Positions 1-64,000 of a stretch of DNA of 64,000 bases are shown piece after piece. The stretch spans positions 57,324 through 121,323 of the IMG/VR virus record IMGVR_UViG_2906610324_000001. One strand, written 5' to 3'. Source of the stretch: a virus. Lineage: Duplodnaviria; Caudoviricetes. How positions within the stretch are numbered: position 1 is the stretch's first letter; each line of letters begins with the position of its first letter. The notes beneath the pieces are model-generated. The model was given only the letters and a program-made list of their open reading frames with translations. It was not told the DNA's origin and made no database searches. The position numbers and the translations under genes are program-made.

Positions 1-302
1 CGCTCGGCGCCCTCTACGGATTTCAGCGCGCGCGCCACGTAATCCGCTGCATTGTTGGCGTCGGCGATCCGCAGGTGATTGCGCGCGGTGCGGATCAACT
101 GCGCGGCAAGCCGGACACGCTCCAGGCGGGAGGCCGGCGGCGTTTCCAATAGCGACAACTGCGCGTCACGCTTCTGCAGGCGCTCAATCTCGGCCAGCGC
201 CAAGTCAGCTTGTGCGCTCGGGCTGTCGCTGTCCTCGTGCGGAACGTCAACATTCAGCGCGCCAAGAATCGAGTCGGTAAAGTCGGTGCAGGTGTAAGTC
301 AT
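1..302 (-). CDS. hypothetical phage protein (runs off window)
   Basis: ATG at 302 preceded by AAAGGA SD and the hairpin motif; frame open to window edge. Confidence 0.6.
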   Translation of the reverse strand, partial: MTYTCTDFTDSILGALNVDVPHEDSDSPSAQADLALAEIERLQKRDAQLSLLETPPASRLERVRLAAQLIRTARNHLRIADANNAADYVARALKSVEGAE

Positions 303-442
303 TTGGCTTTCGTCCTTTCGTTTTGCGCACTATCGCGCAGATGGTGGAGCGACCGCGGCCAGGTGCGCGCGTCATCCACCGCGCAAAATCGGCCGTAGTC
401 GGGAGGTGCGCCGCCGGCCGGGAAATCAGCTGGCCCCGGGGG

Positions 443-850
443 TTACTCGGCGAGCTCTTCCAGGGTGACGCCGTCTTCGGCCGCATACTCGGAAATCAGA
501 GTCAGCGCCCAATCTTCCGCCGCGCCGATCATTTCGCCGTCGCCGCCGCCGTGTTTCGAGTTGACCCTGGCGCATGCGTCCGCGGTCCATCGTTCAAGGC
601 CGGGAACGTCGCCGAAAAAGTCGCGCGCGCGTTCCAAAACGGATTCCTCCGACAAGCACGCGAGGCCGTAAATCCCGGCGATGTGCTCGGCGTCGTAAAG
701 CAGCGTCAATCCGTCATCGCGGGTTGAGCGCTGGCGCGCGTAGCGCCAGGCTACGCCGTAGCGTTGCAGCGCGGAGCGGACGCGCCATCGATACTTTGAA
801 GCCTCGTTAACGAGCGTGGCGAGCGGCGAGCGGGGCAAGGTGAGATGCAT
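443..850 (-). CDS. hypothetical phage protein
   Basis: ORF MHLTLPRSP..., AAAGGA SD. Confidence 0.65.
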   Translation of the reverse strand: MHLTLPRSPLATLVNEASKYRWRVRSALQRYGVAWRYARQRSTRDDGLTLLYDAEHIAGIYGLACLSEESVLERARDFFGDVPGLERWTADACARVNSKHGGGDGEMIGAAEDWALTLISEYAAEDGVTLEELAE

Positions 851-897
851 AACGGTTCCTTTGTTCTGTGATGGGAAATCGGCCGGCGGCGGGACTG

Positions 898-1176
898 TTA
901 GCAATTCACTTCGTGAAAGCCGCGCACACCGTTCAAGACCTTGAAGCCCGGCGGGGAACGATCGCCCTTGCCAATCCGCATAGTGGCAACCGCCGGCTTT
1001 CCCGTTGCCGCCAGGTCCGCGCAGTAGTCCGCGAATGCCTTTTCTGCATCGGCCGCGCGCTTAATCTCGACTTCGCGCCGTGGGAGCGGGCTTTTGTCCT
1101 CTCCGATGCAAAGCGCCACGCTAACGAATGCGCCGTTACGTTCCGCCGCGTAGCTATTCAAGATCAGTTTCGCCAT
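898..1176 (-). CDS. hypothetical phage protein
   Basis: MAKLILNSY..., AAAGGAG SD after the motif. Confidence 0.7.
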   Translation of the reverse strand: MAKLILNSYAAERNGAFVSVALCIGEDKSPLPRREVEIKRAADAEKAFADYCADLAATGKPAVATMRIGKGDRSPPGFKVLNGVRGFHEVNC

Positions 1177-1263
1177 GTCGTTTAACTCCTTTCGAATTGC
1201 GCACCATTGCGCCGAGAAAATCGGCCGCAGCCGAGGGATTGAGGAAATCGGCCGCAACCGGGA

Positions 1264-1677
1264 CTAGGCCGCGGCGGCTTGCTCGGCCGGCTTTTCGTCG
1301 GTCTGCGAAACGTCGAAAACCGGTACCAGGATGAACCGCACCGACTCCGCCGCGGCCTCGGCCGCGGCGCCGTCCGCGCTCGGCGCCGCTGAGGCCTCGG
1401 CCGTTGCGCGCCGGCCGGACGGCGCAAAGATGTAGATTGCGGACTCGCCTTTGCGGACCGCGCGGCCGGCGGCAAGCCATTGATTGAAGCCGCCCAGCAT
1501 AGTTGCGCCTTCGCATTGCATCGCCGCCAGCATGTGATTTTTTCCGGATATCGGCCGCGCGTCCGCGGTGAGGATCGGCGCGCGCTGCAGCCAAAGCGCC
1601 TTCTGCTCTTCCGTCATGTTGGCAATCTGGCGCGCCAGTTGCGCGGCCTTTTCTTTGTTGGGATTCGGTTTCCGCAT
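1264..1677 (-). CDS. ArdC N-terminal (ssDNA-binding, DUF1738-like) domain protein
   Basis: SGKN..L...GGFNQWLAAGRAVRKGESAIYIFAP...VPVFDVSQT matches the ArdC-N pattern; no metallopeptidase domain. Confidence 0.75.
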   Translation of the reverse strand: MRKPNPNKEKAAQLARQIANMTEEQKALWLQRAPILTADARPISGKNHMLAAMQCEGATMLGGFNQWLAAGRAVRKGESAIYIFAPSGRRATAEASAAPSADGAAAEAAAESVRFILVPVFDVSQTDEKPAEQAAAA

Positions 1678-1747
1678 GGTCTGTTTTCCTTTCCGTTTGC
1701 GCACAATCGCGCGTGTTGCATTCCGTGAGGCCGAGGCGCGCCGCGGC

Positions 1748-1945
1748 TTAGTGCAGTTCCCAAGCGCGCAATTCGACGCGTGAACGCTTGCCGCGCTTGA
1801 ATTCGTCGCAGCGGCGCGCGTATTCCTCGGCCTCGGCGGCGGTATCAAACCGCCGAGATAGTTCGCCCCAATTGTTGAATTCGCAGCGATCAATCAGGCG
1901 AAACTTTGCGCCAACGGGCAAGATATCGAATCCATAGGCTCGCAT
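1748..1945 (-). CDS. hypothetical phage protein
   Basis: ORF in cluster, GGAG SD. Confidence 0.55.
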   Translation of the reverse strand: MRAYGFDILPVGAKFRLIDRCEFNNWGELSRRFDTAAEAEEYARRCDEFKRGKRSRVELRAWELH

Positions 1946-1960
1946 TGCTGGCGACTCCGA

Positions 1961-3058
1961 CTAGCTGGCGCGGATCGCGCAGAAAGGCGCAACCGGGAGG
2001 GATGGCCGAGGCGCGCCGAGCGATGACGAGGCCAGGAAGCGCGCGGCGCGGGAAGGCGCAACCGGGATAGGGGCCGCGGAGTTGGGCGCGGGCGCAACCG
2101 GGAGGGCATCGACCGTATCCGGGAGGGAAGCCGCCGCGGTTTCGACGCCGGCGGAATTGTTTGCGACAAGCCGCAACCGCGGCGCCTCGGCCTCGGCCTT
2201 GGCTGCAGCTGCGCGCGCCTCGGCCTCTTGCTCGGCGCGCCGGCCGGCCTCGGCCTCGGCCTTTGCCGCGGCTTTGGCCTCGGCCTCGGCCGCGCGAACG
2301 ACGGCGCGGCGCCGCGCTTCAATTTCCAGCCATGCCATACCGCCGAGGCGCGACCGATAGTCTGCAATCTGCGCGCCGAGCTCGGCCGCGCGTTCCTCGT
2401 CGGCGCCGGCCAAAATCTCGGCCTCGGCCGAGGCAATGAGGTAGTGCCCGCGGTAGAAGTCGGCGCGCGTCAACCCGCCGGCCTCGGCGGTTTCCGGCAA
2501 GGCCGAGGCCTCGGCGGAAAGCGCGACATGATCGAAACGGCCGCGGCGATATTCGGCCGTCCGCGCGTTGCATTCCTCGGCCGGATATTCGGCGCCGGTA
2601 GCGTCACAGATGGCAGAAACGATGGACGGGACCGCGACACAATCGGAACCGATTGCCGAGGCTTTCCCGAATTCCCGCGCGACCCGCGCGCGGTAGAAGG
2701 CGAAGGCAACGCGCAAGCCGCGGCCGATATTGACCGGCTTGCCAGGCAGTGAAACGGCTGGCGCGCGTACCACGGCGCCGCATACAAACGTCACAACGAT
2801 GATAGGCGACTTGCCTAGCTTTTTCGTCGCGCTTGCCGGGATGACATAATCCGCCCATGGATCCGCCGCGCCGTCCGGGATATTGGCCGCGCCGGATCCG
2901 GCTTTCTGCGCCGGCAATGCGAGGCGCAGCAAATCGGCAATGCCGCGCCAGTTCGCGCCGTCGGGATTCGCGGTCGCGTTGTCATAGGCGAGGATCGCCA
3001 GCGCGCGCCGTTCCGTTGCCTTTGCGGCCTTGGCCGCGATCAAATCAACCTGTTGCAT
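1961..3058 (-). CDS. hypothetical protein with Ala/Glu-rich coiled coil and C-terminal (L/I)PVAP repeats
   Basis: 365-aa ORF after motif and SD. Confidence 0.7.
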   Translation of the reverse strand: MQQVDLIAAKAAKATERRALAILAYDNATANPDGANWRGIADLLRLALPAQKAGSGAANIPDGAADPWADYVIPASATKKLGKSPIIVVTFVCGAVVRAPAVSLPGKPVNIGRGLRVAFAFYRARVAREFGKASAIGSDCVAVPSIVSAICDATGAEYPAEECNARTAEYRRGRFDHVALSAEASALPETAEAGGLTRADFYRGHYLIASAEAEILAGADEERAAELGAQIADYRSRLGGMAWLEIEARRRAVVRAAEAEAKAAAKAEAEAGRRAEQEAEARAAAAKAEAEAPRLRLVANNSAGVETAAASLPDTVDALPVAPAPNSAAPIPVAPSRAARFLASSSLGAPRPSLPVAPFCAIRAS

Positions 3059-3153
3059 GGTCCATTGTCCTTTCTGATTTGCGCACGATTGCGCCGAGAA
3101 TTGAGGGAAGGCCGAGGCCAGGTTAGGCCGTAGCTTTGGCGCGGCGCCGCGCG

Positions 3154-3423
3154 TCAATCGCGGCGCGTATCACTTTTCTTGAACCGCGGCGCATAACGGC
3201 CGTTGAATGCACGCAATTCAGAAAAGGCGATATCGGCCGCGGCCTTGGCAATCCGGTATCGCGGATCGAATTTAATTCGGTCCGGAGTCAGTCCCATCGG
3301 ACCGCGCGCCGGAATCCCCATTTCGGCCGCAAGGCCTTCTGTCACGGCGCCGAGGCGCGCGCCGGCCTCTTTGATCCGGTTATCCAACTCGGCCGCGGCG
3401 GCTTGGAATGCTGCAAAATCCAT
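3154..3423 (-). CDS. hypothetical phage protein
   Basis: ORF MDFAAFQ..., tightly packed. Confidence 0.65.
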   Translation of the reverse strand: MDFAAFQAAAAELDNRIKEAGARLGAVTEGLAAEMGIPARGPMGLTPDRIKFDPRYRIAKAAADIAFSELRAFNGRYAPRFKKSDTRRD

Positions 3424-3431
3424 CGGTGCAC

Positions 3432-3620
3432 CTAGACGCTTTCGTCAAAGCGCGCGGCCTCAAAGTCGCGGCTTGCCTGTTCTGCCTCGGCGCCGGTAAG
3501 CATGCGGCGGCTTGTCGGATAATAGAACGCGCGCGTTCCGACCGGGATGAAATGCCCGTTGCGGTCATTGGCCGGATATTTGGTAATGATCCATCGCGGA
3601 TCGCCGCCATAGCGTGCCAT
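3432..3620 (-). CDS. hypothetical phage protein
   Basis: MARYGGDPRWI... after motif and SD. Confidence 0.65.
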   Translation of the reverse strand: MARYGGDPRWIITKYPANDRNGHFIPVGTRAFYYPTSRRMLTGAEAEQASRDFEAARFDESV

Positions 3621-3685
3621 TGTAGTCTGTCCTTTCCAGTTTGCGCACAATCGCGCGGGAGACAAATTCGACGGCCGAGGCCGAG

Positions 3686-3826
3686 CTATTCCAGCATGTC
3701 CGCAATGAACCGGACCGCGGCCGGATATCGGCAGAAACTGCGCAGCAATGCGACGATTCCGCGCGCCGTGTAGTAACCCGCCGGGATACCGTGCAAGTTA
3801 TCCGGAATGAAGGTTTCGCGGTCCAT
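3686..3826 (-). CDS. small hypothetical protein
   Basis: MDRETFIPDNL..., coupled to the upstream gene. Confidence 0.5.
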   Translation of the reverse strand: MDRETFIPDNLHGIPAGYYTARGIVALLRSFCRYPAAVRFIADMLE

Positions 3827-3830
3827 TGGC

Positions 3831-4169
3831 CTAGTATCCTGCAGCCTCGGCGGAATAGTCGCGCTGGCCAGTCTCGGCGGTTTGCCAGTCCGGAAAGCGC
3901 GCGCCGTTTTCGGTATCGTTGTAACCCGCCGAAAGCCTATCGGCCGGGCAGGTGCAAACGCCATCGCGGGTTATGCGTCCAACGCAGTCCGCGCCATCGT
4001 TGCACCATTCGTTAGTCACGGTTTGCCCGTCGAAAGAAAAGATATTGGACTCGCGCGTCCATCCTTCGTCCGTTCTGGCGCCGTGCGAATGGTGCAACGT
4101 TTGGCCAGTCCGCAACGCGATACGGACAAGGCCGGATTTGTGATAGTGCCAAAAGCGCGCTGTTTTCAT
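3831..4169 (-). CDS. hypothetical phage protein
   Basis: MKTARFWHY..., GAGGG SD. Confidence 0.7.
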   Translation of the reverse strand: MKTARFWHYHKSGLVRIALRTGQTLHHSHGARTDEGWTRESNIFSFDGQTVTNEWCNDGADCVGRITRDGVCTCPADRLSAGYNDTENGARFPDWQTAETGQRDYSAEAAGY

Positions 4170-4179
4170 GCGGTATCCC

Positions 4180-4509
4180 TCACGGAAGGCGGTTAAAGAC
4201 GGAATGATAGGCCGAGGCCTCGGCGATGCACTCGCGCGCGGCCTCAAGATTGCGAGCGCGCGCCATGGGCGAGTTTTTCGCGGCGCGCCGATAGTAAGCC
4301 GCCCAGTGCAAAGCCTCGGCCGCAAGCGCGCGGCGCGGCCGGCAAGATAGCCGCGACGTCCGCAAGGCAACCGGACCGGCCGCGCGTTCTGCGCGCGCCG
4401 TGAATTCCGTTCCGTTGCAGACAATCCAGAACGTTGCCACATTGTGGCGCCGGCCGCGCGCCTCGGCGCGTAGCGCGGAAATGGTGCGGCGGAATGCATC
4501 GCGGTTCAT
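4180..4509 (-). CDS. hypothetical phage protein
   Basis: ATGA overlap with the upstream gene. Confidence 0.6.
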   Translation of the reverse strand: MNRDAFRRTISALRAEARGRRHNVATFWIVCNGTEFTARAERAAGPVALRTSRLSCRPRRALAAEALHWAAYYRRAAKNSPMARARNLEAARECIAEASAYHSVFNRLP

Positions 4510-4910
4510 GCTGCGCGCTCCAGTTCGCAAGCCGCGGTCCATCCGGTTGCGCGATCATAGGAGGCCGCGCGCGCGATCATTGGCGGCTTGCGCAATTCGT
4601 CATCTGGCGGAATCACGCCATAGCGTTCCGGCGCGGCGTCAAGTTTCGCCATGGCTGCAGCATGCTCGGCCGCGCGCCACACATTGAAGGCCGCGACGAT
4701 ATGCGCCGGTAGCGGTTCAGCGTATCGGACAAGCATGCCGATTCCGGTTCGCATGGCGCGGCGGACATCATCGCCATTTGCTATCGATAGCTCATAGTCT
4801 GAAACGGAATGACGGATGCTAACCTCATAGCTCTCGGTTTCATCCGTGACGCGATAGTAGACGGTCCCCATGTAGGAACATTTCCAAGTGAATTGCGGCT
4901 TGCGTGTCAT
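4506..4910 (-). CDS. hypothetical phage protein
   Basis: ORF after the degenerate motif copy. Confidence 0.65.
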   Translation of the reverse strand: MTRKPQFTWKCSYMGTVYYRVTDETESYEVSIRHSVSDYELSIANGDDVRRAMRTGIGMLVRYAEPLPAHIVAAFNVWRAAEHAAAMAKLDAAPERYGVIPPDDELRKPPMIARAASYDRATGWTAACELERAA

Positions 4911-4937
4911 CGTCAAGGCCTTTCGGGTTGCGCGCAG

Positions 4938-5381
4938 TTAGATGACGCGAACGGTTGCGCCGGCCGGCAAATGAACCGCGCAACCGCCGTGAGAGTCGCG
5001 GCGCTTGATCTCCAGATGGACCGGCAGCCATCCGGTTGACTTCCCGACATAGAACCGGGACCGCGCGCCATCTGGCGCGGTGACTTCTACGCGCTTCCCT
5101 TCGAGGCCGATTAGTTGCGGCGCCAGCTGCGCGGGACAACGCGACCTAGTCGCGGCCGCATGATTGGCGCCGGCCTTCATTGTCGCGCGGTAGACTCGAT
5201 AATGCTGGATTGTGCCGGGCTTGAATGCGCCGAGGCCTGGAGGGACCGCGGCCGAGGGAAGCCAGGCCGCGACGTCGCGCGCCCATCTCTCGGCGACACT
5301 GAAGCCAACGCAAGTATATCCGGCGCCGGATCGCAGAACATAAAGGCCTTGCTCGGCATTGATGGAATGAAAGTCACTCAT
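4938..5381 (-). CDS. hypothetical phage protein
   Basis: MSDFHSINAEQG...FYVGKSTGWLPVHLEI, after motif. Confidence 0.7.
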   Translation of the reverse strand: MSDFHSINAEQGLYVLRSGAGYTCVGFSVAERWARDVAAWLPSAAVPPGLGAFKPGTIQHYRVYRATMKAGANHAAATRSRCPAQLAPQLIGLEGKRVEVTAPDGARSRFYVGKSTGWLPVHLEIKRRDSHGGCAVHLPAGATVRVI

Positions 5382-5475
5382 CTCGGTTTGTCCTATTCGG
5401 TTTGCGCACAATCGCGCTTTGGTCCGCTTTGGCGTTCCGTTGTGCGGCGCGCCTCGGCGCCGCACCGTCGGAAAG

Positions 5476-5892
5476 TCAGTTGGAGGGAACGAAATTCATT
5501 CCCGTGCGGTCCAATGCCTCAAGTTTGAGGAAAGCGCGGACACGTTCCAAAGCATCCGGCCAAAGAATGACGCCGCCGCTTGTCGCCGGATCGTCGCTCC
5601 AATTGAGTCCGGCCAGAACGAAAGCCGGGCAAAAATCCCAATCGAATTGGACTTGATCGCGCTCGGAGTCCGTAAGGGATTGCCAAACGGTTTCGCAGTC
5701 TGGAGCGAGCCGGATCATGATATGGCGCATTTCGTATGCGCCCCATCCGTCACGGTATTGGTCAACTAGTTCCGCGGCGGCTTTGATTTCCGCGGGACGA
5801 TCGTTGCGCCATTCCGGGTTGCTGGCGTCAATACAGGCTTCCCAGAGGCAAAGCGCGGCCTCGGCAATAAGCGGATTCAACTCGGTTTGCAT
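5476..5892 (-). CDS. hypothetical phage protein
   Basis: GAGGAG SD, 138 aa. Confidence 0.7.
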   Translation of the reverse strand: MQTELNPLIAEAALCLWEACIDASNPEWRNDRPAEIKAAAELVDQYRDGWGAYEMRHIMIRLAPDCETVWQSLTDSERDQVQFDWDFCPAFVLAGLNWSDDPATSGGVILWPDALERVRAFLKLEALDRTGMNFVPSN

Positions 5893-5904
5893 CTCGGGCG
5901 CTCC

Positions 5905-6009
5905 TCAAAGGCACGAATTCAGAAAAGCGCGCTTGCCGTCGCGCACCGCGGCGCGCCGAGTCCGCTTGTCGCTCGGCCGGCGGTCGGAATCATGCTTGCG
6001 ATACTTCAT
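5905..6009 (-). CDS. small basic protein (34 aa)
   Basis: MKYRKHDSDRR..., follows motif and SD. Confidence 0.5.
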   Translation of the reverse strand: MKYRKHDSDRRPSDKRTRRAAVRDGKRAFLNSCL

Positions 6010-6101
6010 GGCCTTTTTCCTTTTCGAATTGCGCACAATTGCGCGGTTTCGGCGGTTTGCCGGTTATGCCGTGACGTGCACGGCATAGGCTGCAAATCGC
6101 G

Positions 6102-6341
6102 TTAGTTGATACGCTCGCAAGCGCCGGTTTCAGCGTTCCAGCGTATCAGCATATCGTTAGCTCGGATCGAAAGGCCGCGGGACATGCGGACGTCGCGCGG
6201 CGCCGGCCGGCCGGTTTCGTGAAACCATTGGCCGAGGCGGAATGCAATGTGCGTTGCGCTACTCCACAAGTGCGGATTGGCCGAGGCCGGCGCGGCATAG
6301 CCGGCCGAGGCATAGGCGGTTAAGTCATCGGGCTTTGCCAT
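6102..6341 (-). CDS. hypothetical phage protein
   Basis: MAKPDDLTAY..., GAGGAG SD. Confidence 0.6.
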   Translation of the reverse strand: MAKPDDLTAYASAGYAAPASANPHLWSSATHIAFRLGQWFHETGRPAPRDVRMSRGLSIRANDMLIRWNAETGACERIN

Positions 6342-6354
6342 TGCGGCGCGCTCC

Positions 6355-6435
6355 TCAAAGGCAGCATACGAAAATGACAAACGTTCCGACTAAAGCCGCC
6401 GCGCAGAACAGAACAAAATCAAGTGTATCGTCCAT
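6355..6435 (-). CDS. small hydrophobic peptide (26 aa)
   Basis: MDDTLDFVLFCAAALVGTFVIFVCCL, follows motif and SD. Confidence 0.45.
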   Translation of the reverse strand: MDDTLDFVLFCAAALVGTFVIFVCCL

Positions 6436-6480
6436 TGGTCTAGCCTTTCGATTTGCGCACAATCGCGCGGTGGAAAAGTG

Positions 6481-6693
6481 TTAGCGGTTGCTGATGACTC
6501 GGAATCGGCTTTCGTGAACGCAAAGCCTTCCGCCATCCGCGAATTTGACGATGTGCCAGCCCGGCTGGATTGGTCCGCTTGCCGCGGTCCATCGCGCGAT
6601 TTTCGCGACCTCTGGCGCGACGCTGGGAAAGCCGCCAATCGCTGGCGTGCCATGCAATTCAATGCGCGATCCGGTTTTGAGGGATTGAGACAT
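6481..6693 (-). CDS. hypothetical phage protein
   Basis: AGAGG SD, 70 aa. Confidence 0.6.
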   Translation of the reverse strand: MSQSLKTGSRIELHGTPAIGGFPSVAPEVAKIARWTAASGPIQPGWHIVKFADGGRLCVHESRFRVISNR

Positions 6694-6703
6694 GCTTGGC
6701 CTC

Positions 6704-6868
6704 TTAGCGGCGGTTGAGGCGCGCGCGGCGCCGGATCAGAAGGCGGCGAGGCTTTGCCGGAATGCAGTGGATTGCGAAGAGGACGAGCCAGCACGCGGAA
6801 TAGATCGCTGCAAACGTGGCCAGAGTGAAAGCCGGGTTAGCGATGCAAAAGGAAATGAAGTCGTTCAT
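6704..6868 (-). CDS. small membrane protein, first gene of the leftward cluster
   Basis: one hydrophobic segment; follows motif. Confidence 0.55.
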   Translation of the reverse strand: MNDFISFCIANPAFTLATFAAIYSACWLVLFAIHCIPAKPRRLLIRRRARLNRR

Positions 6869-6917
6869 TTCGCCGGGCCTTTGAAGTTGCGCACAATCGC
6901 GCCGTGGTGACGCGTAC

Positions 6918-6990
6918 ATGCGCAGATGTCGGCGCGGCCGTCAATGGGTAAAACGCAAAATTGCGAGAAAAAGTTGTATTTGTTCGGCTG
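6918..6990 (-). promoter_or_regulatory. putative sigma70-type promoter of the leftward cluster
   Basis: TTGACGG-N11-TCTGCGCAT with an AT-rich tract upstream. Confidence 0.55.
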
Positions 6991-7010
6991 AGTATCGCAA
7001 TATTGAGACG

Positions 7011-7322
7011 TTAGCCGTCTAGTGCAGCATTGATCCGGCCCAGCAATTCGGCGCGCTGGCGCCCGGTATCCGGTCTAATTCCTGCAATGATCGCCCAAAT
7101 CTGCCGTGCGATGTCAGGCCCAGCACCATTGGCCCGATACTGCGCCAGCGTGTTCTCGGACACGTAGAGCAGGCGCGCAGCTGCGGCATTCGAGAGGCTT
7201 GCGCCTTCCTGCCAGGCCCGGAATTCAGCCGCGCTGATTCTGAGTGAAACATCAGCGGAAGAGAAAGCCCGGCTTGCTGGCTTGCGCTTGGCCATTGGCT
7301 TGCTGGTCTTTGTGTCGGTCAT
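7011..7322 (-). CDS. helix-turn-helix DNA-binding protein
   Basis: LSNAAAARLLYVSENTLAQYRANG resembles an XRE-like HTH. Confidence 0.6.
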   Translation of the reverse strand: MTDTKTSKPMAKRKPASRAFSSADVSLRISAAEFRAWQEGASLSNAAAARLLYVSENTLAQYRANGAGPDIARQIWAIIAGIRPDTGRQRAELLGRINAALDG

Positions 7323-7437
7323 TGGACGCCTCAAGATTGAGTTATGCCGCAGTCATCCAACCCGCAACTATCACGGAATTGAGTTGCTGCGGGCGCCGTC
7401 CCTGCTGTCATCCACCGTCAAGCGGTGGAACAGCGAT

Positions 7438-7533
7438 TTGACAGCCGACTCAATTTGCGATTCAGAGCAAGCACGGTGACGCATTGTCGCTGCAATCCAA
7501 CGCCCGCCAGGTCGCACCGCCTTGGCGGGTTTC
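7438..7533 (+). promoter_or_regulatory. possible late promoter (TTGACA) followed by a hairpin/terminator
   Basis: TTGACA at 7438-7443; CCCGCCA..TGGCGGG-TTT at 7503-7532, upstream of the packaging genes. Confidence 0.3.
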
Positions 7534-7942
7534 GCATGTCAGGGGCACGGCATGGGCGAGGTAGTCGAGCTATCGCCCGACGCGCCGCGCCGTGCCCGCC
7601 GACAGCGGCGCCAGCCTGCAGTCATCATTGTGTTGCCACTGGTTCGGGTCGAGCGCTGCATCAGCGCCGCCGACGCATGGGATGCAATGCCAAGCGATAG
7701 CGCGCCGCATGGTGCGGCATAGCCGGGCGGATCGGCGTGCGCCTGCCACGACAAGCGGACGTCACCACAAGGCGAGCTAGTCGAGAGAGAAAGGCGGGCG
7801 GTTGCCGCGCGCGGCGCGGCGCCAGCGGCGCCAGCGTATCCGCTGACACTATTCGGCCAGGCTGAACCACGGCCGCACCAATCCGCCGCCACCGCAACCG
7901 ACACGCCAGCCCGCGCCAAGCCAAGCCAGCGCCTCGAGGCCA

Positions 7943-8020
7943 AGGGGTATGGGGTCGGAAAGTCTAGGAACCGACGGGACCCCCTACCGCACGGGGGCTC
8001 ATTTGCACAATTTTTTCTGC
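7943..8020. other. putative cos/packaging site region
   Basis: G-rich GGGGTATGGGGTCGGAAAGTCT, CCCC..GGGG inverted repeat and a T run directly upstream of the terS-like start, as often seen in HK97-like phages. Confidence 0.4.
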
Positions 8021-8052
8021 CGCGACCGAATTTTTCAAGGTGAAGCGTCGAA

Positions 8053-8185
8053 ATGACCGAAAAACCGGAAAACGGCGGATCTGGAGAAAATCCGGCGGCC
8101 AAGCCGAAATCGGCGCCACGGAAAAAGGCCAGGAAGCCAGCGAAGCGGAAGGCGAAGGCCCGCGCAAGCAAGGGGGGCCGCGGAC
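8053..8185 (+). pseudogene. 5' fragment of probable terminase small subunit
   Basis: basic MTEKPEN...SKGGRGR start that runs out of frame into mid-TerL sequence. Confidence 0.45.
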
Positions 8186-9346
8186 GTGGTCGGCGGCAAG
8201 AAAGCCGCCTTCGTCCTGGTCGACGAGCTCTGGATCTTCGGCAAGCGTGCCAACGCCGCTGCGATGTTTCAGGAAGCGACCGGCGGTCTCGTATCGAGGA
8301 AAGAGGGCTTCGTCGTCTATCTCTCGACGCAGTCAGACGCGCCGCCGGCCGGTGTGTTCAAGGAGAAGCTCGACTATTTCCGCGACGTCCGTGACGGCAC
8401 CATTGTGGATCCGACCAGCTTCGGGATGCTCTACGAATTCCCGGAGGCCATAATCAAGGCGAAGGCCTACCTCGACCCGTCGAACTGGCGGATCACGAAC
8501 CCGAATCTCGATCTTTCCGTCAGCACCGAATGGCTGCTGAGCGAACTGACCAAGGCCCAGCGCGGCAACGAGGACGCGCTCCGGACCTTCCTAGCCAAGC
8601 ATCTCAACGTCGAGATCGGCATGAACCTCCGGGCCAATCGTTGGCCTGGCGCAACGCATTGGCAGAAGCGCGGCGATCAGAAGATCACGCTGCGCTACCT
8701 GTTCAAGGTCTGCGACGTCATCGTGCCCGGTATAGACGGCGGCGGGCTCGACGACCTCTTTGGGCTCAGCTTGCTGGGCCGGCACAAGATCACGAAGGAC
8801 TGGCTCCTCTGGGTGCATGCGTGGTGCCACCGCGGCGTGCTCGATCTGCGGCACTCGATCGCACCGCGCCTGCTGCAATTCGAAAAGGAGGGCGATCTCA
8901 CGATCGTCGATGACGAACTCGAGGACATCTCGAAGATCGTTCGCATCATCAAGTTGGTGAAGAAGAAGCGGCTCCTGGGCGGTGTTTCGGTCGACCCTGC
9001 CGGCCTCGGCGAATTCGTTGACGCCTTGGCCGACAAGGAAATCGACATCACGGTCGAGAACAAGCTGCTCATCGGCGCCCCGCAGGGCTTCGGCATGATG
9101 AACAGCATCAAGACCTGCGAACGCAAGCTGGTCAAAGGAACGCTGCGGCACGCGCCGAGTCCGATGATGGATTGGTGCGTCAGCAATCTGAAGATCGAGC
9201 CGACTGCCACGGCAATCAGGGCAACGAAGCAGACCGCGGGCGATGCCAAGATCGACCCCGCGATTGCGATGTTCAATTCAGCCTACCTGATGGCGACCAA
9301 TCCAAAGGCTCATGGCCACGCGAAGCCGAGGGCCATGGTTCTTTGA
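8186..9346 (+). pseudogene. terL: terminase large subunit, N-terminally truncated
   Basis: starts just before Walker B (VLVDE); has coupling motif LSTQ, nuclease GIDGGGLDD and KIDP; Walker A region absent. Confidence 0.8.
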
Positions 9347-9354
9347 GGGTCTGA

Positions 9355-10647
9355 ATGGGCATCTTCGATATCTTCAGATCCCGTGGCGGCGTTCCGGTGG
9401 AGCAGCGGCGCGAGCCGCGGGTCATGGCCTCCGCCGAGGTTTCGTCGATCGCGGACCTCGATGATCCGCGTATCCAGGAATATCTGCGCGGCCGCGGTTT
9501 CGGCAGCGAGGCCGGCGCGCCGGTGAACCCGCACTCCGCGTTGAAGGTGGCCACCGCTTTTCGGTGCGCGGCCATCATCAATGGTGCCATCGCGACGCTG
9601 CCGATGGACATCAAGCGGCGGACCGGCAACACCCGCGTCGATGCCAACGATGCCATCATCTGGGACGTGCTGAAGACGAAGCCGAACCCCTGGCAGACGC
9701 CAAGTGAATTCAAGCGCCTCATGCAGATGATGGTGCTGATGCGCGGCAATGGCTATGCGCTGATCGTGAGAGGAGCGTTTGGCAAGATCAAGTGGCTGAT
9801 CCCGCTGGTCGGCGCGATGCAGGTCAAGCAGAACACCGACTTCACGCTGACCTATACGTACACTCGGCCGGATGGTGCGCAGATCACGATTGCGCAAGAG
9901 GACATCCTTCACCTCCGCGGCATGTCGTTGGACGGCATCAACGGGCTTTCGGTTCTCGGTTTCGCTCGCGAGACGATCGGCATCTCGATCCAGTCGGAGA
10001 AGCACCTGGCCAAGGTGTTCAAGAACGGCACTTCCGTGGGGACCGTTCTCTCAACCGCCGGCGAGGTTGACGATAGGGAAAGGTTGAAGGCTGATCTTGA
10101 GGAGTACCGTGGTGCGGAGAACGCGCACAAGACCCTCATCCTCGAGGGTGGTCTGAAATGGGAGAAGGTCGACCTCAGCAACCTTGATCTCCAGTTCATC
10201 CAGAACCGTGAGATCACGGCGACCGAGATATGCATGTTCTTCGGAGTGCCGCCGTTCATGGTCGGTCTGACCACGAAGCAAACGTCGTGGGGCTCCGGCG
10301 TTGAACAGATGGGCATCGGGTTCGTCGCCTATACGCTTCAGGACTGGTTCACGATGTGGCAGGACGCGATCAAGCGCGATCTGCAGCCGCCGGATGACCC
10401 AACCCTTTACGTGCGGATCAATCCGTCGGGATTGTTGCGGGCCGACATCAAGACGCGAGTGCTGTCGTATGCCGTCGGTCGCCAATGGGGCTGGTGGTCT
10501 GCCGACGACGTGCGCGAGATGGAAGACGCGAACCCGCTGCCCGACGGCATCGGCCAGACATACCTGCAGGCGGTCAACATGCAGGACGCCAGCAAGGCGA
10601 CGGCCGATCTGGCCGCGCACGATCCAAACGCTCCGACATCCAAGTAA
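9355..10647 (+). CDS. portal protein, HK97 family
   Basis: PNPWQT, ILHLRG..DG..GLS, FGVPP motifs; position. Confidence 0.95.
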   Translation: MGIFDIFRSRGGVPVEQRREPRVMASAEVSSIADLDDPRIQEYLRGRGFGSEAGAPVNPHSALKVATAFRCAAIINGAIATLPMDIKRRTGNTRVDANDAIIWDVLKTKPNPWQTPSEFKRLMQMMVLMRGNGYALIVRGAFGKIKWLIPLVGAMQVKQNTDFTLTYTYTRPDGAQITIAQEDILHLRGMSLDGINGLSVLGFARETIGISIQSEKHLAKVFKNGTSVGTVLSTAGEVDDRERLKADLEEYRGAENAHKTLILEGGLKWEKVDLSNLDLQFIQNREITATEICMFFGVPPFMVGLTTKQTSWGSGVEQMGIGFVAYTLQDWFTMWQDAIKRDLQPPDDPTLYVRINPSGLLRADIKTRVLSYAVGRQWGWWSADDVREMEDANPLPDGIGQTYLQAVNMQDASKATADLAAHDPNAPTSK

Positions 10648-10662
10648 TTGACGAGAGGGCAC

Positions 10663-12066
10663 ATGGCTGATCTCAATCGCGCCGGCCGCGCGTTCGCGCG
10701 CGACCTTATCGCCGGTGACAACATCGATCGGGACTCGGCGTGGTCGTTCACTGCCGATGATGGCAATACGCTGCTCGGCGACGCTGGCTCCGACTGGGCG
10801 AATTACGGCAAGCATCATCTCGGTATCGACACGACCGAGAACTTCGACACCAAGGACCATTGGAAGTACCCGTTCGCCAAAGACGGCAAGATCTATCGGA
10901 GCGCCCTGGTCGCGATCCGGCAGCGGTCGAGCTCGCAAAAGGACAAGGTAGTCTATGATGCAGCCGGCGCGCTCCTCGACGAGATCGACGGCGACACTGA
11001 CTCGAGCCAGGCCGATGCCGGCAAGGGCCCGAACGCCGGTGGTGGCGTGATCACCGTAGCGAACCGGCCCCCGCGCATTGAAGTGCAGCCGCGCTCGGAC
11101 CTCGCGTCGTCGGCGCCGGCGAGTCCTGATTGCTTCTCGCGCTGGAATCCCGGCATCCGCGCGGCGACCGCAGACGAACCGAACGTCATCGAGATGTTCG
11201 ACGTGATTGGATACGACTTCTGGAGCGGCGGAGGGATCACCGCGGATTCCGTTTCCAGCCAGTTGAAGAGCTTCAGCGGCCAGCCGGTCGAGGTGCAGAT
11301 CAACTCGCCCGGCGGCGATATGTTCGAAGGCATCGCGATCTACAACCTGCTGAATCAGTATCCCGGCAAGGTCACGGTCAAAGTGATGGCGCTCGCGGCA
11401 AGTGCGGCCTCGGTGATCGCCATGGCCGGCGATGACGTCCAGATCGGGCAGGGCGCCTTCATCATGATCCACAACTGCTGGGTCATGGCGATCGGCAACC
11501 GCAACGATATGCGTGAAGTCGCGGACTATCTCGAACCGTTTGACCAGGCGCTGCGCGACATCTACGTCGCCCGGACCAGCATGAAGGCGAACGACGTCGC
11601 CACCTATATGGACGACGAGACGTTCATCGGCGCGCAGCAGGCGATCGACGAGGGCTTTGCAGACACCCTCCTGTCGCAGGAGAAGATCAAGGAAGACAAG
11701 AAGGCCGCCGCAACCTCGAAGTCCAAGATTGCTGCCCTTCACATTGAAGCTGCCCTGGTCCGCCGCGGGCACGTCCCCGCGGCACAGGCGCGCAGCATGA
11801 TTGTGAATGCGGCCGGTGCCGGCGCCGACGGTACGCCGGCCGTCCGTGAGATCGAGAAGATCCTGACCCGGAACGATGGCGAGCATGAAGGCATGTCTCG
11901 CGGCACGTTCCGTGCGCTCATCCGAGATTTGAAGAGCGGCACGCCTGCGGCGGCCGCCAATCAAAGTGACGTCATGCCTGGCGCTGATGTCGGGTCCAAG
12001 CCTGGCGCTGGACAAGCCGAACTGCTGACGGCGATCGCCGCCTTCAAGCAGGTCGCGAAGTCGTAA
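10663..12066 (+). CDS. ClpP-type head maturation protease with an extra N-terminal domain
   Basis: INSPGGDMFEG, AASAASVIAMAGD, MIHN motifs. Confidence 0.9.
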   Translation: MADLNRAGRAFARDLIAGDNIDRDSAWSFTADDGNTLLGDAGSDWANYGKHHLGIDTTENFDTKDHWKYPFAKDGKIYRSALVAIRQRSSSQKDKVVYDAAGALLDEIDGDTDSSQADAGKGPNAGGGVITVANRPPRIEVQPRSDLASSAPASPDCFSRWNPGIRAATADEPNVIEMFDVIGYDFWSGGGITADSVSSQLKSFSGQPVEVQINSPGGDMFEGIAIYNLLNQYPGKVTVKVMALAASAASVIAMAGDDVQIGQGAFIMIHNCWVMAIGNRNDMREVADYLEPFDQALRDIYVARTSMKANDVATYMDDETFIGAQQAIDEGFADTLLSQEKIKEDKKAAATSKSKIAALHIEAALVRRGHVPAAQARSMIVNAAGAGADGTPAVREIEKILTRNDGEHEGMSRGTFRALIRDLKSGTPAAAANQSDVMPGADVGSKPGAGQAELLTAIAAFKQVAKS

Positions 12067-12102
12067 CGCTCAACGCAATCCATCCAATCGGAGAATTTGG
12101 CC

Positions 12103-13515
12103 ATGACGCGCCATTTCGCGCCGCGCAGCCTGCTGTCTGCTGCGCCTCGTGCACTCATGCTCCCGGGAGTCCGCGCCGACGTAAGTCCGGCCGAGCTCGT
12201 CCAGGGGCTCACCAAGGATCTGGGCGACTTCAAGTCGGCTCAGGTCGAAGCCATGAAGCAGCTCGAGAAGGTCGTGAACGACTTCCGTGCTGCCAACGAC
12301 ACGTCGTTGAAGGCGAAGGTCGACGATGCCGTGATGACCGAGCAGGTCAACCGCATCAACGCCGCGATCGACGAGGGCGTGAAGCAGCAGAAGGATATCG
12401 GCGCCAAGATCGACAAGATCACCGCTGAGATCGAGAAGCTGACCGAGAAGCAGGCGTCCCTGACCGTTCTGGGCAATGGCACCAAGGCGAGCAAGGATCC
12501 GCGCACGTCGAACCCGAACTTGCCGGAGTACGCGAAGGCGTTCAACCGGTACTTCCGCCGCGGCGAGAATGCCGTGGAAGGTGGCGCCTCGGCGCTGCGC
12601 GACCTCGAGGTGAAGGCCGCGATGTCCGTCGGCTCCGATCCGGATGGTGGCTACACCGTCCTGCCGGAGATCGAGCAGACCATCGACGAGGTCGTCCAGC
12701 AGATCTCGCCGATGCGCGATCTCGCGACCGTCATGACGATCGGCACCTCGGAGTACCGCAAGCTGGTCAACCAGCACGGCACCGCCTCGGGCTGGGTCGG
12801 TGAGGTGGACTCGCGTCCGCAGACTGCCGGATCGAACCTGAGCGAGCTGAAGTTCCCGATCATGGAGATGTATGCCATGCCGGCAGCGTCCCAGAGCCTG
12901 CTCGACGACGCGTTCGTCGACATCGGCGCCTGGATCGCCGGTGAGGTGCAGCTCGAGTTCGCCCGCCAGGAAGGCAACGCCTTCGTGGTCGGCGACGGCC
13001 AGAACAAGCCGAATGGCATCGTCGGTGGCTACCAGACCGTGGCCAACAACGCCTATGCCTGGGGCAAGATCGGCTTCGTGACCACCGGCGCCGCCGGCGC
13101 CTTCGCGAACGCCAACCCGGCTGACTGCTTGGTCGACCTCCTGCACTCGGTGAAGAGCCCGTACCGCATCAATTCGACCTTCGTGGCGAACCGCGGCACG
13201 CTCGGCGCGATCCGGAAGCTGAAGGACGGCCAGGGCAACTACCTCCTGAACATGGTCCTTCGTCAGGAGGGCTTCATCGAGGAGATCCTCGGTCGTCCCG
13301 CGGTCGAGATGCCTGACATGCCGGACATGGGCGCGAACTCGCTCTCGGTCGCTTACGGCGATTTCAAGCGCGCCTATCTGATCATCGACCGGATCGGCAT
13401 TCGCGTCCTGCGCGACCCGTACACCGCCAAGCCCTACGTGCTGTTCTACACGACCAAGCGCGTCGGCGGTGGCGTGCAGAACTTCGAGGCGTTCAAGCTC
13501 CTGAAGTTCGCGTAA
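12103..13515 (+). CDS. major capsid protein, HK97 family
   Basis: coiled-coil delta domain, DGGYTV.PE, GDFKRAY, RDPYT..KRVGG. Confidence 0.95.
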   Translation: MTRHFAPRSLLSAAPRALMLPGVRADVSPAELVQGLTKDLGDFKSAQVEAMKQLEKVVNDFRAANDTSLKAKVDDAVMTEQVNRINAAIDEGVKQQKDIGAKIDKITAEIEKLTEKQASLTVLGNGTKASKDPRTSNPNLPEYAKAFNRYFRRGENAVEGGASALRDLEVKAAMSVGSDPDGGYTVLPEIEQTIDEVVQQISPMRDLATVMTIGTSEYRKLVNQHGTASGWVGEVDSRPQTAGSNLSELKFPIMEMYAMPAASQSLLDDAFVDIGAWIAGEVQLEFARQEGNAFVVGDGQNKPNGIVGGYQTVANNAYAWGKIGFVTTGAAGAFANANPADCLVDLLHSVKSPYRINSTFVANRGTLGAIRKLKDGQGNYLLNMVLRQEGFIEEILGRPAVEMPDMPDMGANSLSVAYGDFKRAYLIIDRIGIRVLRDPYTAKPYVLFYTTKRVGGGVQNFEAFKLLKFA

Positions 13516-13611
13516 GCGCGCTCCGAGCCACGTTCGCAAGCGCGGCTCGGCCAACGCCGGGCCGCGGCACCTTCCCCCCAATTTCCTCAACCTTCAGAAG
13601 GGACCTGCGCT

Positions 13612-14007
13612 ATGAAGCGTGATCTCCGGAGCAACGTTGACGTTGCTCAGACTCTTGCGCCGGCGGCCCGTGTGAACGGCACCGCAAACGGCGTAACCGT
13701 CGACCTCCAGGGCTACGAGAGCGCGATGTTTGCGTTCGAGGCCGGTGCATGGACCGACGGCTCGCACACCCCGTCGATCCAGCACAGCGATGACGGCACG
13801 ACCTTCGTTGCCGCCGCAGCCCCGGACATCCAGGGCGCATTCGCTCCTGTTACCAGCGGCGCCGGCCAGAATGCCGTGCAGCGCGTCGGCTATGTCGGCA
13901 GCAAGCGCTACGTCCGCGGATCGGTCCTCACGTCCGGCGCGACCACCGGCCTGGTGCAGTCGATGGCCGTCGTCCGCTCGAGGGCCCGTGTGTCGCCGCT
14001 TCCGTAA
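13612..14007 (+). CDS. putative head decoration/virion protein
   Basis: position after MCP; GVTVDL.GY...VGY.G.KRYVR. Confidence 0.65.
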   Translation: MKRDLRSNVDVAQTLAPAARVNGTANGVTVDLQGYESAMFAFEAGAWTDGSHTPSIQHSDDGTTFVAAAAPDIQGAFAPVTSGAGQNAVQRVGYVGSKRYVRGSVLTSGATTGLVQSMAVVRSRARVSPLP

Positions 14008-14094
14008 CCGAATGCGGAGGGATCAGGTGCGGCGCTGTATCCATGACGGCGCCGCAGCCTGTGAGCCGGTGTTCAACATTTAGGGAGACCTGCC

Positions 14095-14598
14095 ATGAGC
14101 GCAGTAGTCGTGACGCCGTTTCCTGGCGTCAAGGATGGCGAGACCAATCCAACCCATTTCGTCGAGGGAGACGTGATTGATGGGGACCTCGCTGAGACCG
14201 CCTTGAGGTATGGCCTCGCGGTCCAGGAGGGTAGCGAAGGGGCCGATACCGCCGGTGCTGGCGATGGCGGCGGAAAGGTGATCGTCGTCGACGGCCAGGT
14301 CGAGATCCCGGAGAACTGGCCGAAACTGAAATGGTTTGCCCTGAAGGCCTTGGCCGAGAAGATCCTCGGCAAGCCCGTGGCAGGAACCGATGAGGCCCGC
14401 AACATCGTGCAGGCGGAGGTCGACCGGCGCGCGAATCCCGAGACGTCGGAAGCGGGCGTGGCTGGTGCTGGCGGCGATGTGGCGCCTGTCGGTCAAAAGG
14501 AAGGTGGTGAAAGCCAGGCTGGTGCCGGAAGCGCGCAGGCCGATGCCGGTGGCAAGCCTGTCGCCGGCACGGATGCCGGCGCTGCCACGGCCGGCTGA
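14095..14598 (+). CDS. hypothetical head-module protein
   Basis: GGGAG SD, position. Confidence 0.65.
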   Translation: MSAVVVTPFPGVKDGETNPTHFVEGDVIDGDLAETALRYGLAVQEGSEGADTAGAGDGGGKVIVVDGQVEIPENWPKLKWFALKALAEKILGKPVAGTDEARNIVQAEVDRRANPETSEAGVAGAGGDVAPVGQKEGGESQAGAGSAQADAGGKPVAGTDAGAATAG

Positions 14599-14629
14599 TA
14601 TCTGGATCGGCTGCGACGGCGAGGCGTAG

Positions 14630-15289
14630 ATGCTCAGCACCATCGTTCGCGCCGTCGCGGCGACCACAACAGGCTTGACCACGCGAGACCGCGTCAAGAG
14701 CGACCTCAAAATCACTGGAACAGCCGAGGACGCATATATTGACGAGGCGATCGCGCGCGTTTCGGCGCTGATCTGCTCGTACCTCAAGGTGCCGATGGCC
14801 GATGACGGATCCCGTACCCTAGCGTCCGAGGATCTCGTCCAGACCTTTCGGTTTCGCCACCACGACCATCATCGGGAGAGCTTGGTCCTGGCCCGCAAGC
14901 CGGTCACCGCGGTGGCGTACGTCAAGATCAACGATGTCGTGATCGACCAGGACGACTATGAACTGATCGGCCGAAGCGGCATCCTTTATCGGCTTCGCTT
15001 CGGACATCCAAGTCATTGGCCGTGCCGCGGCAAGGTCGAGGTACGCAGCACCGCCGGTTGGCTCCTGCCCAACGACACCGGACAGTCGACATTGCCGTCG
15101 GATATCGAGGGCGTCGCTGTGGACCTGATCAAGGCCGCGCGCGAGGCGCGGACACGGGATCCGATGGTCAAGTCGGTTGCGGTGGTCGATGTCGACCAAG
15201 TCGACTACTGGGTCGGCAATATCGGGCAGGGGCCATTCCCGCCGGATATCGAAGCCAAGCTCGAAGCCTACAGGTATCGATCGCTGTGA
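14630..15289 (+). CDS. head-tail adaptor (gp6-like)
   Basis: LTT..RVK..L.I....D..I, AGW..P....LP.DI; position. Confidence 0.75.
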   Translation: MLSTIVRAVAATTTGLTTRDRVKSDLKITGTAEDAYIDEAIARVSALICSYLKVPMADDGSRTLASEDLVQTFRFRHHDHHRESLVLARKPVTAVAYVKINDVVIDQDDYELIGRSGILYRLRFGHPSHWPCRGKVEVRSTAGWLLPNDTGQSTLPSDIEGVAVDLIKAAREARTRDPMVKSVAVVDVDQVDYWVGNIGQGPFPPDIEAKLEAYRYRSL

Positions 15290-15666
15290 GCGAATACACC
15301 GATCGGCAGGATGCGTCCCTCGCGGCTCGAGGCGAAAACATCCTTTTGCGCCGAACCATCGGCGCGAGTAGGGATGAGGTCGGGGTTCGAGCGCACGTCC
15401 GCAGCTATCGGATGAATGCCGACGAACTCGCCAGGGGAATCTACAAGCAGCCGTACGTCGTCATCATCACGCTGACGCAGATCACGGCAGCGGGGTGGCC
15501 GGAGCATGCATCGGCGGCTGCTGCGGCGCCATTCGATGTCGACCCACGCATTCCAGTGATCGGCGACGTCACCATCATCAAGGGCGGCGCCAAAACAGTG
15601 AAGGCAGTCGATCCGGTTGCGGTCGACGACGAAGTCGTCCGCGTCAAGATGATCGTCGATGGTTAG
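15286..15666 (+). CDS. putative head closure protein
   Basis: GTGA overlap; synteny. Confidence 0.55.
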   Translation: MSEYTDRQDASLAARGENILLRRTIGASRDEVGVRAHVRSYRMNADELARGIYKQPYVVIITLTQITAAGWPEHASAAAAAPFDVDPRIPVIGDVTIIKGGAKTVKAVDPVAVDDEVVRVKMIVDG

Positions 15667-15668
15667 AG

Positions 15669-16322
15669 ATGGCCCGCATCTCGACCTTCGAGCGCGATCT
15701 GAAACTCGCCACGGCGGGGATGGCGCCAGAGAACATCGCAAAGGAGTTGGCCGCATTCGCGAGGCAGGAACTGGCGGCCGTCATTCAATCCGGAGAGGGA
15801 TCTGAGCGCTACGATCGCTACGTGAACGGAAATCTCGGCGCCGCGGAGGAAACAGTCGTTCCGCCGGGCCCGATCCTCTACGTCTTCCATTGGTGGCGTG
15901 AGATCGTCGAGTTCGCGCTGCAAACCGCGGTCGAGCGGTCGCCTGAGAAGTCGGGCCGTTACAAGCGGGATTGGTTCATCATGACGCCAGGTGGCGTCGT
16001 GAAGAGCTTCGACGAGATCCCGATCAACTCGACGGTCATCCTGACCAACAACCAGCCCTACAGCCGGAAAATCGACGTCGGTCACATGCGGATGTCGGTG
16101 CCGCCCGGTGTTGTTGAAGATGTCCGCAAGGCGGTTATGGCGAGATTTGGCAACTTCGTCACGGCGAAGCGCACGATGATCACGTTGCCAGGTGGCTACA
16201 TCCTCAAGGGGCACTTTCGCCGCGGCTATCGACCGTTCGCGCGGACAAAGCTGCGGAAAGACACTATGGCGGGAGCGCAGATGACGTATCCGGCGCTCGT
16301 TCTGACGATGAAGGTCTCCTGA
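15669..16322 (+). CDS. neck/tail completion protein (HK97 gp10-like)
   Basis: SP.KSGRY, NNQPYSRKI; synteny. Confidence 0.6.
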   Translation: MARISTFERDLKLATAGMAPENIAKELAAFARQELAAVIQSGEGSERYDRYVNGNLGAAEETVVPPGPILYVFHWWREIVEFALQTAVERSPEKSGRYKRDWFIMTPGGVVKSFDEIPINSTVILTNNQPYSRKIDVGHMRMSVPPGVVEDVRKAVMARFGNFVTAKRTMITLPGGYILKGHFRRGYRPFARTKLRKDTMAGAQMTYPALVLTMKVS

Positions 16323-16795
16323 TGGATCTGCCGTACGACGAGGTATTCGACGCCATTCGTGACTATCTCGGCTACGTCGATGTCGATACCAACGCTCCGG
16401 TCATTGGCAACTGGGATTTCAGCGTTGCGCCGCTGGTCTATGAAAACGAAGGGGACGGCTCTCCCAGCGGAGAGATCAAGAGCTGGGTCCTCGTCATCCT
16501 GAACAGCCAGCTTTACGGCCAGCAGTCGATAGGCGGCGGCATCGACGCCGGCGACAACCGCTGGGATGAAGACGGCACCATCTGGTTTCACGTCTTCACG
16601 CCTCGCGGCATCGGCTCGCGTGAGGCGCGGCGCATCGCGAAGGGCCTTGCCAATATGTTCCGCGGCAAGACGATGCTCAATGACCGGCTAGAGTTCTTGG
16701 ATGCCGACATGGGCGCGGGCGATCCCGGTGCGGAGAACGCGAACTATTACCTGATGTCCGTCAGCATCGAATGGCGCCTGATCGAGGCGGAATAG
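16322..16795 (+). CDS. putative tail terminator
   Basis: synteny; G.I..HVFTP.G.G motif. Confidence 0.6.
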   Translation: MDLPYDEVFDAIRDYLGYVDVDTNAPVIGNWDFSVAPLVYENEGDGSPSGEIKSWVLVILNSQLYGQQSIGGGIDAGDNRWDEDGTIWFHVFTPRGIGSREARRIAKGLANMFRGKTMLNDRLEFLDADMGAGDPGAENANYYLMSVSIEWRLIEAE

Positions 16796-16804
16796 GAGAC
16801 TCCA

Positions 16805-17053
16805 ATGGACGAGCACGACGTTCTCAAGCCCTTCAACACCGTGAACCGGCGCTTCAGGCCCGATGACGAGCGCTGTAACGTGGTGCGCTCCGATGATCAT
16901 CTCGAGCCGCACTCGATCGAGACACTGAAGGCCCGCGGCTTCATCAAGGAGCGCGGCGAGGCTGTAGCGCTGCCGACGTCCGTGGCGGCGGAGGTGCCCC
17001 CGAACAAGCTTGAGGTGAGCCGGCCGGCCACCCCAGCGACCTCCGAGAAGTAA
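16805..17053 (+). CDS. hypothetical protein
   Basis: AGGAG SD. Confidence 0.55.
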   Translation: MDEHDVLKPFNTVNRRFRPDDERCNVVRSDDHLEPHSIETLKARGFIKERGEAVALPTSVAAEVPPNKLEVSRPATPATSEK

Positions 17054-17081
17054 CTCACCCCATCCATCGCTGACCTCACGC

Positions 17082-17107
17082 AAGGCGCCCCAACGGGCGC
17101 CTTTTTC
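17082..17107 (+). terminator. rho-independent terminator
   Basis: AGGCGCCC-CAAC-GGGCGCCT followed by T run. Confidence 0.65.
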
Positions 17108-17121
17108 ATTGGGAGAACGCC

Positions 17122-18603
17122 GTGACCTCATCCAACCGCACGCAACTTGCTCTCGTTCGGGAGACCACGCCCGGCGTCACCCCGACGACGCCGCGCATGC
17201 GCAAGGTCAGGATGACCGGGGAGTCCTTGCAGTTCGGTCCGACCTATGTGGACTCGGAAGAGATCCGCGACGACCGTATGCTTGGTGACCCGATCAAGAC
17301 GAACCAGGCGTCGTCCGGCGGAATCAACGGCGAAATCTCGTATCCCGATGACGGCTCGGCGCTGTCCGAGATCCTGATGTCGGCGTTTGAGAACGTCTGG
17401 GCGAACACGCCGCAGTTCTTCAACGACGGTACCGCGGATAGCGTCATCACGGATGCCGGCACGGTCGCGAGCACCTATGCGGTGGCTTCCGGCGGTGCAG
17501 CGGTGAAGCTCGGCCATCTCGTCCGTGCCAGCGGCTTCGTCCAGGGCGCCAACAACCAGGTCTTCAGAGCCTCGGCCTCGACGGGAACCACGGTTGTCGG
17601 CGCCGCCGGACTGGTCGCCGAGGTCGCTCCTCCCGGCACGGCCAAGCTCAAGGTGGTGGGCTTCGCCGGCGCCGCCGGCGACATCACGGCCTTGGTCGAC
17701 GGCCTCGGCTCGACCGCGCTGGATTTCACGACGCTTGGCTTGGTCGTTGGGCAGTGGATCAAGGTCGGCGGCGCCGCGGATATCACCCAGTTCGCCTTCC
17801 TCGTCACTGCCGGTGCCAAGGCGCGAGCGGCCGCATACGCTCGCGTCACCGCGATCGCGGCGCAGAAGCTCACGCTGGACAACCTGCCGTCCGGATGGGC
17901 GGCCGATCCCGGTACCGGCAAGACGATCTGGGCTTTCTTCGGCGACCAGATCAAGAACGGTGTCGCTCCGAACTCCATGACGATCGAGCGCGGCTTCCTC
18001 GGCGAGCCGGTGCCGTCCTACATCGTGAACATCGGCATGCAGGCGAACACCTTCAACGTCGACATGCAGAGCGGCGACAAGCTGAAGTGGCAGGCGACGT
18101 TCACTGGCCTCGGCGGCAGCATCGGGACGGTGACCTTGGACGCGAGCCCGGATCCGGTGACGACCGGCGTCGTCATGGCCGCGAACGCTAACGTCGGACG
18201 CCTCGGCGTCAACCAGGTGCAGTTGGGCTCGCCGAACTGGGCGAAGGGCTTCTCGATCCAGATCAACAACAACCTCCGGACGCTCGACGCTGTCGACTCC
18301 GACGCGCCGGTGGCGATCAATGACGGCGAGTGCACAGTCACCGGCAAGGTGACGACGTATTTCGGCAGCGCGACCGAGGTGCAGGCCTTCTACAATGGTA
18401 CGCCGCGGCCGATCAACTCGCGCATCGCGAAGAACGGCCAGGCGCTGATCTTCCAGGTGCCGCGCGCCGTCTACCGTGGTGGCGGCAACCCGCAGGCCAC
18501 GGCCAAGAACACCGACGTCATGGCCGATTTCGACTACCAGGCCTCGCAGGACGTCGTGACCAACGCGCACGTCCTTCTCGATCGGCTCGAATACGTGGAG
18601 TAG
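17122..18603 (+). CDS. major tail tube protein
   Basis: ETTPGVTP..R.TGESL...SEEIR.DR, INNNLR motifs. Confidence 0.85.
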   Translation: MTSSNRTQLALVRETTPGVTPTTPRMRKVRMTGESLQFGPTYVDSEEIRDDRMLGDPIKTNQASSGGINGEISYPDDGSALSEILMSAFENVWANTPQFFNDGTADSVITDAGTVASTYAVASGGAAVKLGHLVRASGFVQGANNQVFRASASTGTTVVGAAGLVAEVAPPGTAKLKVVGFAGAAGDITALVDGLGSTALDFTTLGLVVGQWIKVGGAADITQFAFLVTAGAKARAAAYARVTAIAAQKLTLDNLPSGWAADPGTGKTIWAFFGDQIKNGVAPNSMTIERGFLGEPVPSYIVNIGMQANTFNVDMQSGDKLKWQATFTGLGGSIGTVTLDASPDPVTTGVVMAANANVGRLGVNQVQLGSPNWAKGFSIQINNNLRTLDAVDSDAPVAINDGECTVTGKVTTYFGSATEVQAFYNGTPRPINSRIAKNGQALIFQVPRAVYRGGGNPQATAKNTDVMADFDYQASQDVVTNAHVLLDRLEYVE

Positions 18604-18650
18604 GCCGGCCGCCAAACTCTGGTCCCATCGCTAAAGACGAGGCTGACGAC

Positions 18651-19022
18651 ATGAAGTGGTTCGTGGCGCTGATCGCTGCTGCCGGTGTGTTGGGTGCCAC
18701 CCAGGCGCTCGCCGCGAAGGCACATATTGCCGAGTTCACTGATGTCGGAGTGACCGCGACGAACATTCGGGCGCAGATTGCGGCCATGCCGCCGGCGGTC
18801 GAGCAACCGATTGTCGACTTCACGTCCGGTCATGCTGAGTCAGCGGCGTTCACGACCGGTACGACGTACATCCGCGTAAATTGCGACACGAGGTGTGCGG
18901 TGAAGATCGGTCCAGCCGGATCGACCACGGCGACAACGGTGAACACGCCGCTCGGGCCGGATGCCCCGGAATATTTCGGGGTCAAGGCCGGCCAGATCAT
19001 CTCGATCGTGGCCAACCCATGA
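18651..19022 (+). CDS. signal-peptide-bearing beta-rich protein in the tail module
   Basis: MKWFVALIAAAGVLGATQALA; CDTRC. Confidence 0.7.
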   Translation: MKWFVALIAAAGVLGATQALAAKAHIAEFTDVGVTATNIRAQIAAMPPAVEQPIVDFTSGHAESAAFTTGTTYIRVNCDTRCAVKIGPAGSTTATTVNTPLGPDAPEYFGVKAGQIISIVANP

Positions 19023-19249
19023 AGCGCGCTACCGCAGCGCTGACGGCCGCCGCTCTGCTGGCCTCCGCCCTCTGGGGGACGGACGTGCAAGCCCTCGGCC
19101 TCGGCAAGCTTGGCGTTGGCTTCGGGAAGATGGGCCGCGTCGTCATGAAGAAGCAGCCCGGTGGCACGCCGCCGGTAGGCTGCGCCGGGCCCGGCCAGTT
19201 GGATTTCTCCGACACCTGCCAAACCGCAATCATTTCAGCTCTGCTCTGA
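19019..19249 (+). CDS. small signal-peptide-bearing protein with LGLG.LG.G.G motif
   Basis: ATGA overlap; MKRATAALTAAALLASALWGTDVQA. Confidence 0.6.
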   Translation: MKRATAALTAAALLASALWGTDVQALGLGKLGVGFGKMGRVVMKKQPGGTPPVGCAGPGQLDFSDTCQTAIISALL

Positions 19250-19258
19250 GGTCATATT

Positions 19259-20311
19259 ATGCGCAAGATTTCACTTGCTCTTGCCCTGGCTGCTGGTCTG
19301 ATCGGTTCGGCTCAGGCCGACTTCACCAGCAAGAACCAGGCTGGTGTAACGATCACGTTTAAGAGCAGCGGCGACTGTACCAGCATCGTTTGCGTCGTTC
19401 CGCATTATCTGACCGACAGCACCGGCGCCGCGGTTGGTACGGCGGCCAATCCGCTTTCGTTTCAGTTCGGCACCGGTGTTTTGCTTCCCGCTTTTGCGGC
19501 GACGCCGACCTTCAATCTCGGCACGCTGAACGGAGCCGCAACCGCCGCGGCCCAAGCGACTGGCAATACGTCGGTGGGCAACATCGATACCTCCATCGGC
19601 GCCCAGGGCAATACGACATGGGATGGCTCGAGCGCAGCCACATTGATGGCGATCAATCGCTATCAGGGTGTCAAGCTCGAGGCGATCCGGGCGCTGGTGG
19701 CCGGCACGCTTACCGTCGGCTTGCCATCCGGGGCCGCCACGGCCGCCAACCAGACCGGCGGCGGACAGAAAACCCAGGTCGTCGATGCCTCGGGCAATAC
19801 GATCGGAGCGGGCTTCGCGGCATACGCGACGGCCTCGATCACTCGCCCGGCCAACACGACGACCTATACCGTCAACACCGGCTGGAACAACGCAACGTCG
19901 GGCGCTACCAATTTCTTTTCGCTGACTGGCGTGTGCCGCGTGAATGGCGGTCAGGTGCTGATCACGCGGGTGGATGTCTGGTCGAGCGCCAATCCGACGC
20001 TGAAGCTGAGCGGCGTGCTGTGGCTGTTCTCTGCGGTGCCGGGCACCAACGTCAACGACAACGCGGCCTTCAACATCGCGTCGGCTGACTTCGCCAACCT
20101 GACGGCGGGCTTCAACGGCATCGGCTTTACGCTCGGCAGCAATCAATCGTCCGGCTCGAACAGCGGTACGAGCCTATCTGGGACGTCCTATCAGGCGCAG
20201 TGCGCGTCCGGCGCCACCACCATCACGGGCATGGTTGAGGTCACCAACGCCTACGTTCCGGTGAGCGGCGAGGTACTGCGCGTCGGAATTGCTACTGTGG
20301 GGCTCAACTGA
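19259..20311 (+). CDS. signal-peptide-bearing fibre-like protein
   Basis: MRKISLALALAAGLIGSAQA; Thr/Ala/Gly-rich. Confidence 0.75.
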   Translation: MRKISLALALAAGLIGSAQADFTSKNQAGVTITFKSSGDCTSIVCVVPHYLTDSTGAAVGTAANPLSFQFGTGVLLPAFAATPTFNLGTLNGAATAAAQATGNTSVGNIDTSIGAQGNTTWDGSSAATLMAINRYQGVKLEAIRALVAGTLTVGLPSGAATAANQTGGGQKTQVVDASGNTIGAGFAAYATASITRPANTTTYTVNTGWNNATSGATNFFSLTGVCRVNGGQVLITRVDVWSSANPTLKLSGVLWLFSAVPGTNVNDNAAFNIASADFANLTAGFNGIGFTLGSNQSSGSNSGTSLSGTSYQAQCASGATTITGMVEVTNAYVPVSGEVLRVGIATVGLN

Positions 20312-21540
20312 TGTATGATCGTCCCAGATGGGCAGCATGGATTGTTCCGATCCTTGCGCTGGTCGCCTTCGTCGCGATCTTCATCAACTTCCTGCAGCAT
20401 GTCACTGAAGCGCACGCTCTTGAACAGCGCACGCGCGCGTCGCTGCTGGCCAAGCCACCGCCGTTCTCGCAATACCTGGCGTATGACGATTACACGGGCG
20501 CAACCAAGTCGCTGAATGGCCGCATCCCGCCGAAGGGGCCGGCGTATCAGGCCAGCGGCACCGGCGCGGCGAACGGCATCGCAGGCGGCGGCCGGATGAC
20601 GCTGCCGGTCGCGAGTCAGGCTCTCTACGCCTTCCAGCAATTCAATCAGGTGCCGCGCCGCATCTCGTGCCTGTGGAACTATCCGTCCGGCACGGTGAAC
20701 ACTCCGCCGACCTACGCGTTCACCAACGACACCACAGGGACGCTGCCCTATCTGCACGGCGAGAGTGACGCCTCGTTCTTCCTCCTGCGTCTCGGCGTGA
20801 ACGGCGCCAACTTTACCCAGCCCGCATGGTGGGTGTCCGCCAGCTACTCGCTGACATCAGGCGTCGAGTATCAGTCAGAGCTCAACTACGACGGTGGCAC
20901 CAACGCGTCCATGGTGATGCGAAACGCCTCGACCGGGGCCGTGCTTGGCAGTGAGACCGTTCATGATCCGCAGCTGGCGACCTACGCCGGGAAGTTGACG
21001 TTCTCGGAGTTTCTCGACAATCTCCTGCAGATCAATCGCTGCACGGTCGAGGCGACCACCAGCTATCCGTTCCCGACGCTGAGCCCCTACGTCGAGACGA
21101 CCTTTCCGACCAGCGCGTCTCCGTTCGTGTCCGATCCGGGCTTCGGCGGCTCGGTGGTCTTCAACGCCGCCGGGTCCGTCACGATCTCCGGATCGGCCTT
21201 CCCGGCTGGCGGCGGCATGACGCTCGGCGCTCTCAATAGTGGCGACACTCTGTGGGCGTCGCTGGACATCACGTCCTGGACCGGGTGCACGTCAGGCAAT
21301 CCGTGCGCGTTCAGCATCGTCGCCAATTCCGGCACCACGATCACTGCTATTCAGCCCATCCCGGCCGCGGCGGGACGATATCAATTCAACTTTCCGATCA
21401 ATACCTCGGACTCGAACGCTCGCTTCATCGTCACCGGCCCGCTGAACCCCGGCGGCGTCGCATACTCCGTGACGATCTCGGGCGCAAACCTGTATCGCAA
21501 CACTCCGTCGGCGCCTCCGACGCCTCCGCAGCTTCAATAA
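20311..21540 (+). CDS. signal peptide/anchor, beta-rich lectin-like protein
   Basis: N-terminal hydrophobic helix ending AHA; Ser/Thr/Asn-rich. Confidence 0.7.
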   Translation: MYDRPRWAAWIVPILALVAFVAIFINFLQHVTEAHALEQRTRASLLAKPPPFSQYLAYDDYTGATKSLNGRIPPKGPAYQASGTGAANGIAGGGRMTLPVASQALYAFQQFNQVPRRISCLWNYPSGTVNTPPTYAFTNDTTGTLPYLHGESDASFFLLRLGVNGANFTQPAWWVSASYSLTSGVEYQSELNYDGGTNASMVMRNASTGAVLGSETVHDPQLATYAGKLTFSEFLDNLLQINRCTVEATTSYPFPTLSPYVETTFPTSASPFVSDPGFGGSVVFNAAGSVTISGSAFPAGGGMTLGALNSGDTLWASLDITSWTGCTSGNPCAFSIVANSGTTITAIQPIPAAAGRYQFNFPINTSDSNARFIVTGPLNPGGVAYSVTISGANLYRNTPSAPPTPPQLQ

Positions 21541-21710
21541 CGAGGCGTTGCCGCTACGCCCATCGCGGACTGCAGGTCACTCACCCTAGCCCCCATATTT
21601 CCCGCCTTTAGGACCGGTTGGTGCCGGTAGAGGATTGGTGTCCTCGTGAAGTGCGGTCTCACCCCCTGGCGCCAGCCAGGTTCCCTTGTCCACCAAGGTG
21701 ACACCAAATC

Positions 21711-22157
21711 ATGACTGAATCCCCCGAGAAGACCGTGCGTAAGTTGAAGTTGTCCTCAATGAGGGCCGACAGCCAGAAGGAGCGAGAAGGCGACTGGGTG
21801 CCGGCGATCGATATCGACACCTCCGGCGCCATCCGTTGGTTCGTTCGATCGACGAATTACGCTCCCTTCAAGATCGCCAGGGACGCCATCAGCGCCAAGC
21901 TTGCCCGGAAGCACGGCGACAATGTCCCCGACGACGTTCTCGCCGAAACCCACGGCAGTCTCGCTGTCGAGCACCTTCTGCTCGGCTGGGAGGGGCTGGT
22001 CGACGACGATGAGCAGGACATTCCGTTCTCGCCGGCGAAGGCCACCGAGATCCTGACCGATCCCGAGTACCGCTATGTCCGCGGCTCAATCTACGGCGCG
22101 GCGATGCGGGTTGGCCGCGAAGAGGCCGAATTCGTTGCGGCCAAAGTAAAAAACTGA
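21711..22157 (+). CDS. tail assembly chaperone (gpG-like)
   Basis: LLGWEG motif; upstream of tape measure; ends KN-stop. Confidence 0.85.
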   Translation: MTESPEKTVRKLKLSSMRADSQKEREGDWVPAIDIDTSGAIRWFVRSTNYAPFKIARDAISAKLARKHGDNVPDDVLAETHGSLAVEHLLLGWEGLVDDDEQDIPFSPAKATEILTDPEYRYVRGSIYGAAMRVGREEAEFVAAKVKN

Positions 22158-22591
22158 GGGCTGCCCTTCGCTACGAGTTCGAGCAGAAGGGCATTGATGA
22201 CTGGCTTCTCGAATTAGCCGAAGAAGATCCTGACGCCGTAGAGTTTGCGGCAGAGGCGGAGCGGCCTGACGATACCGTATTGCCGTTCTGGGCTGAAACG
22301 TATTGGCGCGCCTGGCATGCCCTTCGGTTCGATCGGCAATACGGCGCCATGGGCGGTCAGTCACCCATCAGCTTCCTTTCCATCGATACCTACGCGCGGC
22401 GCTACGACATTCGTGGCGTCGAGTTCGAGACTTTCTTGGCGTTCGTGAGCGCCATGGATGAGGAATATCTCGAGCATGTTCAGCGTGAGGCCGATCGGGA
22501 GAAGGAAGCCGAAGAAAACCGCAAGGCATTGAGAGAGGGAGGGCAGGCAAATGGCGAGAGTAGCGCTGTCGTCCCTGCGAGTCACGTCTGA
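22148..22591 (+). CDS. -1 frameshift extension (gpGT-like)
   Basis: slippery A AAA AAC at 22148-22154; -1 frame open to 22591. Confidence 0.8.
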   Translation, partial: KKLRAALRYEFEQKGIDDWLLELAEEDPDAVEFAAEAERPDDTVLPFWAETYWRAWHALRFDRQYGAMGGQSPISFLSIDTYARRYDIRGVEFETFLAFVSAMDEEYLEHVQREADREKEAEENRKALREGGQANGESSAVVPASHV

Positions 22592-25500
22592 TTTCGACGC
22601 CTCGGGCTATGTCCGGGGCGCCGCTCAGAAGGTGGACGCCGACAACAAGATGATTGCGAGCGACAAGGCTCGCAATGCGGCACTGGCGCAGTCGGATGCC
22701 GCCCTGGCCAAGATCCCGGGCGGGATGACGTCGGTCAGCAAGGCGCTCCTCGACGGCTACGGCGCCGGCGCCCAGTTCGAGGCGATCATCCGTCGTATCG
22801 GCAACGCCGCCGACCGAGGGATGGGGCTGGATCGCGTCAATCTGCTCCTCGACGCGGCTTACCAGAAGTTTGGGCTCACCGCTGATGCGGCTTCGTTGGC
22901 CGAGAAGGGCTTCGTCTCGATTTCCGGGGCCGTTACCCAGCTCAATGAGCAATATTCCGTCCACGCCGAGGTCGCGACGCGCGCGGCGGCTGCAATTGAG
23001 CAACTCGCCGCAGCACAGAAGAGCCAAGCCGCGATCAACTCGACACTTGGCATCGGTGGCGACACGACGAAGTCGGCACAGGAGAGCGCAGACGCCTTCA
23101 TGGCGCAGTATGGCGGCTTGGCTGGTGTCGCGCGCGCGCAGGCCGAAGAGGCCGGCAAGGCGTTCTCGCAGGATCTGGATCAACTGATGATCGCCGGCGC
23201 CGCGAAGTCAGCCAAGGATTCCGCCAGCGTCTTCGATCAGAACCTGCGGCAATTGGACGAAATCGCGACGCAACGGGCGCAGCAGGCCGGCGCCAACTTC
23301 CAGCGCAGCCTCACCGAGGCGCTGGGCGGTGGCGGCGCGGCTGCGACGTCGCTCGGCGCGACCTATGAGGCGCTGGCGGCCGAGATGCAGCGGCTCGACC
23401 AAATTGACCAGGCGCGGGCCGCGCACGTCGCGCAGAGCACTCAGCAGGCGATCGCACAGGCCTACGGGTTCGACCAGGTCACGAAGTCGGCGAGGGCATC
23501 GGCTGCCGCATTCATGGAAATCGACGCCGCCGGCGCTGCGTTGGCTGCCGAATTCGACGAGGCGGCCGCCGCGGAACAGAAGGCAGTCGCGGCCGCGGAG
23601 CAGTTGCGCGCCCAGTTGAATCCTCTCCAGGCCGAGATGATCAACCTCGGCAAGCAAACAGCCGCCTACCGGCAACTGTTGAACGACGGCGTGATCTCGA
23701 CTTCCGAATACGAGCAGGCGCAGGTCTTGCTGGCGAAACGGCTGACTGACGTCCAGATGCAGCTGAAGAACACCAGTTCGACCGGGCGCGTGGCGTCGGG
23801 CGAGCTCGTCAACCTGTCCTACCAGCTGAACGACGTCGTGACCGGCCTAGCACTGGGGCAGTCGCCGTTCATGATCCTGGCGCAGCAGGGTGGCCAGGTA
23901 TTCCAAATCTTCCAGTCCTCGAAAGCGAGCATCTCCGACTTCGCGTCGACGATCGGGTCGAAGTTCCTTGGCTTGCTGAGCGTGAGCCGGGTGGCTTGGG
24001 GCGGTATCGCGGCCGCGGTCGGCCTGGGCATCGCGGCCTTGATCTCGTATCAGAGCAAGCAGTCGGAGGTCCAGCGGTCGCTCCTGGGCGCGGGCCGGGC
24101 CAGCGGTGCGACCGTGGGCAGCATCAACTCCATTGCGGATGCTGGCGCCTCGCGGACCGGGCTGTCGGTGAACGAAGCGCGTGAGCTCGCGACGGCATTG
24201 GCGCAAACTGGCAAGGTCGCGAACGACAACATCCTGCCCATCGTCAAAATGGGCAAGGATATCGCGACGGTCTACGGCACGGACGCCGCCGAAGCCGCCA
24301 AAATGCTGGCCGACGCCTTCGCCGATCCGGTCAAGGGTGCGGACGACCTCAATCAGCGGCTCGGCTTTCTCGACGGCGCCACCAAGCAGCTCATCACCAA
24401 CCTGGTGGCGCAGAACAACGTCTATGCGGCGCAGGTGGTACTCGCGAACGCGGTCAAAACGAGCCTGCTGGACGTTTCCGCGACGGTGTCGACAACGAAG
24501 TCCGCATGGACGGCGCTTGGCAATGCCGTCTCGAATGCGTGGGATTCGATTGGCAAGAGCATCTACAACGTCCTGAATCCGCTGCAGGGCCTCGATGCTC
24601 AGTTGGATGCGGCAAAGCGCAAACTTGATCTCCTGCAGAAAACAGGAGGACGGACGGTCGACCCCGATACGGGCATGCTCGGGGCTATTGCTGACCCCGC
24701 TGCAATCGCCGCGGCCCAAGCGCAGATCGAGAAGCTCACCGCCGCGCTCCAGCGCCAGAAGACGGCGGCCGATGATGCCCGAAACGCGCAGCAATCGTTG
24801 GCTCAGCAGCAAGCGATCCGGACCGCGCTGCCGCAGATCGCGCAGACGCAGGATCTCCAAAATCAACTGAAGCTGTTGCAGGACCTCGCCGCGGCCCCTG
24901 ACGTCGACCAGAAGCTCGCCAAGGTCGGGCAGTCCATGGATCAGCTTCAGCGGTCGATCGTCGCCACAAGCGCCGCGCTGGCGGCAATCCCAAAGAACGC
25001 GCTTGTCGACTTCCTGGGCAACGCGGCGAGTCCAGCGGAACGTCTAGCCGCAGGGCTCGAGCAGATCCGCGCGAAGTCTGCTCAGATCAACGCCTCGCCG
25101 ACAGACACCAGCCGCGCGACGTCGGCGCTCCAACTCGATATTGCCTCCAGCGTCCAGTCGGCGCGGATGTCGGCTTTGGGCCAGTCGGCCGGCGTAGCGG
25201 ACAGCGTCAAGCAGAAGTTCCTCGAGCTCCAGCGAGCTCAGGAGGCTGGGGCTGGCCTGACGGCGAAGCAGATCCAGGACCAGCTGGCGCTGGCGCGCGC
25301 GCAGGCCGACGGATCGCTGCAGATCAAGGCGCAGGTCGACGCGACCACAATCCAGACCGCCACCATCGGCATGTCCGCCGGCGCGGCTGCAGAATACACC
25401 GCGAAGATGACGGCACTCGCCGATGCCGTCCGCAACCACAAGGAACTGACCGACCAGGACAAGGCGGCGATCGACGCGCAGGCCAAGGCCCTCGGCGCCG

Positions 25501-26381
25501 CGGCGCAGGCGAACGCGCTCAAGCAGATCCAGAACGACATCCGGTTCGGTCGCCAGACCGCGCTGCTGTCGCCGGATGACGTCCAGATCGCGCAGCAGTT
25601 GAAGTCGGTTTACCCCGACGTCGCCACCGCGCTAGCATCGGTCGAGGCTCAGGCGCTGCGCACCAACGCTGCGATCGGTCAAGCCTCGTCGACCATTTCG
25701 AGCGATCTCGTGACCGGCATCACGGACGCGCTCGATGGGACCAAGAGCTTCGGGCAGGCCTTCAGCGACACCTCGAAGCTTGTGATCCGAGCGATCGAGG
25801 AAATGATCATCAAGCTGCTCGTTGTCGGCCCGCTGATGCGCAGCCTGCAGAGCTCGTTCAGTGGCCTGGGCGACGGCGCCGACTTCGGTTCGCTCCTCGG
25901 TTCCGCCGGCGTCAGTTTCGGCTCGCCTGGCACCGCCGGCAGCAACCTGTTCGGCCCGGTCGCGCCGAGCGCGCTGGGCAACGCCTTCGCCCGCGGCAAC
26001 ATCATCCCGTTCGCCCGCGGCGGGGTCGTGACGCGGCCGACGCTGTTTCCGATGGCCAACGGCGGTACCGGCCTCATGGGAGAGGCTGGAGAGGAGGCGG
26101 TGATGCCGCTGCGCCGCGGTCCAGACGGACGCCTGGGCGTCTCGGCCGGCGGCCTCGGTGGTGCCGCCAACGACAACTCGGCATCGGGAAATGTCGTCGT
26201 GAACATCTACAACGCGCCGTCGGGTTCGGATCCGCAGACCAGCGTCAGTCGGACGAACAACGGCAGCCAGGTGGACATCGTGTTCAAGAACGCCGTAACC
26301 GGTCTGATGGTCGACGATGCCGCAAAGAATGGCCCGATCTCTCAGGCCATCTCATCCCGTCAGCGCGGCTTCGGGAGTTAA
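22551..26381 (+). CDS. tail tape measure protein
   Basis: 1276 aa Ala/Gln-rich; QQGGQ and FARGG..MGEAG.EAVMPL motifs. Confidence 0.95.
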   Translation: MARVALSSLRVTSDFDASGYVRGAAQKVDADNKMIASDKARNAALAQSDAALAKIPGGMTSVSKALLDGYGAGAQFEAIIRRIGNAADRGMGLDRVNLLLDAAYQKFGLTADAASLAEKGFVSISGAVTQLNEQYSVHAEVATRAAAAIEQLAAAQKSQAAINSTLGIGGDTTKSAQESADAFMAQYGGLAGVARAQAEEAGKAFSQDLDQLMIAGAAKSAKDSASVFDQNLRQLDEIATQRAQQAGANFQRSLTEALGGGGAAATSLGATYEALAAEMQRLDQIDQARAAHVAQSTQQAIAQAYGFDQVTKSARASAAAFMEIDAAGAALAAEFDEAAAAEQKAVAAAEQLRAQLNPLQAEMINLGKQTAAYRQLLNDGVISTSEYEQAQVLLAKRLTDVQMQLKNTSSTGRVASGELVNLSYQLNDVVTGLALGQSPFMILAQQGGQVFQIFQSSKASISDFASTIGSKFLGLLSVSRVAWGGIAAAVGLGIAALISYQSKQSEVQRSLLGAGRASGATVGSINSIADAGASRTGLSVNEARELATALAQTGKVANDNILPIVKMGKDIATVYGTDAAEAAKMLADAFADPVKGADDLNQRLGFLDGATKQLITNLVAQNNVYAAQVVLANAVKTSLLDVSATVSTTKSAWTALGNAVSNAWDSIGKSIYNVLNPLQGLDAQLDAAKRKLDLLQKTGGRTVDPDTGMLGAIADPAAIAAAQAQIEKLTAALQRQKTAADDARNAQQSLAQQQAIRTALPQIAQTQDLQNQLKLLQDLAAAPDVDQKLAKVGQSMDQLQRSIVATSAALAAIPKNALVDFLGNAASPAERLAAGLEQIRAKSAQINASPTDTSRATSALQLDIASSVQSARMSALGQSAGVADSVKQKFLELQRAQEAGAGLTAKQIQDQLALARAQADGSLQIKAQVDATTIQTATIGMSAGAAAEYTAKMTALADAVRNHKELTDQDKAAIDAQAKALGAAAQANALKQIQNDIRFGRQTALLSPDDVQIAQQLKSVYPDVATALASVEAQALRTNAAIGQASSTISSDLVTGITDALDGTKSFGQAFSDTSKLVIRAIEEMIIKLLVVGPLMRSLQSSFSGLGDGADFGSLLGSAGVSFGSPGTAGSNLFGPVAPSALGNAFARGNIIPFARGGVVTRPTLFPMANGGTGLMGEAGEEAVMPLRRGPDGRLGVSAGGLGGAANDNSASGNVVVNIYNAPSGSDPQTSVSRTNNGSQVDIVFKNAVTGLMVDDAAKNGPISQAISSRQRGFGS

Positions 26382-26384
26382 ACG

Positions 26385-26756
26385 ATGGCTCTCCCAACCT
26401 GGCCCGCGGTCAATTATCGACCGCAGAAGAGCGGCTTCCAGATCACGAAGCGGTTTCTTGATCCGATCGCGACCGACATGGAGGGCGGCAATACCCGCGA
26501 GCGGCCGCGCCCTGGCGACAATGTCGGAACCGTTGTGCAGACGATCAACCTGACGCTTGCCGAACATGACGTCTTCGTGGCGTGGGTCCGCGACACGATC
26601 GGCAACGGGAGCGGGCGGTTCACGGCGAGCATCTGGCTCGGATCGTCCTACGTCTCGAAGACGTGCAAGTTCGCTAAGGGCGGCAAGCCATCCTACGTCC
26701 CGGTTGGGACAAGGTATGTCGCTGTGTCCATGACGCTGATGGTGTTTAACCTCTGA
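26385..26756 (+). CDS. distal tail protein (putative)
   Basis: synteny after TMP. Confidence 0.6.
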   Translation: MALPTWPAVNYRPQKSGFQITKRFLDPIATDMEGGNTRERPRPGDNVGTVVQTINLTLAEHDVFVAWVRDTIGNGSGRFTASIWLGSSYVSKTCKFAKGGKPSYVPVGTRYVAVSMTLMVFNL

Positions 26757-27280
26757 TGGCGAGCCACAGCGAAGCCCTGCTCGAGGCATACGCGTCTTGC
26801 CCGCCGAGCGCGCGCGTCTATCACACGCTCGAGATCTGGCAGTCCTCATTCGATGTTCCGGCGCGTGTCGTCGCAAATGTCGGCGATGACATGACTTTCG
26901 GGATCGAATTGTCCGGTCCGCGCAATCCCGGCGAGACAGCGACGTTCATCGCTTGCCCGTTCGAGTCGACATATCCGGAACAGCGGCAAGGCCAACCGCC
27001 GCAGACCAACATCAAGATCGACAACGTCAACCGCGATTTGCTGCCGAAGATCCGTGCGGCGCTGGGCTACCGCGAATACATCTCGGTCCTGTACCGAGAA
27101 TATCTCGCGACGGATCTCACCCAACCGTCATACGGCGCCGTCGAGTTTGAGCTCCGCAACGTGAAGGTGGTTGGCACCTCGATCACCGGCACCGTGATGG
27201 TGAAGAACCTGCAGAACAAGCGGTTTCCACGCCTCACGAAGAACTACGACTACGTCCAATTCCCGAGCCTATTGCCGTGA
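26756..27280 (+). CDS. DUF1833-like minor tail protein
   Basis: EAYAS...TLEI, IDNV, YREYL motifs. Confidence 0.75.
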   Translation: MASHSEALLEAYASCPPSARVYHTLEIWQSSFDVPARVVANVGDDMTFGIELSGPRNPGETATFIACPFESTYPEQRQGQPPQTNIKIDNVNRDLLPKIRAALGYREYISVLYREYLATDLTQPSYGAVEFELRNVKVVGTSITGTVMVKNLQNKRFPRLTKNYDYVQFPSLLP

Positions 27281-27690
27281 TGAAGCGTTCCGAGTTTTTG
27301 GCCCCGCTCATTGGCGAACCATGGGCCTGGCAGACCCGCAATTGCTGGGACTTCGTCTGTCACGTCGAGAAGGAAATGTTCGGGCGCGACCTTCCGCGCG
27401 TCCCGGTACCGAACGACTTCTCGAAGCGCTGGGTGCTCGAGTCCTTTGAGGGGCATCCGGAACGGGGCTTCTGGCGCGAGGTGCCGGAGGGGCCCGGCGG
27501 TCTCGTCGTTGCCGCGGATGGTGCGCTGGTCCTGATGGCGCATCTCCGCACGCCGGCGCACATCGGCGTCTGGCTGAAGTCCGAGCAGCGGGTCATCCAC
27601 TGTGACGAGAAGCAGGGTGTCGCCTGCGAAACTGTTCTGGCCCTGCGTCAAATGGGTTGGAAGAAACTCCGGTTTTTCGAGCCGAACTGA
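27277..27690 (+). CDS. NlpC/P60-like tail tip protein
   Basis: IG.PW...NCW, HIGVW, VIHC. Confidence 0.75.
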   Translation: MMKRSEFLAPLIGEPWAWQTRNCWDFVCHVEKEMFGRDLPRVPVPNDFSKRWVLESFEGHPERGFWREVPEGPGGLVVAADGALVLMAHLRTPAHIGVWLKSEQRVIHCDEKQGVACETVLALRQMGWKKLRFFEPN

Positions 27691-27691
27691 C

Positions 27692-30600
27692 ATGCATGGA
27701 TCGTTGAAACCAGCACGGGCGCCACGCGCACCGGCGCCGCGGCCGCGTGATCGCCGCCGGCGTGAGCGCGCTGCCCCCCGCCATCCCGCCCTGCATCTCG
27801 TGATGCCGGGGCTCGAGGTTGCGCGCGCTGAGCCGCGCCCGCGCGAGACCGTGACGTCGTTTCTGCGCCGGACGAACTGGGCGTGGCGTGATCGCACCTA
27901 TGGCTGGCAGTTCGCGAAGGGGCTGCCGACCATCCTCGAGATCAACGGCGAGGCGGTGCTGCGGAAGGAATGGCGCCGTCGCCGGATCAGTTCCGCAGAC
28001 CAGGTCCGGTTTCTCAGCTTCCCGCGTGGGGGCGGGCAGGGCGGCAACGCCGTCAAGCAGGTCATTGGCATCGTGGCGCTGGTTGCTGTCTCGGCGTTCG
28101 CCTTGTGGGCGCCTGTCGGTCTGTTCGGTCTCACCGCCGGCAGCTTCGGCGCCACGGCGCTTGGTGCCGGTCTCGCGATCGGCGGCACGCTGCTCGTCAA
28201 CGCGCTGATCCTGCCGAAGGCCGGAGCGACCAATTCGCCGAGCGCGACGCCGGACCAGATCTACTCGGTGACGGCACAGGGCAACGTCGCGAAGCTGGGG
28301 CAGCCGCTGCCGGTTTGGTACGGCCGCTTGAAGGCCTTCCCGGACTTCGCTGCGACACCGTGGGCCGAATTCGTCGGCAACGATCAATACCTCAACCTGC
28401 TGCTGTCGGTCTCGATGGGCAGTATGTCCTACGAGAAGATCTACGTCGAAGACACGGTCTTCTGGGATCCGGTCAACGGCGTCTCGGCGGCGTTTGCCGG
28501 CGCGCAGGTCGCGTTCTACGCGCCGGGCGCTACGGTCACGCTGTTCCCGACCAACGTCGACCAGTCGACCGAAGTCACCGGCCAGCAGCTGCCGTCCGGT
28601 TCGGGCACATCTGGCGGTCAATACGATGCCATGGGCGCGCCGTTGCCCCCGTCGGCCAGGACGCCCGGCGCCTGGGTGGGGCCGTTCGTCGCCAACCCGG
28701 CCGGCACGTTGTCCCAGTCGATCGCTGTCGACTTCGCGTTCCCGGCCGGCTGCTTCACCATCAATGGCAAGGACAATTCGATTGGGTTTTCGAACGTCGG
28801 GCTGACGGCCGAATACGCCACCTGCGATGATGCCGGCGTTCAAACCGGGCCATTTAACCCGCTGTTCTCGACGTCGTTTCAGTACGCTTCCCAAGCGCCG
28901 GTCCGCAACAGCGTGAAGGTCGACGTCTTTCCGGGCCGATACTTGGTCCGCTTCCGGCGCGAAGATGCCGAACTCGCTGGTACCGGCGGCTCCAACTCCG
29001 TGATTTGGGCCGGCTTGCGCTCATTCCTCAAGGGCAGCAACGCGTTTCCGGACGTCTCGACGATCGCAATCCGGATCAAGGCGTCACAGTCGACGCAGGG
29101 TTCCTACAAATTCGGCGTGCTGGCCACGCGAGTGCTGCCGGTTTGGAACGGGGCGGCCTTTGTATCGCAGGCGACGCGGAGCCCGGGCTGGGCGTTCTTC
29201 GATTCCGTAACCAATACCCAGTACGGGTCGGGACTGGGCATCTCGAAGGTCGATTTCAATTCCGTCGTGAACTTCGCGGCGGGCTGCACAAGCCGCGGCG
29301 ATACGTTCGATTTCCGCTTCGACTCCGCCGTCGCGGTACCGGACGCCTTCGACAAGATCCTGGCCGTCGCAAGAGCGAAGCATTTCTGGCTGGGAGACAC
29401 TGTCTCGATCGTCCGCGACGAATGGCGCGACGTCCCGACAATGCTGCTGACCGACCGCGAGATCGTGCGAGACTCGACCGCGATCGATTTCACGATGCTC
29501 GGCGAGGAAGACCCGGACGCGGTCATCCTCGAATATGTCGACGAGAACACTTGGCAGGCGGCGCAGGTCCAGTATCCGCCGAACGGCGACACCTTCACCT
29601 CGCTCAATGCTACCACCATCCGTCTCGACGGCGTCGTCAATCGTCAGCAGGCTTTCCGCGAGTGCGGCTTCACCTATCTTCAGTCCTTCTACCGCCGCGA
29701 GAACGTCACGATCGGCGTCGAGTACGAGGGGGCGATCACGCTCGGCTCCGTGATCCGGGTGCAGTCCGAACTGCCGCAGGCCTATGGTTATGGTGGTGCG
29801 GTGGTTGGCGTTGCCGGCAACGCCTTGACGCTCGATCCGGCACCCAAATGGGATAGCGGGCCGTTCTATATTCGGCTGCGCCGGCCGAATGGCAAGTTCT
29901 TCGGCCCCATCTTGTGCACTCAGGGCGCCAACGCCGCGATCGCGAACCTCGACCCGACCAGCTTGGCGGCTGCACAATCGTCGCAATCCACCACGCTCGC
30001 AGCAGTCCTGGCGCGCGAGGATGGCGGAGAGCCGCCTTCCTTTGAACTCGGTACCGGCGAAAGCTCGTCACGGCTCTGTCTCGTCCTGAATGGCACGCCG
30101 AATGGCGATACCTGCTCGCTGAGCCTGGTGATTGACGACGAGCGGGTCCACGCAACCGATCTTGGCTCTCCGCCTATACTGCCGAGCCCGCAGTACCCGT
30201 CGAATGCCAAGGTGCCGCTGGTTTACGGTCTGAATGCCTACATCAGCCAAGGCACCGCCGAGCCGAGGCTGTTCGCCAGCTGGTTCCCGACCGAAGGCGC
30301 CATCTACTACGTTGCCGGCATCTCCTACGACGACGGCAAGAATTGGACCCAGGTCTACGAGGGTGCTGAAAACCAATTCGACGTGATCGTCAGCTTGGCG
30401 GCCGCCACGCTGCGCGTGCAGGCCGTCAACGCGACCATGCGTGGCGCGTATTCGACCGTCGCGCTCGACGCGCCAACGGTCAAGCTGTCGCCAGGCTTGG
30501 TCACGCTCGAGTCGTTCAATGAAGCCCTGAAGAAGCAAGTTGCGGACGTCACCGATCAGAACAACAACGAGATCAATGCAGCCCTCCAACTGATCAACGC

Positions 30601-31198
30601 GACGGTCGCAAATCAGGATGCTCGCAACTGGCTGGACAAGAAGTCGCTGCGCTCCGAACTTTCGGCCCGCGTCGGAGCAGCATTCGCGCAGATCGCGACG
30701 GTCCAGACCGTTGCCGTTGACGCGCAGCAAGCGGTGGCGGATCTCAGCACGTCAGTCACAGCCCAGTTCGGCGACGTAAATGCCTCGATCACCGAGCAGT
30801 CGACGGCGATCGCCCAACTCGACGGATATGCCGCCGCGGCATGGTCACTGACGCTCAACGTGAACGGCTATATCTCCGGAATTCAGCTGGTCAACGGCGG
30901 GTCCGGCGTATCTTCCTTCACGGTCGTCGCGGATAAGTTTCAGATCCAGCTGCCGGGTTACAATGGCGGAGCGCCGAAGCCTGTCTTCACCGTCGGCACA
31001 ATTAGCGGCGTCGCCTCGATCGGGATCACGGGGAATCTGTTTTTGGACGGCGTCCTCACGGCCCGCATGATGAACATTGGCGTGTTGAGCGCGATCACGG
31101 CCAACATCGGGACGGTGACTGCCGGCGTTATCCAAAGCACTTCGGGCCTGATGGTCATAAACCTGACCGGCGGCACCATCACGATTTCCGACTCGTGA
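27692..31198 (+). CDS. tail tip/host specificity protein (gpJ-like)
   Basis: 1168 aa; C-terminal VADKF..and LSAITANIG motifs. Confidence 0.85.
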   Translation: MHGSLKPARAPRAPAPRPRDRRRRERAAPRHPALHLVMPGLEVARAEPRPRETVTSFLRRTNWAWRDRTYGWQFAKGLPTILEINGEAVLRKEWRRRRISSADQVRFLSFPRGGGQGGNAVKQVIGIVALVAVSAFALWAPVGLFGLTAGSFGATALGAGLAIGGTLLVNALILPKAGATNSPSATPDQIYSVTAQGNVAKLGQPLPVWYGRLKAFPDFAATPWAEFVGNDQYLNLLLSVSMGSMSYEKIYVEDTVFWDPVNGVSAAFAGAQVAFYAPGATVTLFPTNVDQSTEVTGQQLPSGSGTSGGQYDAMGAPLPPSARTPGAWVGPFVANPAGTLSQSIAVDFAFPAGCFTINGKDNSIGFSNVGLTAEYATCDDAGVQTGPFNPLFSTSFQYASQAPVRNSVKVDVFPGRYLVRFRREDAELAGTGGSNSVIWAGLRSFLKGSNAFPDVSTIAIRIKASQSTQGSYKFGVLATRVLPVWNGAAFVSQATRSPGWAFFDSVTNTQYGSGLGISKVDFNSVVNFAAGCTSRGDTFDFRFDSAVAVPDAFDKILAVARAKHFWLGDTVSIVRDEWRDVPTMLLTDREIVRDSTAIDFTMLGEEDPDAVILEYVDENTWQAAQVQYPPNGDTFTSLNATTIRLDGVVNRQQAFRECGFTYLQSFYRRENVTIGVEYEGAITLGSVIRVQSELPQAYGYGGAVVGVAGNALTLDPAPKWDSGPFYIRLRRPNGKFFGPILCTQGANAAIANLDPTSLAAAQSSQSTTLAAVLAREDGGEPPSFELGTGESSSRLCLVLNGTPNGDTCSLSLVIDDERVHATDLGSPPILPSPQYPSNAKVPLVYGLNAYISQGTAEPRLFASWFPTEGAIYYVAGISYDDGKNWTQVYEGAENQFDVIVSLAAATLRVQAVNATMRGAYSTVALDAPTVKLSPGLVTLESFNEALKKQVADVTDQNNNEINAALQLINATVANQDARNWLDKKSLRSELSARVGAAFAQIATVQTVAVDAQQAVADLSTSVTAQFGDVNASITEQSTAIAQLDGYAAAAWSLTLNVNGYISGIQLVNGGSGVSSFTVVADKFQIQLPGYNGGAPKPVFTVGTISGVASIGITGNLFLDGVLTARMMNIGVLSAITANIGTVTAGVIQSTSGLMVINLTGGTITISDS

Positions 31199-31626
31199 CC
31201 AAGCGCATCTATATCGCCGCGGATCGCGTCACGGTTTCCAAGCCGGGCTATGACGCCGAAAACCCGCCGGCCGTCGACTACAAATATTTGTCGCTGGATT
31301 CGCGTTTGAACCAGGGGCGGCCGCTCGAGGTCGGCCTGTTTCCGAGCAACGTGTTTGGCAGCGGCAAGGTCTTTTACTCGACGACTTATCCGCATCCGCC
31401 GGCCGTCGACATCGTCGCCTATAGCATCCCGTCAGCTGGCGTTGCGTTGTACTCAAAAGCGATGGTTTGCCGGGATGCGAATTCGAGCATTGCTTACCAG
31501 CGCTCGAGCTGGGTGCCGATTCTGTACACGGATGGGTTTTTGATTTCTGACGACTGGCGATATCGGCGCTCGCGCATCATGGGGACGGGCGTCAATCTTT
31601 ACTATATCGCGTGGCAGGTCTGGTGA
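31195..31626 (+). CDS. tail tip accessory protein (paralog 1)
   Basis: VSKPGYDA...LDSR. Confidence 0.6.
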   Translation: MTKRIYIAADRVTVSKPGYDAENPPAVDYKYLSLDSRLNQGRPLEVGLFPSNVFGSGKVFYSTTYPHPPAVDIVAYSIPSAGVALYSKAMVCRDANSSIAYQRSSWVPILYTDGFLISDDWRYRRSRIMGTGVNLYYIAWQVW

Positions 31627-31627
31627 G

Positions 31628-32065
31628 ATGACCCGGCGCTTTCACGCGGGCTACAATTCGTTCCTTGGTGCCTATGGCGTGTGGCTGTCACGGCCGGGCG
31701 TCGACGTGCTCGCGACGTCGAGCAACTCCGACTTCCTGCTGCGGGCGGAAACCAAGAATGACCAGATCGTCATGTCGGGGTCGATCTATCTGCCTATCGG
31801 CAGCGGCGACCAGAGCATCCCGTATCCGGCCACGTTCACCAAGACGCCCTACGTCTGGTTTGAGGCGTACATCGACAGCGGAGTGGTCGCGTACCCTTAC
31901 AATCAGGGCATGGCTGGACACGATCTCACGATCGGCGGCGTGCTGACCTATGAGGTCGGCATGGGCCTGAGGTTCATGAACGATAAGATCACGCTCAACA
32001 ACCAGAGCGATACTTACAATTTCTACGTGGATTACATGATCTTCCACCGCAGCCTCGGTCTCTGA
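31628..32065 (+). CDS. tail tip accessory protein (paralog 2)
   Basis: LSRPGVDV. Confidence 0.6.
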   Translation: MTRRFHAGYNSFLGAYGVWLSRPGVDVLATSSNSDFLLRAETKNDQIVMSGSIYLPIGSGDQSIPYPATFTKTPYVWFEAYIDSGVVAYPYNQGMAGHDLTIGGVLTYEVGMGLRFMNDKITLNNQSDTYNFYVDYMIFHRSLGL

Positions 32066-32469
32066 TGGTCAAGCGTGTCTTGATCCAGTCCGGCGCCGGC
32101 GCCGCTATGAGCGTGAGCCTGCCAGGCGTCGACGTGACCGCGGCGAACATCGACCAGATGGTTTTCGATTCGCGTTGGTCGGGGCATCAGTTCTATGCGT
32201 CGGGGACTCTGGATAGCTCGCAGAATTCCGTCGCGACGTTTCTCTTTCCGTCGACGCTCGATGCTGTGCCGTTCCTAGCGGCCTACACGGACACAAACAT
32301 CACGCTCGCGCCTGGGAGCCAGTATCTGGGCTTTACCAACTTTCGGGGCAACAACTCCGACTATTGGGTTTATGCGCAGGTCACGACCTCGTCGCTGCAG
32401 TTCCGGTTCAAATTCGGCAACGCGGTCGGGCGGCTCTACTACGCGCTTTTCAGGAGGATTGCGGGATGA
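32065..32469 (+). CDS. tail tip accessory protein (paralog 3)
   Basis: VSLPGVDV...FDSR. Confidence 0.6.
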   Translation: MVKRVLIQSGAGAAMSVSLPGVDVTAANIDQMVFDSRWSGHQFYASGTLDSSQNSVATFLFPSTLDAVPFLAAYTDTNITLAPGSQYLGFTNFRGNNSDYWVYAQVTTSSLQFRFKFGNAVGRLYYALFRRIAG

Positions 32470-33020
32470 CGGGGGTAATGCTCGACGGGGCATGGGCCGT
32501 CGCCGGGTATATGCCGGCCGGCGGCGACGGGCAGGCGCCCGTGTCCGACGGAGAGCCGGCAGCTGTGGAGGAGCCCGCAGCCGCCAGCAGGCCGAAGGTG
32601 ATCGTCCGCCACGATGACAATGGCCTCATTACGGCTGTCACGCTCCAGGTCGAGATGGGGATGGATGCACTCTCCGAGAGGTATGCGGAGATGGGCATCC
32701 CGCACATTCTCTATGACGGCGAGGTCGATATCGCGGACGCCTGGGTGAGGGACGGCCAGGTTGTGCCGAAGCTCGACGTCGAGATCTCCGGCGAGGTCCG
32801 GTCGGTCAAGGCGGACGGCGAGGATCTGCTCGAGCTGACCGTTTCGCCGGCGGAGTTCGATGCGACGGTCGCGTTCGACGGTGCGATGGTGCATTTCGAG
32901 CATGTGACCGACGGAAAGCTCGAGTTCTCGGTCGATCATCCCGGCAGCTACGCGATTTTTATCGCGCCGGCGCATCCATATCGCCTCAAGAGGCTGGACG
33001 TCGAGGCGATCGCGCCATGA
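32466..33020 (+). CDS. hypothetical tail-module protein
   Basis: ATGA overlap. Confidence 0.6.
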   Translation: MTGVMLDGAWAVAGYMPAGGDGQAPVSDGEPAAVEEPAAASRPKVIVRHDDNGLITAVTLQVEMGMDALSERYAEMGIPHILYDGEVDIADAWVRDGQVVPKLDVEISGEVRSVKADGEDLLELTVSPAEFDATVAFDGAMVHFEHVTDGKLEFSVDHPGSYAIFIAPAHPYRLKRLDVEAIAP

Positions 33021-33388
33021 GGGTGAGTGTAATCGAGGTCAAGCGGAAGCGCGTCGAGGCGCTCGTCAACGAGCGTTACATGGTCGACGGTCACGACATC
33101 GCGCACGATCGCAAGCGGGCGCTGGCTGCCGCGGTTGCTGCAGGGGGCGAGCCATCGGCCGAGTTCACGGCGGCGGCGGTGGTCGAGGGCGTCACGCCGC
33201 AGGCGCTGGCGCAAACGATCCTCGCCAAGCCGGACGAGCTCATGTCCAAAGAAAACAAGCGGCGCTCATTCGTCGTTCGGACGCGCGCGGCCAAGACAGT
33301 CGCGGAGCTCGAGGCGATCCAGGCCGAAGCTGACGCGACCGCAGCGCCGCCGCTGACGTCTCGCATCTTTTTGCAGGAAGGACCGTAG
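33017..33388 (+). CDS. hypothetical tail-module protein (fibre chaperone-like)
   Basis: ATGA overlap; AKTVAELEAI. Confidence 0.55.
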   Translation: MRVSVIEVKRKRVEALVNERYMVDGHDIAHDRKRALAAAVAAGGEPSAEFTAAAVVEGVTPQALAQTILAKPDELMSKENKRRSFVVRTRAAKTVAELEAIQAEADATAAPPLTSRIFLQEGP

Positions 33389-33391
33389 CCA

Positions 33392-35248
33392 ATGACGGCG
33401 CTCTCGAGCTACTCGACAGGAACGATCTCGGTCGCGGCAAACGGAACGACAGTCACGGGAGTCGGGGCGATCTGGTCCGAGACCAATGTTCGGCCTGGCG
33501 ATATCCTGCAGATCGGCAACTTTCAGACGATCATCGCTGACGTCACCGACCCGACGAACCTCGTCATTCCACCTTGGGGCGGTGGCGCGCAGGCCGGTGT
33601 CGCCTATGTGATCTGGAAAGTATCGTCGCAGCGCATTGCCGGCGCGCAGGCGATGGCTGACGTTTCGACGCTGGTCGCGGCGCTCAACACGTCGGGTTTC
33701 TTTTGGTTTGTGGACGCATCACTCACCGTACCTGATCCCTCGCTCGGTTCGGACGGTCAGTACGCGCTGCAGCCTTCAACCGGAAAGATGTGGTTCCATG
33801 CCGGCGGCGCGTGGTCCTACCTTGGGATCTACAGGGGGTTCAACTTTCGAGGTGTCTACGACAACGCTGCGACCTATGCCGTGGGCGATGTCCAGACGAC
33901 GGCCGGCACGTCATATGTTTGGATCAACCCGACGCCAGGATCCGGCCATCCCGCTCCGGATGGGACATACTGGCAGGTGCTGGCGGCCAAGGGCGACAAG
34001 GGTGATACCGGCGCAGTGCCGTGGAGCAACACAACGAGTTGGGCAACGGCTACGAATTACGTTGCCGCACCGCCTGCGTCGGTCGTCGTGCATCCGATTA
34101 ACAAGAACATCTATCTGTGCATCGTCGCGCATCTGTCAGGAAGCTTCGCAACAGACCTGGCGGCCGGCAAATGGCTGCTTATCGGTCAGAGTGCAACGGA
34201 GGCAACGAGCGCGACGGCGCTGCTGATCGGCACGGGAACGAAAGTGTTCTCGGCGGTCACAGGGTTTTCGTATCAGAACGGCGTCCGGCTGCGCGCATCG
34301 TCGAATGCCTCGCCGACCAATTGGATGGAGGGCGTTTGTCTCTACGATCCCCTTGCGCAGATCATCACGATGACGGTCGACAAGGTGAACGGCGTCGGCA
34401 CGTTCAGTGACTGGAATTTCAATCACGTCGGGCAACCCGGCGCGGGCGACCTGACGTCGAGCCTCAATCTTGCCGAGCTGACAAACAAGCCGGTTGCGGT
34501 GGTCAATCTCGGTATTCCTGCATTGCTGCTGGGAAATTTGGCAGGATTGAAAATCACGGCGAGCGGTGTTGCAAGTTTCATCGTGTCTCCCGGTGTAGCG
34601 TGTGATCGCAATCAACTCGATATGATTGCGCTTAGCGCGTCGATCGCGAAGACGTCTGCCGCTTGGAGCACTGGCAACGGCAACGGTGCTTTGGACACCG
34701 GAACAATCGCGGCCGGCTTCTATCATGTATTCGTAATCAGGAATCCAGTCGGTAGCGGCAACACCGATATTCTCATTTCATTGAGTGCGACGACGCCGAC
34801 GCTTCCATCTGGTTACACGCTTTGCAGGCGCATCGGTGCGGTTTGGTGGTCAACGGCATCCAGCACTTTCATACCGATCCTTCAGCGCGGCAAAGAGTTT
34901 TGGTGGACCGGAAGTTCCTTTGACGTCAACACCACAATCGGAACGACGCTGCAAACATTCGCACTGGGCAGCATTCCGCCCGGCGTGCAAGTGCAAGCAA
35001 TTCTGACGGTTATCGCCTGGAACGCAGTGCAGAATACGGTCTGGTGGGTTCACGACACCGCTCTGGTCGACAACGCGCCGGGCTACGGTACCGGCGGCAC
35101 TGGTGTTGAGGCATCAACTGCAACCAGCGGCAACATGACCGAAGTCCGCGTTTGGACGGACACCGCACGACAGGTTGCAGCGCGGTCGTCTGCTGCAAAC
35201 ACGACATTTCGGCTCGTTACGCGCGGTTGGTACGATCCGTTCGAATAG
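33392..35248 (+). CDS. tail fibre protein
   Basis: YSTGTIS...TTVTG.G..W N-terminus, GDKGDTG, mosaic lower-GC C-terminus. Confidence 0.85.
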   Translation: MTALSSYSTGTISVAANGTTVTGVGAIWSETNVRPGDILQIGNFQTIIADVTDPTNLVIPPWGGGAQAGVAYVIWKVSSQRIAGAQAMADVSTLVAALNTSGFFWFVDASLTVPDPSLGSDGQYALQPSTGKMWFHAGGAWSYLGIYRGFNFRGVYDNAATYAVGDVQTTAGTSYVWINPTPGSGHPAPDGTYWQVLAAKGDKGDTGAVPWSNTTSWATATNYVAAPPASVVVHPINKNIYLCIVAHLSGSFATDLAAGKWLLIGQSATEATSATALLIGTGTKVFSAVTGFSYQNGVRLRASSNASPTNWMEGVCLYDPLAQIITMTVDKVNGVGTFSDWNFNHVGQPGAGDLTSSLNLAELTNKPVAVVNLGIPALLLGNLAGLKITASGVASFIVSPGVACDRNQLDMIALSASIAKTSAAWSTGNGNGALDTGTIAAGFYHVFVIRNPVGSGNTDILISLSATTPTLPSGYTLCRRIGAVWWSTASSTFIPILQRGKEFWWTGSSFDVNTTIGTTLQTFALGSIPPGVQVQAILTVIAWNAVQNTVWWVHDTALVDNAPGYGTGGTGVEASTATSGNMTEVRVWTDTARQVAARSSAANTTFRLVTRGWYDPFE

Positions 35249-35259
35249 GAGAGGGCAGC

Positions 35260-35622
35260 ATGGGATTTGTAGTACGAAACAGCGATGGCGCCATCGTTGG
35301 ATGGTTCGCCTGTCAGCAGCCGGCGCCGATCGTGACCGAGCAGATCGCGGATGACGACCCGGCTGTCATGGCGTTTTTGAATCCGCCGGCGCCGGTGCCG
35401 GCCTCCTGCACCAAGCTCGGCCTGAAACGAGCTTTCGACGAGCTCGGCACATGGGCGGCGGTCAAGGCCGCGATTGCGGCGGACGCAAATGTCCAGGAGG
35501 AGTGGGATCTCGCGACCGAGATCCGGCGGGCTGATCCTTTGGTTCAACACATGATCACGACGATAAGCCTGACGGATCAGCAGGTCGACAATTTGCTGAG
35601 ACGAGCGAATGCGCTCGTCTAG
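35260..35622 (+). CDS. tail fibre assembly protein
   Basis: EW..A..I.R..PLV motif; follows fibre gene. Confidence 0.65.
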   Translation: MGFVVRNSDGAIVGWFACQQPAPIVTEQIADDDPAVMAFLNPPAPVPASCTKLGLKRAFDELGTWAAVKAAIAADANVQEEWDLATEIRRADPLVQHMITTISLTDQQVDNLLRRANALV

Positions 35623-35646
35623 GCCGGCTGACTAGCCGCTCCACCG

Positions 35647-35670
35647 AGGCCGCTTCCGAGCGGCTTTTTT
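35647..35670 (+). terminator. rho-independent terminator
   Basis: GCCGCT-TCCG-AGCGGC followed by T6. Confidence 0.65.
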
Positions 35671-35691
35671 CATGAGCAAAGGAGAACTGGG

Positions 35692-36477
35692 ATGACGATC
35701 GCAGCCCTCGTGGCGGCGAAACCCTTGCGCATGGGCGCATCGGGCGACGCTGTCAAACAGGTCCAACTCGCGCTGAAATCCGTCGGATATGCTCTTACCG
35801 GCACGGGTTGGTTTGGTCCGGCGACCGATACGGCGGTCGAGACGTTCCAGAAGCGCGCCGGGCTCTATGTCGATGGCGAGGTCGGGCCGCTCACCGGCGC
35901 GGCGCTCGATTTGGCAGTAGCGGGGAGGGCTCCCGTTCCGGCTCCAGCGAAGGAGATCGGCCGACCGCTTTGGCTCGAAGCCGGCATCAAGCTGATCGGA
36001 ACGAAGGAGGGGACTGGTTCGAAGGACAACCCGGTCATCATTGATTGGGCAAAGGACGAGGGCGGCGACATCGCGGCTGAGTACACCCATGACTCGATCC
36101 CATGGTGCGCTCTCTTCGCCAACCACATCCTGACCAAAGTTGGCCTCAAGGGCACCAAGACGCTGTGGGCGCTGGATTTCGCCGGCAACTGGCCGGCCAT
36201 GAAGCTTGCCGGTCCGGCGGTCGGCGCCTTCGCTCCGATGAAGCGGACCGGCGGTGGACACATCACGGTCGTGGTCGGCAAAGATCAGCATGGTAACGTC
36301 ATGGGGCTCGGTGGCAACCAGTCGGACGCCGTCAATATCGAGCCCTTCGCGACGTCGCGCCTCAACCAGGGCTTTTGGTGGCCGAAGGATGTGCCGTCGC
36401 CGCCGGCCAGCCAGATCGGCTTCAATCATCTTCCGGTCGTTCGCAGTGACGGCCGCGTGTCCACGAATGAGGCCTGA
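35692..36477 (+). CDS. endolysin: PG-binding domain plus CHAP/TIGR02594-like catalytic domain
   Basis: G.FGPAT..AV..FQ...GL.VDG.VGP.T; PWC, GGH, LGGNQSDAV. Confidence 0.9.
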   Translation: MTIAALVAAKPLRMGASGDAVKQVQLALKSVGYALTGTGWFGPATDTAVETFQKRAGLYVDGEVGPLTGAALDLAVAGRAPVPAPAKEIGRPLWLEAGIKLIGTKEGTGSKDNPVIIDWAKDEGGDIAAEYTHDSIPWCALFANHILTKVGLKGTKTLWALDFAGNWPAMKLAGPAVGAFAPMKRTGGGHITVVVGKDQHGNVMGLGGNQSDAVNIEPFATSRLNQGFWWPKDVPSPPASQIGFNHLPVVRSDGRVSTNEA

Positions 36478-36558
36478 CGGATCTCGCTGATCCGTTTGAG
36501 GTCGCATAGCCCGCCGCGCGACGGACCTCGCGCATTTCCACATCCAAAAAGGTGAAAA

Positions 36559-37248
36559 ATGAACCGCATCTACAGCGCGGCTTTTGCCGCGCCGCTTTTG
36601 CTTGCGCCGAGCCTGGCGCTGGCAGGCTCCAAGTCGCCCTTCGCTGCCGTGGGGCAAGCCTTCGATCCGACCGGCACCCTGATCGTCGTGCTGCTCGGCT
36701 TGGTGCTGGCCGCCATCGTCCTGCCGCGGAGTGTGCGGCCGTTCGCGCTCGTATTTGCTGTGCTTGTCGGCGCATCCCTTGCGATCGACGTTGCCTTCGC
36801 GGCCGATGCCACGGCTCCCGAGACCGTCGCTCAGGCAACCAGCGACACCACCAAGGTGACGTGGGCATATGGAGCCGCGATCTCGCAGTGGGCCAGCGCC
36901 ATCGGAACGCTGATCCTCGCCTTCGTGACCTGGCTGCTCCGGAAGCTCCCCGCGCAGATCTACGCCGTCATCGTCTCCATGCGCGCCGATCAGCTCATCT
37001 CGAAGGGGATCGACTACGCCATCAACATGGTGAAGGACGCCACGAAGGATAAGGCACTGACCGTCGACGTGCATAACCAGGTGCTGGCACAGGCTCTGCA
37101 GTACGTCCTTGACCACTCGCCGGATTGGTTGACCTCCTGGATGGGTGGCCCGGACGCCATCGCTGAGAAGATCATCGCCCGCCTGAACCTTGCGCCGGAT
37201 GCCGTCCCGAACGTCACCGCCGCGGTCTCGAGCGTCTCCAAAACGTAA
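36559..37248 (+). CDS. multi-pass membrane protein, holin candidate
   Basis: several hydrophobic helices; lysis cassette. Confidence 0.55.
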   Translation: MNRIYSAAFAAPLLLAPSLALAGSKSPFAAVGQAFDPTGTLIVVLLGLVLAAIVLPRSVRPFALVFAVLVGASLAIDVAFAADATAPETVAQATSDTTKVTWAYGAAISQWASAIGTLILAFVTWLLRKLPAQIYAVIVSMRADQLISKGIDYAINMVKDATKDKALTVDVHNQVLAQALQYVLDHSPDWLTSWMGGPDAIAEKIIARLNLAPDAVPNVTAAVSSVSKT

Positions 37249-37257
37249 GGGGGCTTC

Positions 37258-37524
37258 ATGTTCAGCGGGGCAACGTTAGCCGCCGTCCTGACCGCTCTGC
37301 AGCCGCTCCTGGAGGCGTTCTTCAGCGCCTTCGGGAGCTCGCTGAACGACTTCTTGGCGCGGCAGCGGGCCGACCAAAACGCCAAGGATCTCGGCGCGGC
37401 TCAGGCCACCGTCCAACAGCAGAATGCCACGATTGATGCGCAACAGGCCGAGCTCGAGGCGCGAACGAACGCCCCTAAGTCTGTCGACGACGCCATCAAG
37501 CGGCTCGAGGAGGGCTCAGCTTGA
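37258..37524 (+). CDS. i-spanin-like protein
   Basis: hydrophobic N-terminus plus coiled coil. Confidence 0.5.
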   Translation: MFSGATLAAVLTALQPLLEAFFSAFGSSLNDFLARQRADQNAKDLGAAQATVQQQNATIDAQQAELEARTNAPKSVDDAIKRLEEGSA

Positions 37525-37763
37525 CCTTCACCTGCACCGGCTGGGCCTTCATCGCGGTCCAGCTTACTTGCATCATGCCAGATCAGGCGCCCGCGGTTGT
37601 TTGTCCGCCGGTTCGGGCCTGGTCCCAGGACTTCCAGAAGCAGGTTGCCGCCGAAATGAGAGCGGCGCCGAATAGCGCGCTCGCCGCGGTCGCCGTGCAG
37701 GCGATCGGTGACCGCGACGTCGCCCGCGCCTGCGCTCGGCACAAGAATGCGGGGAAGCGATGA
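37521..37763 (+). CDS. o-spanin-like protein
   Basis: CPPV..S...RD.ARAC; overlaps previous gene; lipobox atypical. Confidence 0.45.
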   Translation: MTFTCTGWAFIAVQLTCIMPDQAPAVVCPPVRAWSQDFQKQVAAEMRAAPNSALAAVAVQAIGDRDVARACARHKNAGKR

Positions 37764-38287
37764 TGGGCGCCGCCGGCACGCCGGAGATCGTGACCCAAAC
37801 GCTCGCCGGCATGGGCTTTGCCGGCGCCGTCATTACCGTGCTTCTGAGCACGATCGCAGCGCTCGTCACTGGCCTCGTCGTCCTCTTCCGGATCAACAAC
37901 CGGCTACACGCGGAGCGGAAGACGGAGCTCGCCACATTCAGCAAGTTGGTCGAGGCCAACAATGCGGCGCTGACCAAGGTCGCGGAAGCGACCGAGGAGC
38001 GAAACCGCGTCACGGAAGCGCTCGCCGAAGCCATCAAGGTGCAGGCCACAGCGTTCGAGATGGTGAACCAGCGCATAGAATTCTACCACGGCAACAACAT
38101 CGAGAAGTTGAAGGACCTGATCAGCGCATTTGCCGCTCACGCTGAAGCCGTCCGAGTGCTCACCGGCTCCGTGACGGTCTCGAGGGATAGCAGCGCAGCG
38201 GCGGCGGCCGCGGCCAATGAATTGAAGGTGAAGATAGATAGTATCGCGTCAAAAATTGATGGGGCCCTTTTGCGGAGGCCGCGATGA
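37760..38287 (+). CDS. membrane-anchored coiled-coil protein
   Basis: N-terminal TM segment. Confidence 0.6.
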   Translation: MMGAAGTPEIVTQTLAGMGFAGAVITVLLSTIAALVTGLVVLFRINNRLHAERKTELATFSKLVEANNAALTKVAEATEERNRVTEALAEAIKVQATAFEMVNQRIEFYHGNNIEKLKDLISAFAAHAEAVRVLTGSVTVSRDSSAAAAAAANELKVKIDSIASKIDGALLRRPR

Positions 38288-38583
38288 GCCTCTACCGGAA
38301 AATGTTGCGCCAGATTTACATCATTCGACACCACTTCATTCGGCCGTTCGATGACGAGGAAATCGAAAAGGCATCAGTCGAAAATGCATTGCATGACCAC
38401 AACGCCACAATGCGCCGCCTCGATACCGCCGATCGAGAGATCAGCCAGGCGCAGGGTAGGCTTCGTGAAGCAGTAAGCCTTTCGCGTTCGTCGAGCGAGT
38501 CCGCGCACACATCGCCCCGGCACGACGAAATTGCGCAACTCGTTCATGACATGCGGTCGTTCGGACATAGGCAAGGGAATTGA
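38284..38583 (+). CDS. hypothetical protein
   Basis: ATGA overlap. Confidence 0.55.
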   Translation: MSLYRKMLRQIYIIRHHFIRPFDDEEIEKASVENALHDHNATMRRLDTADREISQAQGRLREAVSLSRSSSESAHTSPRHDEIAQLVHDMRSFGHRQGN

Positions 38584-38584
38584 A

Positions 38585-38974
38585 ATGCTAAAGTTTCTGG
38601 AGGGAGCTAACGGTACGCTGGCGTTTCTGCTTATCTTTGCCTGCTTCATGTTCGGCGTCTACATGGTCCGCGAGATCGTGGAGAACGGCGTCAAGCGCGT
38701 CCGCCTTCAGGCCGCGATATCGTTGCTGGTCACCTTTGCGCCCGAGGCCGCTTCCCGGATCTGGATCTGGTATTGGCGCCACCTCGACAACAGCGGCATG
38801 GATGCCGATTCCATGCTGCACAGCCCGGTGCTGCTGGTCACCGCCCTTGTCCAGATCCTCGGCGTGGCCTGCGTCATTCGGGTCTTCGCACCCGACCGCT
38901 GGGGCAGGAGGGTCTGGATATTCACCACCATCGTAGCGGCCGCGATCGCCGTCACGCTTTCCCACATCCCATAG
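38585..38974 (+). CDS. 4-TM membrane protein
   Basis: hydrophobic helices. Confidence 0.6.
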   Translation: MLKFLEGANGTLAFLLIFACFMFGVYMVREIVENGVKRVRLQAAISLLVTFAPEAASRIWIWYWRHLDNSGMDADSMLHSPVLLVTALVQILGVACVIRVFAPDRWGRRVWIFTTIVAAAIAVTLSHIP

Positions 38975-38982
38975 GCGGCAAC

Positions 38983-39156
38983 ATGGACCGAATCGTCACA
39001 ATCGCCGCCGGGGCCGGCGTCGTCGCGGTGCTTGCTGGGTTCGTGATGGTGAATATCGCGAAGTCGGTCGATGAGACCAATATGGGGTTCGGAGTTGCCT
39101 TCACCGGCCTGTTGGTGGTGGCGATGTGCTTTATCCTCGCATCCATTTCATCATGA
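38983..39156 (+). CDS. small 2-TM protein
   Basis: two hydrophobic helices. Confidence 0.5.
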   Translation: MDRIVTIAAGAGVVAVLAGFVMVNIAKSVDETNMGFGVAFTGLLVVAMCFILASISS

Positions 39157-39451
39157 GGAAAACTGATCCGGTGCATGCCCGCGCCGTGATGGATCCGTCG
39201 TTGCCCTCCAAGTTGCGACGGTGACCAAGGAGTGTCGCGAAGCTATCCGCGGCATCCCGGACTACGACCCGAACCTCAACTTTGCCCGGCTGTCCCGAGA
39301 GGGATGGCCGAGCTTTTTTGCGTTTCTGGACGCTCTCCGTATCAGTCCGGATATGATAGGCGACCGGCCGTAAGCGCGAATTTCTCCGCACCTTTTGCTT
39401 TTGAGAGTCCTGATGCATGAGGTGTCCACCAAAATAGGTGGACACCTTGTG

Positions 39452-39910
39452 ATGAGCGACGATGATCAGAAACTGCGGGTCAGGCTTGTCGGCCGGAACG
39501 GTCGCCGGCGCTACGAGGCGGCATCGAAAGAGCGTCTTGTCGCGGCCTGCCTTGAGCCTGGGGTTTCGGTATCGAGGCTTGCACTCGAACATGGGGTCAA
39601 CGCGAACCTCCTTCGGAAGTGGATCAAGAAGCACAGCGCGACCAGGTCGCTGCCGCCGTCCTCACGCCCGGCGTTCATCCCGGTTCAGCTTGAGGGGAAG
39701 TCCGAGCGGGACCTGTCGCGAAAAGACAGCGTGGCGACGGTTGATTTGCCGGCTTACGATGAAGTGCGTGGTTCGGAACCCAAAGGGACTCCAGCTTTTT
39801 GTTCTCCGGCCAAAGTGAGCGTGTCGCTGCCGAATGGCGTGAAGCTCGCGCTGGAATGCGGCGATGTGGATGCATTGACGGCGATCATCGGAGCGCTGGG
39901 CGATGTTTAG
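39452..39910 (+). CDS. tnpA: IS66 TnpA (HTH)
   Basis: PGVSVSRLALEHGVNANLLRKW. Confidence 0.9.
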   Translation: MSDDDQKLRVRLVGRNGRRRYEAASKERLVAACLEPGVSVSRLALEHGVNANLLRKWIKKHSATRSLPPSSRPAFIPVQLEGKSERDLSRKDSVATVDLPAYDEVRGSEPKGTPAFCSPAKVSVSLPNGVKLALECGDVDALTAIIGALGDV

Positions 39911-40256
39911 ACTGGGCGATGACCTGCAGGTCTATCTGCACCGTGAGCCGATCGACTTCCGGGCTGGCATCAACAGCCTTGCGGTCCTGGTCCAGGAGAC
40001 GATGGCGCTCGATCCATTCACTCCGGCGGTTTTTGCGTTCTGCAATCGCCGTTGCGACCGGATGAAGCTTCTGTTCTTCGATCGGTCCGGCTTTGTACTG
40101 GTCCTGAAGCGGCTGACCGAAGACAGGTTCCGATGGCCGCGCCGCCAGGAGGCGATCGTCACGCTGACGACGGAGCAATTGCACTGGATCCTTGACGGCA
40201 TCGATATCGATGCGATGGTCCGCCATCCGGTGCGGCAATATCAGGTTGCCGGCTGA
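39903..40256 (+). CDS. tnpB: IS66 TnpB accessory protein
   Basis: DFR.GINSL, KRL...RF.WP. Confidence 0.92.
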   Translation: MFRLGDDLQVYLHREPIDFRAGINSLAVLVQETMALDPFTPAVFAFCNRRCDRMKLLFFDRSGFVLVLKRLTEDRFRWPRRQEAIVTLTTEQLHWILDGIDIDAMVRHPVRQYQVAG

Positions 40257-40308
40257 GCTCTCGAGTTGAGCGGTTGACGCGTCGGTACGGTTCAGATTCA
40301 AGAATTCG

Positions 40309-41880
40309 ATGAATCGAACCGGCGATCCGAGTGTTGAAGTGCTGTTGGCACGCATTGCTGCGCTGCAGGCGGAGAACCATCAACTCGCCGACCGCGTCGC
40401 CAAGCTCGAGGAAGAACTGGCGCTGGCACGCCTGCATCGTTTTGCGCCGCGCAGCGAAAAGCATGTTGATCGTCTCTTCAATGAAGCCGAGCAGGCCTCC
40501 GATGAGGAGGACGCCGGCAGTGAAACGAACAATATCGCCGAACTTCCGGACACGGGCTTGCCACCCGTCGAAAACACAATGGGAAAGAAGCGCGGCCGCA
40601 AGCCGCTGCCGGGGAACCTACCTCGTGAGCGCGTCGAGTATGACCTGTCCGACGATCAGAAGGCGTGTCCTTGCTGCCGTGGCCAGATGCATCGCATGGG
40701 CGAGGCTGTCACCGAGCAACTTCATATCGAGGTGAAGGCGAAGGTTTTACAGAATGTGCGCTTCAAATATGCGTGCCGCCATTGCGATCGCACCGGGATC
40801 CACGCCCCTGTCGTGACCGCGCCGATGCCGCCGCAACCATTGCCGGGCAGCGTTGCCACGCCCTCGACGCTGGCGTTCGCGCTGGTTCACAAATATGTCG
40901 ATGGCACGCCGCTCTACCGCCTGGCGCAGGCCTTCGAACGTGCAGGTGTTCCTGTCAGCCGCGGCGCTTTGGGCCACTGGGTGATTGGCTCGAGCGAGAA
41001 GCATCTGCATCGCATCTACGACGCCCTGAAGCTGCGGCTCAGATCACAACCTCTCATCCATGGCGACGAGACAACGGTTCAGGTCCTCAAGGAGAAGGAC
41101 AAACGGGCCACCAGCACATCGTACATGTGGGCTTATCGCAGCGGCAAGGGCAGCCACGAGCCGATCGTTCTTCTGGATTATCAGCCGGGCCGCGGCCAAA
41201 TCCACCCGCAAGCCTTCCTCGGCGATTACCGTGGCATTGTAATGAGTGACGGCTATACCGCATGGCGCACGCTGGAAGGGGCCACCCACATTGGATGCAT
41301 GGCCCACTCCCGGCGGCGCTTTGTCGATGCCCTCAAAGCCAGGAAGAAGGGCGGCGGTCCGCCCGAGCAAGCGCTGCGGTTCTTTGAACAGCTCTACCGG
41401 GTTGAAAGGCGGGCGTGGGACGGAATACCGGAGAAGGGTGAAACACAGGCCTACTGCATTCGCCGCTTCCGCCAGCAACATAGTGTCCCCATCCTCAATG
41501 CTCTCAAAGTATGGCTCGATGACATGGCCCCGAAGGTCTTGCCTGACAGCAAGCTCGGCGACGCCGTATCCTACACCCGAAACCAATGGGAATATCTGAC
41601 GCGCTACACCGGGGACGGCAGCATGCCGATTGACAACAATCTTCTGGAGCGCGACATCAGGGTTTTTGCAACTGGCAGGAAGAGTTGGTTGTTCAGCGAT
41701 ACCGTGGACGGAGCCAAGGCCAGTGCCGTCGTCTATAGCCTGATGCTGACCTGCCGCGCCTCACGTGTCGAGCCGTTAGCGTGGTTGCGCCACGTCCTCA
41801 CCGAATTGCCTCAGCGCGCCGGCGACGCCGATATTACAGACCTGCTGCCCTTCAACTTCCACAAAGCCGCCACTGCCTGA
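40309..41880 (+). CDS. tnpC: IS66 transposase TnpC
   Basis: zinc finger, DET, SDGY, C.AH.RRRF, IDNN..ER. Confidence 0.95.
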   Translation: MNRTGDPSVEVLLARIAALQAENHQLADRVAKLEEELALARLHRFAPRSEKHVDRLFNEAEQASDEEDAGSETNNIAELPDTGLPPVENTMGKKRGRKPLPGNLPRERVEYDLSDDQKACPCCRGQMHRMGEAVTEQLHIEVKAKVLQNVRFKYACRHCDRTGIHAPVVTAPMPPQPLPGSVATPSTLAFALVHKYVDGTPLYRLAQAFERAGVPVSRGALGHWVIGSSEKHLHRIYDALKLRLRSQPLIHGDETTVQVLKEKDKRATSTSYMWAYRSGKGSHEPIVLLDYQPGRGQIHPQAFLGDYRGIVMSDGYTAWRTLEGATHIGCMAHSRRRFVDALKARKKGGGPPEQALRFFEQLYRVERRAWDGIPEKGETQAYCIRRFRQQHSVPILNALKVWLDDMAPKVLPDSKLGDAVSYTRNQWEYLTRYTGDGSMPIDNNLLERDIRVFATGRKSWLFSDTVDGAKASAVVYSLMLTCRASRVEPLAWLRHVLTELPQRAGDADITDLLPFNFHKAATA

Positions 41881-42147
41881 ACGGCTCGGTATCGCCCGAT
41901 ACCAGGGCAATCCATCAAAACCGCCGGCGTGCGAAGAAAATCGCGCTTACGACCGGCCGGAACTATGTCTGGTTGCATGAGCGATGTCGCGATTTCCGCT
42001 AAGCCCAGATCACTGTTTCCGACCGCAATGATTTTGCTGGTTGGCATCAGCCTGCTCGCGCTCGCCTACGAGGTCGGCGCTCTCATCGCGCAATAGCCAG
42101 CGCTCCGCGCTCTAGTGCCCTGATGGCCGCCGGCCGAGCGCGCCGCC

Positions 42148-42747
42148 CTAACCGAACTGATCCATGACACGGCGGTACGCGGGGTGCGCCCGGTTCTTCA
42201 CCTTCACCCAGTCGCAGGTCCGGGGCCGGTAGCCGCGGCGGATGTGCTTGGACACGATACCTTCCAGTTCCATGCCGCAGGCGGCCTTGTAGAGCTCCGG
42301 ACCGATCTCACCGCGCTCGAATGGCGCCACGAAGATGCCCTCGGGCCGCCGGGCAAGGATCTTGGCCAGCGTGGATTTCCGCTCATCCAGTTCCAGGGGG
42401 CGCAGGTCGTCGCCGTCGAGAGCGATGATGTCGAAGGCGTACAGCTGGGCGTCGTCGTTGTATTTGCCGGAGTGTAGCCAGTCGAATTGCGAGATGCCGC
42501 GGACGTCGAGCACGCAGATCTCTCCATCGATCACGAACTGGCGCTCCTTCATCCTCCGCGCCGCCTCGGCGATCATCGGGAAGCGCCAGGTCCAGTCGAG
42601 GCCGCCCTTAGAGAGCACCTTCACGACATCGCCGTCGCGGATCACGCGCCCGCGGTAGCCGTCGTACTTGACCTCGTGGATCCAATCGGGGCCGGACGGT
42701 ACTACTTCTTTGGGAACCGGCCTGCAGAACTCGAACTGTTTGGACAT
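42148..42747 (-). CDS. ATP-dependent DNA ligase adenylation domain (LigD/LigC-like, short)
   Basis: EVKYDGYR, IDGEI, FDII, EGIVSK, WVKVK; no OB domain. Confidence 0.85.
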   Translation of the reverse strand: MSKQFEFCRPVPKEVVPSGPDWIHEVKYDGYRGRVIRDGDVVKVLSKGGLDWTWRFPMIAEAARRMKERQFVIDGEICVLDVRGISQFDWLHSGKYNDDAQLYAFDIIALDGDDLRPLELDERKSTLAKILARRPEGIFVAPFERGEIGPELYKAACGMELEGIVSKHIRRGYRPRTCDWVKVKNRAHPAYRRVMDQFG

Positions 42748-42782
42748 GGCCGGGATCTATGCACCGCCCGCCAAAATGCGAG

Positions 42783-43304
42783 TCATCGCGGATCAAGCGC
42801 CGGCTTCCGCAGATCGAGCTGAGGATGCCGAGCCTGCGGCTTGCATATTACGAGCCGATGTCCTGCCACGTCCCCCGATAGCGGCAACAGGCCGAGCGAT
42901 TTTCCCGTTTTGCCGCCGTCGAAGGTGTGAAACTCGGTCGCCCGGTACAGGATGGCGGTAGCCAAATGGATCGCATCCGGCACCGCAAGCATTTTCCCGG
43001 AGGGCCGCCGGGTTGCGTAATAGTCACGCAGGTCATGGGCCATCGCCGCGACCTTCGTGTCCATGCTGATCCTGGACACTCGTTTCATCATCCCGTCGAT
43101 CAGTCGCTTCATTCCAGCAGGAAGTCGGCTCTCAAGAACTTCGGTAGTGGTCAGCACGGACGTGATGATCTTAACCTCACGCCGCTTGAAGCGCTCGACG
43201 ACTTCCCTGACGCCATCCATTTCGCCAGTCGGGCGCTCTTCGTCTTTGATCCAGGCCAGGAAGAGGCACGAATCCCAATAATACACTGGATCAGTACCAG
43301 CCAT
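42783..43304 (-). CDS. PIN-domain (VapC-like) nuclease/toxin
   Basis: YWDSC, TS.LT..EVL, DAIHLATA, TFD. Confidence 0.85.
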   Translation of the reverse strand: MAGTDPVYYWDSCLFLAWIKDEERPTGEMDGVREVVERFKRREVKIITSVLTTTEVLESRLPAGMKRLIDGMMKRVSRISMDTKVAAMAHDLRDYYATRRPSGKMLAVPDAIHLATAILYRATEFHTFDGGKTGKSLGLLPLSGDVAGHRLVICKPQARHPQLDLRKPALDPR

Positions 43305-44097
43305 CACGAAGCTCCCGGATGAACTCCTCGCTGGTCATCTCCCCGGTTGCACCAGGAACCATCCCACGCAGGTCGTCCCAATTCGGCAGTTCGCTTTCAG
43401 GCGGAAATGCCTCGATATGCGACACCTGCACCTGATGGGGAAAGGATGCTCCACTTCGATAATGGAGCGTGCCGGAGACCTCGACCTTGCGTCCGATCGC
43501 CGAGACGGCCTCATCGTAGAGGCGAGCTGGGAAGTGGCAGGTAACCTTCCTTGGGCCCACGTCGGGGTAGATGTTAAACACGTTGGCCCCATGGTGGAGA
43601 TTGATCTGTTCGAGCATCCCCTCAATCGTGCCCTCGCACTCCTCATCGACTGCCAGCGCAGCCTCAATTTTTGACGTCACGTTTGGAGTGAAGTCGAAGC
43701 GATGCTTGTTGAAAAGAAGGGTGACGTTCGCGACGGACTTCCCAACAGGCCGCGCCAAGCCGCGGATGTCCTCAAGCAGGTCGGCGTCGAACCCGGCTAG
43801 GTCTTCGCCGCTTTGAAGCGCGAGCGTGACGTGTTCGAGGCTTTCGATGATCGCGTGGCCGACATAGGGATGCTTTGGAAGCGACTGCGGCTCCAAGACC
43901 ACCCGCACGGGGCTATTATAGGAAAGCTCAGCGATACGGTAGTAGGTCGCCGGCTTCCCCTCGTTTGCATCACGATCGAGTTTAGAGATGGTCGCACTCA
44001 GATTTTGGAGCTGAGACATGAACGCACCCAGGCGCACCTGCCCATCATCTTGGGGGAGGCCCTCAATGATCAGTGTAATACGGTCGTCGTCGGCCAT
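43291..44097 (-). CDS. large putative antitoxin partner of the PIN toxin
   Basis: overlaps the PIN start; C-terminal LRG...SEEFIRELRD.W tail. Confidence 0.6.
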   Translation of the reverse strand: MADDDRITLIIEGLPQDDGQVRLGAFMSQLQNLSATISKLDRDANEGKPATYYRIAELSYNSPVRVVLEPQSLPKHPYVGHAIIESLEHVTLALQSGEDLAGFDADLLEDIRGLARPVGKSVANVTLLFNKHRFDFTPNVTSKIEAALAVDEECEGTIEGMLEQINLHHGANVFNIYPDVGPRKVTCHFPARLYDEAVSAIGRKVEVSGTLHYRSGASFPHQVQVSHIEAFPPESELPNWDDLRGMVPGATGEMTSEEFIRELRDGWY

Positions 44098-44129
44098 GCT
44101 CAGCACCTTAGAGCGGGTAGGCTAAAACA

Positions 44130-44477
44130 CTAGCTCACGCACAAGGGCAGCGCCAGCTGCACGCCGATCTTCCGTCCGATGTGGCTTTCGATGAAGTCCT
44201 TCAGGGCGTCTGAGATCTCCCGGCCCTCTGCCCCGACCCGCCGCTCCAGTTCGCGGGCGACATCCTCGGAAGCGTCTCTGGACCAGCCCTCCGCCGGATT
44301 GAACCCGACGACCCGCAGCGCCTGGTCGTACTGTCCCGAGAGGAGGTTGTTGATGAGCGTGGAGTAGTCGACTCCCTCATCGGTCTCCCGGAACGCGGCG
44401 CCGCTCGGGAAGTCCTCCAGGACGAGGTAGAAATCCTTATCGAGCCGGTCGTTCGGAACAATCGAGGGCGACGCCAT
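44130..44477 (-). CDS. conserved hypothetical protein
   Basis: YLVLEDF..G.AFRETD, FNPAEGWSRD.SED; family recalled from rhizobial genomes. Confidence 0.7.
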   Translation of the reverse strand: MASPSIVPNDRLDKDFYLVLEDFPSGAAFRETDEGVDYSTLINNLLSGQYDQALRVVGFNPAEGWSRDASEDVARELERRVGAEGREISDALKDFIESHIGRKIGVQLALPLCVS

Positions 44478-44624
44478 ACGCTGGAACTCCACTGACCCGG
44501 CCATAAAATAGGCGATGGATCGCTAGAAGGCGAATCCGCCTCGGTCACGGTTAAGTTAGGTCCGCCAACCACAAAACGTCCCCTCTGGCGGGCAGGTCGA
44601 GCGGCTGCCGGACGTTCTTGGGCA

Positions 44625-44834
44625 TCAATGCCGCCAGCCCTTCTTGTCGATGACCGGTTTGAATCCCTTCGGCAGACGCGGTGTCTCGCGCTCGCCGATT
44701 TGATTGCATTTCGGGCAAGGCGCGCCGGCGCCGCGGCATTCGCAGGCGCGATCGCCGAACGCCGGACGACCCGGATGGTTCTCGCAGACCCATCCGGTAT
44801 CGTCGCAGGCGGGACATGCCAGGGCTTTGGTCAT
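44625..44834 (-). CDS. small Cys-rich hypothetical protein
   Basis: [12 protein letters not shown]. Confidence 0.6.
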
Positions 44835-45493
44835 GCGGCCGCTCGGTCTTCCTTGGAGACGCCCCGCGCCACAACCTTGAGCAACTCGTCAGACAGCGGA
44901 CGCTGGAGTACCTTGGCTTCGTCCCACGGCGCGCGCATCCAGACGTCTCGTTCCTCGTCCGTCGTCAGGATGACAGGCATGGCCTTGGGGTGGATCGGCG
45001 CCACCACCGCATTGGGCTCTGTCGTCAGGAAACCATAGACCAGGTGCGGGCCCGGTACAGGTTTGGCCTTGGTGCCGCGGTCGCCGGAGAACTCGGTCCA
45101 GATCCCAGCGAAGGCGGTCAGAGGCCGATCGTCATCGAGCGCGAACCAGACGACGTCCTTCTTGCCGGTTTCGGGATTGGGCTCTGGCGCGTATTCCGAG
45201 AAGCTGTTGAACGGCACCAGACAGCGGTTTTCCGGCTTGAGCCAGCGCTTCCGATGCGGCGACTTCACGTTTCGAATGTTCGTTACCGGCGGGCCGCCAT
45301 ATTGCGGCGGTGAGGGCATGCCCCATCGCATCAACGTCATTTCGCGGCCTCCTGCGCCGTCGCGGATGACCGGTGCCGGATAATCTGGGAAAACGCTCGG
45401 CATCGCCGGCAAATTGCCGATGTAACGGTTGATGACCCGGAATAGGCTCGCGATCGCCGCTTGGTTGGTCGTGATCGAATACAGGTTGCACAT
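44831..45493 (-). CDS. SOS response-associated peptidase (SRAP/YedK/HMCES)
   Basis: N-terminal [21 protein letters not shown]. Confidence 0.92.
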
Positions 45494-45783
45494 CAGGCAG
45501 CGCTTTCATTCTCAAATGGCTCAATCTGCCTGCCGGCCTCGGTGATCCGCGTGAAGGTGCCACCTTCGTGCATCGGTTCGAGCCACCCGTGATCTTTGGC
45601 GTATTTCATGCCCGCGGTGTATTGCGCCGGCGTTCCCTTGTCCTGGTCAATGAAGGGACGGTTGAGCACCTCGACATAGATCCGGCCCTCTTGGATCGGC
45701 TTGAATTCCTGAGCGTATTTCAGCAGCCGGCGAGCCGCCTTTTCAGGGTCCGACCAGGGCAGATCTGCCTTCATCTTTTTCAT
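45493..45783 (-). CDS. hypothetical protein
   Basis: ATGA-coupled; [10 protein letters not shown]...HE.GTF. Confidence 0.6.
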
Positions 45784-46260
45784 CGTGCGATTCCATCGCG
45801 CTTCTGCGCGGCCGTGATGTGAGGAACGTGGGTGAGGTTGTCGGCGAGGACGTGGCTGTCGAATTCGACACCGCAGGGGCACCGCATCCGCGAGCACGGA
45901 ATTTGAGAAGGCAACTTTTCGCCCCGCGCCCATTGCATATTTTCGTTCGGTCCAGTCGCGCTGATCGCGCCATTCCTTCAAATTGGCCTCGGTAAGGACA
46001 GCAGCCAGATCGCGCCATGCGGACTCGAAGCGAACTCGAGCTTCCTCGAAGTCGACCGCGCTGCCGTCGCGCTCGCTGTGCTGTGGAGCTCCTGGATAGA
46101 ACCCGCATGACCACGCCCATTGATCGGATTCGTGCGGGACGCCGGCCCGGGCGGCTATCCATCCGATACAGACGTCGGTGTAGTAAACGTGCCAGCCAAT
46201 GCGCTCTTCCATCGGTCGACGCGTCAGCGCGGAGGACTCCGGAGAAATTTTTTCGGTCAT
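45780..46260 (-). pseudogene. hypothetical protein with a 1-nt frameshift near 45931
   Basis: ...ERKYAM then WARGEKLPSQ..RCPCG continues in another frame to a TGA overlapping the next ATG. Confidence 0.55.
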
Positions 46261-46393
46261 GATGCCGCAGTGAATGCGGCGTGCTCCGCGAGAGTCAAAT
46301 CGTCCATATGTTGAGGGAGTTACCCGAGACGCCATACTGCCCGTGGCGGCGCCGAACGGATGCCTCGCTCAGCGATTGTGGGAAGCAGGGGAC

Positions 46394-46420
46394 TTGACGG
46401 ATTCGCGAAGTTCTGCGCAT
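46394..46420 (+). promoter_or_regulatory. putative promoter for the tRNA array
   Basis: TTGACGG-N11-TCTGCGCAT, same layout as 6918-6944. Confidence 0.5.
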
Positions 46421-46675
46421 ACCGCTGCCCCATCGAACCGCCGGCAAATGATTTGCAGGCTCTGAGGACCAAAGCTGTGTTGCGATCACGCTCACATATC
46501 GTCGCGAAAGCCGCCGCCGCGCTGCCGTTTATTCGGCCGTGCGATTGGTCGCGCATGTCCGTGACGAAGCAAGGTCCAAGCTATCTACGCCCCGAAAATC
46601 TCGGGACATCCAGGATAGCAAGAGCGTAACCGGCGGCGGGAATCCACCCTCCGCCACATCAGGCGGAGAGGGCAG

Positions 46676-46870
46676 ATGGCCCGCACCAACACCACCACAG
46701 GACTCGAGAACCGCGCCCAGCAGAGGATTTTCTCCTCTCCGGTAGCGCTCGCCTTCGTGCGGACCGTTGTGGTTCGCCGCGGCGTGACCGAGGCCCAGGC
46801 TCGCAAGATCTACCTCGATTACCTCAACCGAGCGCAGCCGCACCGCCGCGGCGCGCGCACGGCTGCATGA
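46676..46870 (+). CDS. small hypothetical protein
   Basis: GAGGG SD. Confidence 0.45.
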   Translation: MARTNTTTGLENRAQQRIFSSPVALAFVRTVVVRRGVTEAQARKIYLDYLNRAQPHRRGARTAA

Positions 46871-47029
46871 CGTGAATTTCGACTACGGGATGGTCGCCCC
46901 CGCAAGGACATAAGGCGATCTCGCTGACCGGTACCGGTCTCTTTCAGTGGAGCGGCAAACGGTGGTTTCAGGCAGCGATAGGTTTTCTATTGGCCGGGCT
47001 CGTCCCGGCCGTTTGTGAATTTCTCTCTC

Positions 47030-47104
47030 GCCGGCGTGGCGCAGCGGTAGCGCAGCGCACTCGTAACGCGAAGGTCGCCAGTTCAAATCTGGCCGCCGGC
47101 ACCA
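47030..47104 (+). tRNA. tRNA-Thr(CGT)
   Basis: cloverleaf, CCA end. Confidence 0.85.
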
Positions 47105-47105
47105 C

Positions 47106-47182
47106 GCCCGCATAGCTCAGCGGTAGCAGCGCTCGCATTGTAGGCGAGAGGTCGCAGGTTCGATCCCATGCTGCGGGCACCA
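47106..47182 (+). tRNA. tRNA-Thr(TGT)
   Basis: cloverleaf, loop AT-TGT-AG, CCA end. Confidence 0.8.
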
Positions 47183-47283
47183 ACGATCCGGGCTTGTTCT
47201 GATCAGCCAAGAGGTGCTAGTTTTCGTCACGCCGATGGCTGCAACCCACCGGCGTGACGCCTCAGTTGTCAAAGCCAGTTCGT

Positions 47284-47397
47284 TTAGAACACGTACTGGC
47301 AGGCCGTGATCCAGGTAAGCACGATGACGAGGACCAAGACGGCATTGCCGGTTCTACCGGCGATGCCGATCGTGACTCGCACTTCTTCGGCGCGCAT
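47284..47397 (-). CDS. 37-aa hydrophobic peptide
   Basis: strong AAAGGAG SD; one TM-like segment. Confidence 0.45.
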   Translation of the reverse strand: MRAEEVRVTIGIAGRTGNAVLVLVIVLTWITACQYVF

Positions 47398-47786
47398 TTT
47401 TTTCTCCTTTCTCCTGCCAAAAAACCACCAATGGCTTGGCTCGTGTTGTCTAGCACGGGGGAAGCTACGAGGCACGCGCTTCCAAGGGCGTAAATCACAC
47501 CGGGATGCGCATAGCACGAAGGCGTGACTGCGCGAGCGGCGCCCCCGTAAAGTCGGCGCCATGGCGGGCCAAACGAGTCATTCCTGCGTGAAAACGGGAT
47601 GTTGTCGATGCCTACACGAACGCCGATGCGCATTGATCGCTGGGCTTGCATCATAGCGGGTGGACATAATGTTGGGATTCTTGCCGGTATAGAGCGGCGG
47701 CGTCACCCAGGCGTCGACGTTTGTCGGTGCCGTGACGCTCGCGGCAGGTGCAAACGCCAGAAGCCTACGGTGGCACCACCATCATT

Positions 47787-47870
47787 GCGGATGTGGCGGA
47801 ATTTGGTAGACGCGCCGGTCTCAGGAACCGGTTCTTCGGAGTGTGGGTTCGATCCCCTCCGTCCGCACCA
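47787..47870 (+). tRNA. tRNA-Leu(CAG)
   Basis: type II cloverleaf, CCA end. Confidence 0.88.
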
Positions 47871-47892
47871 GCTATTTCAATTTGAAACAACT

Positions 47893-47972
47893 GCCCCGGT
47901 GGCGGAACATGGTAGATGCCGCTGCCTCGAAAGCAGTTTCTGTTGCCGGTTCGGGCCCGGCCTGGGGCACCA
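47893..47972 (+). tRNA. Leu-like tRNA body with CGA anticodon (atypical or pseudo)
   Basis: GGCGGAA..GGTAGA D-arm, A73, loop CT-CGA-AA, degenerate T-loop. Confidence 0.6.
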
Positions 47973-48176
47973 TCAATGCTGCGCCGGTCCGGCAAGCGTT
48001 GGGCGCGCACCGAGACGATAGAACGTTAGGGATGCAGGTTGCCAAGTGTTCGGATCCAAAGCGTTGCGGAGCGCCTGCTGAGCGCCGTGAAGCGCAGCGC
48101 GGTCTTCCTCGGCCAAACGATCGTCCATGAGAATGGCCTCAATCTCGAGGAGCTCGGCCGCGATCCGGTCTTGCAT
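47973..48176 (-). CDS. hypothetical protein filling a tRNA spacer
   Basis: stop abuts CCA; SD lies in the antisense of the next tRNA. Confidence 0.55.
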   Translation of the reverse strand: MQDRIAAELLEIEAILMDDRLAEEDRAALHGAQQALRNALDPNTWQPASLTFYRLGARPTLAGPAQH

Positions 48177-48182
48177 GTCTTC

Positions 48183-48258
48183 GCTCCCGTCGCCAAGCGG
48201 TTAAGGCATCGGTTTTACACACCGACATGCGCTCGTTCGATCCGAGCCGGGAGCACCA
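48183..48258 (+). tRNA. tRNA-Val(TAC)
   Basis: cloverleaf, CCA end. Confidence 0.85.
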
Positions 48259-48262
48259 ATTC

Positions 48263-48337
48263 GCGTCCGTAGCTCAGTGGTAGAGCGCGATCTCGACATG
48301 GTCGATGCCGGTGGTTCAATTCCATCCGGACGCACCA
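48263..48337 (+). tRNA. tRNA-Val(GAC)
   Basis: cloverleaf, C33, CCA end. Confidence 0.85.
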
Positions 48338-48345
48338 ACTTCAAC

Positions 48346-48419
48346 GCTCTTGTAGCACAGTGGCAGTGCGACCGCTCGATAAGCGGTTGACGCAGGTTCG
48401 ATTCCTGACTGGAGCACCA
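48346..48419 (+). tRNA. tRNA-Ile(GAT)
   Basis: cloverleaf, C33, CCA end. Confidence 0.8.
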
Positions 48420-48437
48420 ACAACGAGGACGCCGATC

Positions 48438-48635
48438 ATGGTTGTTCTGACGACGCTGATGCAGCGCATGCCGCCGGCGATCCTGCCGCCGGGTGTGCAC
48501 GTCCTGTCGGCCGAGAGCCAGGCCGCGCTCGCGCGCGCCAAGGCGGAGGGCGACGCCATCGCAGCGCGCCACGCGAAACCGGAGCGGCTCGCCGCCGCAA
48601 CCATCGGGAAGATGGATCCGGAGCGTTATACCTGA
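48438..48635 (+). CDS. small hypothetical protein
   Basis: GAGGA SD; 3' end overlaps a tRNA-like gene. Confidence 0.35.
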   Translation: MVVLTTLMQRMPPAILPPGVHVLSAESQAALARAKAEGDAIAARHAKPERLAAATIGKMDPERYT

Positions 48636-48696
48636 CTGGAGATGGAGCGGCCTTTTAACCCGTGCGCAAGTGGTTCGAAACCACCCGGATCCTCCA
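48614..48696 (+). tRNA. atypical tRNA-Lys(TTT)
   Basis: GGATCCG acceptor, CT-TTT-AA loop, T-arm, CCA; aberrant D region. Confidence 0.55.
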
Positions 48697-48701
48697 TCAA
48701 C

Positions 48702-48787
48702 GGACCTGTGCCCCCAGCGGCTAAGGGAGCGGATTCTTAGTCCGTCGGCGCAAGCCATCGTCGGTTCGAGTCCGACCAGGTCCTCCA
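48702..48787 (+). tRNA. tRNA-Lys(CTT) with a long variable arm
   Basis: loop TT-CTT-AG; GGC-GCAA-GCC variable arm; U73. Confidence 0.75.
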
Positions 48788-48853
48788 ATTCGGCGGTGGA
48801 TGACTGCCAACTACCTTACCGATCCACCGCTCGACCGCGGGTAGACTCCCGGC

Positions 48854-49414
48854 ATGAAATACACGAGGGAAGTATTGGCGGCAGCAGCCGCAGATAGCCT
48901 GTCGACCGCCGATGTTTTGCGCCGACTTGATTTGAGGCTCGCGGGTGGAACGTATACCCACATTGGCAGCCTGCTAAAGCGATTTGAGATCGACACGTCG
49001 CACTTTTTAGGCAAGACGCGAAACCGGGGGCCAAATCGCAAAGGAGGGACTGCTAAGCGACCATGGCAGCAAATTCTTGTTCGGCGCCCGACGGGTTCTC
49101 AACGAGTCGAGGCCTTCGTTCTTCGGCGAGCGTTGATCGAGTCCGGTCGCCCATACGTTTGCGCAGAATGCGAGATCCCACCAATCTGGCGCGAGAAGGA
49201 ATTGAGGCTCGAGGTTGAGCACTGCGACGGTGATTTTTGCAACAACGAGGCGGAAAACCTGAAATTCTTGTGCCCGAACTGCCACCAAGTATTCGGGTGG
49301 CGGAAATGTCCGGTCTTGCGAGGTGTGACCAGCACCGCGGAATATGAACGCGCCGCTCGAAAACGGCGTCGACAAAGAGCGCTTGTGGCGGAACAGGTAG
49401 ACGCATCAGTCTGA
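48854..49414 (+). CDS. HNH endonuclease (homing-like)
   Basis: C..C, LEVEH.DGD..NN..ENL.FLCPNCH; C-terminus runs into a tRNA. Confidence 0.8.
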   Translation: MKYTREVLAAAAADSLSTADVLRRLDLRLAGGTYTHIGSLLKRFEIDTSHFLGKTRNRGPNRKGGTAKRPWQQILVRRPTGSQRVEAFVLRRALIESGRPYVCAECEIPPIWREKELRLEVEHCDGDFCNNEAENLKFLCPNCHQVFGWRKCPVLRGVTSTAEYERAARKRRRQRALVAEQVDASV

Positions 49415-49461
49415 GAGGCTGACGGGAAACCATGCCGATTCGATTCCGGCCGGCCGCACCA
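49379..49461 (+). tRNA. tRNA-Leu(GAG), degenerate
   Basis: Leu D-arm, CT-GAG-AG loop; acceptor mismatches. Confidence 0.65.
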
Positions 49462-49462
49462 T

Positions 49463-49960
49463 CTACTCGTCTTCAAAAGTATAATGGCCTTTTTCGATCT
49501 TGGCTTTGGCTTTCTCGAAGTATGACTCAGGTGCAGTATAGGCTTCAGCGTTTGCCGCCTGGAGCCGGTCTCTGGCCGCTCTGTATTCATCTTCGAACCA
49601 AGCAATCTCCTTGCTTGGCCCTATGCGACCTAGATCCTTGAAGATGATCTCGAGATTTTTGTACTCCCCTGCGAGCCGGGTAGCGGTAGGTATGTGCTCA
49701 TCGAGCTTGAGTGCGGTATAAACGGCAGGGATTAGACCTGCCGCGAGTGCTAGTATCGCCGTCGCCACGCGGAAACGATTGTCGGTGCTAATGAGATCCC
49801 AGCCGGCTATGGCGCCAAAAACGATCGGCGTGATAACAAAGGCGATACGTAGCTTCCTTAGAGTTCGCACCCAGATAAACAGCATGGTCGATGTGTAGAG
49901 GCACCGTTCCCACTGTTGCTTGCACTGTGCGCGTAGAGCTTCTGCCGGTGTTTCTATCAA
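49463..49960 (-). CDS. SLATT-like 2TM effector (CBASS)
   Basis: two TM helices, H...A..Y..L, C-terminal KAK.KIE.G.YTF; TTG start overlaps the CD-NTase stop. Confidence 0.75.
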   Translation of the reverse strand: MIETPAEALRAQCKQQWERCLYTSTMLFIWVRTLRKLRIAFVITPIVFGAIAGWDLISTDNRFRVATAILALAAGLIPAVYTALKLDEHIPTATRLAGEYKNLEIIFKDLGRIGPSKEIAWFEDEYRAARDRLQAANAEAYTAPESYFEKAKAKIEKGHYTFEDE

Positions 49961-50826
49961 ATCGGAATGTCCGTTCCAAAGATGCGCTGCCACTCAGTGC
50001 CAGCTAGCGAAGGATATTTTTCTTCGTCGTTCGTTGCTTCGACGGCATTTGAATAGGCAGTCTCTGCTCTTGATTTCCATGCGCTGCCAAGCGCCATAAT
50101 TTCGTAGGTGCCAGGAGCATACAAATAACCGTCGGCACAGTTGATCAGGTAAGCGAAAAAGTCACGACACATCCAATCGTAGTAGGTTTTGCTCTTTCCG
50201 GCATACGACCATTGCTTAAGGAAATCGATGGCGAGCAACTCCAAATAAAATGATTTGAGCGGGACGTTGCAGTTTGCCTGCCACGCCTTGAGCATCCTGA
50301 CCAGATCTCGAGTATTGTTGTTGGTTGCGGTGTTCGAACTGGAAACAGCGGCTGCCTCGGCGTCAGGATCGACGGTTTTGTAGAAACCACCAGCACTGGT
50401 ATAGGGCACCCCGTACTGGCCGCTCTGCAGTTCGAAAGCAGGTAAGAGCTCTATTGCGTAAGTGCCGAAGGGAACCTTCACGACGGGGCCGTCGCCCCGA
50501 ATGTCGGTCTTTTGGAACGAGCCCAGCAATGCGTTCTTGATCTCCTGCAACAATTGGGATTGCTTGTTTCCGGTGCGCTGCTCGAAGCGTTGATACACCT
50601 CATTTGACAGCTTGAAGAGAACATCCACGTCGCGCGGCGGGCGCGTGCGAGTGCCTTTCCCCCAGGACCCAACATAGATGCTGTTCGCGGTGTCTGAGGT
50701 TGAATTGTAGTACTTGCCGTTCAGCACTTTGCACACGCTACCGCGCTTGGTAGCGCCGTCGAGCTTCTGCGCATCCGTAAGACTTATGTTGGTAAGAAAC
50801 TGATCGAAGCGATCGTGAACTGACAT
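49957..50826 (-). CDS. SMODS/CD-NTase nucleotidyltransferase (CBASS cyclase)
   Basis: GSWGKGT..RPPRDVDVLF, ELLPAF, LKAW, KSFYLE. Confidence 0.9.
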   Translation of the reverse strand: MSVHDRFDQFLTNISLTDAQKLDGATKRGSVCKVLNGKYYNSTSDTANSIYVGSWGKGTRTRPPRDVDVLFKLSNEVYQRFEQRTGNKQSQLLQEIKNALLGSFQKTDIRGDGPVVKVPFGTYAIELLPAFELQSGQYGVPYTSAGGFYKTVDPDAEAAAVSSSNTATNNNTRDLVRMLKAWQANCNVPLKSFYLELLAIDFLKQWSYAGKSKTYYDWMCRDFFAYLINCADGYLYAPGTYEIMALGSAWKSRAETAYSNAVEATNDEEKYPSLAGTEWQRIFGTDIPI

Positions 50827-50910
50827 GAAAACCGTGGACAGGATGAAAAACGGCGCGCGAACCTTACCCGTTCAGAAGCTTGGTTGCAAAGCAGCAAATC
50901 AGCAATCTCT

Positions 50911-50985
50911 GCCCATGTCCCCATCTGGCGAAGGGACCGGACTGTCGATCCGGGAGGGCGAGTTCGATCCTCGCCATGGGCGCCA
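50911..50985 (+). tRNA. tRNA-Asp(GTC)
   Basis: cloverleaf, G73, CCA end. Confidence 0.85.
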
Positions 50986-50988
50986 TAA

Positions 50989-51063
50989 CGGAGTGTAGCT
51001 CAGCCCGGCCAGAGCACCGCGTTCGGGACACGGGGGCCGCAGGTTCAAGTCACACTCCGACCA
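50989..51063 (+). tRNA. tRNA-Pro(CGG), T-stem partly deleted
   Basis: CGGAGTG acceptor; 3' half of T-stem missing. Confidence 0.6.
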
Positions 51064-51067
51064 ATTC

Positions 51068-51142
51068 GGGCGCATAGCTCAGCGGTAGAGCCGGCCGGTC
51101 ATAACGGCTTGGTCGTCAGTTCGAATCCGGCTGCGCCTACCA
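51068..51142 (+). tRNA. tRNA(CAT), Ile2 or Met
   Basis: cloverleaf, loop GT-CAT-AA. Confidence 0.8.
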
Positions 51143-51205
51143 CGACAAAAGATCCGAATTTCTTCTTGGAAACGAGAAACCGCAACGCAATCAATGGAGG
51201 TCGCT

Positions 51206-51742
51206 ATGTTCGCCGCAAATCCGGCGCTGGTGTTGAACGCCGACTTCCAGCCGCTGTCCTATTTCCCGCTGTCGCTGTTCGGTTGGGAAATCGCAGTCAA
51301 GGCCGTCGTGAAAGGATCTCACGTCGTGGTCGCGGAATACGACCAGGTCATCCGCAGCCCGTCGACCGAGATGCGGCTGCCGTCGGTGATCGCGCTGCGC
51401 GACTATGTTCGGCCCCCGACGCGGGTCGCCTTCACGCGGTTCAACGTCTTCCTCCGCGATCGCTTTCGTTGCCAGTATTGCGGCGAGCAGCACCTGCGGG
51501 GCGAGCTGACGTTCGACCATGTCGTGCCTCGCGCGGATGGGGGCGAGACGTCCTGGACGAACATCGTCGCGGCGTGCAGCCCCTGCAACACGCGGAAGGA
51601 CCGCTTCCACCTGAAGCCGTTGCGGGCGCCGTTCGAGCCGTCGCAGCACGATCTGATGGCTGCTCAGCGGCTGTTCCCGCCGAACTTCATGCACGAGACC
51701 TGGCAGGACTTCCTGTACTGGGACGTCGAGCTCGAGAAGTAA
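51206..51742 (+). CDS. HNH endonuclease (McrA-like family)
   Basis: LVLNADF.PL, RD.F.CQYCG, TFDHVVPR..GG..SW.N.V.AC..CN..K. Confidence 0.9.
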   Translation: MFAANPALVLNADFQPLSYFPLSLFGWEIAVKAVVKGSHVVVAEYDQVIRSPSTEMRLPSVIALRDYVRPPTRVAFTRFNVFLRDRFRCQYCGEQHLRGELTFDHVVPRADGGETSWTNIVAACSPCNTRKDRFHLKPLRAPFEPSQHDLMAAQRLFPPNFMHETWQDFLYWDVELEK

Positions 51743-51745
51743 TTG

Positions 51746-51779
51746 CCGGCGGCGGCAAGCCTGCCGCCGGTTCGTTTTT
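51746..51779 (+). terminator. hairpin/terminator after HNH gene
   Basis: CCGGCGGCGG..CTGCCGCCGG followed by T run. Confidence 0.45.
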
Positions 51780-51855
51780 CCCCTTAGCTCAGTGGAGTGA
51801 GAGCGCGGCCGTCCGAAGGCCGAGGCCGCTGGTTCGAGTCCAGCAGGGGAAGCCA
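51778..51855 (+). tRNA. tRNA-Arg(CCG)
   Basis: cloverleaf, CCA end. Confidence 0.85.
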
Positions 51856-51941
51856 GATGTCCGAAAAGCGTCGAGACCGCCACTGCCGGTGGACTTGAAG
51901 GAGCCGACGCCTGCCGCGCCAGCGGATAGGACTGCGTGATT

Positions 51942-52029
51942 GGTTGGGTGGCCGAGTGGTTTAAGGCAGCAGTCTTGAAAACTGAAGTGCCGCAAGGCAC
52001 CGTGGGTTCGAATCCTACCCCAACCGCCA
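51942..52029 (+). tRNA. tRNA-Ser(TGA)
   Basis: type II cloverleaf, G73. Confidence 0.92.
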
Positions 52030-52045
52030 ACTTCAGAGATTGCCA

Positions 52046-52516
52046 ATGAAGCGCTGGCTATGCACATTGATGTTCGTCGCGCTCGTAGCCGTCTTTGTTT
52101 GCGGGACCTCATCGGCACAGACGCCATTCGACTTGGCTGAGGAACGTATCGTCGATTGCGCAGCCCATTCCAATCTGCATCCGCCGTACGGTGGTGACAA
52201 CGATGTGATGCAGGTTTGCAGTCGCGAGATCGAGGCCTACCAGCGAGCTTGCGTGGCGCGCGTCGGTGCGGTGCAGGACGCTGAAATAGATTGCGGTATG
52301 GCCGGCGCTGCTTCGGCGCAAAGGATGCAGAACCGCGATCCCGTCGACGTGCAATTCGTCAACTGTCTTAGGGGCAAGGGCAGGGGAATAGAGGCACTGA
52401 GCGTATGTCGCGTGGAGAGACGCGCGTTTGAAGCGAACTGCCAAAAGCGGAAGGACGTCAGCCAATGCCAAAAAGACGCCGAATTTCTAGCGGGTCTCGG
52501 CCTTCGTGAAAGATAA
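52046..52516 (+). CDS. secreted Cys-rich protein
   Basis: signal peptide ..SSA-Q; 8 Cys in the mature part. Confidence 0.6.
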   Translation: MKRWLCTLMFVALVAVFVCGTSSAQTPFDLAEERIVDCAAHSNLHPPYGGDNDVMQVCSREIEAYQRACVARVGAVQDAEIDCGMAGAASAQRMQNRDPVDVQFVNCLRGKGRGIEALSVCRVERRAFEANCQKRKDVSQCQKDAEFLAGLGLRER

Positions 52517-52625
52517 TCCTGACTCAGTTACGCCACGAACTGAATTTAGTCGTGGGACTAACGATCGCGCCTGGCCGGATGTACGCCGGCGCCGCCCAGG
52601 GAGTTTGTAGCCCGGGCACGATCAT

Positions 52626-52701
52626 TGCGGGGTGGAGCAGCGGCAGCTCGTCTGGCTCATAACCAGAAGGTCGGGGGTTCGAGTCCCTTCCACCGCAACC
52701 A
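52626..52701 (+). tRNA. tRNA-fMet-like (CAT)
   Basis: GCGGGGTGGAGCAG..GCTCG initiator-type D-arm. Confidence 0.8.
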
Positions 52702-52703
52702 AT

Positions 52704-52816
52704 TCTGCTGCCGGGTGTCGCGCCCGCGCGCTAGGCCCGCAACCTCGGATTAAGTTCGGAGGCACTGGGAAGGGACAGTCGGCATCGGCATCGGCTTCGG
52801 CCCGGCAGCAGATCCA
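52704..52816 (+). ncRNA. unclassified structured RNA with a 12-bp terminal stem and NCCA end
   Basis: TCTGCTGCCGGG/CCCGGCAGCAGA followed by TCCA, between two tRNAs. Confidence 0.5.
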
Positions 52817-52820
52817 TTGC

Positions 52821-52908
52821 GCGCAGACACTGTGGCACGTGGCGAGCCCAACGCGCTGTAAACGCGCCGGTTAAACCTGTGGCGGTTCGACTCCGTCTCT
52901 GCGCACCA
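52821..52908 (+). tRNA. atypical tRNA-Tyr(GTA)
   Basis: CT-GTA-AA loop, variable arm, T-arm, CCA; aberrant D region. Confidence 0.65.
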
Positions 52909-52914
52909 ATTCAA

Positions 52915-52988
52915 GCGGGTAAATGATTACGGTAGTCGGTCGGTGTGCCACACCGGCAGCCCGGGTTCGACTCCCGGTGCCCGCACCA
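52915..52988 (+). tRNA. tRNA-Gly(GCC)
   Basis: cloverleaf, CCA end. Confidence 0.8.
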
Positions 52989-53026
52989 AATCGGCGGTTT
53001 GCGAAATTGCGCAAACTCGCAACTTC

Positions 53027-53101
53027 GCCCGGATAGCTCAGCGGTAGAGCGGCACGTTGAAGGCGTGCGCGTCAGTGGTTCGATTCCATTTCCGGGCACC
53101 A
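53027..53101 (+). tRNA. tRNA-Phe(GAA)
   Basis: cloverleaf, CCA end. Confidence 0.88.
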
Positions 53102-53140
53102 AATCCTCCGAGGTACGTCAGTGTACCTCAACGTACATTC

Positions 53141-53213
53141 GGGGCACGCGCTGGGTCCGCGGGCATGCTTTGCAAGCAAGCTGAGCTCGGTTCGATTCCG
53201 AGGTGCTCCACCA
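53141..53213 (+). tRNA. tRNA-Ala(TGC), short D-arm
   Basis: G3.U70, TT-TGC-AA loop, CCA end. Confidence 0.7.
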
Positions 53214-53224
53214 TGATAGCCCAT

Positions 53225-54490
53225 TTAGGCGATAGACTTCAGATGAGTCGATGATCGTAGGAAGAACAAAAAGTACGGTTCGATGATATCGAGCACGTCC
53301 TCGTCCCATTCGATAACCGTCGCTTCTTGGACAAGCTTTGCGAGCTTGTCCATCTGCTCTAAGGCTTGGCTGACGCTCGAGCCGGATGGACGATCCTCGA
53401 GGCAAACCGCAGCGGTGCGCTTGAGTAGGTCGTCGTATTTGAACGCAAGCTGCGGCGGATCGGCTTTCATTGCGAGCAAAACGCAGCGGTAGACGTCGCC
53501 CTTACTGCCATCGTTAAATAGATACACTTTTCGATCCATGCCGCGCTGTCTCGGGCCAGAATGAAGTTGAGATAACATGGAGGAGAAGTTGGTGAGGGTC
53601 GATGTGCGCTCAAACACCTGCTGCATCGTCACGAAATCGGGATCAATCCTGACCTGGTCTGGCAGCGCGTCCCTTATAGCGTTCTCGAAACAAAAATTCA
53701 GACAGATTGCTTGCATGAGCTGCGGTGAGCCAAAGGCTTCGGCAACGAGTTGCCTCACTACATTCGGTGAGAGATCAACGTTCAACTCGCGGAAGCCCAA
53801 GTACGCAATCTGCGAAAGTTCGTCATCACTCCAATAGCCACTGTCGATGCCCGTTACACGCCCCCTAAGTTCAGGGTTGCTCCTGACCACGTCATCTCGG
53901 CGATGGGGGACGGACGCCGTGCATATACGGATGCCGGCCTCAGCTGCCGCTTTGATTTGCCTTCCAATTTCCTCCTGCACCTCTTTTGGGATGTAGTGAA
54001 AGTCATCCACGAAGACCACAAAGCTGCTGTGCGCAATCTCCTTAATCACCTGCTGCAAGCCGTCGCTCTTGTAGTTGCGAGTGACGTCAGCCGTTCTATC
54101 GTGGCCCACGGACGCCTTTCCGCCGGCCTTTGCTTCCGCCAGAAATGGAACGCCTGCTTTGCCTTCGGCTACAGCCTCAACGCCAAACTTCGTTGTGGAA
54201 CCAACTTTTTCAGACTTGGAGTGCGGTGCGTCCATCCATTGCAATACGTTCGACCAAAGCTCGTCTGCACTGCGGATGGTTGAGCCGGTCAGTGGGATTA
54301 GATTGTCTGGTTCGATGATCTTGCTTACCAGCACGGTCTTTCCCGATTTGGACGGCCCCGATATCGAGACAATCATTTTAGGGACTTCAAATGCTTCCCT
54401 GAGCCGGTCCTCCAGCTTGTGCACCGGTCGTTGGACGTAGGTGAACGTCGGTACATCGTTCGGAGTGAAGACCTCTGTTGGCTTGGCCAT
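53225..54490 (-). CDS. AAA/STAND-like P-loop ATPase, orphan
   Basis: GPSKSGKT Walker A, VFVDDFH Walker B, GSPQLMQ; lower GC. Confidence 0.85.
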   Translation of the reverse strand: MAKPTEVFTPNDVPTFTYVQRPVHKLEDRLREAFEVPKMIVSISGPSKSGKTVLVSKIIEPDNLIPLTGSTIRSADELWSNVLQWMDAPHSKSEKVGSTTKFGVEAVAEGKAGVPFLAEAKAGGKASVGHDRTADVTRNYKSDGLQQVIKEIAHSSFVVFVDDFHYIPKEVQEEIGRQIKAAAEAGIRICTASVPHRRDDVVRSNPELRGRVTGIDSGYWSDDELSQIAYLGFRELNVDLSPNVVRQLVAEAFGSPQLMQAICLNFCFENAIRDALPDQVRIDPDFVTMQQVFERTSTLTNFSSMLSQLHSGPRQRGMDRKVYLFNDGSKGDVYRCVLLAMKADPPQLAFKYDDLLKRTAAVCLEDRPSGSSVSQALEQMDKLAKLVQEATVIEWDEDVLDIIEPYFLFFLRSSTHLKSIA

Positions 54491-54630
54491 GGCTATTTTC
54501 CTGGGGCGATCATCGTGTCGCCGACGACCCTGCCGGCGGGACACTGATCACGCGCGAAGGCATCCAACCATAGGGTGTGGGTCAGGGTCCATCATCCTTA
54601 TTGATCGGTGGAAAACCTCCGCCGCAGCCT

Positions 54631-54704
54631 TTCCCGATCCGCTAACGGTAAGCGGCCCGACTGTTAATCGGTCCATCCAGGTTCGAGTCCTGGTCGGGGA
54701 GCCA
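54631..54704 (+). tRNA. tRNA-Asn(GTT)
   Basis: cloverleaf, G73. Confidence 0.8.
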
Positions 54705-54708
54705 AACT

Positions 54709-55056
54709 TTAGTTTGGAAGAGGAAGAGCGATATCCGGAAATTTCCTACTGACGATCTCGCAAAGTCTGAGGAAGTGATCCCGGTGCAGCTTTCTGCCGA
54801 TGGGCTCGTTGCCCTTAAAAAGTGCCGCCGTGCCGAGATGAAGCTTCAGGCCGATGTGGCGATCTCGGCCGCCGACGCAATGGGCATGAGGTCGTGAGGG
54901 GAAGGGGTCAACGTCGTACTTGTGAACGCGCCATACCTCTCCGCCGACACGGTAATCCTTCTGCATGAGTTCTCGACCCAGACCATCAACGATCCGGATG
55001 TCGCCGAGGTCGACGCAGATATAGTCGTCAGCTTCATCAACAATTTCGTCCGACAT
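54709..55056 (-). CDS. hypothetical protein with H..D.DPFPS.PHAH motif
   Basis: AGGAGG SD; fills a tRNA spacer. Confidence 0.65.
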   Translation of the reverse strand: MSDEIVDEADDYICVDLGDIRIVDGLGRELMQKDYRVGGEVWRVHKYDVDPFPSRPHAHCVGGRDRHIGLKLHLGTAALFKGNEPIGRKLHRDHFLRLCEIVSRKFPDIALPLPN

Positions 55057-55094
55057 GCGGGGCCTCCTACAGGCGCGCGAATGTATGGCCGAAT

Positions 55095-55169
55095 GCTGCC
55101 ATCGTCTAGCGGCCAGGATGACCGCCTCTCGAGCGGTCGACACGGGTTCGAGTCCCGTTGGCAGCGCCA
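55095..55169 (+). tRNA. tRNA-Glu(CTC)
   Basis: cloverleaf. Confidence 0.88.
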
Positions 55170-55172
55170 ATT

Positions 55173-55250
55173 CGACCCGTAGCTCAGTGGAGAAAGAGCG
55201 TCCTGCTACGAACGGGAAGGGCGGGGGTTCGAGTCCCTCCGGGTCGTCCA
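55173..55250 (+). tRNA. tRNA-Arg(ACG)
   Basis: cloverleaf. Confidence 0.85.
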
Positions 55251-55254
55251 TCAT

Positions 55255-55330
55255 CAGGGCGTAGGGTAGCGGCTAACCCGCCGGTTTTGGGTACCGGATC
55301 CCGTCGGTTCGAGTCCGACCGCCTTGACCA
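55255..55330 (+). tRNA. tRNA-Pro(TGG)
   Basis: cloverleaf, C1-G72. Confidence 0.85.
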
Positions 55331-55337
55331 CCATCAT

Positions 55338-55413
55338 CGCCTCTTAGCTCAGATGGAAGAGCACCGCGCTCTGAACGCGGAGGTCCGCGGTTCGAGGCCG
55401 CGAGAGGCAGCCA
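55338..55413 (+). tRNA. tRNA-Gln(CTG)
   Basis: cloverleaf. Confidence 0.82.
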
Positions 55414-55414
55414 T

Positions 55415-55489
55415 GGTGCGGTGGCGAAATGGGAACGCTGCGGTCTGCAAAACCGCCACGAGCCGGTTCGATCCCGGCCCGCACATCCA
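55415..55489 (+). tRNA. tRNA-Cys(GCA)
   Basis: cloverleaf, U73. Confidence 0.82.
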
Positions 55490-55535
55490 TAGAAAAAGCG
55501 CCAACGCCGAAGATTATTTTTCAGATCTGTTGCAA

Positions 55536-55611
55536 GCGCTCGTGGGCCAACTGGACGGCCAGCGGAATTCTACTCCGCCGCATGCGGGTTCGAGTCCTGC
55601 CGAGCGCGCCA
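55536..55611 (+). tRNA. tRNA-Arg(TCT)
   Basis: cloverleaf, loop AT-TCT-AC. Confidence 0.82.
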
Positions 55612-55720
55612 GCTAACCATCCGGGAGAACGACCTGTGATCAGTCTCGATCTCAGGCTGTTTTTCGACTAAAAGATCGCCTTTATCGCAGGCTCCTGTTC
55701 GAGCCGACTGGGGCGACCCC

Positions 55721-58192
55721 ATGACGTATTCGATTGACGCAGCATTCGAGCGGCTGAATGCCCTCGAACCGGAGCTTCGAGATGGGCTGAAAGCCGGGCA
55801 AAACGAGGCCGATACCCGCCTAAAAGTGCTGGATCGCGTCCTATTCGAGGTCCTGGATTGGAAGCACGCCCCTGTGTTGGTGGAGCCGCACACCGAATCG
55901 GGCTTCATCGACTACCTGCTGACCATTGGCGAGCGTCGAGGCGTCATGGTCATTGAAGCAAAGCGCGTAGGGCTGCTTGCGCCTGCAACGGTATCGAAGG
56001 AGCTAATGACGGTGGCTCTAAATGGCCAGGTGGTTAAGCCGCTGATGGCCGGCATTAAGCAGGCCATGAATTATGCGTTGGAAAACGGCGTAGCCACAGG
56101 CGTGGTTACCGATGGAAACACTTGGTTGTTCTTTAAGGCCTCTCGGACTGACGGCAAGAAACCGCTGGAAGGCAAGGGCCTGCTCTTCCCGAGCCTCGAA
56201 ACGGTCTTTGCCAACTTCGCGAAGTTCGCCGAAATGCTCGGACCCATACCGATTGTCGAGCGGCGGCATCTCGCGCACCTCAACGAGGCGGAGGGCCTGA
56301 CGGTCACTGACGCGGAGCAGCAGTACTTCGTACTAAATCCGACGGATGCCCAGATGCGCAAGCGGGACCCATTGGCGCAGGACGCAGCGCTGTTGTTCTC
56401 GCAATTCTTCTCGAGGCTGTCCGATGAGCAAGACCGCGAGATGCTACGGGATTGCTTCGTCGAAACCAACGAAAGCCGGAAAGCCGATATCGAGTTAGAA
56501 AAAATCATTCAGCGTGTGCTGAATACTATCGCGCCCATCTCGACTAGCGGGGGCGGTGCGTTGCAGGCCGAGCTAGAACAGACCATCGCTTCAAAACGGT
56601 CGGAAACTGTCCTGCTAATTGGCAACAAGGGTGCGGGCAAATCGACTTTCATCGACCGCTTTTTCGAACAGGTGTTACCGCGGGCGACCCGCGAGAAATG
56701 CGTTCTCGCGCGTGTCGATCTGCAAGACTATCACGGAGATCCCAAGGGCATCGTGAGTTGGATCATTCTGCAACTCCGCGAGAGGCTGGAAGCGGAAGTG
56801 TTCACCAGCAACCCGCCGACCTATGACGAACTGCAGGGCATGAACTTCCAGGAGTATCAACGCTGGATGGTCGGCTCTCGCAAACATCTCTACGAAACCA
56901 ACAAGATCGAGTTCAAGAACCAGTTCGGCATCCACCTTGAGGATCGCCGTGAAAGAAATCCTGACGAATGGGTGCGCAAGCTCTTGGATTGGGCGTCGCG
57001 CGGTCACAACAAGCTGCCTTGCCTGGTATTCGATAATACCGATCAGTTCCCGACTGACGTACAAGATGCCGTCTATCAGATGGCGCATTCTCTTGAAGGC
57101 GCGGCACCGGTGTTCAACGTAGTACCGATCACCGACCGCACGGTGTGGCGGCTGTCGAAGGCGGGAGCGTTGGCAAGTTATTCTGCCAAAAGTTTTTACC
57201 TGCCAGTACCCGATGCCAAGGAAATCATCTCTCGCCGCGTCGACTTCCTGAAAATCAAAGTCAAGGCCGAACCGAAAGCGGCAAAGGCCTATTTCTCGAA
57301 CAAGGGATTCCAAGTCGAGGTCAACGACCTGGCAATGCTCGCTGAAGCTGTGGGCAAGGTATTTGTCGAGAACGACTACGTGTCGGGGCTCATCGGCCGC
57401 CTCGGTAACTTCGACATCCGGCGTATGCTCAAGCTGGCGGAGAGGATCTTCCTGTCGCCTGAATTGAAGATTGATGACATCATCAAGTCAAAATTCGGCG
57501 GCCCAAGCGTCACCACTGACCAATACCGGACTCACCGCGCCCTTATCAAAGGTGAATATGACCGGTTCAGCGAGACCGAGAACGAGTTCATCTCGAACTT
57601 ATTCTACACCAATCCACAGAAGCCGGAATCGCCGCTGTTGGCTTTCTATCTGCTCTGGCTATTGCGACAGCGCCTCAATTCCGTCCGTGACGAGAGCGTT
57701 GAAAGCAAACACTGGCTAGTCTCTGAGCTGTGCCAACTTTTCGAGGGATGCGGCGTTGCCGAAGAACTGGTGATGCAGACCGTCGCCCGGCTCTATGACC
57801 GGAGACTTGTGGAAGCCCTCGATCCGAACCTCAAGGTGATTGGCCTCGCGGACAAGATAGCCATCAAGGAGTGCGGTCTAGCTCATCTTGAAATGGCCAT
57901 GCTATCGGAAGTGTTCACGGAGCAGATGGGCTTGGTGACCGGGGTGAACGAGCTATTTGCTCGGGATGAAATGCGCAAGCAGATGCAAGATCATCACATG
58001 CGTGAGGTCCGAGAGACCTTCATCCGTTACTTGCTTAAGATCGACGCTGGCCGCATGAAGATTCCGGGCCTTCCAGCCTATTCTCAAATGGGTAAGGCGC
58101 GGGCGCAGATCGAGAGCCTGCTTCCTCGTGGCCCGCGCATAGCTAAGAACGGACCAGCGAAGAAGGCGCTGTCCAAGCGCACGACCTTGTGA
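55721..58192 (+). CDS. PD-(D/E)xK (HsdR-N-like) nuclease fused to a P-loop NTPase; candidate defence protein
   Basis: NEADTR, IDY..IEAKR, QA..YA, VVTDG..W; GNKGAGKST; VFDNTD. Confidence 0.8.
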   Translation: MTYSIDAAFERLNALEPELRDGLKAGQNEADTRLKVLDRVLFEVLDWKHAPVLVEPHTESGFIDYLLTIGERRGVMVIEAKRVGLLAPATVSKELMTVALNGQVVKPLMAGIKQAMNYALENGVATGVVTDGNTWLFFKASRTDGKKPLEGKGLLFPSLETVFANFAKFAEMLGPIPIVERRHLAHLNEAEGLTVTDAEQQYFVLNPTDAQMRKRDPLAQDAALLFSQFFSRLSDEQDREMLRDCFVETNESRKADIELEKIIQRVLNTIAPISTSGGGALQAELEQTIASKRSETVLLIGNKGAGKSTFIDRFFEQVLPRATREKCVLARVDLQDYHGDPKGIVSWIILQLRERLEAEVFTSNPPTYDELQGMNFQEYQRWMVGSRKHLYETNKIEFKNQFGIHLEDRRERNPDEWVRKLLDWASRGHNKLPCLVFDNTDQFPTDVQDAVYQMAHSLEGAAPVFNVVPITDRTVWRLSKAGALASYSAKSFYLPVPDAKEIISRRVDFLKIKVKAEPKAAKAYFSNKGFQVEVNDLAMLAEAVGKVFVENDYVSGLIGRLGNFDIRRMLKLAERIFLSPELKIDDIIKSKFGGPSVTTDQYRTHRALIKGEYDRFSETENEFISNLFYTNPQKPESPLLAFYLLWLLRQRLNSVRDESVESKHWLVSELCQLFEGCGVAEELVMQTVARLYDRRLVEALDPNLKVIGLADKIAIKECGLAHLEMAMLSEVFTEQMGLVTGVNELFARDEMRKQMQDHHMREVRETFIRYLLKIDAGRMKIPGLPAYSQMGKARAQIESLLPRGPRIAKNGPAKKALSKRTTL

Positions 58193-58313
58193 TTACCGAG
58201 CTGATCGTACTCGATACCCCGACTCCGCGAGTTCGTTGAATGCATAATCGTCGGGCGCTGTCCGGTCCAGCGGCACCAACGACCATGCAGGATTTCGATG
58301 ATCGTTTCCTATT

Positions 58314-58400
58314 GGAGAGATGGCCGAGCGGCAAGGCACCTCACTGCTAACGAGGCGTGACCTTCGGGTCTGGCGAGTTCGACTCTCGCTCTCTCCGCCA
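58314..58400 (+). tRNA. tRNA-Ser(GCT)
   Basis: type II cloverleaf. Confidence 0.88.
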
Positions 58401-58409
58401 CAACAACGC

Positions 58410-58483
58410 GCGGGCTTGGGCCATAGGCTGGTCACCTGGTTTCCACCCAGGCTAAGTCGGTTCGAGTCCGGCAGCCCGCACCA
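58410..58483 (+). tRNA. tRNA-Gly(TCC)
   Basis: cloverleaf, atypical D-arm. Confidence 0.75.
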
Positions 58484-58741
58484 TCACTTTTTCTGCCCGG
58501 ACGCTGCTGCCTCCCGGATGGCGCCGACGACAAATTGATAACCTTCGATCGTGACATCAGCAGCATCAGGCAGTTGCTCAAGGCCGGCGAGGCCGAACTG
58601 CCATGCGACTTCAGCTTCCGCAAGAAGCTCAGGATGCGATCTCACGACCGATTGAGCAAACATCAGCAATGCGTGGATTTGGCCTGTCGTAAATAGCACC
58701 GAGTGCGTCATCCGCTCCGGCGGCATCAATCTCTCAACCAT
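58484..58741 (-). CDS. hypothetical protein filling a tRNA spacer
   Basis: stop abuts CCA. Confidence 0.55.
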   Translation of the reverse strand: MVERLMPPERMTHSVLFTTGQIHALLMFAQSVVRSHPELLAEAEVAWQFGLAGLEQLPDAADVTIEGYQFVVGAIREAAASGQKK

Positions 58742-58746
58742 TCATG

Positions 58747-58821
58747 GCTCCCTTCGTCTACCGGTCAGGATATCACCCTTTCAAGGTGAGGAAACGGGTT
58801 CGACTCCCGTAGGGAGCACCA
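58747..58821 (+). tRNA. tRNA-Glu(TTC)
   Basis: cloverleaf. Confidence 0.9.
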
Positions 58822-58826
58822 TTCAC

Positions 58827-58903
58827 GGGCGCGTAGCCAAGCTGGCAAAGGCATCGGATTTTGATTCCGACATCCGCAGGTTCGATCCCTGCCGCGCCTG
58901 CCA
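58827..58903 (+). tRNA. tRNA-Gln(TTG)
   Basis: cloverleaf. Confidence 0.88.
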
Positions 58904-59149
58904 TCACCTGACGTCCTCAATCCGTTCGTGCCGCGTACGTACCGACCAGGAATGCATGCACCGGCCGCACCTCGCAGCGAAATGGACTCGGTTCGGATCT
59001 CCGCGGTCGGTTCGTTTGCCGTCCCGGTCATATGTGGGTCCGTGCCAGCCCATGCAGGTCTCTTCACCTCGCCGGATTTGAACCTCGCAGTCGCGACGAG
59101 GGCACGGGCTTGTTACCGCCTTGGCTATTTCAGCCTCAATTATCGACAT
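58904..59149 (-). CDS. small zinc-ribbon-like protein filling a tRNA spacer
   Basis: CP...C and C..C motifs; abuts tRNAs on both sides. Confidence 0.6.
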   Translation of the reverse strand: MSIIEAEIAKAVTSPCPRRDCEVQIRRGEETCMGWHGPTYDRDGKRTDRGDPNRVHFAARCGRCMHSWSVRTRHERIEDVR

Positions 59150-59225
59150 CGCTCGGCCTCCGTTGGGTAAGGTGCTGTCTCTCATAAGGACGGACTGGCG
59201 GGTTCAAGCCCCGCACGAGCGACCA
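59150..59225 (+). tRNA. atypical tRNA(CAT)
   Basis: CT-CAT-AA loop, T-arm, CCA; odd D-arm. Confidence 0.65.
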
Positions 59226-59231
59226 ATTGCC

Positions 59232-59597
59232 TTAAGTCGACGACGGTTCGCCGGAACGTGGCCGTTTCCTCCACCAGTCCGCAGGCTTGATGAGCCCGTC
59301 CGGCGTTACGGTCAAGCCGAGCCTAATCAGGTGAAGGCGGCTGTCCGATGCTTCTTCGCTCATGACCAACTCGACCGCGCCGGGCTCGAGCCCAGGATCC
59401 TCGACAATCCTGATGCCCATAAAGTTCGGCGCCGGCACGGAGCTTCCAACCATGTGAGCGTCTCGGAAAACGCGCGCCATATCGCTGGTGGAAGCGAGAA
59501 TGAGCTTGGGGATGTCCGGGTGGGTGCGTCTCGTCAAACGGGTGAGGGCGTAGAGACCATCGCTGTTCAGATCAACTCGCAATGAAGTCGTGTTCAT
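59232..59597 (-). CDS. hypothetical protein
   Basis: ATGA-coupled to the upstream gene. Confidence 0.55.
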   Translation of the reverse strand: MNTTSLRVDLNSDGLYALTRLTRRTHPDIPKLILASTSDMARVFRDAHMVGSSVPAPNFMGIRIVEDPGLEPGAVELVMSEEASDSRLHLIRLGLTVTPDGLIKPADWWRKRPRSGEPSST

Positions 59598-59782
59598 GGC
59601 AACACCGTCTCCCTGGTCTCAATTTCGGCGACGACATAGTTCGAGTTGCGCCGGCCGAACGTGTCGACGGTCTGCAACCTTACGTGCAGGCCCTCGGCGC
59701 CGGTGTCGTCGAGCGCGCTGTTGAGCGCCGTCACGGCGTCCATCACCTTCCGCGATGCCGCTTTCTGTGCCGGTGTTGCCAT
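59594..59782 (-). CDS. hypothetical protein
   Basis: AAAGGA SD. Confidence 0.55.
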   Translation of the reverse strand: MATPAQKAASRKVMDAVTALNSALDDTGAEGLHVRLQTVDTFGRRNSNYVVAEIETRETVLP

Positions 59783-59796
59783 CTCAATCTTCCTTT

Positions 59797-59871
59797 GCCG
59801 CTTTCGTTCAATGGTAGGACGCTGGGTTGTGGACCCGGTAACGAGAGGTTCGATTCCTCCAAGCGGTGCCA
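59797..59871 (+). tRNA. tRNA-His(GTG)
   Basis: cloverleaf; no encoded G-1. Confidence 0.82.
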
Positions 59872-59876
59872 ATTTT

Positions 59877-59950
59877 GGGAGTGTCGTCTAGTGGTAAGGC
59901 ACCGGCTTCCAACACCGGTTACGTGGGTTCGATTCCTACCGCTCCTGCCA
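59877..59950 (+). tRNA. tRNA-Trp(CCA)
   Basis: cloverleaf, G73. Confidence 0.82.
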
Positions 59951-59953
59951 ATC

Positions 59954-60409
59954 TCATAGTCCTGGGCCCGGCCGCGGTGCCGGCGCCTTTCGGCTCAGCG
60001 CGGCTTTCTTCTCCAGCCATGCCCGCCGCTCCTCGATCTCCCGCTTGAGCGCGGCGAATTCGTCGGGGTGGTTCTAGATCAGCGTCGCGATCGCGGCGAG
60101 TTCGTCGCGTAGTCGCTGACCGTGGTCGGTCCTGGTGCGGTAGCCGAGCCCGCATTCCCAGGCTATTTCGCGCTCGAGGGCGCGTCTCGGATCATCCCCC
60201 CAATCTCCCCATCGAGCCGCGGTATCGGCGCAGGTCATGCAGGTCACCATCGCGCAGCGGCGTTGCCCGAGCTCTTTCCTGCGCGCGAAGTATTCGTCCC
60301 GTGTCAGCGTCCTGACCTTCGCCGCATCGTATCCGCATTCGGTGATGGCACCTTCATCGCCGCGCCACGGTAATCGCGGGCGTAGAATGTGGTCGACTGG
60401 GTCTTTCAT
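59954..60409 (-). pseudogene. hypothetical protein with an in-frame TAG at 60074-60076
   Basis: protein-like frame continues 39 codons past the TAG to a TGA near the tRNA-Trp end. Confidence 0.55.
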
Positions 60410-60423
60410 GGCATCCTCACGCG

Positions 60424-60762
60424 TCAGAACGAGATTTCGTCGTCTGTCAAAATGGATAGGGAATTGCGCGGCCAGACCCGCTCGAGTAGCCGGAAGATCG
60501 GCCATCGGACCGGCAGAGTCAGCTTGCGCCAGAACTCTCGTCTGCGCCGGCGACGTTCTTCTCGTTCGCATTCCTCTTGATAGTTGGCCTGGCGATCTAG
60601 TTCGGCATCAATCTCCTCGGCCGACAGATGCCAGGATTTCGAGCAATATTCGCACTGGGCTCGACCGGTACAGACGTCAATCTCGTAATGCTCGTGCTCG
60701 CAGTCGCGTTCTGAATCGTAGGCGTCGTCATAGCCGTAATCGTAATCTTCATCGTACGGCAT
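60424..60762 (-). CDS. hypothetical protein
   Basis: operon-coupled ORF. Confidence 0.6.
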   Translation of the reverse strand: MPYDEDYDYGYDDAYDSERDCEHEHYEIDVCTGRAQCEYCSKSWHLSAEEIDAELDRQANYQEECEREERRRRRREFWRKLTLPVRWPIFRLLERVWPRNSLSILTDDEISF

Positions 60763-61285
60763 TGGTCGCCTCCAACTGCCGCTCGGCCTCGATCAGCGAC
60801 GCCCATGCCTGTTCGAGCAGCGGCGCCGGCGCCCGGGTCAAAACCTCGAGGATGGCGCGCTTTTCCGGCAGGTACTTCTTCGCGAAGCCGGGATTGTGTT
60901 TAACGATCGTCGCGGTGTTGCTGATAAGGTCGGCACACTTGACGCCTTGAGCCTCCGGTGACGCCGCCGCAAGACGCTGGCGATCGATCTCTTTCCGCAT
61001 CTCGCGGTTGAGGGCAGCCGTCGGCGGCATGTCGGTGAGAGAACTGACGATGGCCGCAGTCCGTTGACCGAAGAGCAGGACGAGTTCGCTCTCCAAGACA
61101 TTCTGGTCCTCAATGACGTCGTGCAACCATGCCGCGGCGATCGCCGCTTCGGACAGGCCCGCGCGCTCCGCGATCCCGGCGACTTCCTCTAGGTGCACGA
61201 AGTACGGTTCGCGGGTGTAATTGCGCAGCTGCTCCGCGTGTTTCTCCCGCGCGAATTCGCGAGCGCTATCGATTAGGTCAGTCAT
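60749..61285 (-). CDS. HD-domain hydrolase, (p)ppGpp hydrolase (Mesh1/SAH)-like
   Basis: H..Q.R....PY..H...V, AA.LHDVIED, V..LTD, VK.AD.I.N. Confidence 0.85.
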   Translation of the reverse strand: MTDLIDSAREFAREKHAEQLRNYTREPYFVHLEEVAGIAERAGLSEAAIAAAWLHDVIEDQNVLESELVLLFGQRTAAIVSSLTDMPPTAALNREMRKEIDRQRLAAASPEAQGVKCADLISNTATIVKHNPGFAKKYLPEKRAILEVLTRAPAPLLEQAWASLIEAERQLEATNAVR

Positions 61286-61532
61286 TGTTCCTCCGAGGCA
61301 ATTCCTTCATGACGCCGCTAGGCGCCAATTCGCGAACCAGAGATCTCGCGGCCTCATCGATCTCTAATTCCCCCATATCCATCATGGCATTCCGCCAGCC
61401 GTGCCAGTACGAGCGCCCGCGGTTCGGGCCAGGCTCCGGATCGCCGCGCTCGGCCGACATATAGCCCTCGCGGATCTGCCCCTGGTCGAGCGTCTCGAGG
61501 TCGGCGACGGTGCTGACAGGCGCGAACTTCAC
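61278..61532 (-). CDS. hypothetical protein
   Basis: EGY.....D.EP..NR..SYWHGWRN; GTGA coupling. Confidence 0.6.
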   Translation of the reverse strand: MKFAPVSTVADLETLDQGQIREGYMSAERGDPEPGPNRGRSYWHGWRNAMMDMGELEIDEAARSLVRELAPSGVMKELPRRNND

Positions 61533-61771
61533 GGCGTCGTGCCCGGAACGATCCAGACGCAGTCGGACGGGCCTAGCCGGTCCGGCTCGAACCGAAACGC
61601 CTCGCGAGGCACATAGACCGCTCCGTGGTGATCGTACTGGACCTTGCAAGGCCAGCGCTCCTCTGAGGGCAACTCCAAGAGGAGCGTCCGATACGGTGAT
61701 CGCGATTTCAGCACCTCGGCGATCGCTGTTGGGTCAATGTCGCTGATCAACGCGAAAGGCATTGTCGTCAT
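61529..61771 (-). CDS. hypothetical protein
   Basis: ATGA coupling. Confidence 0.55.
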   Translation of the reverse strand: MTTMPFALISDIDPTAIAEVLKSRSPYRTLLLELPSEERWPCKVQYDHHGAVYVPREAFRFEPDRLGPSDCVWIVPGTTP

Positions 61772-62847
61772 GGCCGCCAGTCCTCCGGCTTCCGAGAGGC
61801 AAGGGCAAAGATCCGACTGAGTTCGTTGTCGGTGATCTCCTGGAACGTCGGCGTGACCGGGCCGTCGGCCGCCAATGCCCGGTTGTCGACGTCTTCGATG
61901 ATCTGCTTGATCCTGGCGAGGTCCGCGCCGGCGGACTCGAGCCGGCGAGAAAGCCAGCGGATGCGGTCCTTGGCGATCGTTAGGTTGTTGATGCCGGGAT
62001 CGAGGAAAACGGCGTTGGCCACTTCGTCGTCAGTCAGGTCGCCGCCGGCCAGCTGCGCGCGATCGCAGTCGTACCGGACCCCGTGCGGATCGGGTTCTCC
62101 AGCTTCGCGCCACCGGGCGCCTGGTGTCCGCGGCGGCGCTGCAGCGAGCGCCGCGTCGACGCGGTCCAGTATCGGTCGGTAGATGGTATTTTCTGGCCCC
62201 GGTTCGAAGCCCCAGGCTTTCACGAAAGCACCGCGCATTTCGATCAGCGCCTGGCGCATCTGGACAGCGTGTGTCGTGCCGCGAGCGGGCGCCTCGGGCT
62301 GGAGGGCGGCGCGACGCTCGACCCACTCGGCGAAAAGGACGAACGTGTTGCGGCCGTCCGAACCTTGCGAATAGTTCTCGGCCCATTCGCGCGCCTTACC
62401 GGCAATCGCGATTTGCTCGTCCCGTAGCGCTGCGTGAGGCTCTACCGTGGCCGCTAGCCCGGCCTGCAGACGCTGGTCGATCGACGTCCAAATAACGAGG
62501 CTGGGCGGAATGGAGGCGTCGCGTTTGATCCGACCGTTGGCAACGTGCTCGAGCGAGAGGGACAGCCCACGGGCGCGGCAGCGGTCCTCGGTCTTATCGA
62601 TGAAGTGAGCGCCATAGACCGCCAGCGCCTGGTCAAGCGTCAGCAGATTGTTCACCAGATCGGCTACGGTTTTTATCGGTGAGATCCAGGTGCGATCAGC
62701 GCGCTCCTGCTCGATGGCATCGGTCGCGTATTCCATGATCGCAATGGCGGCCTCTTCGGCCGTCAGATGATCCTTGAGGCAGCGAGCGAGCTCGAACGCG
62801 CGTTCATCGGACACGGGCCGATGGGTAACGGTTGGTACATGAGTCAT
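61768..62847 (-). CDS. mosaic hypothetical phage protein (ead/Ea22-like)
   Basis: modular ORF, GAGG SD. Confidence 0.55.
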   Translation of the reverse strand: MTHVPTVTHRPVSDERAFELARCLKDHLTAEEAAIAIMEYATDAIEQERADRTWISPIKTVADLVNNLLTLDQALAVYGAHFIDKTEDRCRARGLSLSLEHVANGRIKRDASIPPSLVIWTSIDQRLQAGLAATVEPHAALRDEQIAIAGKAREWAENYSQGSDGRNTFVLFAEWVERRAALQPEAPARGTTHAVQMRQALIEMRGAFVKAWGFEPGPENTIYRPILDRVDAALAAAPPRTPGARWREAGEPDPHGVRYDCDRAQLAGGDLTDDEVANAVFLDPGINNLTIAKDRIRWLSRRLESAGADLARIKQIIEDVDNRALAADGPVTPTFQEITDNELSRIFALASRKPEDWRP

Positions 62848-63122
62848 GACGTCACCTCTTTCGGCATCCAGACACAGAACATTTTCCACGACGACGGCCG
62901 CGCGCAGACGTGGCACTGGCCATCCGGACTTTGGCGGATCTCGGCCTTGGCCGCAGCGTGGTCGCCGTAGACGACCTGGTCGGGATTGCGCGGGTCGACG
63001 GTCAGTTGCTCGCACGGCACAGGCCGGCAATCTCCGCCGTGCTCGTCACCGTTGCAGCATTGGGGCGGGTACCAAGCGTGTGCGACGAAGATCGCCGCGG
63101 CCAGAATGGTCGAGTTCGCCAC
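62844..63122 (-). CDS. small secreted Cys-rich protein
   Basis: H.WYP..CC....DC.P, SPDG..HVC. Confidence 0.6.
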   Translation of the reverse strand: MANSTILAAAIFVAHAWYPPQCCNGDEHGGDCRPVPCEQLTVDPRNPDQVVYGDHAAAKAEIRQSPDGQCHVCARPSSWKMFCVWMPKEVTS

Positions 63123-63123
63123 G

Positions 63124-63330
63124 TTAGCCTCCCGTCATTTCCGCAATCGTGGTGATGACGTATCCGCCGGCGGCGAGCGCCGTCGGGATGCCAAATCGCA
63201 GGATCAGGACAACTAGGAGGGTCGCCCCGATGGTCGCGGAGACGCCGGCCGGCTGAAACCACGTTTTGGCGAGGAAATAGGCTGGGACGACGAGCAGGAC
63301 GATGACTGCCCAGAAGAGCGGGTCGTTCAT
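63124..63330 (-). CDS. small membrane protein
   Basis: hydrophobic; ATGA coupling. Confidence 0.55.
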   Translation of the reverse strand: MNDPLFWAVIVLLVVPAYFLAKTWFQPAGVSATIGATLLVVLILRFGIPTALAAGGYVITTIAEMTGG

Positions 63331-63722
63331 GCGCTCGGCTCCTGCATGAGCTCTTCGCAGATCCAGACCATCGCCGCGGTGATGCTGCGGAATTTCATCC
63401 ACTCGCGCGGGTGCGGATTGGTCGGATTCCAGCGCTCGTCGATCACCTGCACGTCGCCCGGGCCGCCGCGGATCCGGAATGCGCGCTCTCGATCGTTGTC
63501 AGTGGCGCTGGTGGACCCTTCGGGATGGGCGGCTTGCCACGCCGACGCATAACCTGGGCACCGGTTCGCGTAGACGTCCCAGTGTCCAGGATTGCGGCGG
63601 CCGATCGAGAACCCGAGCGGGAAGAACGGTTGTGCCGCTTCGAAGAAATGCTTCTCCGCCGTGTGTTGCCGCGCGCGGGTTTCGGCGCCGGCAAGTTTCT
63701 CCTCGAGCGTCAATCCCGTCAT
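63327..63722 (-). CDS. hypothetical protein
   Basis: AAAGGGA SD, coupled. Confidence 0.6.
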   Translation of the reverse strand: MTGLTLEEKLAGAETRARQHTAEKHFFEAAQPFFPLGFSIGRRNPGHWDVYANRCPGYASAWQAAHPEGSTSATDNDRERAFRIRGGPGDVQVIDERWNPTNPHPREWMKFRSITAAMVWICEELMQEPSA

Positions 63723-64000
63723 GTTGATCCCTTTCTGTTGGCAATGGCGCGGAACAGCGCGATCGCGATGCGGCCGCGTTCCGTGATGTCGAGGAGAGGC
63801 TTGCGGCCGGCCTTGGTGACGGCGCCGGCGCGGAGCAGGGGCTGCACGAGGAGGCGGCCGAACTCGGCCCAGGTGGCCGGCCTGCCATTCGGGTAGAGGC
63901 CGGAGGCCTGGCCGATCTCCAGCGCCGTCATGGCGCCGTCGGCGGCGAGGCGGGCAAGGACTGCGGCCTCGCGCGGCTTGAGAAGTGCCCGCCTATTCAT
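63719..64000 (-). CDS. winged-helix DNA-binding protein (putative)
   Basis: L..L...G.MTA.EI...L...G.V...ITERGR. Confidence 0.55.
   Translation of the reverse strand: MNRRALLKPREAAVLARLAADGAMTALEIGQASGLYPNGRPATWAEFGRLLVQPLLRAGAVTKAGRKPLLDITERGRIAIALFRAIANRKGST

Follow-up and report, generated by a model that had tools for sequence, protein, structure and literature searches.

Cluster K mycobacteriophages carry start-associated sequences (SAS), with 11 to 19 copies per genome, confined to non-structural genes and nearly always oriented with the gene, just upstream of the start codons of a gene subset (Pope et al. 2011, PMC3203893). A SAS has 13 bp, is asymmetric (GGGATAGGAGCCC) and lies at the translation-initiation site, and the extended SAS consists of two imperfect 17-bp inverted repeats with a variable 4- to 13-bp spacer; these sequences are conserved gene by gene between related phages, and their function is not known (PMC3203893). 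Small conserved 5'-leader hairpins beside the ribosome-binding site (RBS) of phage counter-defense genes are found in the Aca1 and Aca2 systems, where anti-CRISPR operons have one or two such motifs in the leader, to which the co-encoded Aca protein binds (PMC13551039 and work cited there). In T4-type phages, PeSLs combine an early sigma-70 promoter with a terminator stem-loop (PMC2839356, PMC4122927).

The repeat described here, from a Bradyrhizobium-type prophage, resembles the SAS in being repeated at non-structural genes, in sense orientation and close to the start codon, and in being kept gene by gene. Unlike the SAS, it forms a hairpin of 14 nt whose loop is fixed, lies upstream of the Shine-Dalgarno (SD) sequence, shows compensatory changes and has additional copies in chromosomal toxin-antitoxin operons. 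With the Aca motifs it shares an RBS-adjacent hairpin, an HTH gene in the same operon and an RNA hairpin that is also an inverted repeat on the DNA; it differs in having 11 copies inside one cluster and in occurring also in genomes that lack the HTH-like proteins of the cluster. Like the PeSLs, the copies are conserved motifs between genes, are interspersed through a variable block of small early genes and coincide with boundaries of insertion, deletion and replacement between close relatives, but here there are no promoter hexamers, and the hairpin lacks a U-tract and is tied to the SD.

In early RNA of phages lambda and P22, N binds boxB, a GC-rich stem of 5 bp capped by a small loop. Our hairpin has a comparable stem and loop and a small arginine-rich protein encoded nearby, but its loop is unlike GNRA, boxA is absent, and the copies are many and at a fixed SD spacing. 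In the E. coli ompA leader, the Bacillus STAB-SD and the phage SP82 stabilizer, a hairpin and/or a strong SD blocks 5'-dependent decay, working at the very 5' end of the transcript and without a conserved loop sequence. The similarity here is a small hairpin and/or strong SD near the 5' side of the cistron, together with the position of a chromosomal brnTA copy ~7 nt after the -10 box (see below); however, most copies lie within what is presumably a polycistronic RNA and would require a putative processing step.

A repeated module in the early accessory cluster

The window (the whole 64,000-nt stretch of DNA analyzed) contains nine matches to GCGCRATNGTGCGC, exclusively on the minus (mRNA) strand, while shuffled windows had a mean of 0.14 and none of 100 shuffles reached nine, in agreement with the original prediction. 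Its description of the variation was also accurate: stem pair 5 is G.U in six copies and A-U in three (1199, 3081 and 6031), and the loop is AUUG in six, with AUAG, AUGG and AUCG once each. As it stated, the copies are followed by AA and then by an AAAGG or AGGA SD, the exception being the SD AAUAGGA at 5404. It had noticed the motif nowhere else in the window, and scoring the entire window position by position with a covariance model detected no further good copy and a single extra match, a loop-less remnant at 4916-4939 (16.8 bits). The Rfam check that it suggested gave no match to any described family.

The copies belong to a leftward early/accessory cluster of 27 small genes, including anti-restriction-type genes, which occupies positions 1 to 7322 of the window (minus strand) and extends outside it to provirus position ~52.1 kb. 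The first gene is HTH-like (7011-7322) and divergent from the terminase gene at 8186. Because the cluster continues past the window edge, the count of nine was incomplete: the complete 121,323-bp provirus contains 11, every one of them on the minus strand and between 52.5 and 64.2 kb of the genome. One of the two copies just beyond the edge is the compensatory variant GGGCG-AAUG-UGCCC.

All modules are on the minus strand, with AA directly after the hairpin; bit scores are those of the covariance model over the window. Module 1 (6866-6902, 38.6 bits) has the hairpin GCGCG-AUUG-UGCGC (6889-6902), the SD CAAAGG and the ATG (6868) of a 54-aa membrane-like protein (6704-6868). The same hairpin recurs in module 2 (6433-6468, 44.3 bits; hairpin 6455-6468, SD GAAAGG, ATG 6435), which precedes a 26-aa hydrophobic peptide. 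Module 3 (6007-6044, 41.4 bits), with GCGCA-AUUG-UGCGC (6031-6044), SD AAAAGGA and ATG 6009, heads the gene of a conserved 34-aa arginine-rich peptide (5905-6009). Module 4 (5379-5417, 35.3 bits; GCGCG-AUUG-UGCGC at 5404-5417, SD AAUAGGA, ATG 5381) precedes a 147-aa protein (phrog_10759) on a cassette missing from the relative G002. A degenerate copy (4908-4939, 16.8 bits) retains the stem arms without the loop, GCGC-GCGC-AA-CCCGAAAGG, before the ATG (4910) of the gene at 4506-4910, whose G002 orthologue has an intact hairpin. Then follow module 5 (3618-3656, 39.7 bits; GCGCG-AUUG-UGCGC at 3643-3656, SD GGAAAGGA, ATG 3620) and module 6 (3056-3094, 37.3 bits; GCGCA-AUCG-UGCGC at 3081-3094, SD GAAAGGA, ATG 3058), the latter before a 365-aa protein. 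Module 7 (1675-1712, 44.1 bits; GCGCG-AUUG-UGCGC at 1699-1712, SD GGAAAGGA, ATG 1677) belongs to an ArdC-N-like anti-restriction protein (1264-1677). Module 8 (1174-1212, 38.4 bits) has GCGCA-AUGG-UGCGC (1199-1212), SD GAAAGGAG and ATG 1176, and module 9 (300-338, 38.3 bits) has GCGCG-AUAG-UGCGC (325-338), SD GAAAGGA and ATG 302, its gene extending past the left end of the window. Two copies of a second repeat, element B, lie immediately upstream of module 8; element B is sometimes a small, terminator-like hairpin with a T-run, and most of its copies lack a hairpin fold.

Base pairing, strand and spacing

Five related proviruses have 9 to 11 copies each, and pairing was evaluated on 87 distinct copies from the six proviruses and other loci. 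The hairpin consists of four G-C pairs, an R-U closing pair and the loop A-U/C-N-G, followed 3' by an unpaired AA. Stem positions are paired in 99.5% of cases. Pair 5 is G.U in 48 copies (55%), A-U in 31, G-C in one and never A.C, a pattern that would leave the antisense strand less well paired. At pair 2, 79 copies have C-G and seven have G-C, and pair 1 varies among G-C, G.U and U-A. Compensatory changes were found at pairs 1 to 4, and direct reading identified the stems UCGCA/UGCGA and GCGA/UCGC in G003, the most diverged phage of the set, GCGUG/UACGC in L254 and CUCA/UGAG in Mesorhizobium. When sites were picked blind to the stem, solely by AA-N1-5-[ACG]AAAGG-N5-14-ATG, a hairpin ended exactly at the AA in seven of seven G003 sites, with six different stems, and in 10 of 11 sites of the present provirus (G000), against 29 of 212 sites in unrelated loci and none of seven sites in the remainder of G000. 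Thermodynamics by itself gives weak support, with predicted energies of merely -5.3 to -6.8 kcal/mol, a median pair probability of 0.66 in a ±70-nt context and local-fold z-scores near 0.

The module reads hairpin, AA, 2 to 5 nt, GAAAGGA, ca. 9 nt and ATG. From the 3' end of the hairpin to the ATG there are 19 to 22 nt in all 11 copies of G000 and 17 to 24 nt family-wide, and each of the ca. 100 copies at phage and toxin-antitoxin loci has the orientation of its gene and a fixed SD distance. In G000 the hairpin marks the long intergenic gaps (11 of the 15 of at least 27 nt) and is missing before closely packed genes (none of the 11 gaps of at most 15 nt). GAAAGGA is complementary to UCCUUUC. 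The 15-mer GGATCACCTCCTTTC, which we take to be the 16S rRNA 3' tail, has two to five occurrences per host genome, counted genome-wide. The compensatory pairs, the lack of A.C, the uniform orientation and the fixed SD distance bear out the earlier preference for an RNA hairpin over a dsDNA operator, and these comparisons support selection for pairing of the hairpin on the coding strand.

Copies outside the phage cluster

Chromosomal phd-doc, gp49/HigB-type and brnTA operons, in genomes without the phage cluster, were found to carry single hairpin-plus-SD modules in their leaders. In three genomes, with one copy each at an E value of ≤0.001, the hairpin is conserved in the phd-doc leader, between pepF and pntAB, while the rest of the leader is unconserved. 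The operon has a promoter and operator of its own upstream of the hairpin, which lies 55 to 75 nt from this recognizable promoter and therefore is not at the 5' end of the primary transcript. Another copy is located between a gp49/HigB-like toxin and its antitoxin. In the brnTA operon the hairpin lies ~7 nt past a TTGACA-N17-TATACA promoter, and the first SD-like sequence 3' of it has no ATG. No homologue of the two HTH-like proteins of the cluster was found in the five toxin-antitoxin genomes. The original prediction of a phage regulon, which implies a phage-encoded reader, fits poorly with a module conserved in such leaders, and it is because these copies occur without the cluster and its HTH-like proteins that we favor a cis-acting RNA element read by the host.

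Alternative explanations

A purely structural insulator or stabilizer would not need the strict conservation of the stem, the A-U..G of the loop and the 3' AA over 87 copies, which counts against it and points to a sequence-specific reader. This reader could be a dedicated phage-encoded RNA-binding regulator that represses or activates the translation of all early units together, an explanation that we consider rather unlikely. Candidates would be either of the two HTH-like proteins bracketing the cluster, with Aca2-like dual DNA and RNA binding, or the 34-aa arginine-rich peptide, which is conserved in all Bradyrhizobium-type relatives, the diverged G003 included. The first gene of the cluster has a weak HTH_17 match (E = 0.0087); the last is HTH-like by eye and has a private GGGC/GCCC variant in all those examined (G000 to G005 and strain Leo170). 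Aca1 and Aca2 set a precedent in which HTH proteins bind RBS-adjacent hairpins in anti-defense operons (PMC13551039). However, both HTH-like proteins are below the Pfam cutoff and without a PDB sequence match, the toxin-antitoxin genomes lack them, and the peptide has no convincing match in Mesorhizobium or at the toxin-antitoxin loci.

Action on the DNA, either as a phage-specific promoter just before each SD or as a dsDNA operator made of two GCGC half-sites spaced by one helical turn, appears improbable. GCGC-N6-GCGC is symmetric on DNA, and the order stop codon, element B, hairpin and SD resembles the T4-type PeSLs (PMC4122927), but no sigma-70-like site (-35/-10-like hexamers) was present at any hairpin copy. 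Searches found no phage sigma factor (no Sigma70_r2 match, with positive controls) and no T7-type single-subunit RNA polymerase (without a positive control). In addition, the within-genome compensation of GCGC to GGGC by GCGC to GCCC would be unnecessary for a promoter contacted asymmetrically or for a half-site of fixed sequence, the G.U frequency without A.C is a single-strand, sense-strand signature, and the phd-doc element lies well downstream of a recognizable promoter and operator.

The repeat might instead be mainly a recombination junction, kept for moving cassettes between phages and with little or no role in expression. This cassette-junction alternative, already raised in the original prediction, draws support from homology blocks shared by related phages that have the element at one end or the other: in comparisons of G000 with G002, G001 or G004 the block ends fall within ~20 nt of hairpins, a patch of 45 nt, covering no more than the hairpin and its flank, is conserved between non-homologous genes, and, compared with G002, the segment 4938-5417 is an inserted cassette with the loop-less copy at its right edge. 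As the main function it is similarly improbable, though: recombination needs sequence identity, not pairing, and G003 retains pairing with six stem sequences. Compensatory changes occur in the stem, the distance to the ATG is narrowly held, the single copies in toxin-antitoxin leaders have nothing there to shuffle with, and junctions at gene boundaries are expected whatever sits there.

Nut-like sites, at which an arginine-rich protein would drive read-through of terminator-like B elements as in lambda N/boxB, are very improbable: the stem resembles P22 boxB (5 bp, GCGC-rich), the cluster encodes the arginine-rich peptide and such B elements separate some units, but the loop does not resemble a GNRA pentaloop, the cluster has no boxA-like sequence, there are 11 sites per operon versus one or two, tight SD spacing is unnecessary for antitermination, the toxin-antitoxin copies lack the peptide and most B copies do not form a hairpin.

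A proposed portable translation-start module

The best overall explanation, to which we assign a probability of about one-half, would be a portable, cis-acting translation-start module that acts post-transcriptionally and relies on host machinery, not on a factor private to the phage. The hairpin would be the 5' edge of a standard module with the extended SD GAAAGGA, one of which would head each translation unit of the early accessory cluster that is uncoupled from the preceding gene. It would hold the strong SD clear of GC-rich upstream RNA and present it to the 30S platform, and a host component may read the conserved loop. After the long transcript is cut, or where it starts nearby, the hairpin might also protect the 5' side of the cistron against RNase E or RNase J acting in 5'-dependent decay. 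The outcome would be a strong, independent translation of each unit, with the conserved 30-nt module becoming, as a by-product, a site of cassette exchange between related phages. Against this explanation stand the strict sequence conservation noted above, the modest folding energies, the distance of the phd-doc hairpins from their promoter and the possibility that the toxin-antitoxin copies are relics of cassettes formerly in such phages. The module, undescribed so far, occurs also in related phages and at a few bacterial toxin-antitoxin genes.

The early cluster and its repeated hairpin module

The provirus record comprises 121,323 bp with 62% G+C, the window being its right half, and carries a lambda-like head and tail module together with 28 tRNA genes (window 47030-59950, plus strand), an unusually rich complement among temperate siphovirus-like proviruses. 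The early cluster comprises 27 minus-strand genes with little space between them, most of them small and of no known family; one product has an ArdC N-terminal anti-restriction domain, and another combines DUF3560 and methyltransferase domains. The product of the first gene (7011-7322) has a weak HTH_17 match under the cut-off (E = 0.0087), and that of the last gene is HTH-like by eye only, with no match in Pfam, PHROG, or PDB; a PDB sequence search gave no match for either protein. The divergent terminase large subunit frame (386 aa, window 8186-9346, plus strand) matches positions 318 to 669 of a broad PHROG profile of 812, that is, only its C-terminal part, and no obvious upstream exon candidate was seen in 7330-8186. 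A transposase of 523 aa (window 40309-41880, plus strand; phrog_688, E = 1e-128) probably belongs to an insertion sequence inside the provirus. Just past the cluster end lies a markedly AT-richer segment (provirus ca. 50.4-51.9 kb; ca. 13070-14600, minus strand, of L187, which is provirus 37324-57323), coding for an ATPase with a Walker A motif and ABC/OLD-like features that may be a defense-type cargo gene.

The pattern GCGCRATNGTGCGC occurred nine times in the window, only on the minus strand and between 325 and 6902, in agreement with the nine copies on the mRNA strand of the original prediction; this count was reached by none of 100 shuffles (mean, 0.14). The conserved sequence is GCGCRAUNGUGCGCAA, a hairpin followed by AA, located 5' of the Shine-Dalgarno (SD) sequence GAAAGGA. 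Read along the minus strand, the module runs hairpin, AA, 2 to 5 nt, GAAAGGA or a near variant, ca. 9 nt, and ATG. With a covariance model made from 20 copies, 11 were found across the provirus; each is sense to its gene and lies on the minus strand of the early cluster (provirus 52.5-64.2 kb), and the rest of the 121 kb has none. The two outside the window are a canonical hairpin 5' of the DUF3560-methyltransferase gene and a variant, GGGCG-AAUG-UGCCC, 5' of the last gene of the cluster. To the earlier observation that the motif is seen nowhere else in the window, the model added only a loop-less remnant at 4916-4939, its two stem arms directly adjoining each other.

The stem has 4 to 5 bp and the loop is fixed at 4 nt, or 6 nt with the R-U pair open (AUUG, AUCG, AUAG, AUGG, ACUG, ACCG, and AAUG were seen). 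The 3' end of the hairpin lies 19 to 22 nt from the ATG at every copy in this provirus. Within the cluster, the hairpin occupies 11 of the 15 intergenic gaps of at least 27 nt and is absent from all 11 gaps of up to 15 nt, which, together with the fixed distance to the ATG, indicates that it heads each translation unit uncoupled from the preceding gene. GAAAGGA is complementary to UCCUUUC; the 15-mer GGATCACCTCCTTTC, taken here as the 3' end sequence of 16S rRNA in alphaproteobacteria, was present two to five times per genome in three host genomes, its location in the 16S rRNA genes being assumed.

Conservation of stem pairing

The 109 hits of the model corresponded to 87 distinct sequences, in which 99.5% of the stem positions were paired. 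Pair 1 was G-C in 84 sequences, G.U in one, U-A in one, and unpaired in one; pair 2 was C-G in 79 and G-C in 7; and pair 5 was G.U in 48, A-U in 31, G-C in one, and unpaired (U.U) in one, with A.C in none of the aligned copies. Since this alignment was fitted to the model, variant stems were also read directly. They included UCGCA-AUUC-UGCGA, GCGA-AUUU-UCGC, GGCA-AUCA-UGCC, and GGGCG-CUUAA-UGCCC in the most diverged related phage (G003), GCGCG-AUCG-CGCGU in strain Leo170, GCGUG-AUCG-UACGC at a toxin-antitoxin locus, and CUCA-ACUG-UGAG in Mesorhizobium. The predicted hairpin is thus borne out by pairing kept through compensatory variants. In all relatives examined (this provirus, G001 to G005, and strain Leo170), the GGGC/GCCC variant stands before the same gene, the last of the cluster, and probably goes back to a single old event.

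Counting hairpins of any kind ahead of an SD was dropped as a statistic because the background of such a count is 40 to 45% in this GC-rich DNA, and a register-specific test blind to the stem was adopted instead. Sites matching AA-N1-5-[ACG]AAAGG-N5-14-ATG were scored for a hairpin of at least 4 bp ending exactly at the AA, which was found at all seven sites of G003 (with six different stems), 10 of 11 in the cluster studied here, and nine of nine in the relative G004; the figures were 29 of 212 for unrelated loci and 0 of 7 for the rest of this provirus. In a background scan of viral contigs for the 3' arm, AA, and SD, a complementary 5' arm accompanied 2 of 114 among the matches listed. Predicted hairpin energies range from -5.3 to -6.8 kcal/mol, the median pairing probability within a ±70-nt context is 0.66, and local folds around the hairpin are not more stable than shuffles, so that thermodynamic predictions, taken alone, would lend it modest support.

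RNA structure or DNA site

An mRNA hairpin fits better than a double-stranded site, as originally proposed, because all copies are sense, G.U is frequent and A.C absent (a pattern that works on the sense strand only), and the spacing to SD and ATG is tight. A phage-specific promoter, of the T7 type or read by a phage sigma factor, needs a cognate polymerase or sigma, and neither was found in the provirus: PF04542 (Sigma70_r2) gave no match, with positive controls run, and neither did PF00940 (T7-type RNA polymerase), in a search without a positive control. A consensus scan detected no sigma-70-like promoter at any copy, the one site in 8.3 kb lying at 8038-8010, and no terminator was found at the motif. 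The hairpin also matched no Rfam 15 family, as only tRNAs reached the gathering score in the whole window and the three matches in 1-8200 at E ≤ 10 were at chance level and away from it. Literature searches with the motif sequence returned unrelated primers only. An integron attC site was ruled out by eye, the element being far shorter and GCGCAAC misfitting RYYYAAC, and complementarity of the loop to CAAU at the start codon was discarded because it held for two copies only.

Distribution in phages and in toxin-antitoxin operons

Exact matches to the pattern, searched for in IMG/VR and in one genome per species, revealed clusters of the module in other proviruses, in Bradyrhizobium genomes (B. 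embrapense SEMIA 6208, with 11 copies, and strains C9, Leo170, and Ai1a-2), and in one Mesorhizobium genome. Four proviruses searched whole held 9 to 11 copies each, on a single strand and within ca. 10 kb. Isolated matches elsewhere lay inside coding sequences (e.g., ABC-transporter genes), without ATG context. Of 151 genomes from the family, 8 carried the motif, and a covariance-model search at E ≤ 1e-5 gave 0 of 150 other genomes of the order, with 47 candidates scored per genome; at this limited sensitivity, its range appears narrow. A dispersed host repeat in B. embrapense (G005) contains GCGCGACCTGCGCAATCGGAAAAG, a look-alike of hairpin, AA, and purine run (ca. 27 bits) with no start codon after it (C1:1380802, C1:855630, C2:1308916, C4:345342, and C4:648280; L377-L381).

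Single hairpins were also found in toxin-antitoxin operons. The phd(AbrB-type)-doc leaders of B. elkanii WSM2783, Rhodopseudomonas palustris BisB18, and a Xanthobacteraceae MAG contain one each, the operon sitting in all three between a peptidase M3 gene and pntAB, with no second copy in these genomes at E ≤ 0.001. In their alignment, promoter and operator are conserved, the next ca. 50 nt of leader are not, and the hairpin is again conserved, with a variable spacer between it and the ATG. Among 301 genomes of the family, only distant homologues of the phd antitoxin were found, without the hairpin bar one variant. Another copy separates a gp49/HigB-like toxin gene from its HTH antitoxin, and in a brnTA operon the hairpin lies ca. 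7 nt past a TTGACA-N17-TATACA promoter, with the real ATG 45 nt further. None of the five toxin-antitoxin genomes has a homologue of either HTH-like protein of the cluster. Given that the hairpin is kept in these leaders without phage genes, a host-read, cis-acting role seems more likely than a regulon private to the phage, and the phage regulon of the original prediction is in this respect not supported as it was put.

Cassette junctions and other elements of the cluster

When the cluster was compared by BLAST with three relatives (G002, G001, and G004), homology blocks began or ended within ca. 20 nt of the hairpin or of a second sense-strand repeat, element B. A 45-nt patch (hairpin and flank alone) is conserved between unrelated genes, and the cassette at 4938-5417, with the loop-less remnant at its right edge, is inserted relative to G002. 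The suggestion that hairpins lie at cassette junctions thus has support among close relatives. As junctions at gene boundaries are expected anyway, these blocks show the element marking points of exchange but not driving it.

Element B has the consensus CCCGGCTACGRYCGATTT(T)(C/G) and, at up to three mismatches, 11 minus-strand copies (window near 1260, 1233, 891, and 401; L187 near 19000, 18975, 17110, 16490, 16465, 15240, and 15210) versus four weak plus-strand matches. Copies, at times in tandem pairs, follow the stop codon and precede the hairpin or SD; one is within the DUF3560-methyltransferase gene. Its UUUCC end is complementary to the SD, and a small UNCG-type hairpin with a U-run is predicted for some copies only. 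A 13-mer resembling its start, TCCCGGTTGCGCC, occurs within three coding sequences, where it codes for [LIV]PVAP peptides (window 1985-2110, minus strand; L187 near 19430, 19240, and 17350).

Outside the window, the leader of the last gene (L187:15150-15206, minus strand) has a UUCC directly 5' of its GGGC-variant hairpin that is able to base pair with GGAA of the SD, as at the orthologous sites in L121, L170, L227, L228, and L229. In the predicted fold this pairing lengthens the helix and hides part of the SD, and G004 has UUUC/GAAA, a compensatory change; the helix may act as a translational brake on this HTH-like gene. The cluster also encodes a 34-aa arginine-rich peptide, MKYRKHDSDRRPSDKRTRRAAVRDGKRAFLNSCL (window 5905-6009, minus strand), common to all Bradyrhizobium-type relatives (32 aa in G003), with every copy of its gene preceded by an A-U-closed hairpin. 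Its composition is reminiscent of arginine-rich RNA-binding peptides. Local tblastn found it only in Bradyrhizobium-type relatives, and not in Mesorhizobium or the toxin-antitoxin loci, and the ESM Atlas gave no useful match.

Comparison with known systems

The closest described analogues are the start-associated sequences (SAS) and extended SAS (ESAS) of Cluster K mycobacteriophages, the Aca1/Aca2 RNA motifs, and the PeSL cassettes of T4-type phages. The SAS is the 13-bp GGGATAGGAGCCC at the translation-initiation site, and the ESAS consists of imperfect 17-bp inverted repeats with a variable spacer of 4 to 13 bp (PMC3203893). The analogy drawn earlier with these signals holds for the many copies, gene orientation, restriction to non-structural genes, and placement just 5' of start codons. 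It fails for sequence, GCGCRAUNGUGCGCAA lying upstream of the SD instead of GGGATAGGAGCCC, and for form, with a stem of 4 to 5 bp and a fixed loop instead of long repeats.

The Aca-associated motifs have an HTH or ribbon-helix-helix regulator in the same operon that binds the hairpin RNA and blocks the ribosome (PMC13551039). Here, candidates for such a regulator are the gene with the weak HTH_17 match and the one recognized by eye, and the hairpins in genomes lacking both argue against dependence on these proteins. PeSL cassettes likewise mark boundaries of shuffled modules between close relatives, but carry an early sigma-70 promoter within the motif. Lacking defining features of the SAS/ESAS and the PeSL cassettes, and probably of the Aca motifs, the hairpin would work like all three by analogy while probably being a member of none. 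The boxB-type comparison was not upheld, as lambda-type nut sites have a GNRA-like pentaloop on a 5-bp stem, unlike the loops found here, and the 13-kb cluster has no boxA (GCTCTT(T)A) on its sense strand.

Possible roles and significance

These observations support the hairpin as a sense-strand RNA structure and part of a portable translation-start module. In the reading favored here, it would both present and insulate a strong SD and shield the 5' side of each cistron from decay; precedents for such roles are the ompA leader, STAB-SD, and the SP82 stabilizers. The strict conservation of the loop and 3' AA goes beyond what this model explains, so a specific reader, of host or phage origin, may exist. 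We consider unlikely a further reading, in which the hairpin serves as an address label for a shared post-transcriptional circuit. Its A-U-N-G loop and 3' AA would be recognized by a sequence-specific RNA-binding factor, perhaps a conserved host protein or else the arginine-rich peptide of the phage, which would switch the first-expressed anti-defense genes of these phages on or off together. If this were true, infection or titration of the factor by the phage would drive toxin-antitoxin activation, since host toxin-antitoxin operons bear the same label.

Repeated start-associated signals have been described in several phage groups for over a decade, to our knowledge none with a known function. 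The hairpin is unusually tractable, with 14 nt, clear covariation, a fixed distance to a strong SD, 9 to 11 copies per phage, and natural variants (compensatory stems and a loop-less copy), and its phage-free toxin-antitoxin copies permit a clean distinction between a host and a phage reader. It also marks sites of cassette swapping between these phages. Should the hairpin raise or gate translation, this would account for the even expression of many unrelated accessory and anti-restriction genes from one transcript in rhizobial temperate phages and would provide a compact, portable expression part for Bradyrhizobium.

What the first reader, a model, noticed from the sequence alone, without database searches (positions are those of the whole stretch)
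47030..59950. tRNA array whose spacers are precisely filled by antisense genes, some borrowing their SD from the anti-tRNA
Seen: minus-strand ORF stop codons sit 0-11 nt from a tRNA CCA end in eight cases (47972/47973, 49461/49463, 53213/53225, 54704/54709, 58483/58484, 58903/58904, 59225/59232, 59950/59954). Several start codons sit 0-14 nt from the 5' end of the next tRNA. In three cases the SD is the reverse complement of the tRNA itself (GGGAG from Val-TAC and Glu-TTC acceptor stems; GGAGG from the odd D-arm of the 59150 tRNA). Cargo includes a CBASS-like pair and an orphan ATPase. Inference: a dual-strand locus in which tRNAs act as conserved recombination scaffolds for swappable cassettes, and tRNA transcription during lytic growth silences the antisense cargo, including self-harmful defence genes.
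Basis: partly seen in the sequence, partly recalled or inferred. Interest (0 to 1): 0.82.

Follow-up and report, generated by a model that had tools for sequence, protein, structure and literature searches.

The report
Prophage tRNA array hosting defence cassettes
A Bradyrhizobium-type prophage carries about 34 tRNA genes in a fixed order, and the gaps between them act as slots for changeable accessory genes, many of them anti-phage defence genes, mostly on the opposite strand and packed flush against the tRNA ends.

Summary
Thirty canonical tRNAs (plus Tyr, a third Met-CAT, a degenerate Pro-CGG and a Lys-UUU-like element) lie on the + strand at 47030-59950. They sit inside a minus-strand gene arm of a 121-kb provirus.

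- **Stop junctions:** seven of the eight reported stop-to-CCA junctions (0-11 nt) hold. The eighth (59954) is an ORF tail with no start codon.
- **Starts and SDs:** the four start codons 0-14 nt from a tRNA and the three SDs inside the anti-tRNA are confirmed.
- **Overstatement:** "filled by antisense genes" is too strong. Five spacers hold + strand genes: two HNH endonucleases, an 823-aa NTPase, a secreted protein and a 65-aa ORF.
- **Relatives:** five close relatives and five more distant arrays keep the tRNA order, while the array spans 3.4-13.3 kb.
- **Cargo differs per phage:** two CBASS types, PDC-S59, PDC-M48, AbiJ-like, AbiU/AIPR-like, an OMP and Ro60 with a Y-RNA-like element.
- **Flush stops beat chance:** 14 of 35 junctions are within 1 nt, against 3.8 expected.
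- **Shared docking site:** three unrelated genes start 3-5 nt from the same tRNA-Glu and use its complement (GGGAG) as SD.

The best reading is a defence and accessory-gene hotspot scaffolded by tRNAs and compacted by deletion. Antisense silencing by array transcription remains untested.

The parts
46676..46870 (+). Conserved 64-aa ORF at the head of the + strand unit
   Evidence: 81-94% identical in R1-R4, with substitutions concentrated at codon position 3. No Pfam family.
46871..47029 (+). Conserved structured leader ending in a terminator-like hairpin (about 46995-47013) plus a U-rich tail, directly before the first tRNA
   Evidence: Conserved in 7 arrays. 5 of 40 predicted pairs show compensatory changes, one of them in the hairpin. 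No Rfam match.
47030..47182 (+). tRNA-Thr(CGU), tRNA-Thr(UGU)
47284..47397 (-). Possible 37-aa hydrophobic peptide with a strong SD (AAAGGAG, spacing 6). Unvalidated.
   Evidence: The rest of this 604-nt spacer is unassigned.
47787..47972 (+). tRNA-Leu(CAG), tRNA-Ser(CGA)
47973..48176 (-). 67-aa cargo gene. Its stop is 0 nt from the tRNA-Ser CCA and its start is 6 nt from tRNA-Val. The SD GGGAG is the complement of the tRNA-Val acceptor stem.
   Evidence: Homologues at 65-75% identity in Bradyrhizobium, none next to tRNAs. The native C-terminus is kept.
48183..48419 (+). tRNA-Val(UAC), tRNA-Val(GAC), tRNA-Ile(GAU)
48438..48635 (+). 65-aa + strand ORF, conserved in R1-R3
   Evidence: Coding score and conservation.
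48615..48787 (+). Lys(UUU)-like degenerate element (48615-48697) and tRNA-Lys(CUU) (48702-48787)
   Evidence: The first element is doubtful.
48854..49414 (+). HNH homing-endonuclease-like gene. Its 3' end overlaps tRNA-Leu(GAG) by 36 nt.
   Evidence: PADLOC HEase E 6e-11. Absent from R1-R4.
49379..49461 (+). tRNA-Leu(GAG)
49463..49993 (-). CBASS 2TM effector. Its stop is 1 nt from the tRNA-Leu CCA.
   Evidence: PADLOC Effector 2TM E 1.5e-51.
49957..50826 (-). CBASS CD-NTase (SMODS), with 84 nt of upstream non-coding DNA
   Evidence: Pfam SMODS E 1e-29. PADLOC cyclase E 8e-118.
50911..51142 (+). tRNA-Asp, degenerate tRNA-Pro(CGG) (50989-51060, broken T stem), tRNA-Met(CAU)
   Evidence: (28.5 bits, below the 29-bit threshold)
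51206..51742 (+). HNH endonuclease, the one protein gene conserved inside every array. It is followed by a strong hairpin at 51745-51771.
   Evidence: Pfam HNH E 2e-14. 82-92% identical in R1-R4 and 63-66% in the distant arrays. Hairpin.
51778..52029 (+). tRNA-Arg(CCG), tRNA-Ser(UGA)
52046..52516 (+). 156-aa Cys-rich protein with an N-terminal signal peptide
   Evidence: Translation shows a typical signal peptide. No family. No homology search was run.
52626..52701 (+). tRNA-Met(CAU)
52821..53213 (+). tRNA-Tyr(GUA) (52821-52908, missed at default thresholds), tRNA-Gly(GCC), tRNA-Phe, tRNA-Ala
53225..54544 (-). AAA-type ATPase resembling the single-gene defence candidate PDC-S59. Its stop is 11 nt from the tRNA-Ala CCA.
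   Evidence: PADLOC PDC-S59 E 5e-32. Relatives at 39-60% identity sit in viral contigs outside any tRNA array.
54631..54704 (+). tRNA-Asn
54709..55056 (-). 115-aa cargo gene from a large uncharacterised family. Its stop is 4 nt from the tRNA-Asn CCA.
   Evidence: 173 homologues of about the same length.
55095..55611 (+). tRNA-Glu(CUC), Arg(ACG), Pro(UGG), Gln(CUG), Cys, Arg(UCU)
55721..58192 (+). 823-aa P-loop (AAA_16, STAND-like) NTPase on the tRNA strand
   Evidence: Pfam AAA_16 E 1e-8. phrog_14719 E 4e-166. Not in PADLOC.
58314..58483 (+). tRNA-Ser(GCU), tRNA-Gly(UCC)
58484..58741 (-). 85-aa cargo gene that fills its spacer. Its stop is 0 nt from the tRNA-Gly CCA and its start is 5 nt from tRNA-Glu(UUC). 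The SD AAGGGAG lies in the anti-tRNA.
   Evidence: Homologues at 62-80% identity in non-tRNA contexts. Unrelated genes occupy the same slot in R3 and R4.
58747..58903 (+). tRNA-Glu(UUC), tRNA-Gln(UUG)
58904..59149 (-). 81-aa gene, a 5'-truncated copy of a 143-aa gene of R1. Its stop is 0 nt from the tRNA-Gln CCA and its ATG abuts tRNA-Met. The SD GGAGG lies in the tRNA D-arm complement.
   Evidence: 78% identical to R1. Substitutions by codon position 11/5/30.
59150..59225 (+). tRNA-Met(CAU) with an unusual D arm, conserved in all relatives
   Evidence: Relaxed ARAGORN calls 59148-59224. Called at default thresholds in the relatives. Aligned.
59232..59597 (-). 121-aa cargo gene. Its stop is 6 nt from the tRNA-Met CCA.
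   Evidence: Four homologues at 39-56% identity.
59594..59782 (-). 62-aa gene that overlaps the next gene by ATGA. Its start is 14 nt from tRNA-His and its SD AAAGGAAG lies in the spacer.
   Evidence: Conserved in R1 and R2 with substitutions 12/4/20 by codon position.
59797..59950 (+). tRNA-His, tRNA-Trp (end of the array)

Best explanation
This is an accessory-gene and anti-phage-defence hotspot built into the tRNA array of a family of large temperate siphophages of Bradyrhizobium-like hosts.

**Shown.**
- An ancestral compact module of about 30-37 tRNAs in a fixed order, with one conserved HNH endonuclease, is present in all relatives.
- In this lineage the module lies inverted within a minus-strand early/accessory arm.
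- Its inter-tRNA spacers hold different cargo in each phage.
- tRNA alleles are mosaic between phages.
- Minus-strand cargo abuts the tRNA 3' ends.
- Some cargo genes start within 0-6 nt of a tRNA and have their only SD in the anti-tRNA.

**Inferred.**
- Cassettes are exchanged by homologous recombination or gene conversion between related (pro)phages, using the tRNAs as short conserved flanks. Double-strand breaks made by the resident HNH enzymes may promote this.
- Packaging-size pressure then deletes all dispensable DNA up to hard limits. The limits are the CCA end of a tRNA on one side and a usable SD plus start codon on the other. This produces zero-gap junctions and occasional capture of an SD-like anti-tRNA sequence.
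- Cargo follows the orientation of the arm. It is probably expressed in the lysogen from its own promoters (the defence systems keep 84-204 nt upstream) or by read-through across anti-tRNAs.
For: **Conserved scaffold.**
- The tRNA order is conserved in the window, R1-R4, L253, L258, L166, L257, L259 and L167.
- The arrays span 3.4-13.3 kb.
- The compact arrays (30 tRNAs in 4.1 kb, 31 in 5.2 kb) contain essentially only the HNH gene.

**Cargo differs per genome.**
- Window: CBASS cyclase plus 2TM effector, PDC-S59.
- R1: AbiJ-like and AIPR/AbiU-like.
- R2: OMP beta-barrel and PDC-M48B.
- R3: a second CBASS (cyclase plus patatin) in another slot, and Ro60.
- R4: Ro60.

**Cargo is portable.** Homologues of four cargo proteins lie outside any tRNA array: 7 of 7 contexts checked for the 67- and 85-aa proteins have no tRNA, and the ATPase relatives sit next to at most one tRNA.

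**Recombination.** tRNA identity flips between about 65% and 96-100% along the array.

**Compaction.**
- 14 of 35 stops lie within 1 nt of the CCA, against 3.8 expected.
- Native C-termini are retained.
- The 81-aa gene is a 5'-truncated copy of R1's 143-aa gene and is now fused to the tRNA edge.
- Co-directional genes elsewhere in the genome are also tight: 34% overlap or touch.

**Foreign composition.** The array has 55-60% GC, against 61-66% elsewhere.

**Provirus status.** IMG/VR classes G001 and G002 as proviruses. Proteins identical to the window's occur on an 8.4-Mb contig.

**Precedent.** Phage T4 SegB is a homing endonuclease inside the T4 tRNA cluster that drives preferential inheritance of that region (PMC2330249).
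Against: - No expression data exist, so lysogenic expression of the cargo is inference.
- No defence phenotype has been tested. PDC-S59, PDC-M48 and the STAND-like NTPase are only candidates.
- No cassette-flanking repeats or recombinase were found, so the exchange mechanism is not demonstrated.
- The sigma-70 consensus scan found no convincing promoters on either strand.
- Convergent protein-gene pairs elsewhere in this genome keep 111 nt or more between them. General compaction alone therefore does not explain why zero gaps are tolerated only next to tRNAs.
- In predicted folds of read-through RNA, the borrowed SD of the tRNA-Glu junction is paired in the mirror acceptor stem. Whether these starts are efficient is therefore open.
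- The prophage shows decay: an IS66 insertion, a degenerate tRNA-Pro and an in-frame TAG. Some junctions may be neutral remnants.
Confidence: 0.6

Rival explanations
1. Excludon-like gating. The array is one long + strand transcript made in lytic growth. Because it is antisense to the cargo, it silences self-harmful defence genes by transcriptional interference or RNase III cleavage of duplexes. In the lysogen the array is off and the cargo is on. This could hold together with the best explanation.
For: **Geometry.**
- There is no room for a terminator between minus-gene stops and tRNA 3' ends (0-11 nt), whereas other convergent pairs keep 111 nt or more.
- Spacers wholly filled by unrelated genes in the window, R3 and R4 cannot all carry a promoter for the tRNAs downstream. 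Those tRNAs must therefore be transcribed by read-through across the cargo antisense.

**Possible gate.** A conserved small ORF, a structured leader and a terminator-like hairpin with a compensatory change sit just before the first tRNA.

**Cargo type.** The cargo includes abortive-infection-type systems (CBASS, AbiJ-like, AbiU-like).
Against: - No RNA data could be obtained.
- About a third of the cargo slots hold + strand genes, including an AbiJ-like gene and the STAND-like NTPase. These would be co-expressed with the array, not silenced.
- The cargo orientation simply matches the flanking minus-strand arm. No special selection for antisense placement is needed.
- No array promoter was identified.
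Confidence: 0.25
2. Mirror-tRNA punctuation. On the minus-strand polycistronic RNA the anti-tRNAs fold into cloverleaf-like structures. These structures define or protect mRNA 3' ends, or are cut by RNase P or RNase Z. The cargo genes therefore need no 3' UTR of their own, as in the mitochondrial tRNA punctuation model.
For: - Stops are flush with the tRNA ends far more often than a random split of the slack predicts.
- Zero gaps are tolerated only beside tRNAs.
- The pattern recurs in about 10 independent junctions in 8 genomes.
Against: - In bacteria, antisense tRNA sequences are not known substrates of RNase P or RNase Z (general knowledge, not tested here).
- Cutting at the anti-tRNA would remove or separate the SDs that lie inside it.
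- The predicted folds of the anti-tRNA segments are no more stable than shuffled sequence (z -0.06 to -1.3).
Confidence: 0.08
3. Reverse history. The minus-strand genes are the original arm, and the tRNAs were inserted singly or in small groups into its intergenic gaps.
For: - The cargo has the orientation of the flanking arm.
- A related prophage region without tRNAs (L245) carries the 67-aa gene near the same SRAP and ligase genes.
Against: - The same tRNA order is found in compact, cargo-free arrays of distant relatives, including one whose flanks are co-oriented with the tRNAs (L167, L257, L259). Independent insertion of about 30 tRNAs in the same order is implausible.
- The cargo, not the tRNA set, is what differs between close relatives.
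Confidence: 0.04
4. Artefact. The antisense ORFs are chance open frames in 60% GC DNA.
For: Many overlapping ORFs exist on both strands in this GC-rich region. Two small ORFs (47284-47397 and the 59954 tail) remain unsupported.
Against: Nine of ten minus-strand genes have family matches, homologues elsewhere or codon-position substitution bias.
Confidence: 0.02

Closest known systems
tRNA gene regions of phages T4 and T5 (the T4 cluster with the SegB homing endonuclease, PMC2330249; the T5 part is recalled, not read here)
   Same: A same-strand cluster of many tRNA genes interrupted by small ORFs and free-standing homing-type endonucleases. In T4 the endonuclease promotes preferential inheritance and recombination of the region.
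   Different: - Those phages are virulent.
- To my knowledge (recalled, not checked here) their interspersed ORFs run with the tRNAs and are not known defence systems.
- Here the phage is temperate, most cargo is antisense and flush with tRNA 3' ends, and the nuclease is HNH, whereas SegB is GIY-YIG.
Prophage-encoded defence hotspots (P2/P4 hotspots, bioRxiv 10.1101/2021.01.21.427644) and lambdoid morons
   Same: A fixed position in a family of related prophages holds different anti-phage systems or lysogenic-conversion genes in each member, bounded by conserved sequence.
   Different: - Here there are many small slots, not one or two.
- Each slot is bounded by tRNA genes only about 75 nt long.
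- The cassettes lack terminators, and some lack their own SD.
Type I CBASS (CD-NTase plus a transmembrane effector)
   Same: A two-gene operon of cyclase followed by a 2TM effector, with strong HMM matches to both.
   Different: It is carried inside a phage tRNA array. Signalling, effector activity and defence are untested.
Excludons of Listeria (long antisense transcripts that repress the genes they overlap; recalled, not read here)
   Same: Divergent or convergent gene sets in which transcription of one set must run antisense through the other.
   Different: No transcript data exist here. In this locus the 'antisense RNA' would be a tRNA precursor.
Mitochondrial tRNA punctuation model (recalled)
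   Same: Protein genes abut tRNA genes with 0 to a few nt between them.
   Different: There the tRNAs are on the same strand as the mRNAs and are excised by RNase P and RNase Z. Here they are antisense.

Membership tests
Phage tRNA gene array | Many tRNA genes clustered on one strand of a phage genome | tested here: met
   30 canonical and up to 4 further tRNAs on the + strand within 12.9 kb. Phage structural genes lie in the same contig.
Phage tRNA gene array | Free-standing homing-type endonuclease genes inside the array | tested here: met
   HNH at 51206-51742, conserved in all arrays, and an HNH HEase-like gene at 48854-49414. Cleavage activity was not tested.
Phage tRNA gene array | Interspersed ORFs run in the same direction as the tRNAs (as I recall for T4/T5; not checked here) | tested here: not met
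   10 of 15 protein genes in the array are on the opposite strand.
Prophage defence hotspot | Conserved flanks with variable content among related prophages | tested here: met
   Same tRNA order and different cargo in the window, R1-R4, L253 and L258. 10 of 15 window cargo genes have no counterpart in R1-R4.
Prophage defence hotspot | Cargo enriched in recognised defence systems | tested here: met
   CBASS twice (different effectors and slots), PDC-S59, PDC-M48B, AbiJ-like and AbiU/AIPR-like, by PADLOC and Pfam.
Prophage defence hotspot | Element is a prophage and the cargo protects the lysogen | not testable with these tools
   Provirus status is supported. Protection needs phage challenge experiments.
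CBASS type I | CD-NTase with an adjacent effector and no Cap2/Cap3 or HORMA/TRIP13 accessory genes | tested here: met
   Cyclase E 8e-118 and 2TM effector E 1.5e-51. These two genes take up 1,364 of the 1,449 nt of the spacer, which leaves no room for another gene.
CBASS type I | Cyclic nucleotide synthesis and effector activation | not testable with these tools
   Biochemistry is required.
Moron | Autonomous unit with its own promoter and terminator | tested here: not met
   There is no space for a terminator at 0-11 nt from the tRNA. Several genes have no room for a promoter (start 0-6 nt from a tRNA). The consensus scan found no promoters. Defence cassettes do keep 84-204 nt upstream.
Excludon | A long transcript that overlaps and represses opposite-strand genes | not testable with these tools
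Only the geometry is compatible.
tRNA punctuation | tRNAs on the mRNA strand are excised to release the mRNAs | tested here: not met
   The tRNAs are antisense to the abutting genes.

The most novel reading that the evidence does not exclude
The anti-tRNA acts as a universal adaptor for plug-in genes. At fixed slots (tRNA-Glu(UUC), the odd tRNA-Met) its complement supplies the ribosome-binding site. At tRNA 3' ends it replaces the 3' UTR. Because the tRNAs can only be made by reading through the cargo antisense, cargo expression, including abortive-infection systems, is coupled inversely to array transcription across the lysis-lysogeny switch. The unusual D arm of the conserved tRNA-Met would then be shaped by a double constraint, acting both as tRNA and as SD.
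Probability: 0.2. Interest if true: 0.85.

Novelty: new variant of a known kind. Interest (0 to 1): 0.6.

Why it matters
- It points to an unrecognised place to look for new defence genes: the spacers of prophage tRNA arrays. Here unknown cargo sits beside two CBASS types, Abi-like genes and PADLOC candidates.
- It shows that genes only about 75 nt long can serve as recombination flanks for a multi-slot cassette system.
- It offers a natural test bed for overlapping convergent transcription between tRNA precursors and mRNAs.
- If the antisense coupling or the SD capture proves functional, it would be a new way for a temperate phage to keep toxic defence genes under temporal control.
- It would also be an unusual case of a tRNA gene under dual coding constraints.

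Tried and rejected
- **Close relatives among deposited phages.** A near-identity search of the array found only single-tRNA hits. Capsid and HNH protein searches found no cultured phage with this array. The 52% HNH homologue of Rhizobium phage RHph_Y65 is not in a tRNA cluster.
- **Relatives through the 121-aa protein** in viral contigs: none.
- **SRAP gene as an anchor** in G001 and G002: absent. The regions were fetched by coordinates instead.
- **Cassette-flanking direct repeats or att-like tRNA fragments.** Only T-arm similarity between tRNAs was found, plus one degenerate tRNA-Pro. Integrase-type insertion is therefore not supported.
- **Sigma-70 promoter scan.** One weak hit against 5 expected by chance, which is uninformative.
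- **Conserved terminator after the last tRNA:** none.
- **Trailer motif.** I tested whether flush stops simply reflect a preferred CCA-TCA trailer. Reverse-stop triplets follow the CCA in 10 of 94 short spacers and 14 of 74 long ones, so this accounts for only part of the effect.
- **The 59954 'gene end'.** Rejected as a gene because it has no start codon.

Full report
**1. Context**

The window is the last 64 kb of a 121,323-bp virus record.
- Positions 8-38 kb encode terminase, portal, protease, capsid, tape measure and tail proteins on the + strand.
- Genes at 42.1-46.3 kb and from 60.1 kb to the end are on the minus strand. The arm continues as minus-strand genes at the other end of the record.
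- Relatives are classed as proviruses. Proteins identical to the window's occur on an 8.4-Mb contig, and the nearest named homologues are from Bradyrhizobium.
- The + strand tRNA array is therefore an inverted island inside a minus-strand arm of a prophage. The 'antisense' cargo has the orientation of its surroundings.

**2. The tRNAs**

- ARAGORN finds 30 tRNAs at 47030-59950, all on the + strand. Rfam confirms 28 of them.
- Relaxed ARAGORN and alignment with relatives add four more.
  - tRNA-Tyr(GUA) at 52821-52908. It shares its allele with relative R2 and was mislabelled by the program.
It is conserved in all relatives and is called there at default thresholds.
  - A Pro(CGG) copy with a broken T stem at 50989-51060.
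  - A doubtful Lys(UUU)-like element at 48615-48697.

**3. What fills the spacers**

In 60% GC DNA both strands are full of open frames. Each candidate was therefore tested.

Minus-strand genes with support:

| Gene | Coordinates | Support |
|---|---|---|
| 67 aa | 47973-48176 | homologues |
| CBASS 2TM effector | 49463-49993 | PADLOC E 1.5e-51 |
| CBASS CD-NTase | 49957-50826 | PADLOC E 8e-118 |
| PDC-S59-like ATPase | 53225-54544 | PADLOC E 5e-32 |
| 115 aa | 54709-55056 | 173 homologues |
| 85 aa | 58484-58741 | homologues |
| 81 aa | 58904-59149 | R1 homologue, substitutions 11/5/30 by codon position |
| 121 aa | 59232-59597 | homologues |
| 62 aa | 59594-59782 | conserved in R1 and R2 |

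A 37-aa hydrophobic ORF with a strong SD (47284-47397) is unvalidated.

Five spacers hold + strand genes:
- A 65-aa ORF conserved in R1-R3 (48438-48635).
- An HNH homing-endonuclease-like gene that runs 36 nt into tRNA-Leu (48854-49414).
- A conserved HNH (51206-51742).
- A signal-peptide protein (52046-52516).
- An 823-aa AAA_16 NTPase of phrog_14719 (55721-58192).

The title of the finding is therefore an overstatement, although its itemised observations are accurate.

**4. Junction geometry**

- Seven of the eight reported stop-to-CCA gaps are exact: 0, 1, 11, 4, 0, 0 and 6 nt.
- The eighth (59954) is the continuation of the 60074-60571 frame after an in-frame TAG and has no start codon.
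- Starts lie 6, 5, 0 and 14 nt from the next tRNA.
- In three of these the only SD (GGGAG twice, GGAGG once, spacing 6-7) is the complement of the tRNA.
- An overlap with CCA is impossible for a reverse stop codon, so 0 nt is the tightest packing possible.

**5. Relatives**

Two flanking genes (an HD phosphohydrolase and an SRAP-like gene) and the internal HNH served as anchors. With them I recovered the homologous arrays of five close proviruses and of five more distant elements. The close ones are R1-R4 and L253. The distant ones are L258, L166 from a Bradyrhizobium genome, L257, L259, and L167 from a Propylenella MAG.
- The tRNA order is the same throughout.
- The span ranges from 3.4 kb (17 tRNAs) and 4.1 kb (30 tRNAs) to 13.3 kb.
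- The compact arrays contain essentially only the HNH gene. In L167 both flanks, and in L257 and L259 at least the right flank, run with the tRNAs.
- The parsimonious history is an ancestral compact tRNA-HNH module that was later infiltrated by cargo in the Bradyrhizobium-type lineage.

**6. Cargo turnover**

Ten of the 15 protein genes in the window's array have no counterpart in R1-R4. The relatives carry other cargo:
- R1: an AbiJ-like gene (+ strand) and an AIPR/AbiU-like gene in two pieces.
- R2: an OMP beta-barrel, a zinc-ribbon protein, and PDC-M48B with a partner gene.
- R3: a second CBASS (cyclase plus patatin effector) in the Ala-to-Asn slot, where the window has the ATPase.
- R3, R4 and probably L253 (a 540-aa + strand ORF in the same slot, not scanned against families): a + strand Ro60/TROVE-vWA gene in the Pro-to-Gln slot.

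Homologues of the 67-aa and 85-aa proteins lie in seven other contexts, none with tRNAs. ATPase relatives lie in two viral contigs, one without tRNAs and one with a single tRNA. The cargo is therefore portable and is not tied to tRNAs.

Along the array, identity between the window's tRNAs and those of any one relative alternates between about 65% and 96-100%. This is a fine-grained recombination mosaic in which the tRNAs themselves are exchanged as alleles.

**7. Is the tightness more than chance?**

- In 35 spacers of five genomes whose tRNA-proximal gene is on the minus strand, 14 stops lie within 1 nt of the CCA. Only 3.8 are expected if the spacer's non-coding slack were split at random.
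- For spacers with at least 20 nt of slack the figures are 5 against 0.7 (P about 4e-4).
- Allowing for junctions shared by descent, about ten are independent. L258, L166 and L253 add four more with gaps of 1-2 nt.
- A reverse-stop triplet directly after the CCA is somewhat common even where no gene follows (10 of 94 short spacers against 14 of 74 long ones). A trailer preference therefore contributes but does not explain the effect.
- Co-directional genes elsewhere in the genome are also tightly packed (34% overlap or touch). By contrast, convergent protein-gene pairs keep at least 111 nt between them. The zero gaps show that nothing functional, and in particular no terminator, is needed between a cargo stop and a tRNA 3' end.

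**8. Evidence for deletional compaction and SD capture**

- The 67- and 85-aa proteins end where their homologues end. The native stop was kept and everything after it was lost.
- The 81-aa gene is the C-terminal 57% of R1's 143-aa gene. In R1 that gene has its own SD 19 nt from the tRNA. In the window the 5' part is gone, and an ATG directly abutting the tRNA follows a GGAGG in the tRNA's D-arm complement.
- At tRNA-Glu(UUC), three unrelated proteins start 5, 4 and 3 nt from the same tRNA allele, behind the same GGGAGC. They are 85 aa in the window, 128 aa in R3 and 85 aa in R4.
- At tRNA-Met, three genomes have an ATG abutting the tRNA behind GAGG or GGAGG.
- The SD borrowing is therefore recurrent. 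It is best explained by deletions being tolerated up to a point where a fortuitous SD-like anti-tRNA sequence can take over.
- One caveat applies. In predicted folds of read-through RNA the Glu-site SD is paired in the mirror acceptor stem, and these folds are no more stable than shuffled controls. The efficiency of these starts is unknown.

**9. Transcription logic (inference)**

- Spacers fully occupied by unrelated genes cannot all contain a promoter for the tRNAs downstream.
- Cargo genes that start 0-6 nt from a tRNA have no room for a promoter either.
- Both strands must therefore be transcribed through each other, unless they are used at different times.
- Just upstream of the first tRNA lie a conserved 64-aa ORF and a 159-nt leader that is more conserved than the coding DNA around it. 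The leader ends in a GC-rich hairpin with a U-rich tail and one compensatory change in the stem. This could be a gate for entry into the array.
- The + strand cargo (the AbiJ-like gene and the NTPase) would not be silenced.

**10. Comparison and verdict**

- The locus combines two known kinds. One is a phage tRNA cluster with resident homing-type endonucleases (T4 SegB, PMC2330249). The other is a prophage defence hotspot (P2/P4-type, 10.1101/2021.01.21.427644).
- Six full-text searches found no description of a multi-slot defence hotspot scaffolded by an inverted tRNA array, with flush antisense junctions and SD capture.
- I rate it a new variant of a known kind. The comparative support for the hotspot is solid, and the regulatory reading is open.

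Noticed in passing
L005:8771-8830 (-) and L006:13800-13864 (-); Ro60 genes at L005:7138-8490 (-) and L006:11863-13521 (-): In relatives R3 and R4 the Pro-to-Gln slot of the array holds a Ro60/TROVE-vWA gene. It is preceded by a YrlA-like (Y RNA, tRNA-like domain) match on the tRNA strand, with E 1e-7 and 6e-7, below the gathering score. This is a Ro60-Y RNA module embedded in a phage tRNA array.
   Followed up: partly
window 46871-47029 (+): A 159-nt leader between a conserved 64-aa ORF and the first tRNA is more conserved than the neighbouring coding DNA. It has predicted helices with 5 compensatory pairs and a terminator-like hairpin with a U-rich tail. It has no Rfam family and may be an attenuator or antitermination site for the array.
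   Followed up: partly
window 40309-41880 (+): An IS66-family transposase (DDE_Tnp_IS66, E 1e-87) is inserted between the tail module and the minus-strand arm. This is a sign that the prophage is accumulating insertions.
   Followed up: no
window 59954-60571 (-): ORF 60074-60571 ends at a TAG. The frame then stays open for 39 more codons with a plausible coiled-coil-like sequence, up to a TGA 3 nt from the tRNA-Trp CCA. This may be a recent nonsense mutation or a read-through.
   Followed up: partly
window 50989-51060 (+): The tRNA-Pro(CGG) copy has an intact acceptor stem and anticodon but a broken T stem (Rfam 28.5 bits, below threshold). It is probably a decaying tRNA gene, and it is intact in all four relatives.
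   Followed up: partly
window 52821-52908 (+): tRNA-Tyr(GUA) is missed by default ARAGORN and by Rfam at E<=1. Its sequence type is shared only with R2 (98%), while R1, R3 and R4 carry an unrelated Tyr allele at the same position. This is allelic replacement of a tRNA within a fixed slot.
   Followed up: partly
window 51745-51771 (+): An 11-bp GC-rich hairpin with a T-rich tail follows the conserved HNH gene and runs into the 5' end of tRNA-Arg(CCG). It is the only strong intrinsic-terminator-like site inside the array.
   Followed up: no
L003:6648-7841 (+) and L003:8203-9249 (+): In R1 the AIPR/AbiU-like defence gene appears as two consecutive ORFs matching the N- and C-terminal parts of the family. 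It is either a split pseudogene or a two-gene form.
   Followed up: no
Gly(UCC)-to-Glu(UUC) spacers of R1 (L003) and R2 (L004), about 125 nt: Where no gene fills this slot, the spacer carries a conserved GC-rich hairpin followed on the minus strand by a T run. This is a candidate minus-strand terminator just before the anti-tRNA-Gly.
   Followed up: no
window 47398-47786: About 390 nt of the Thr-to-Leu spacer have no supported gene on either strand. Relatives carry tRNA-Thr(GGU) here, which the window lacks.
   Followed up: no
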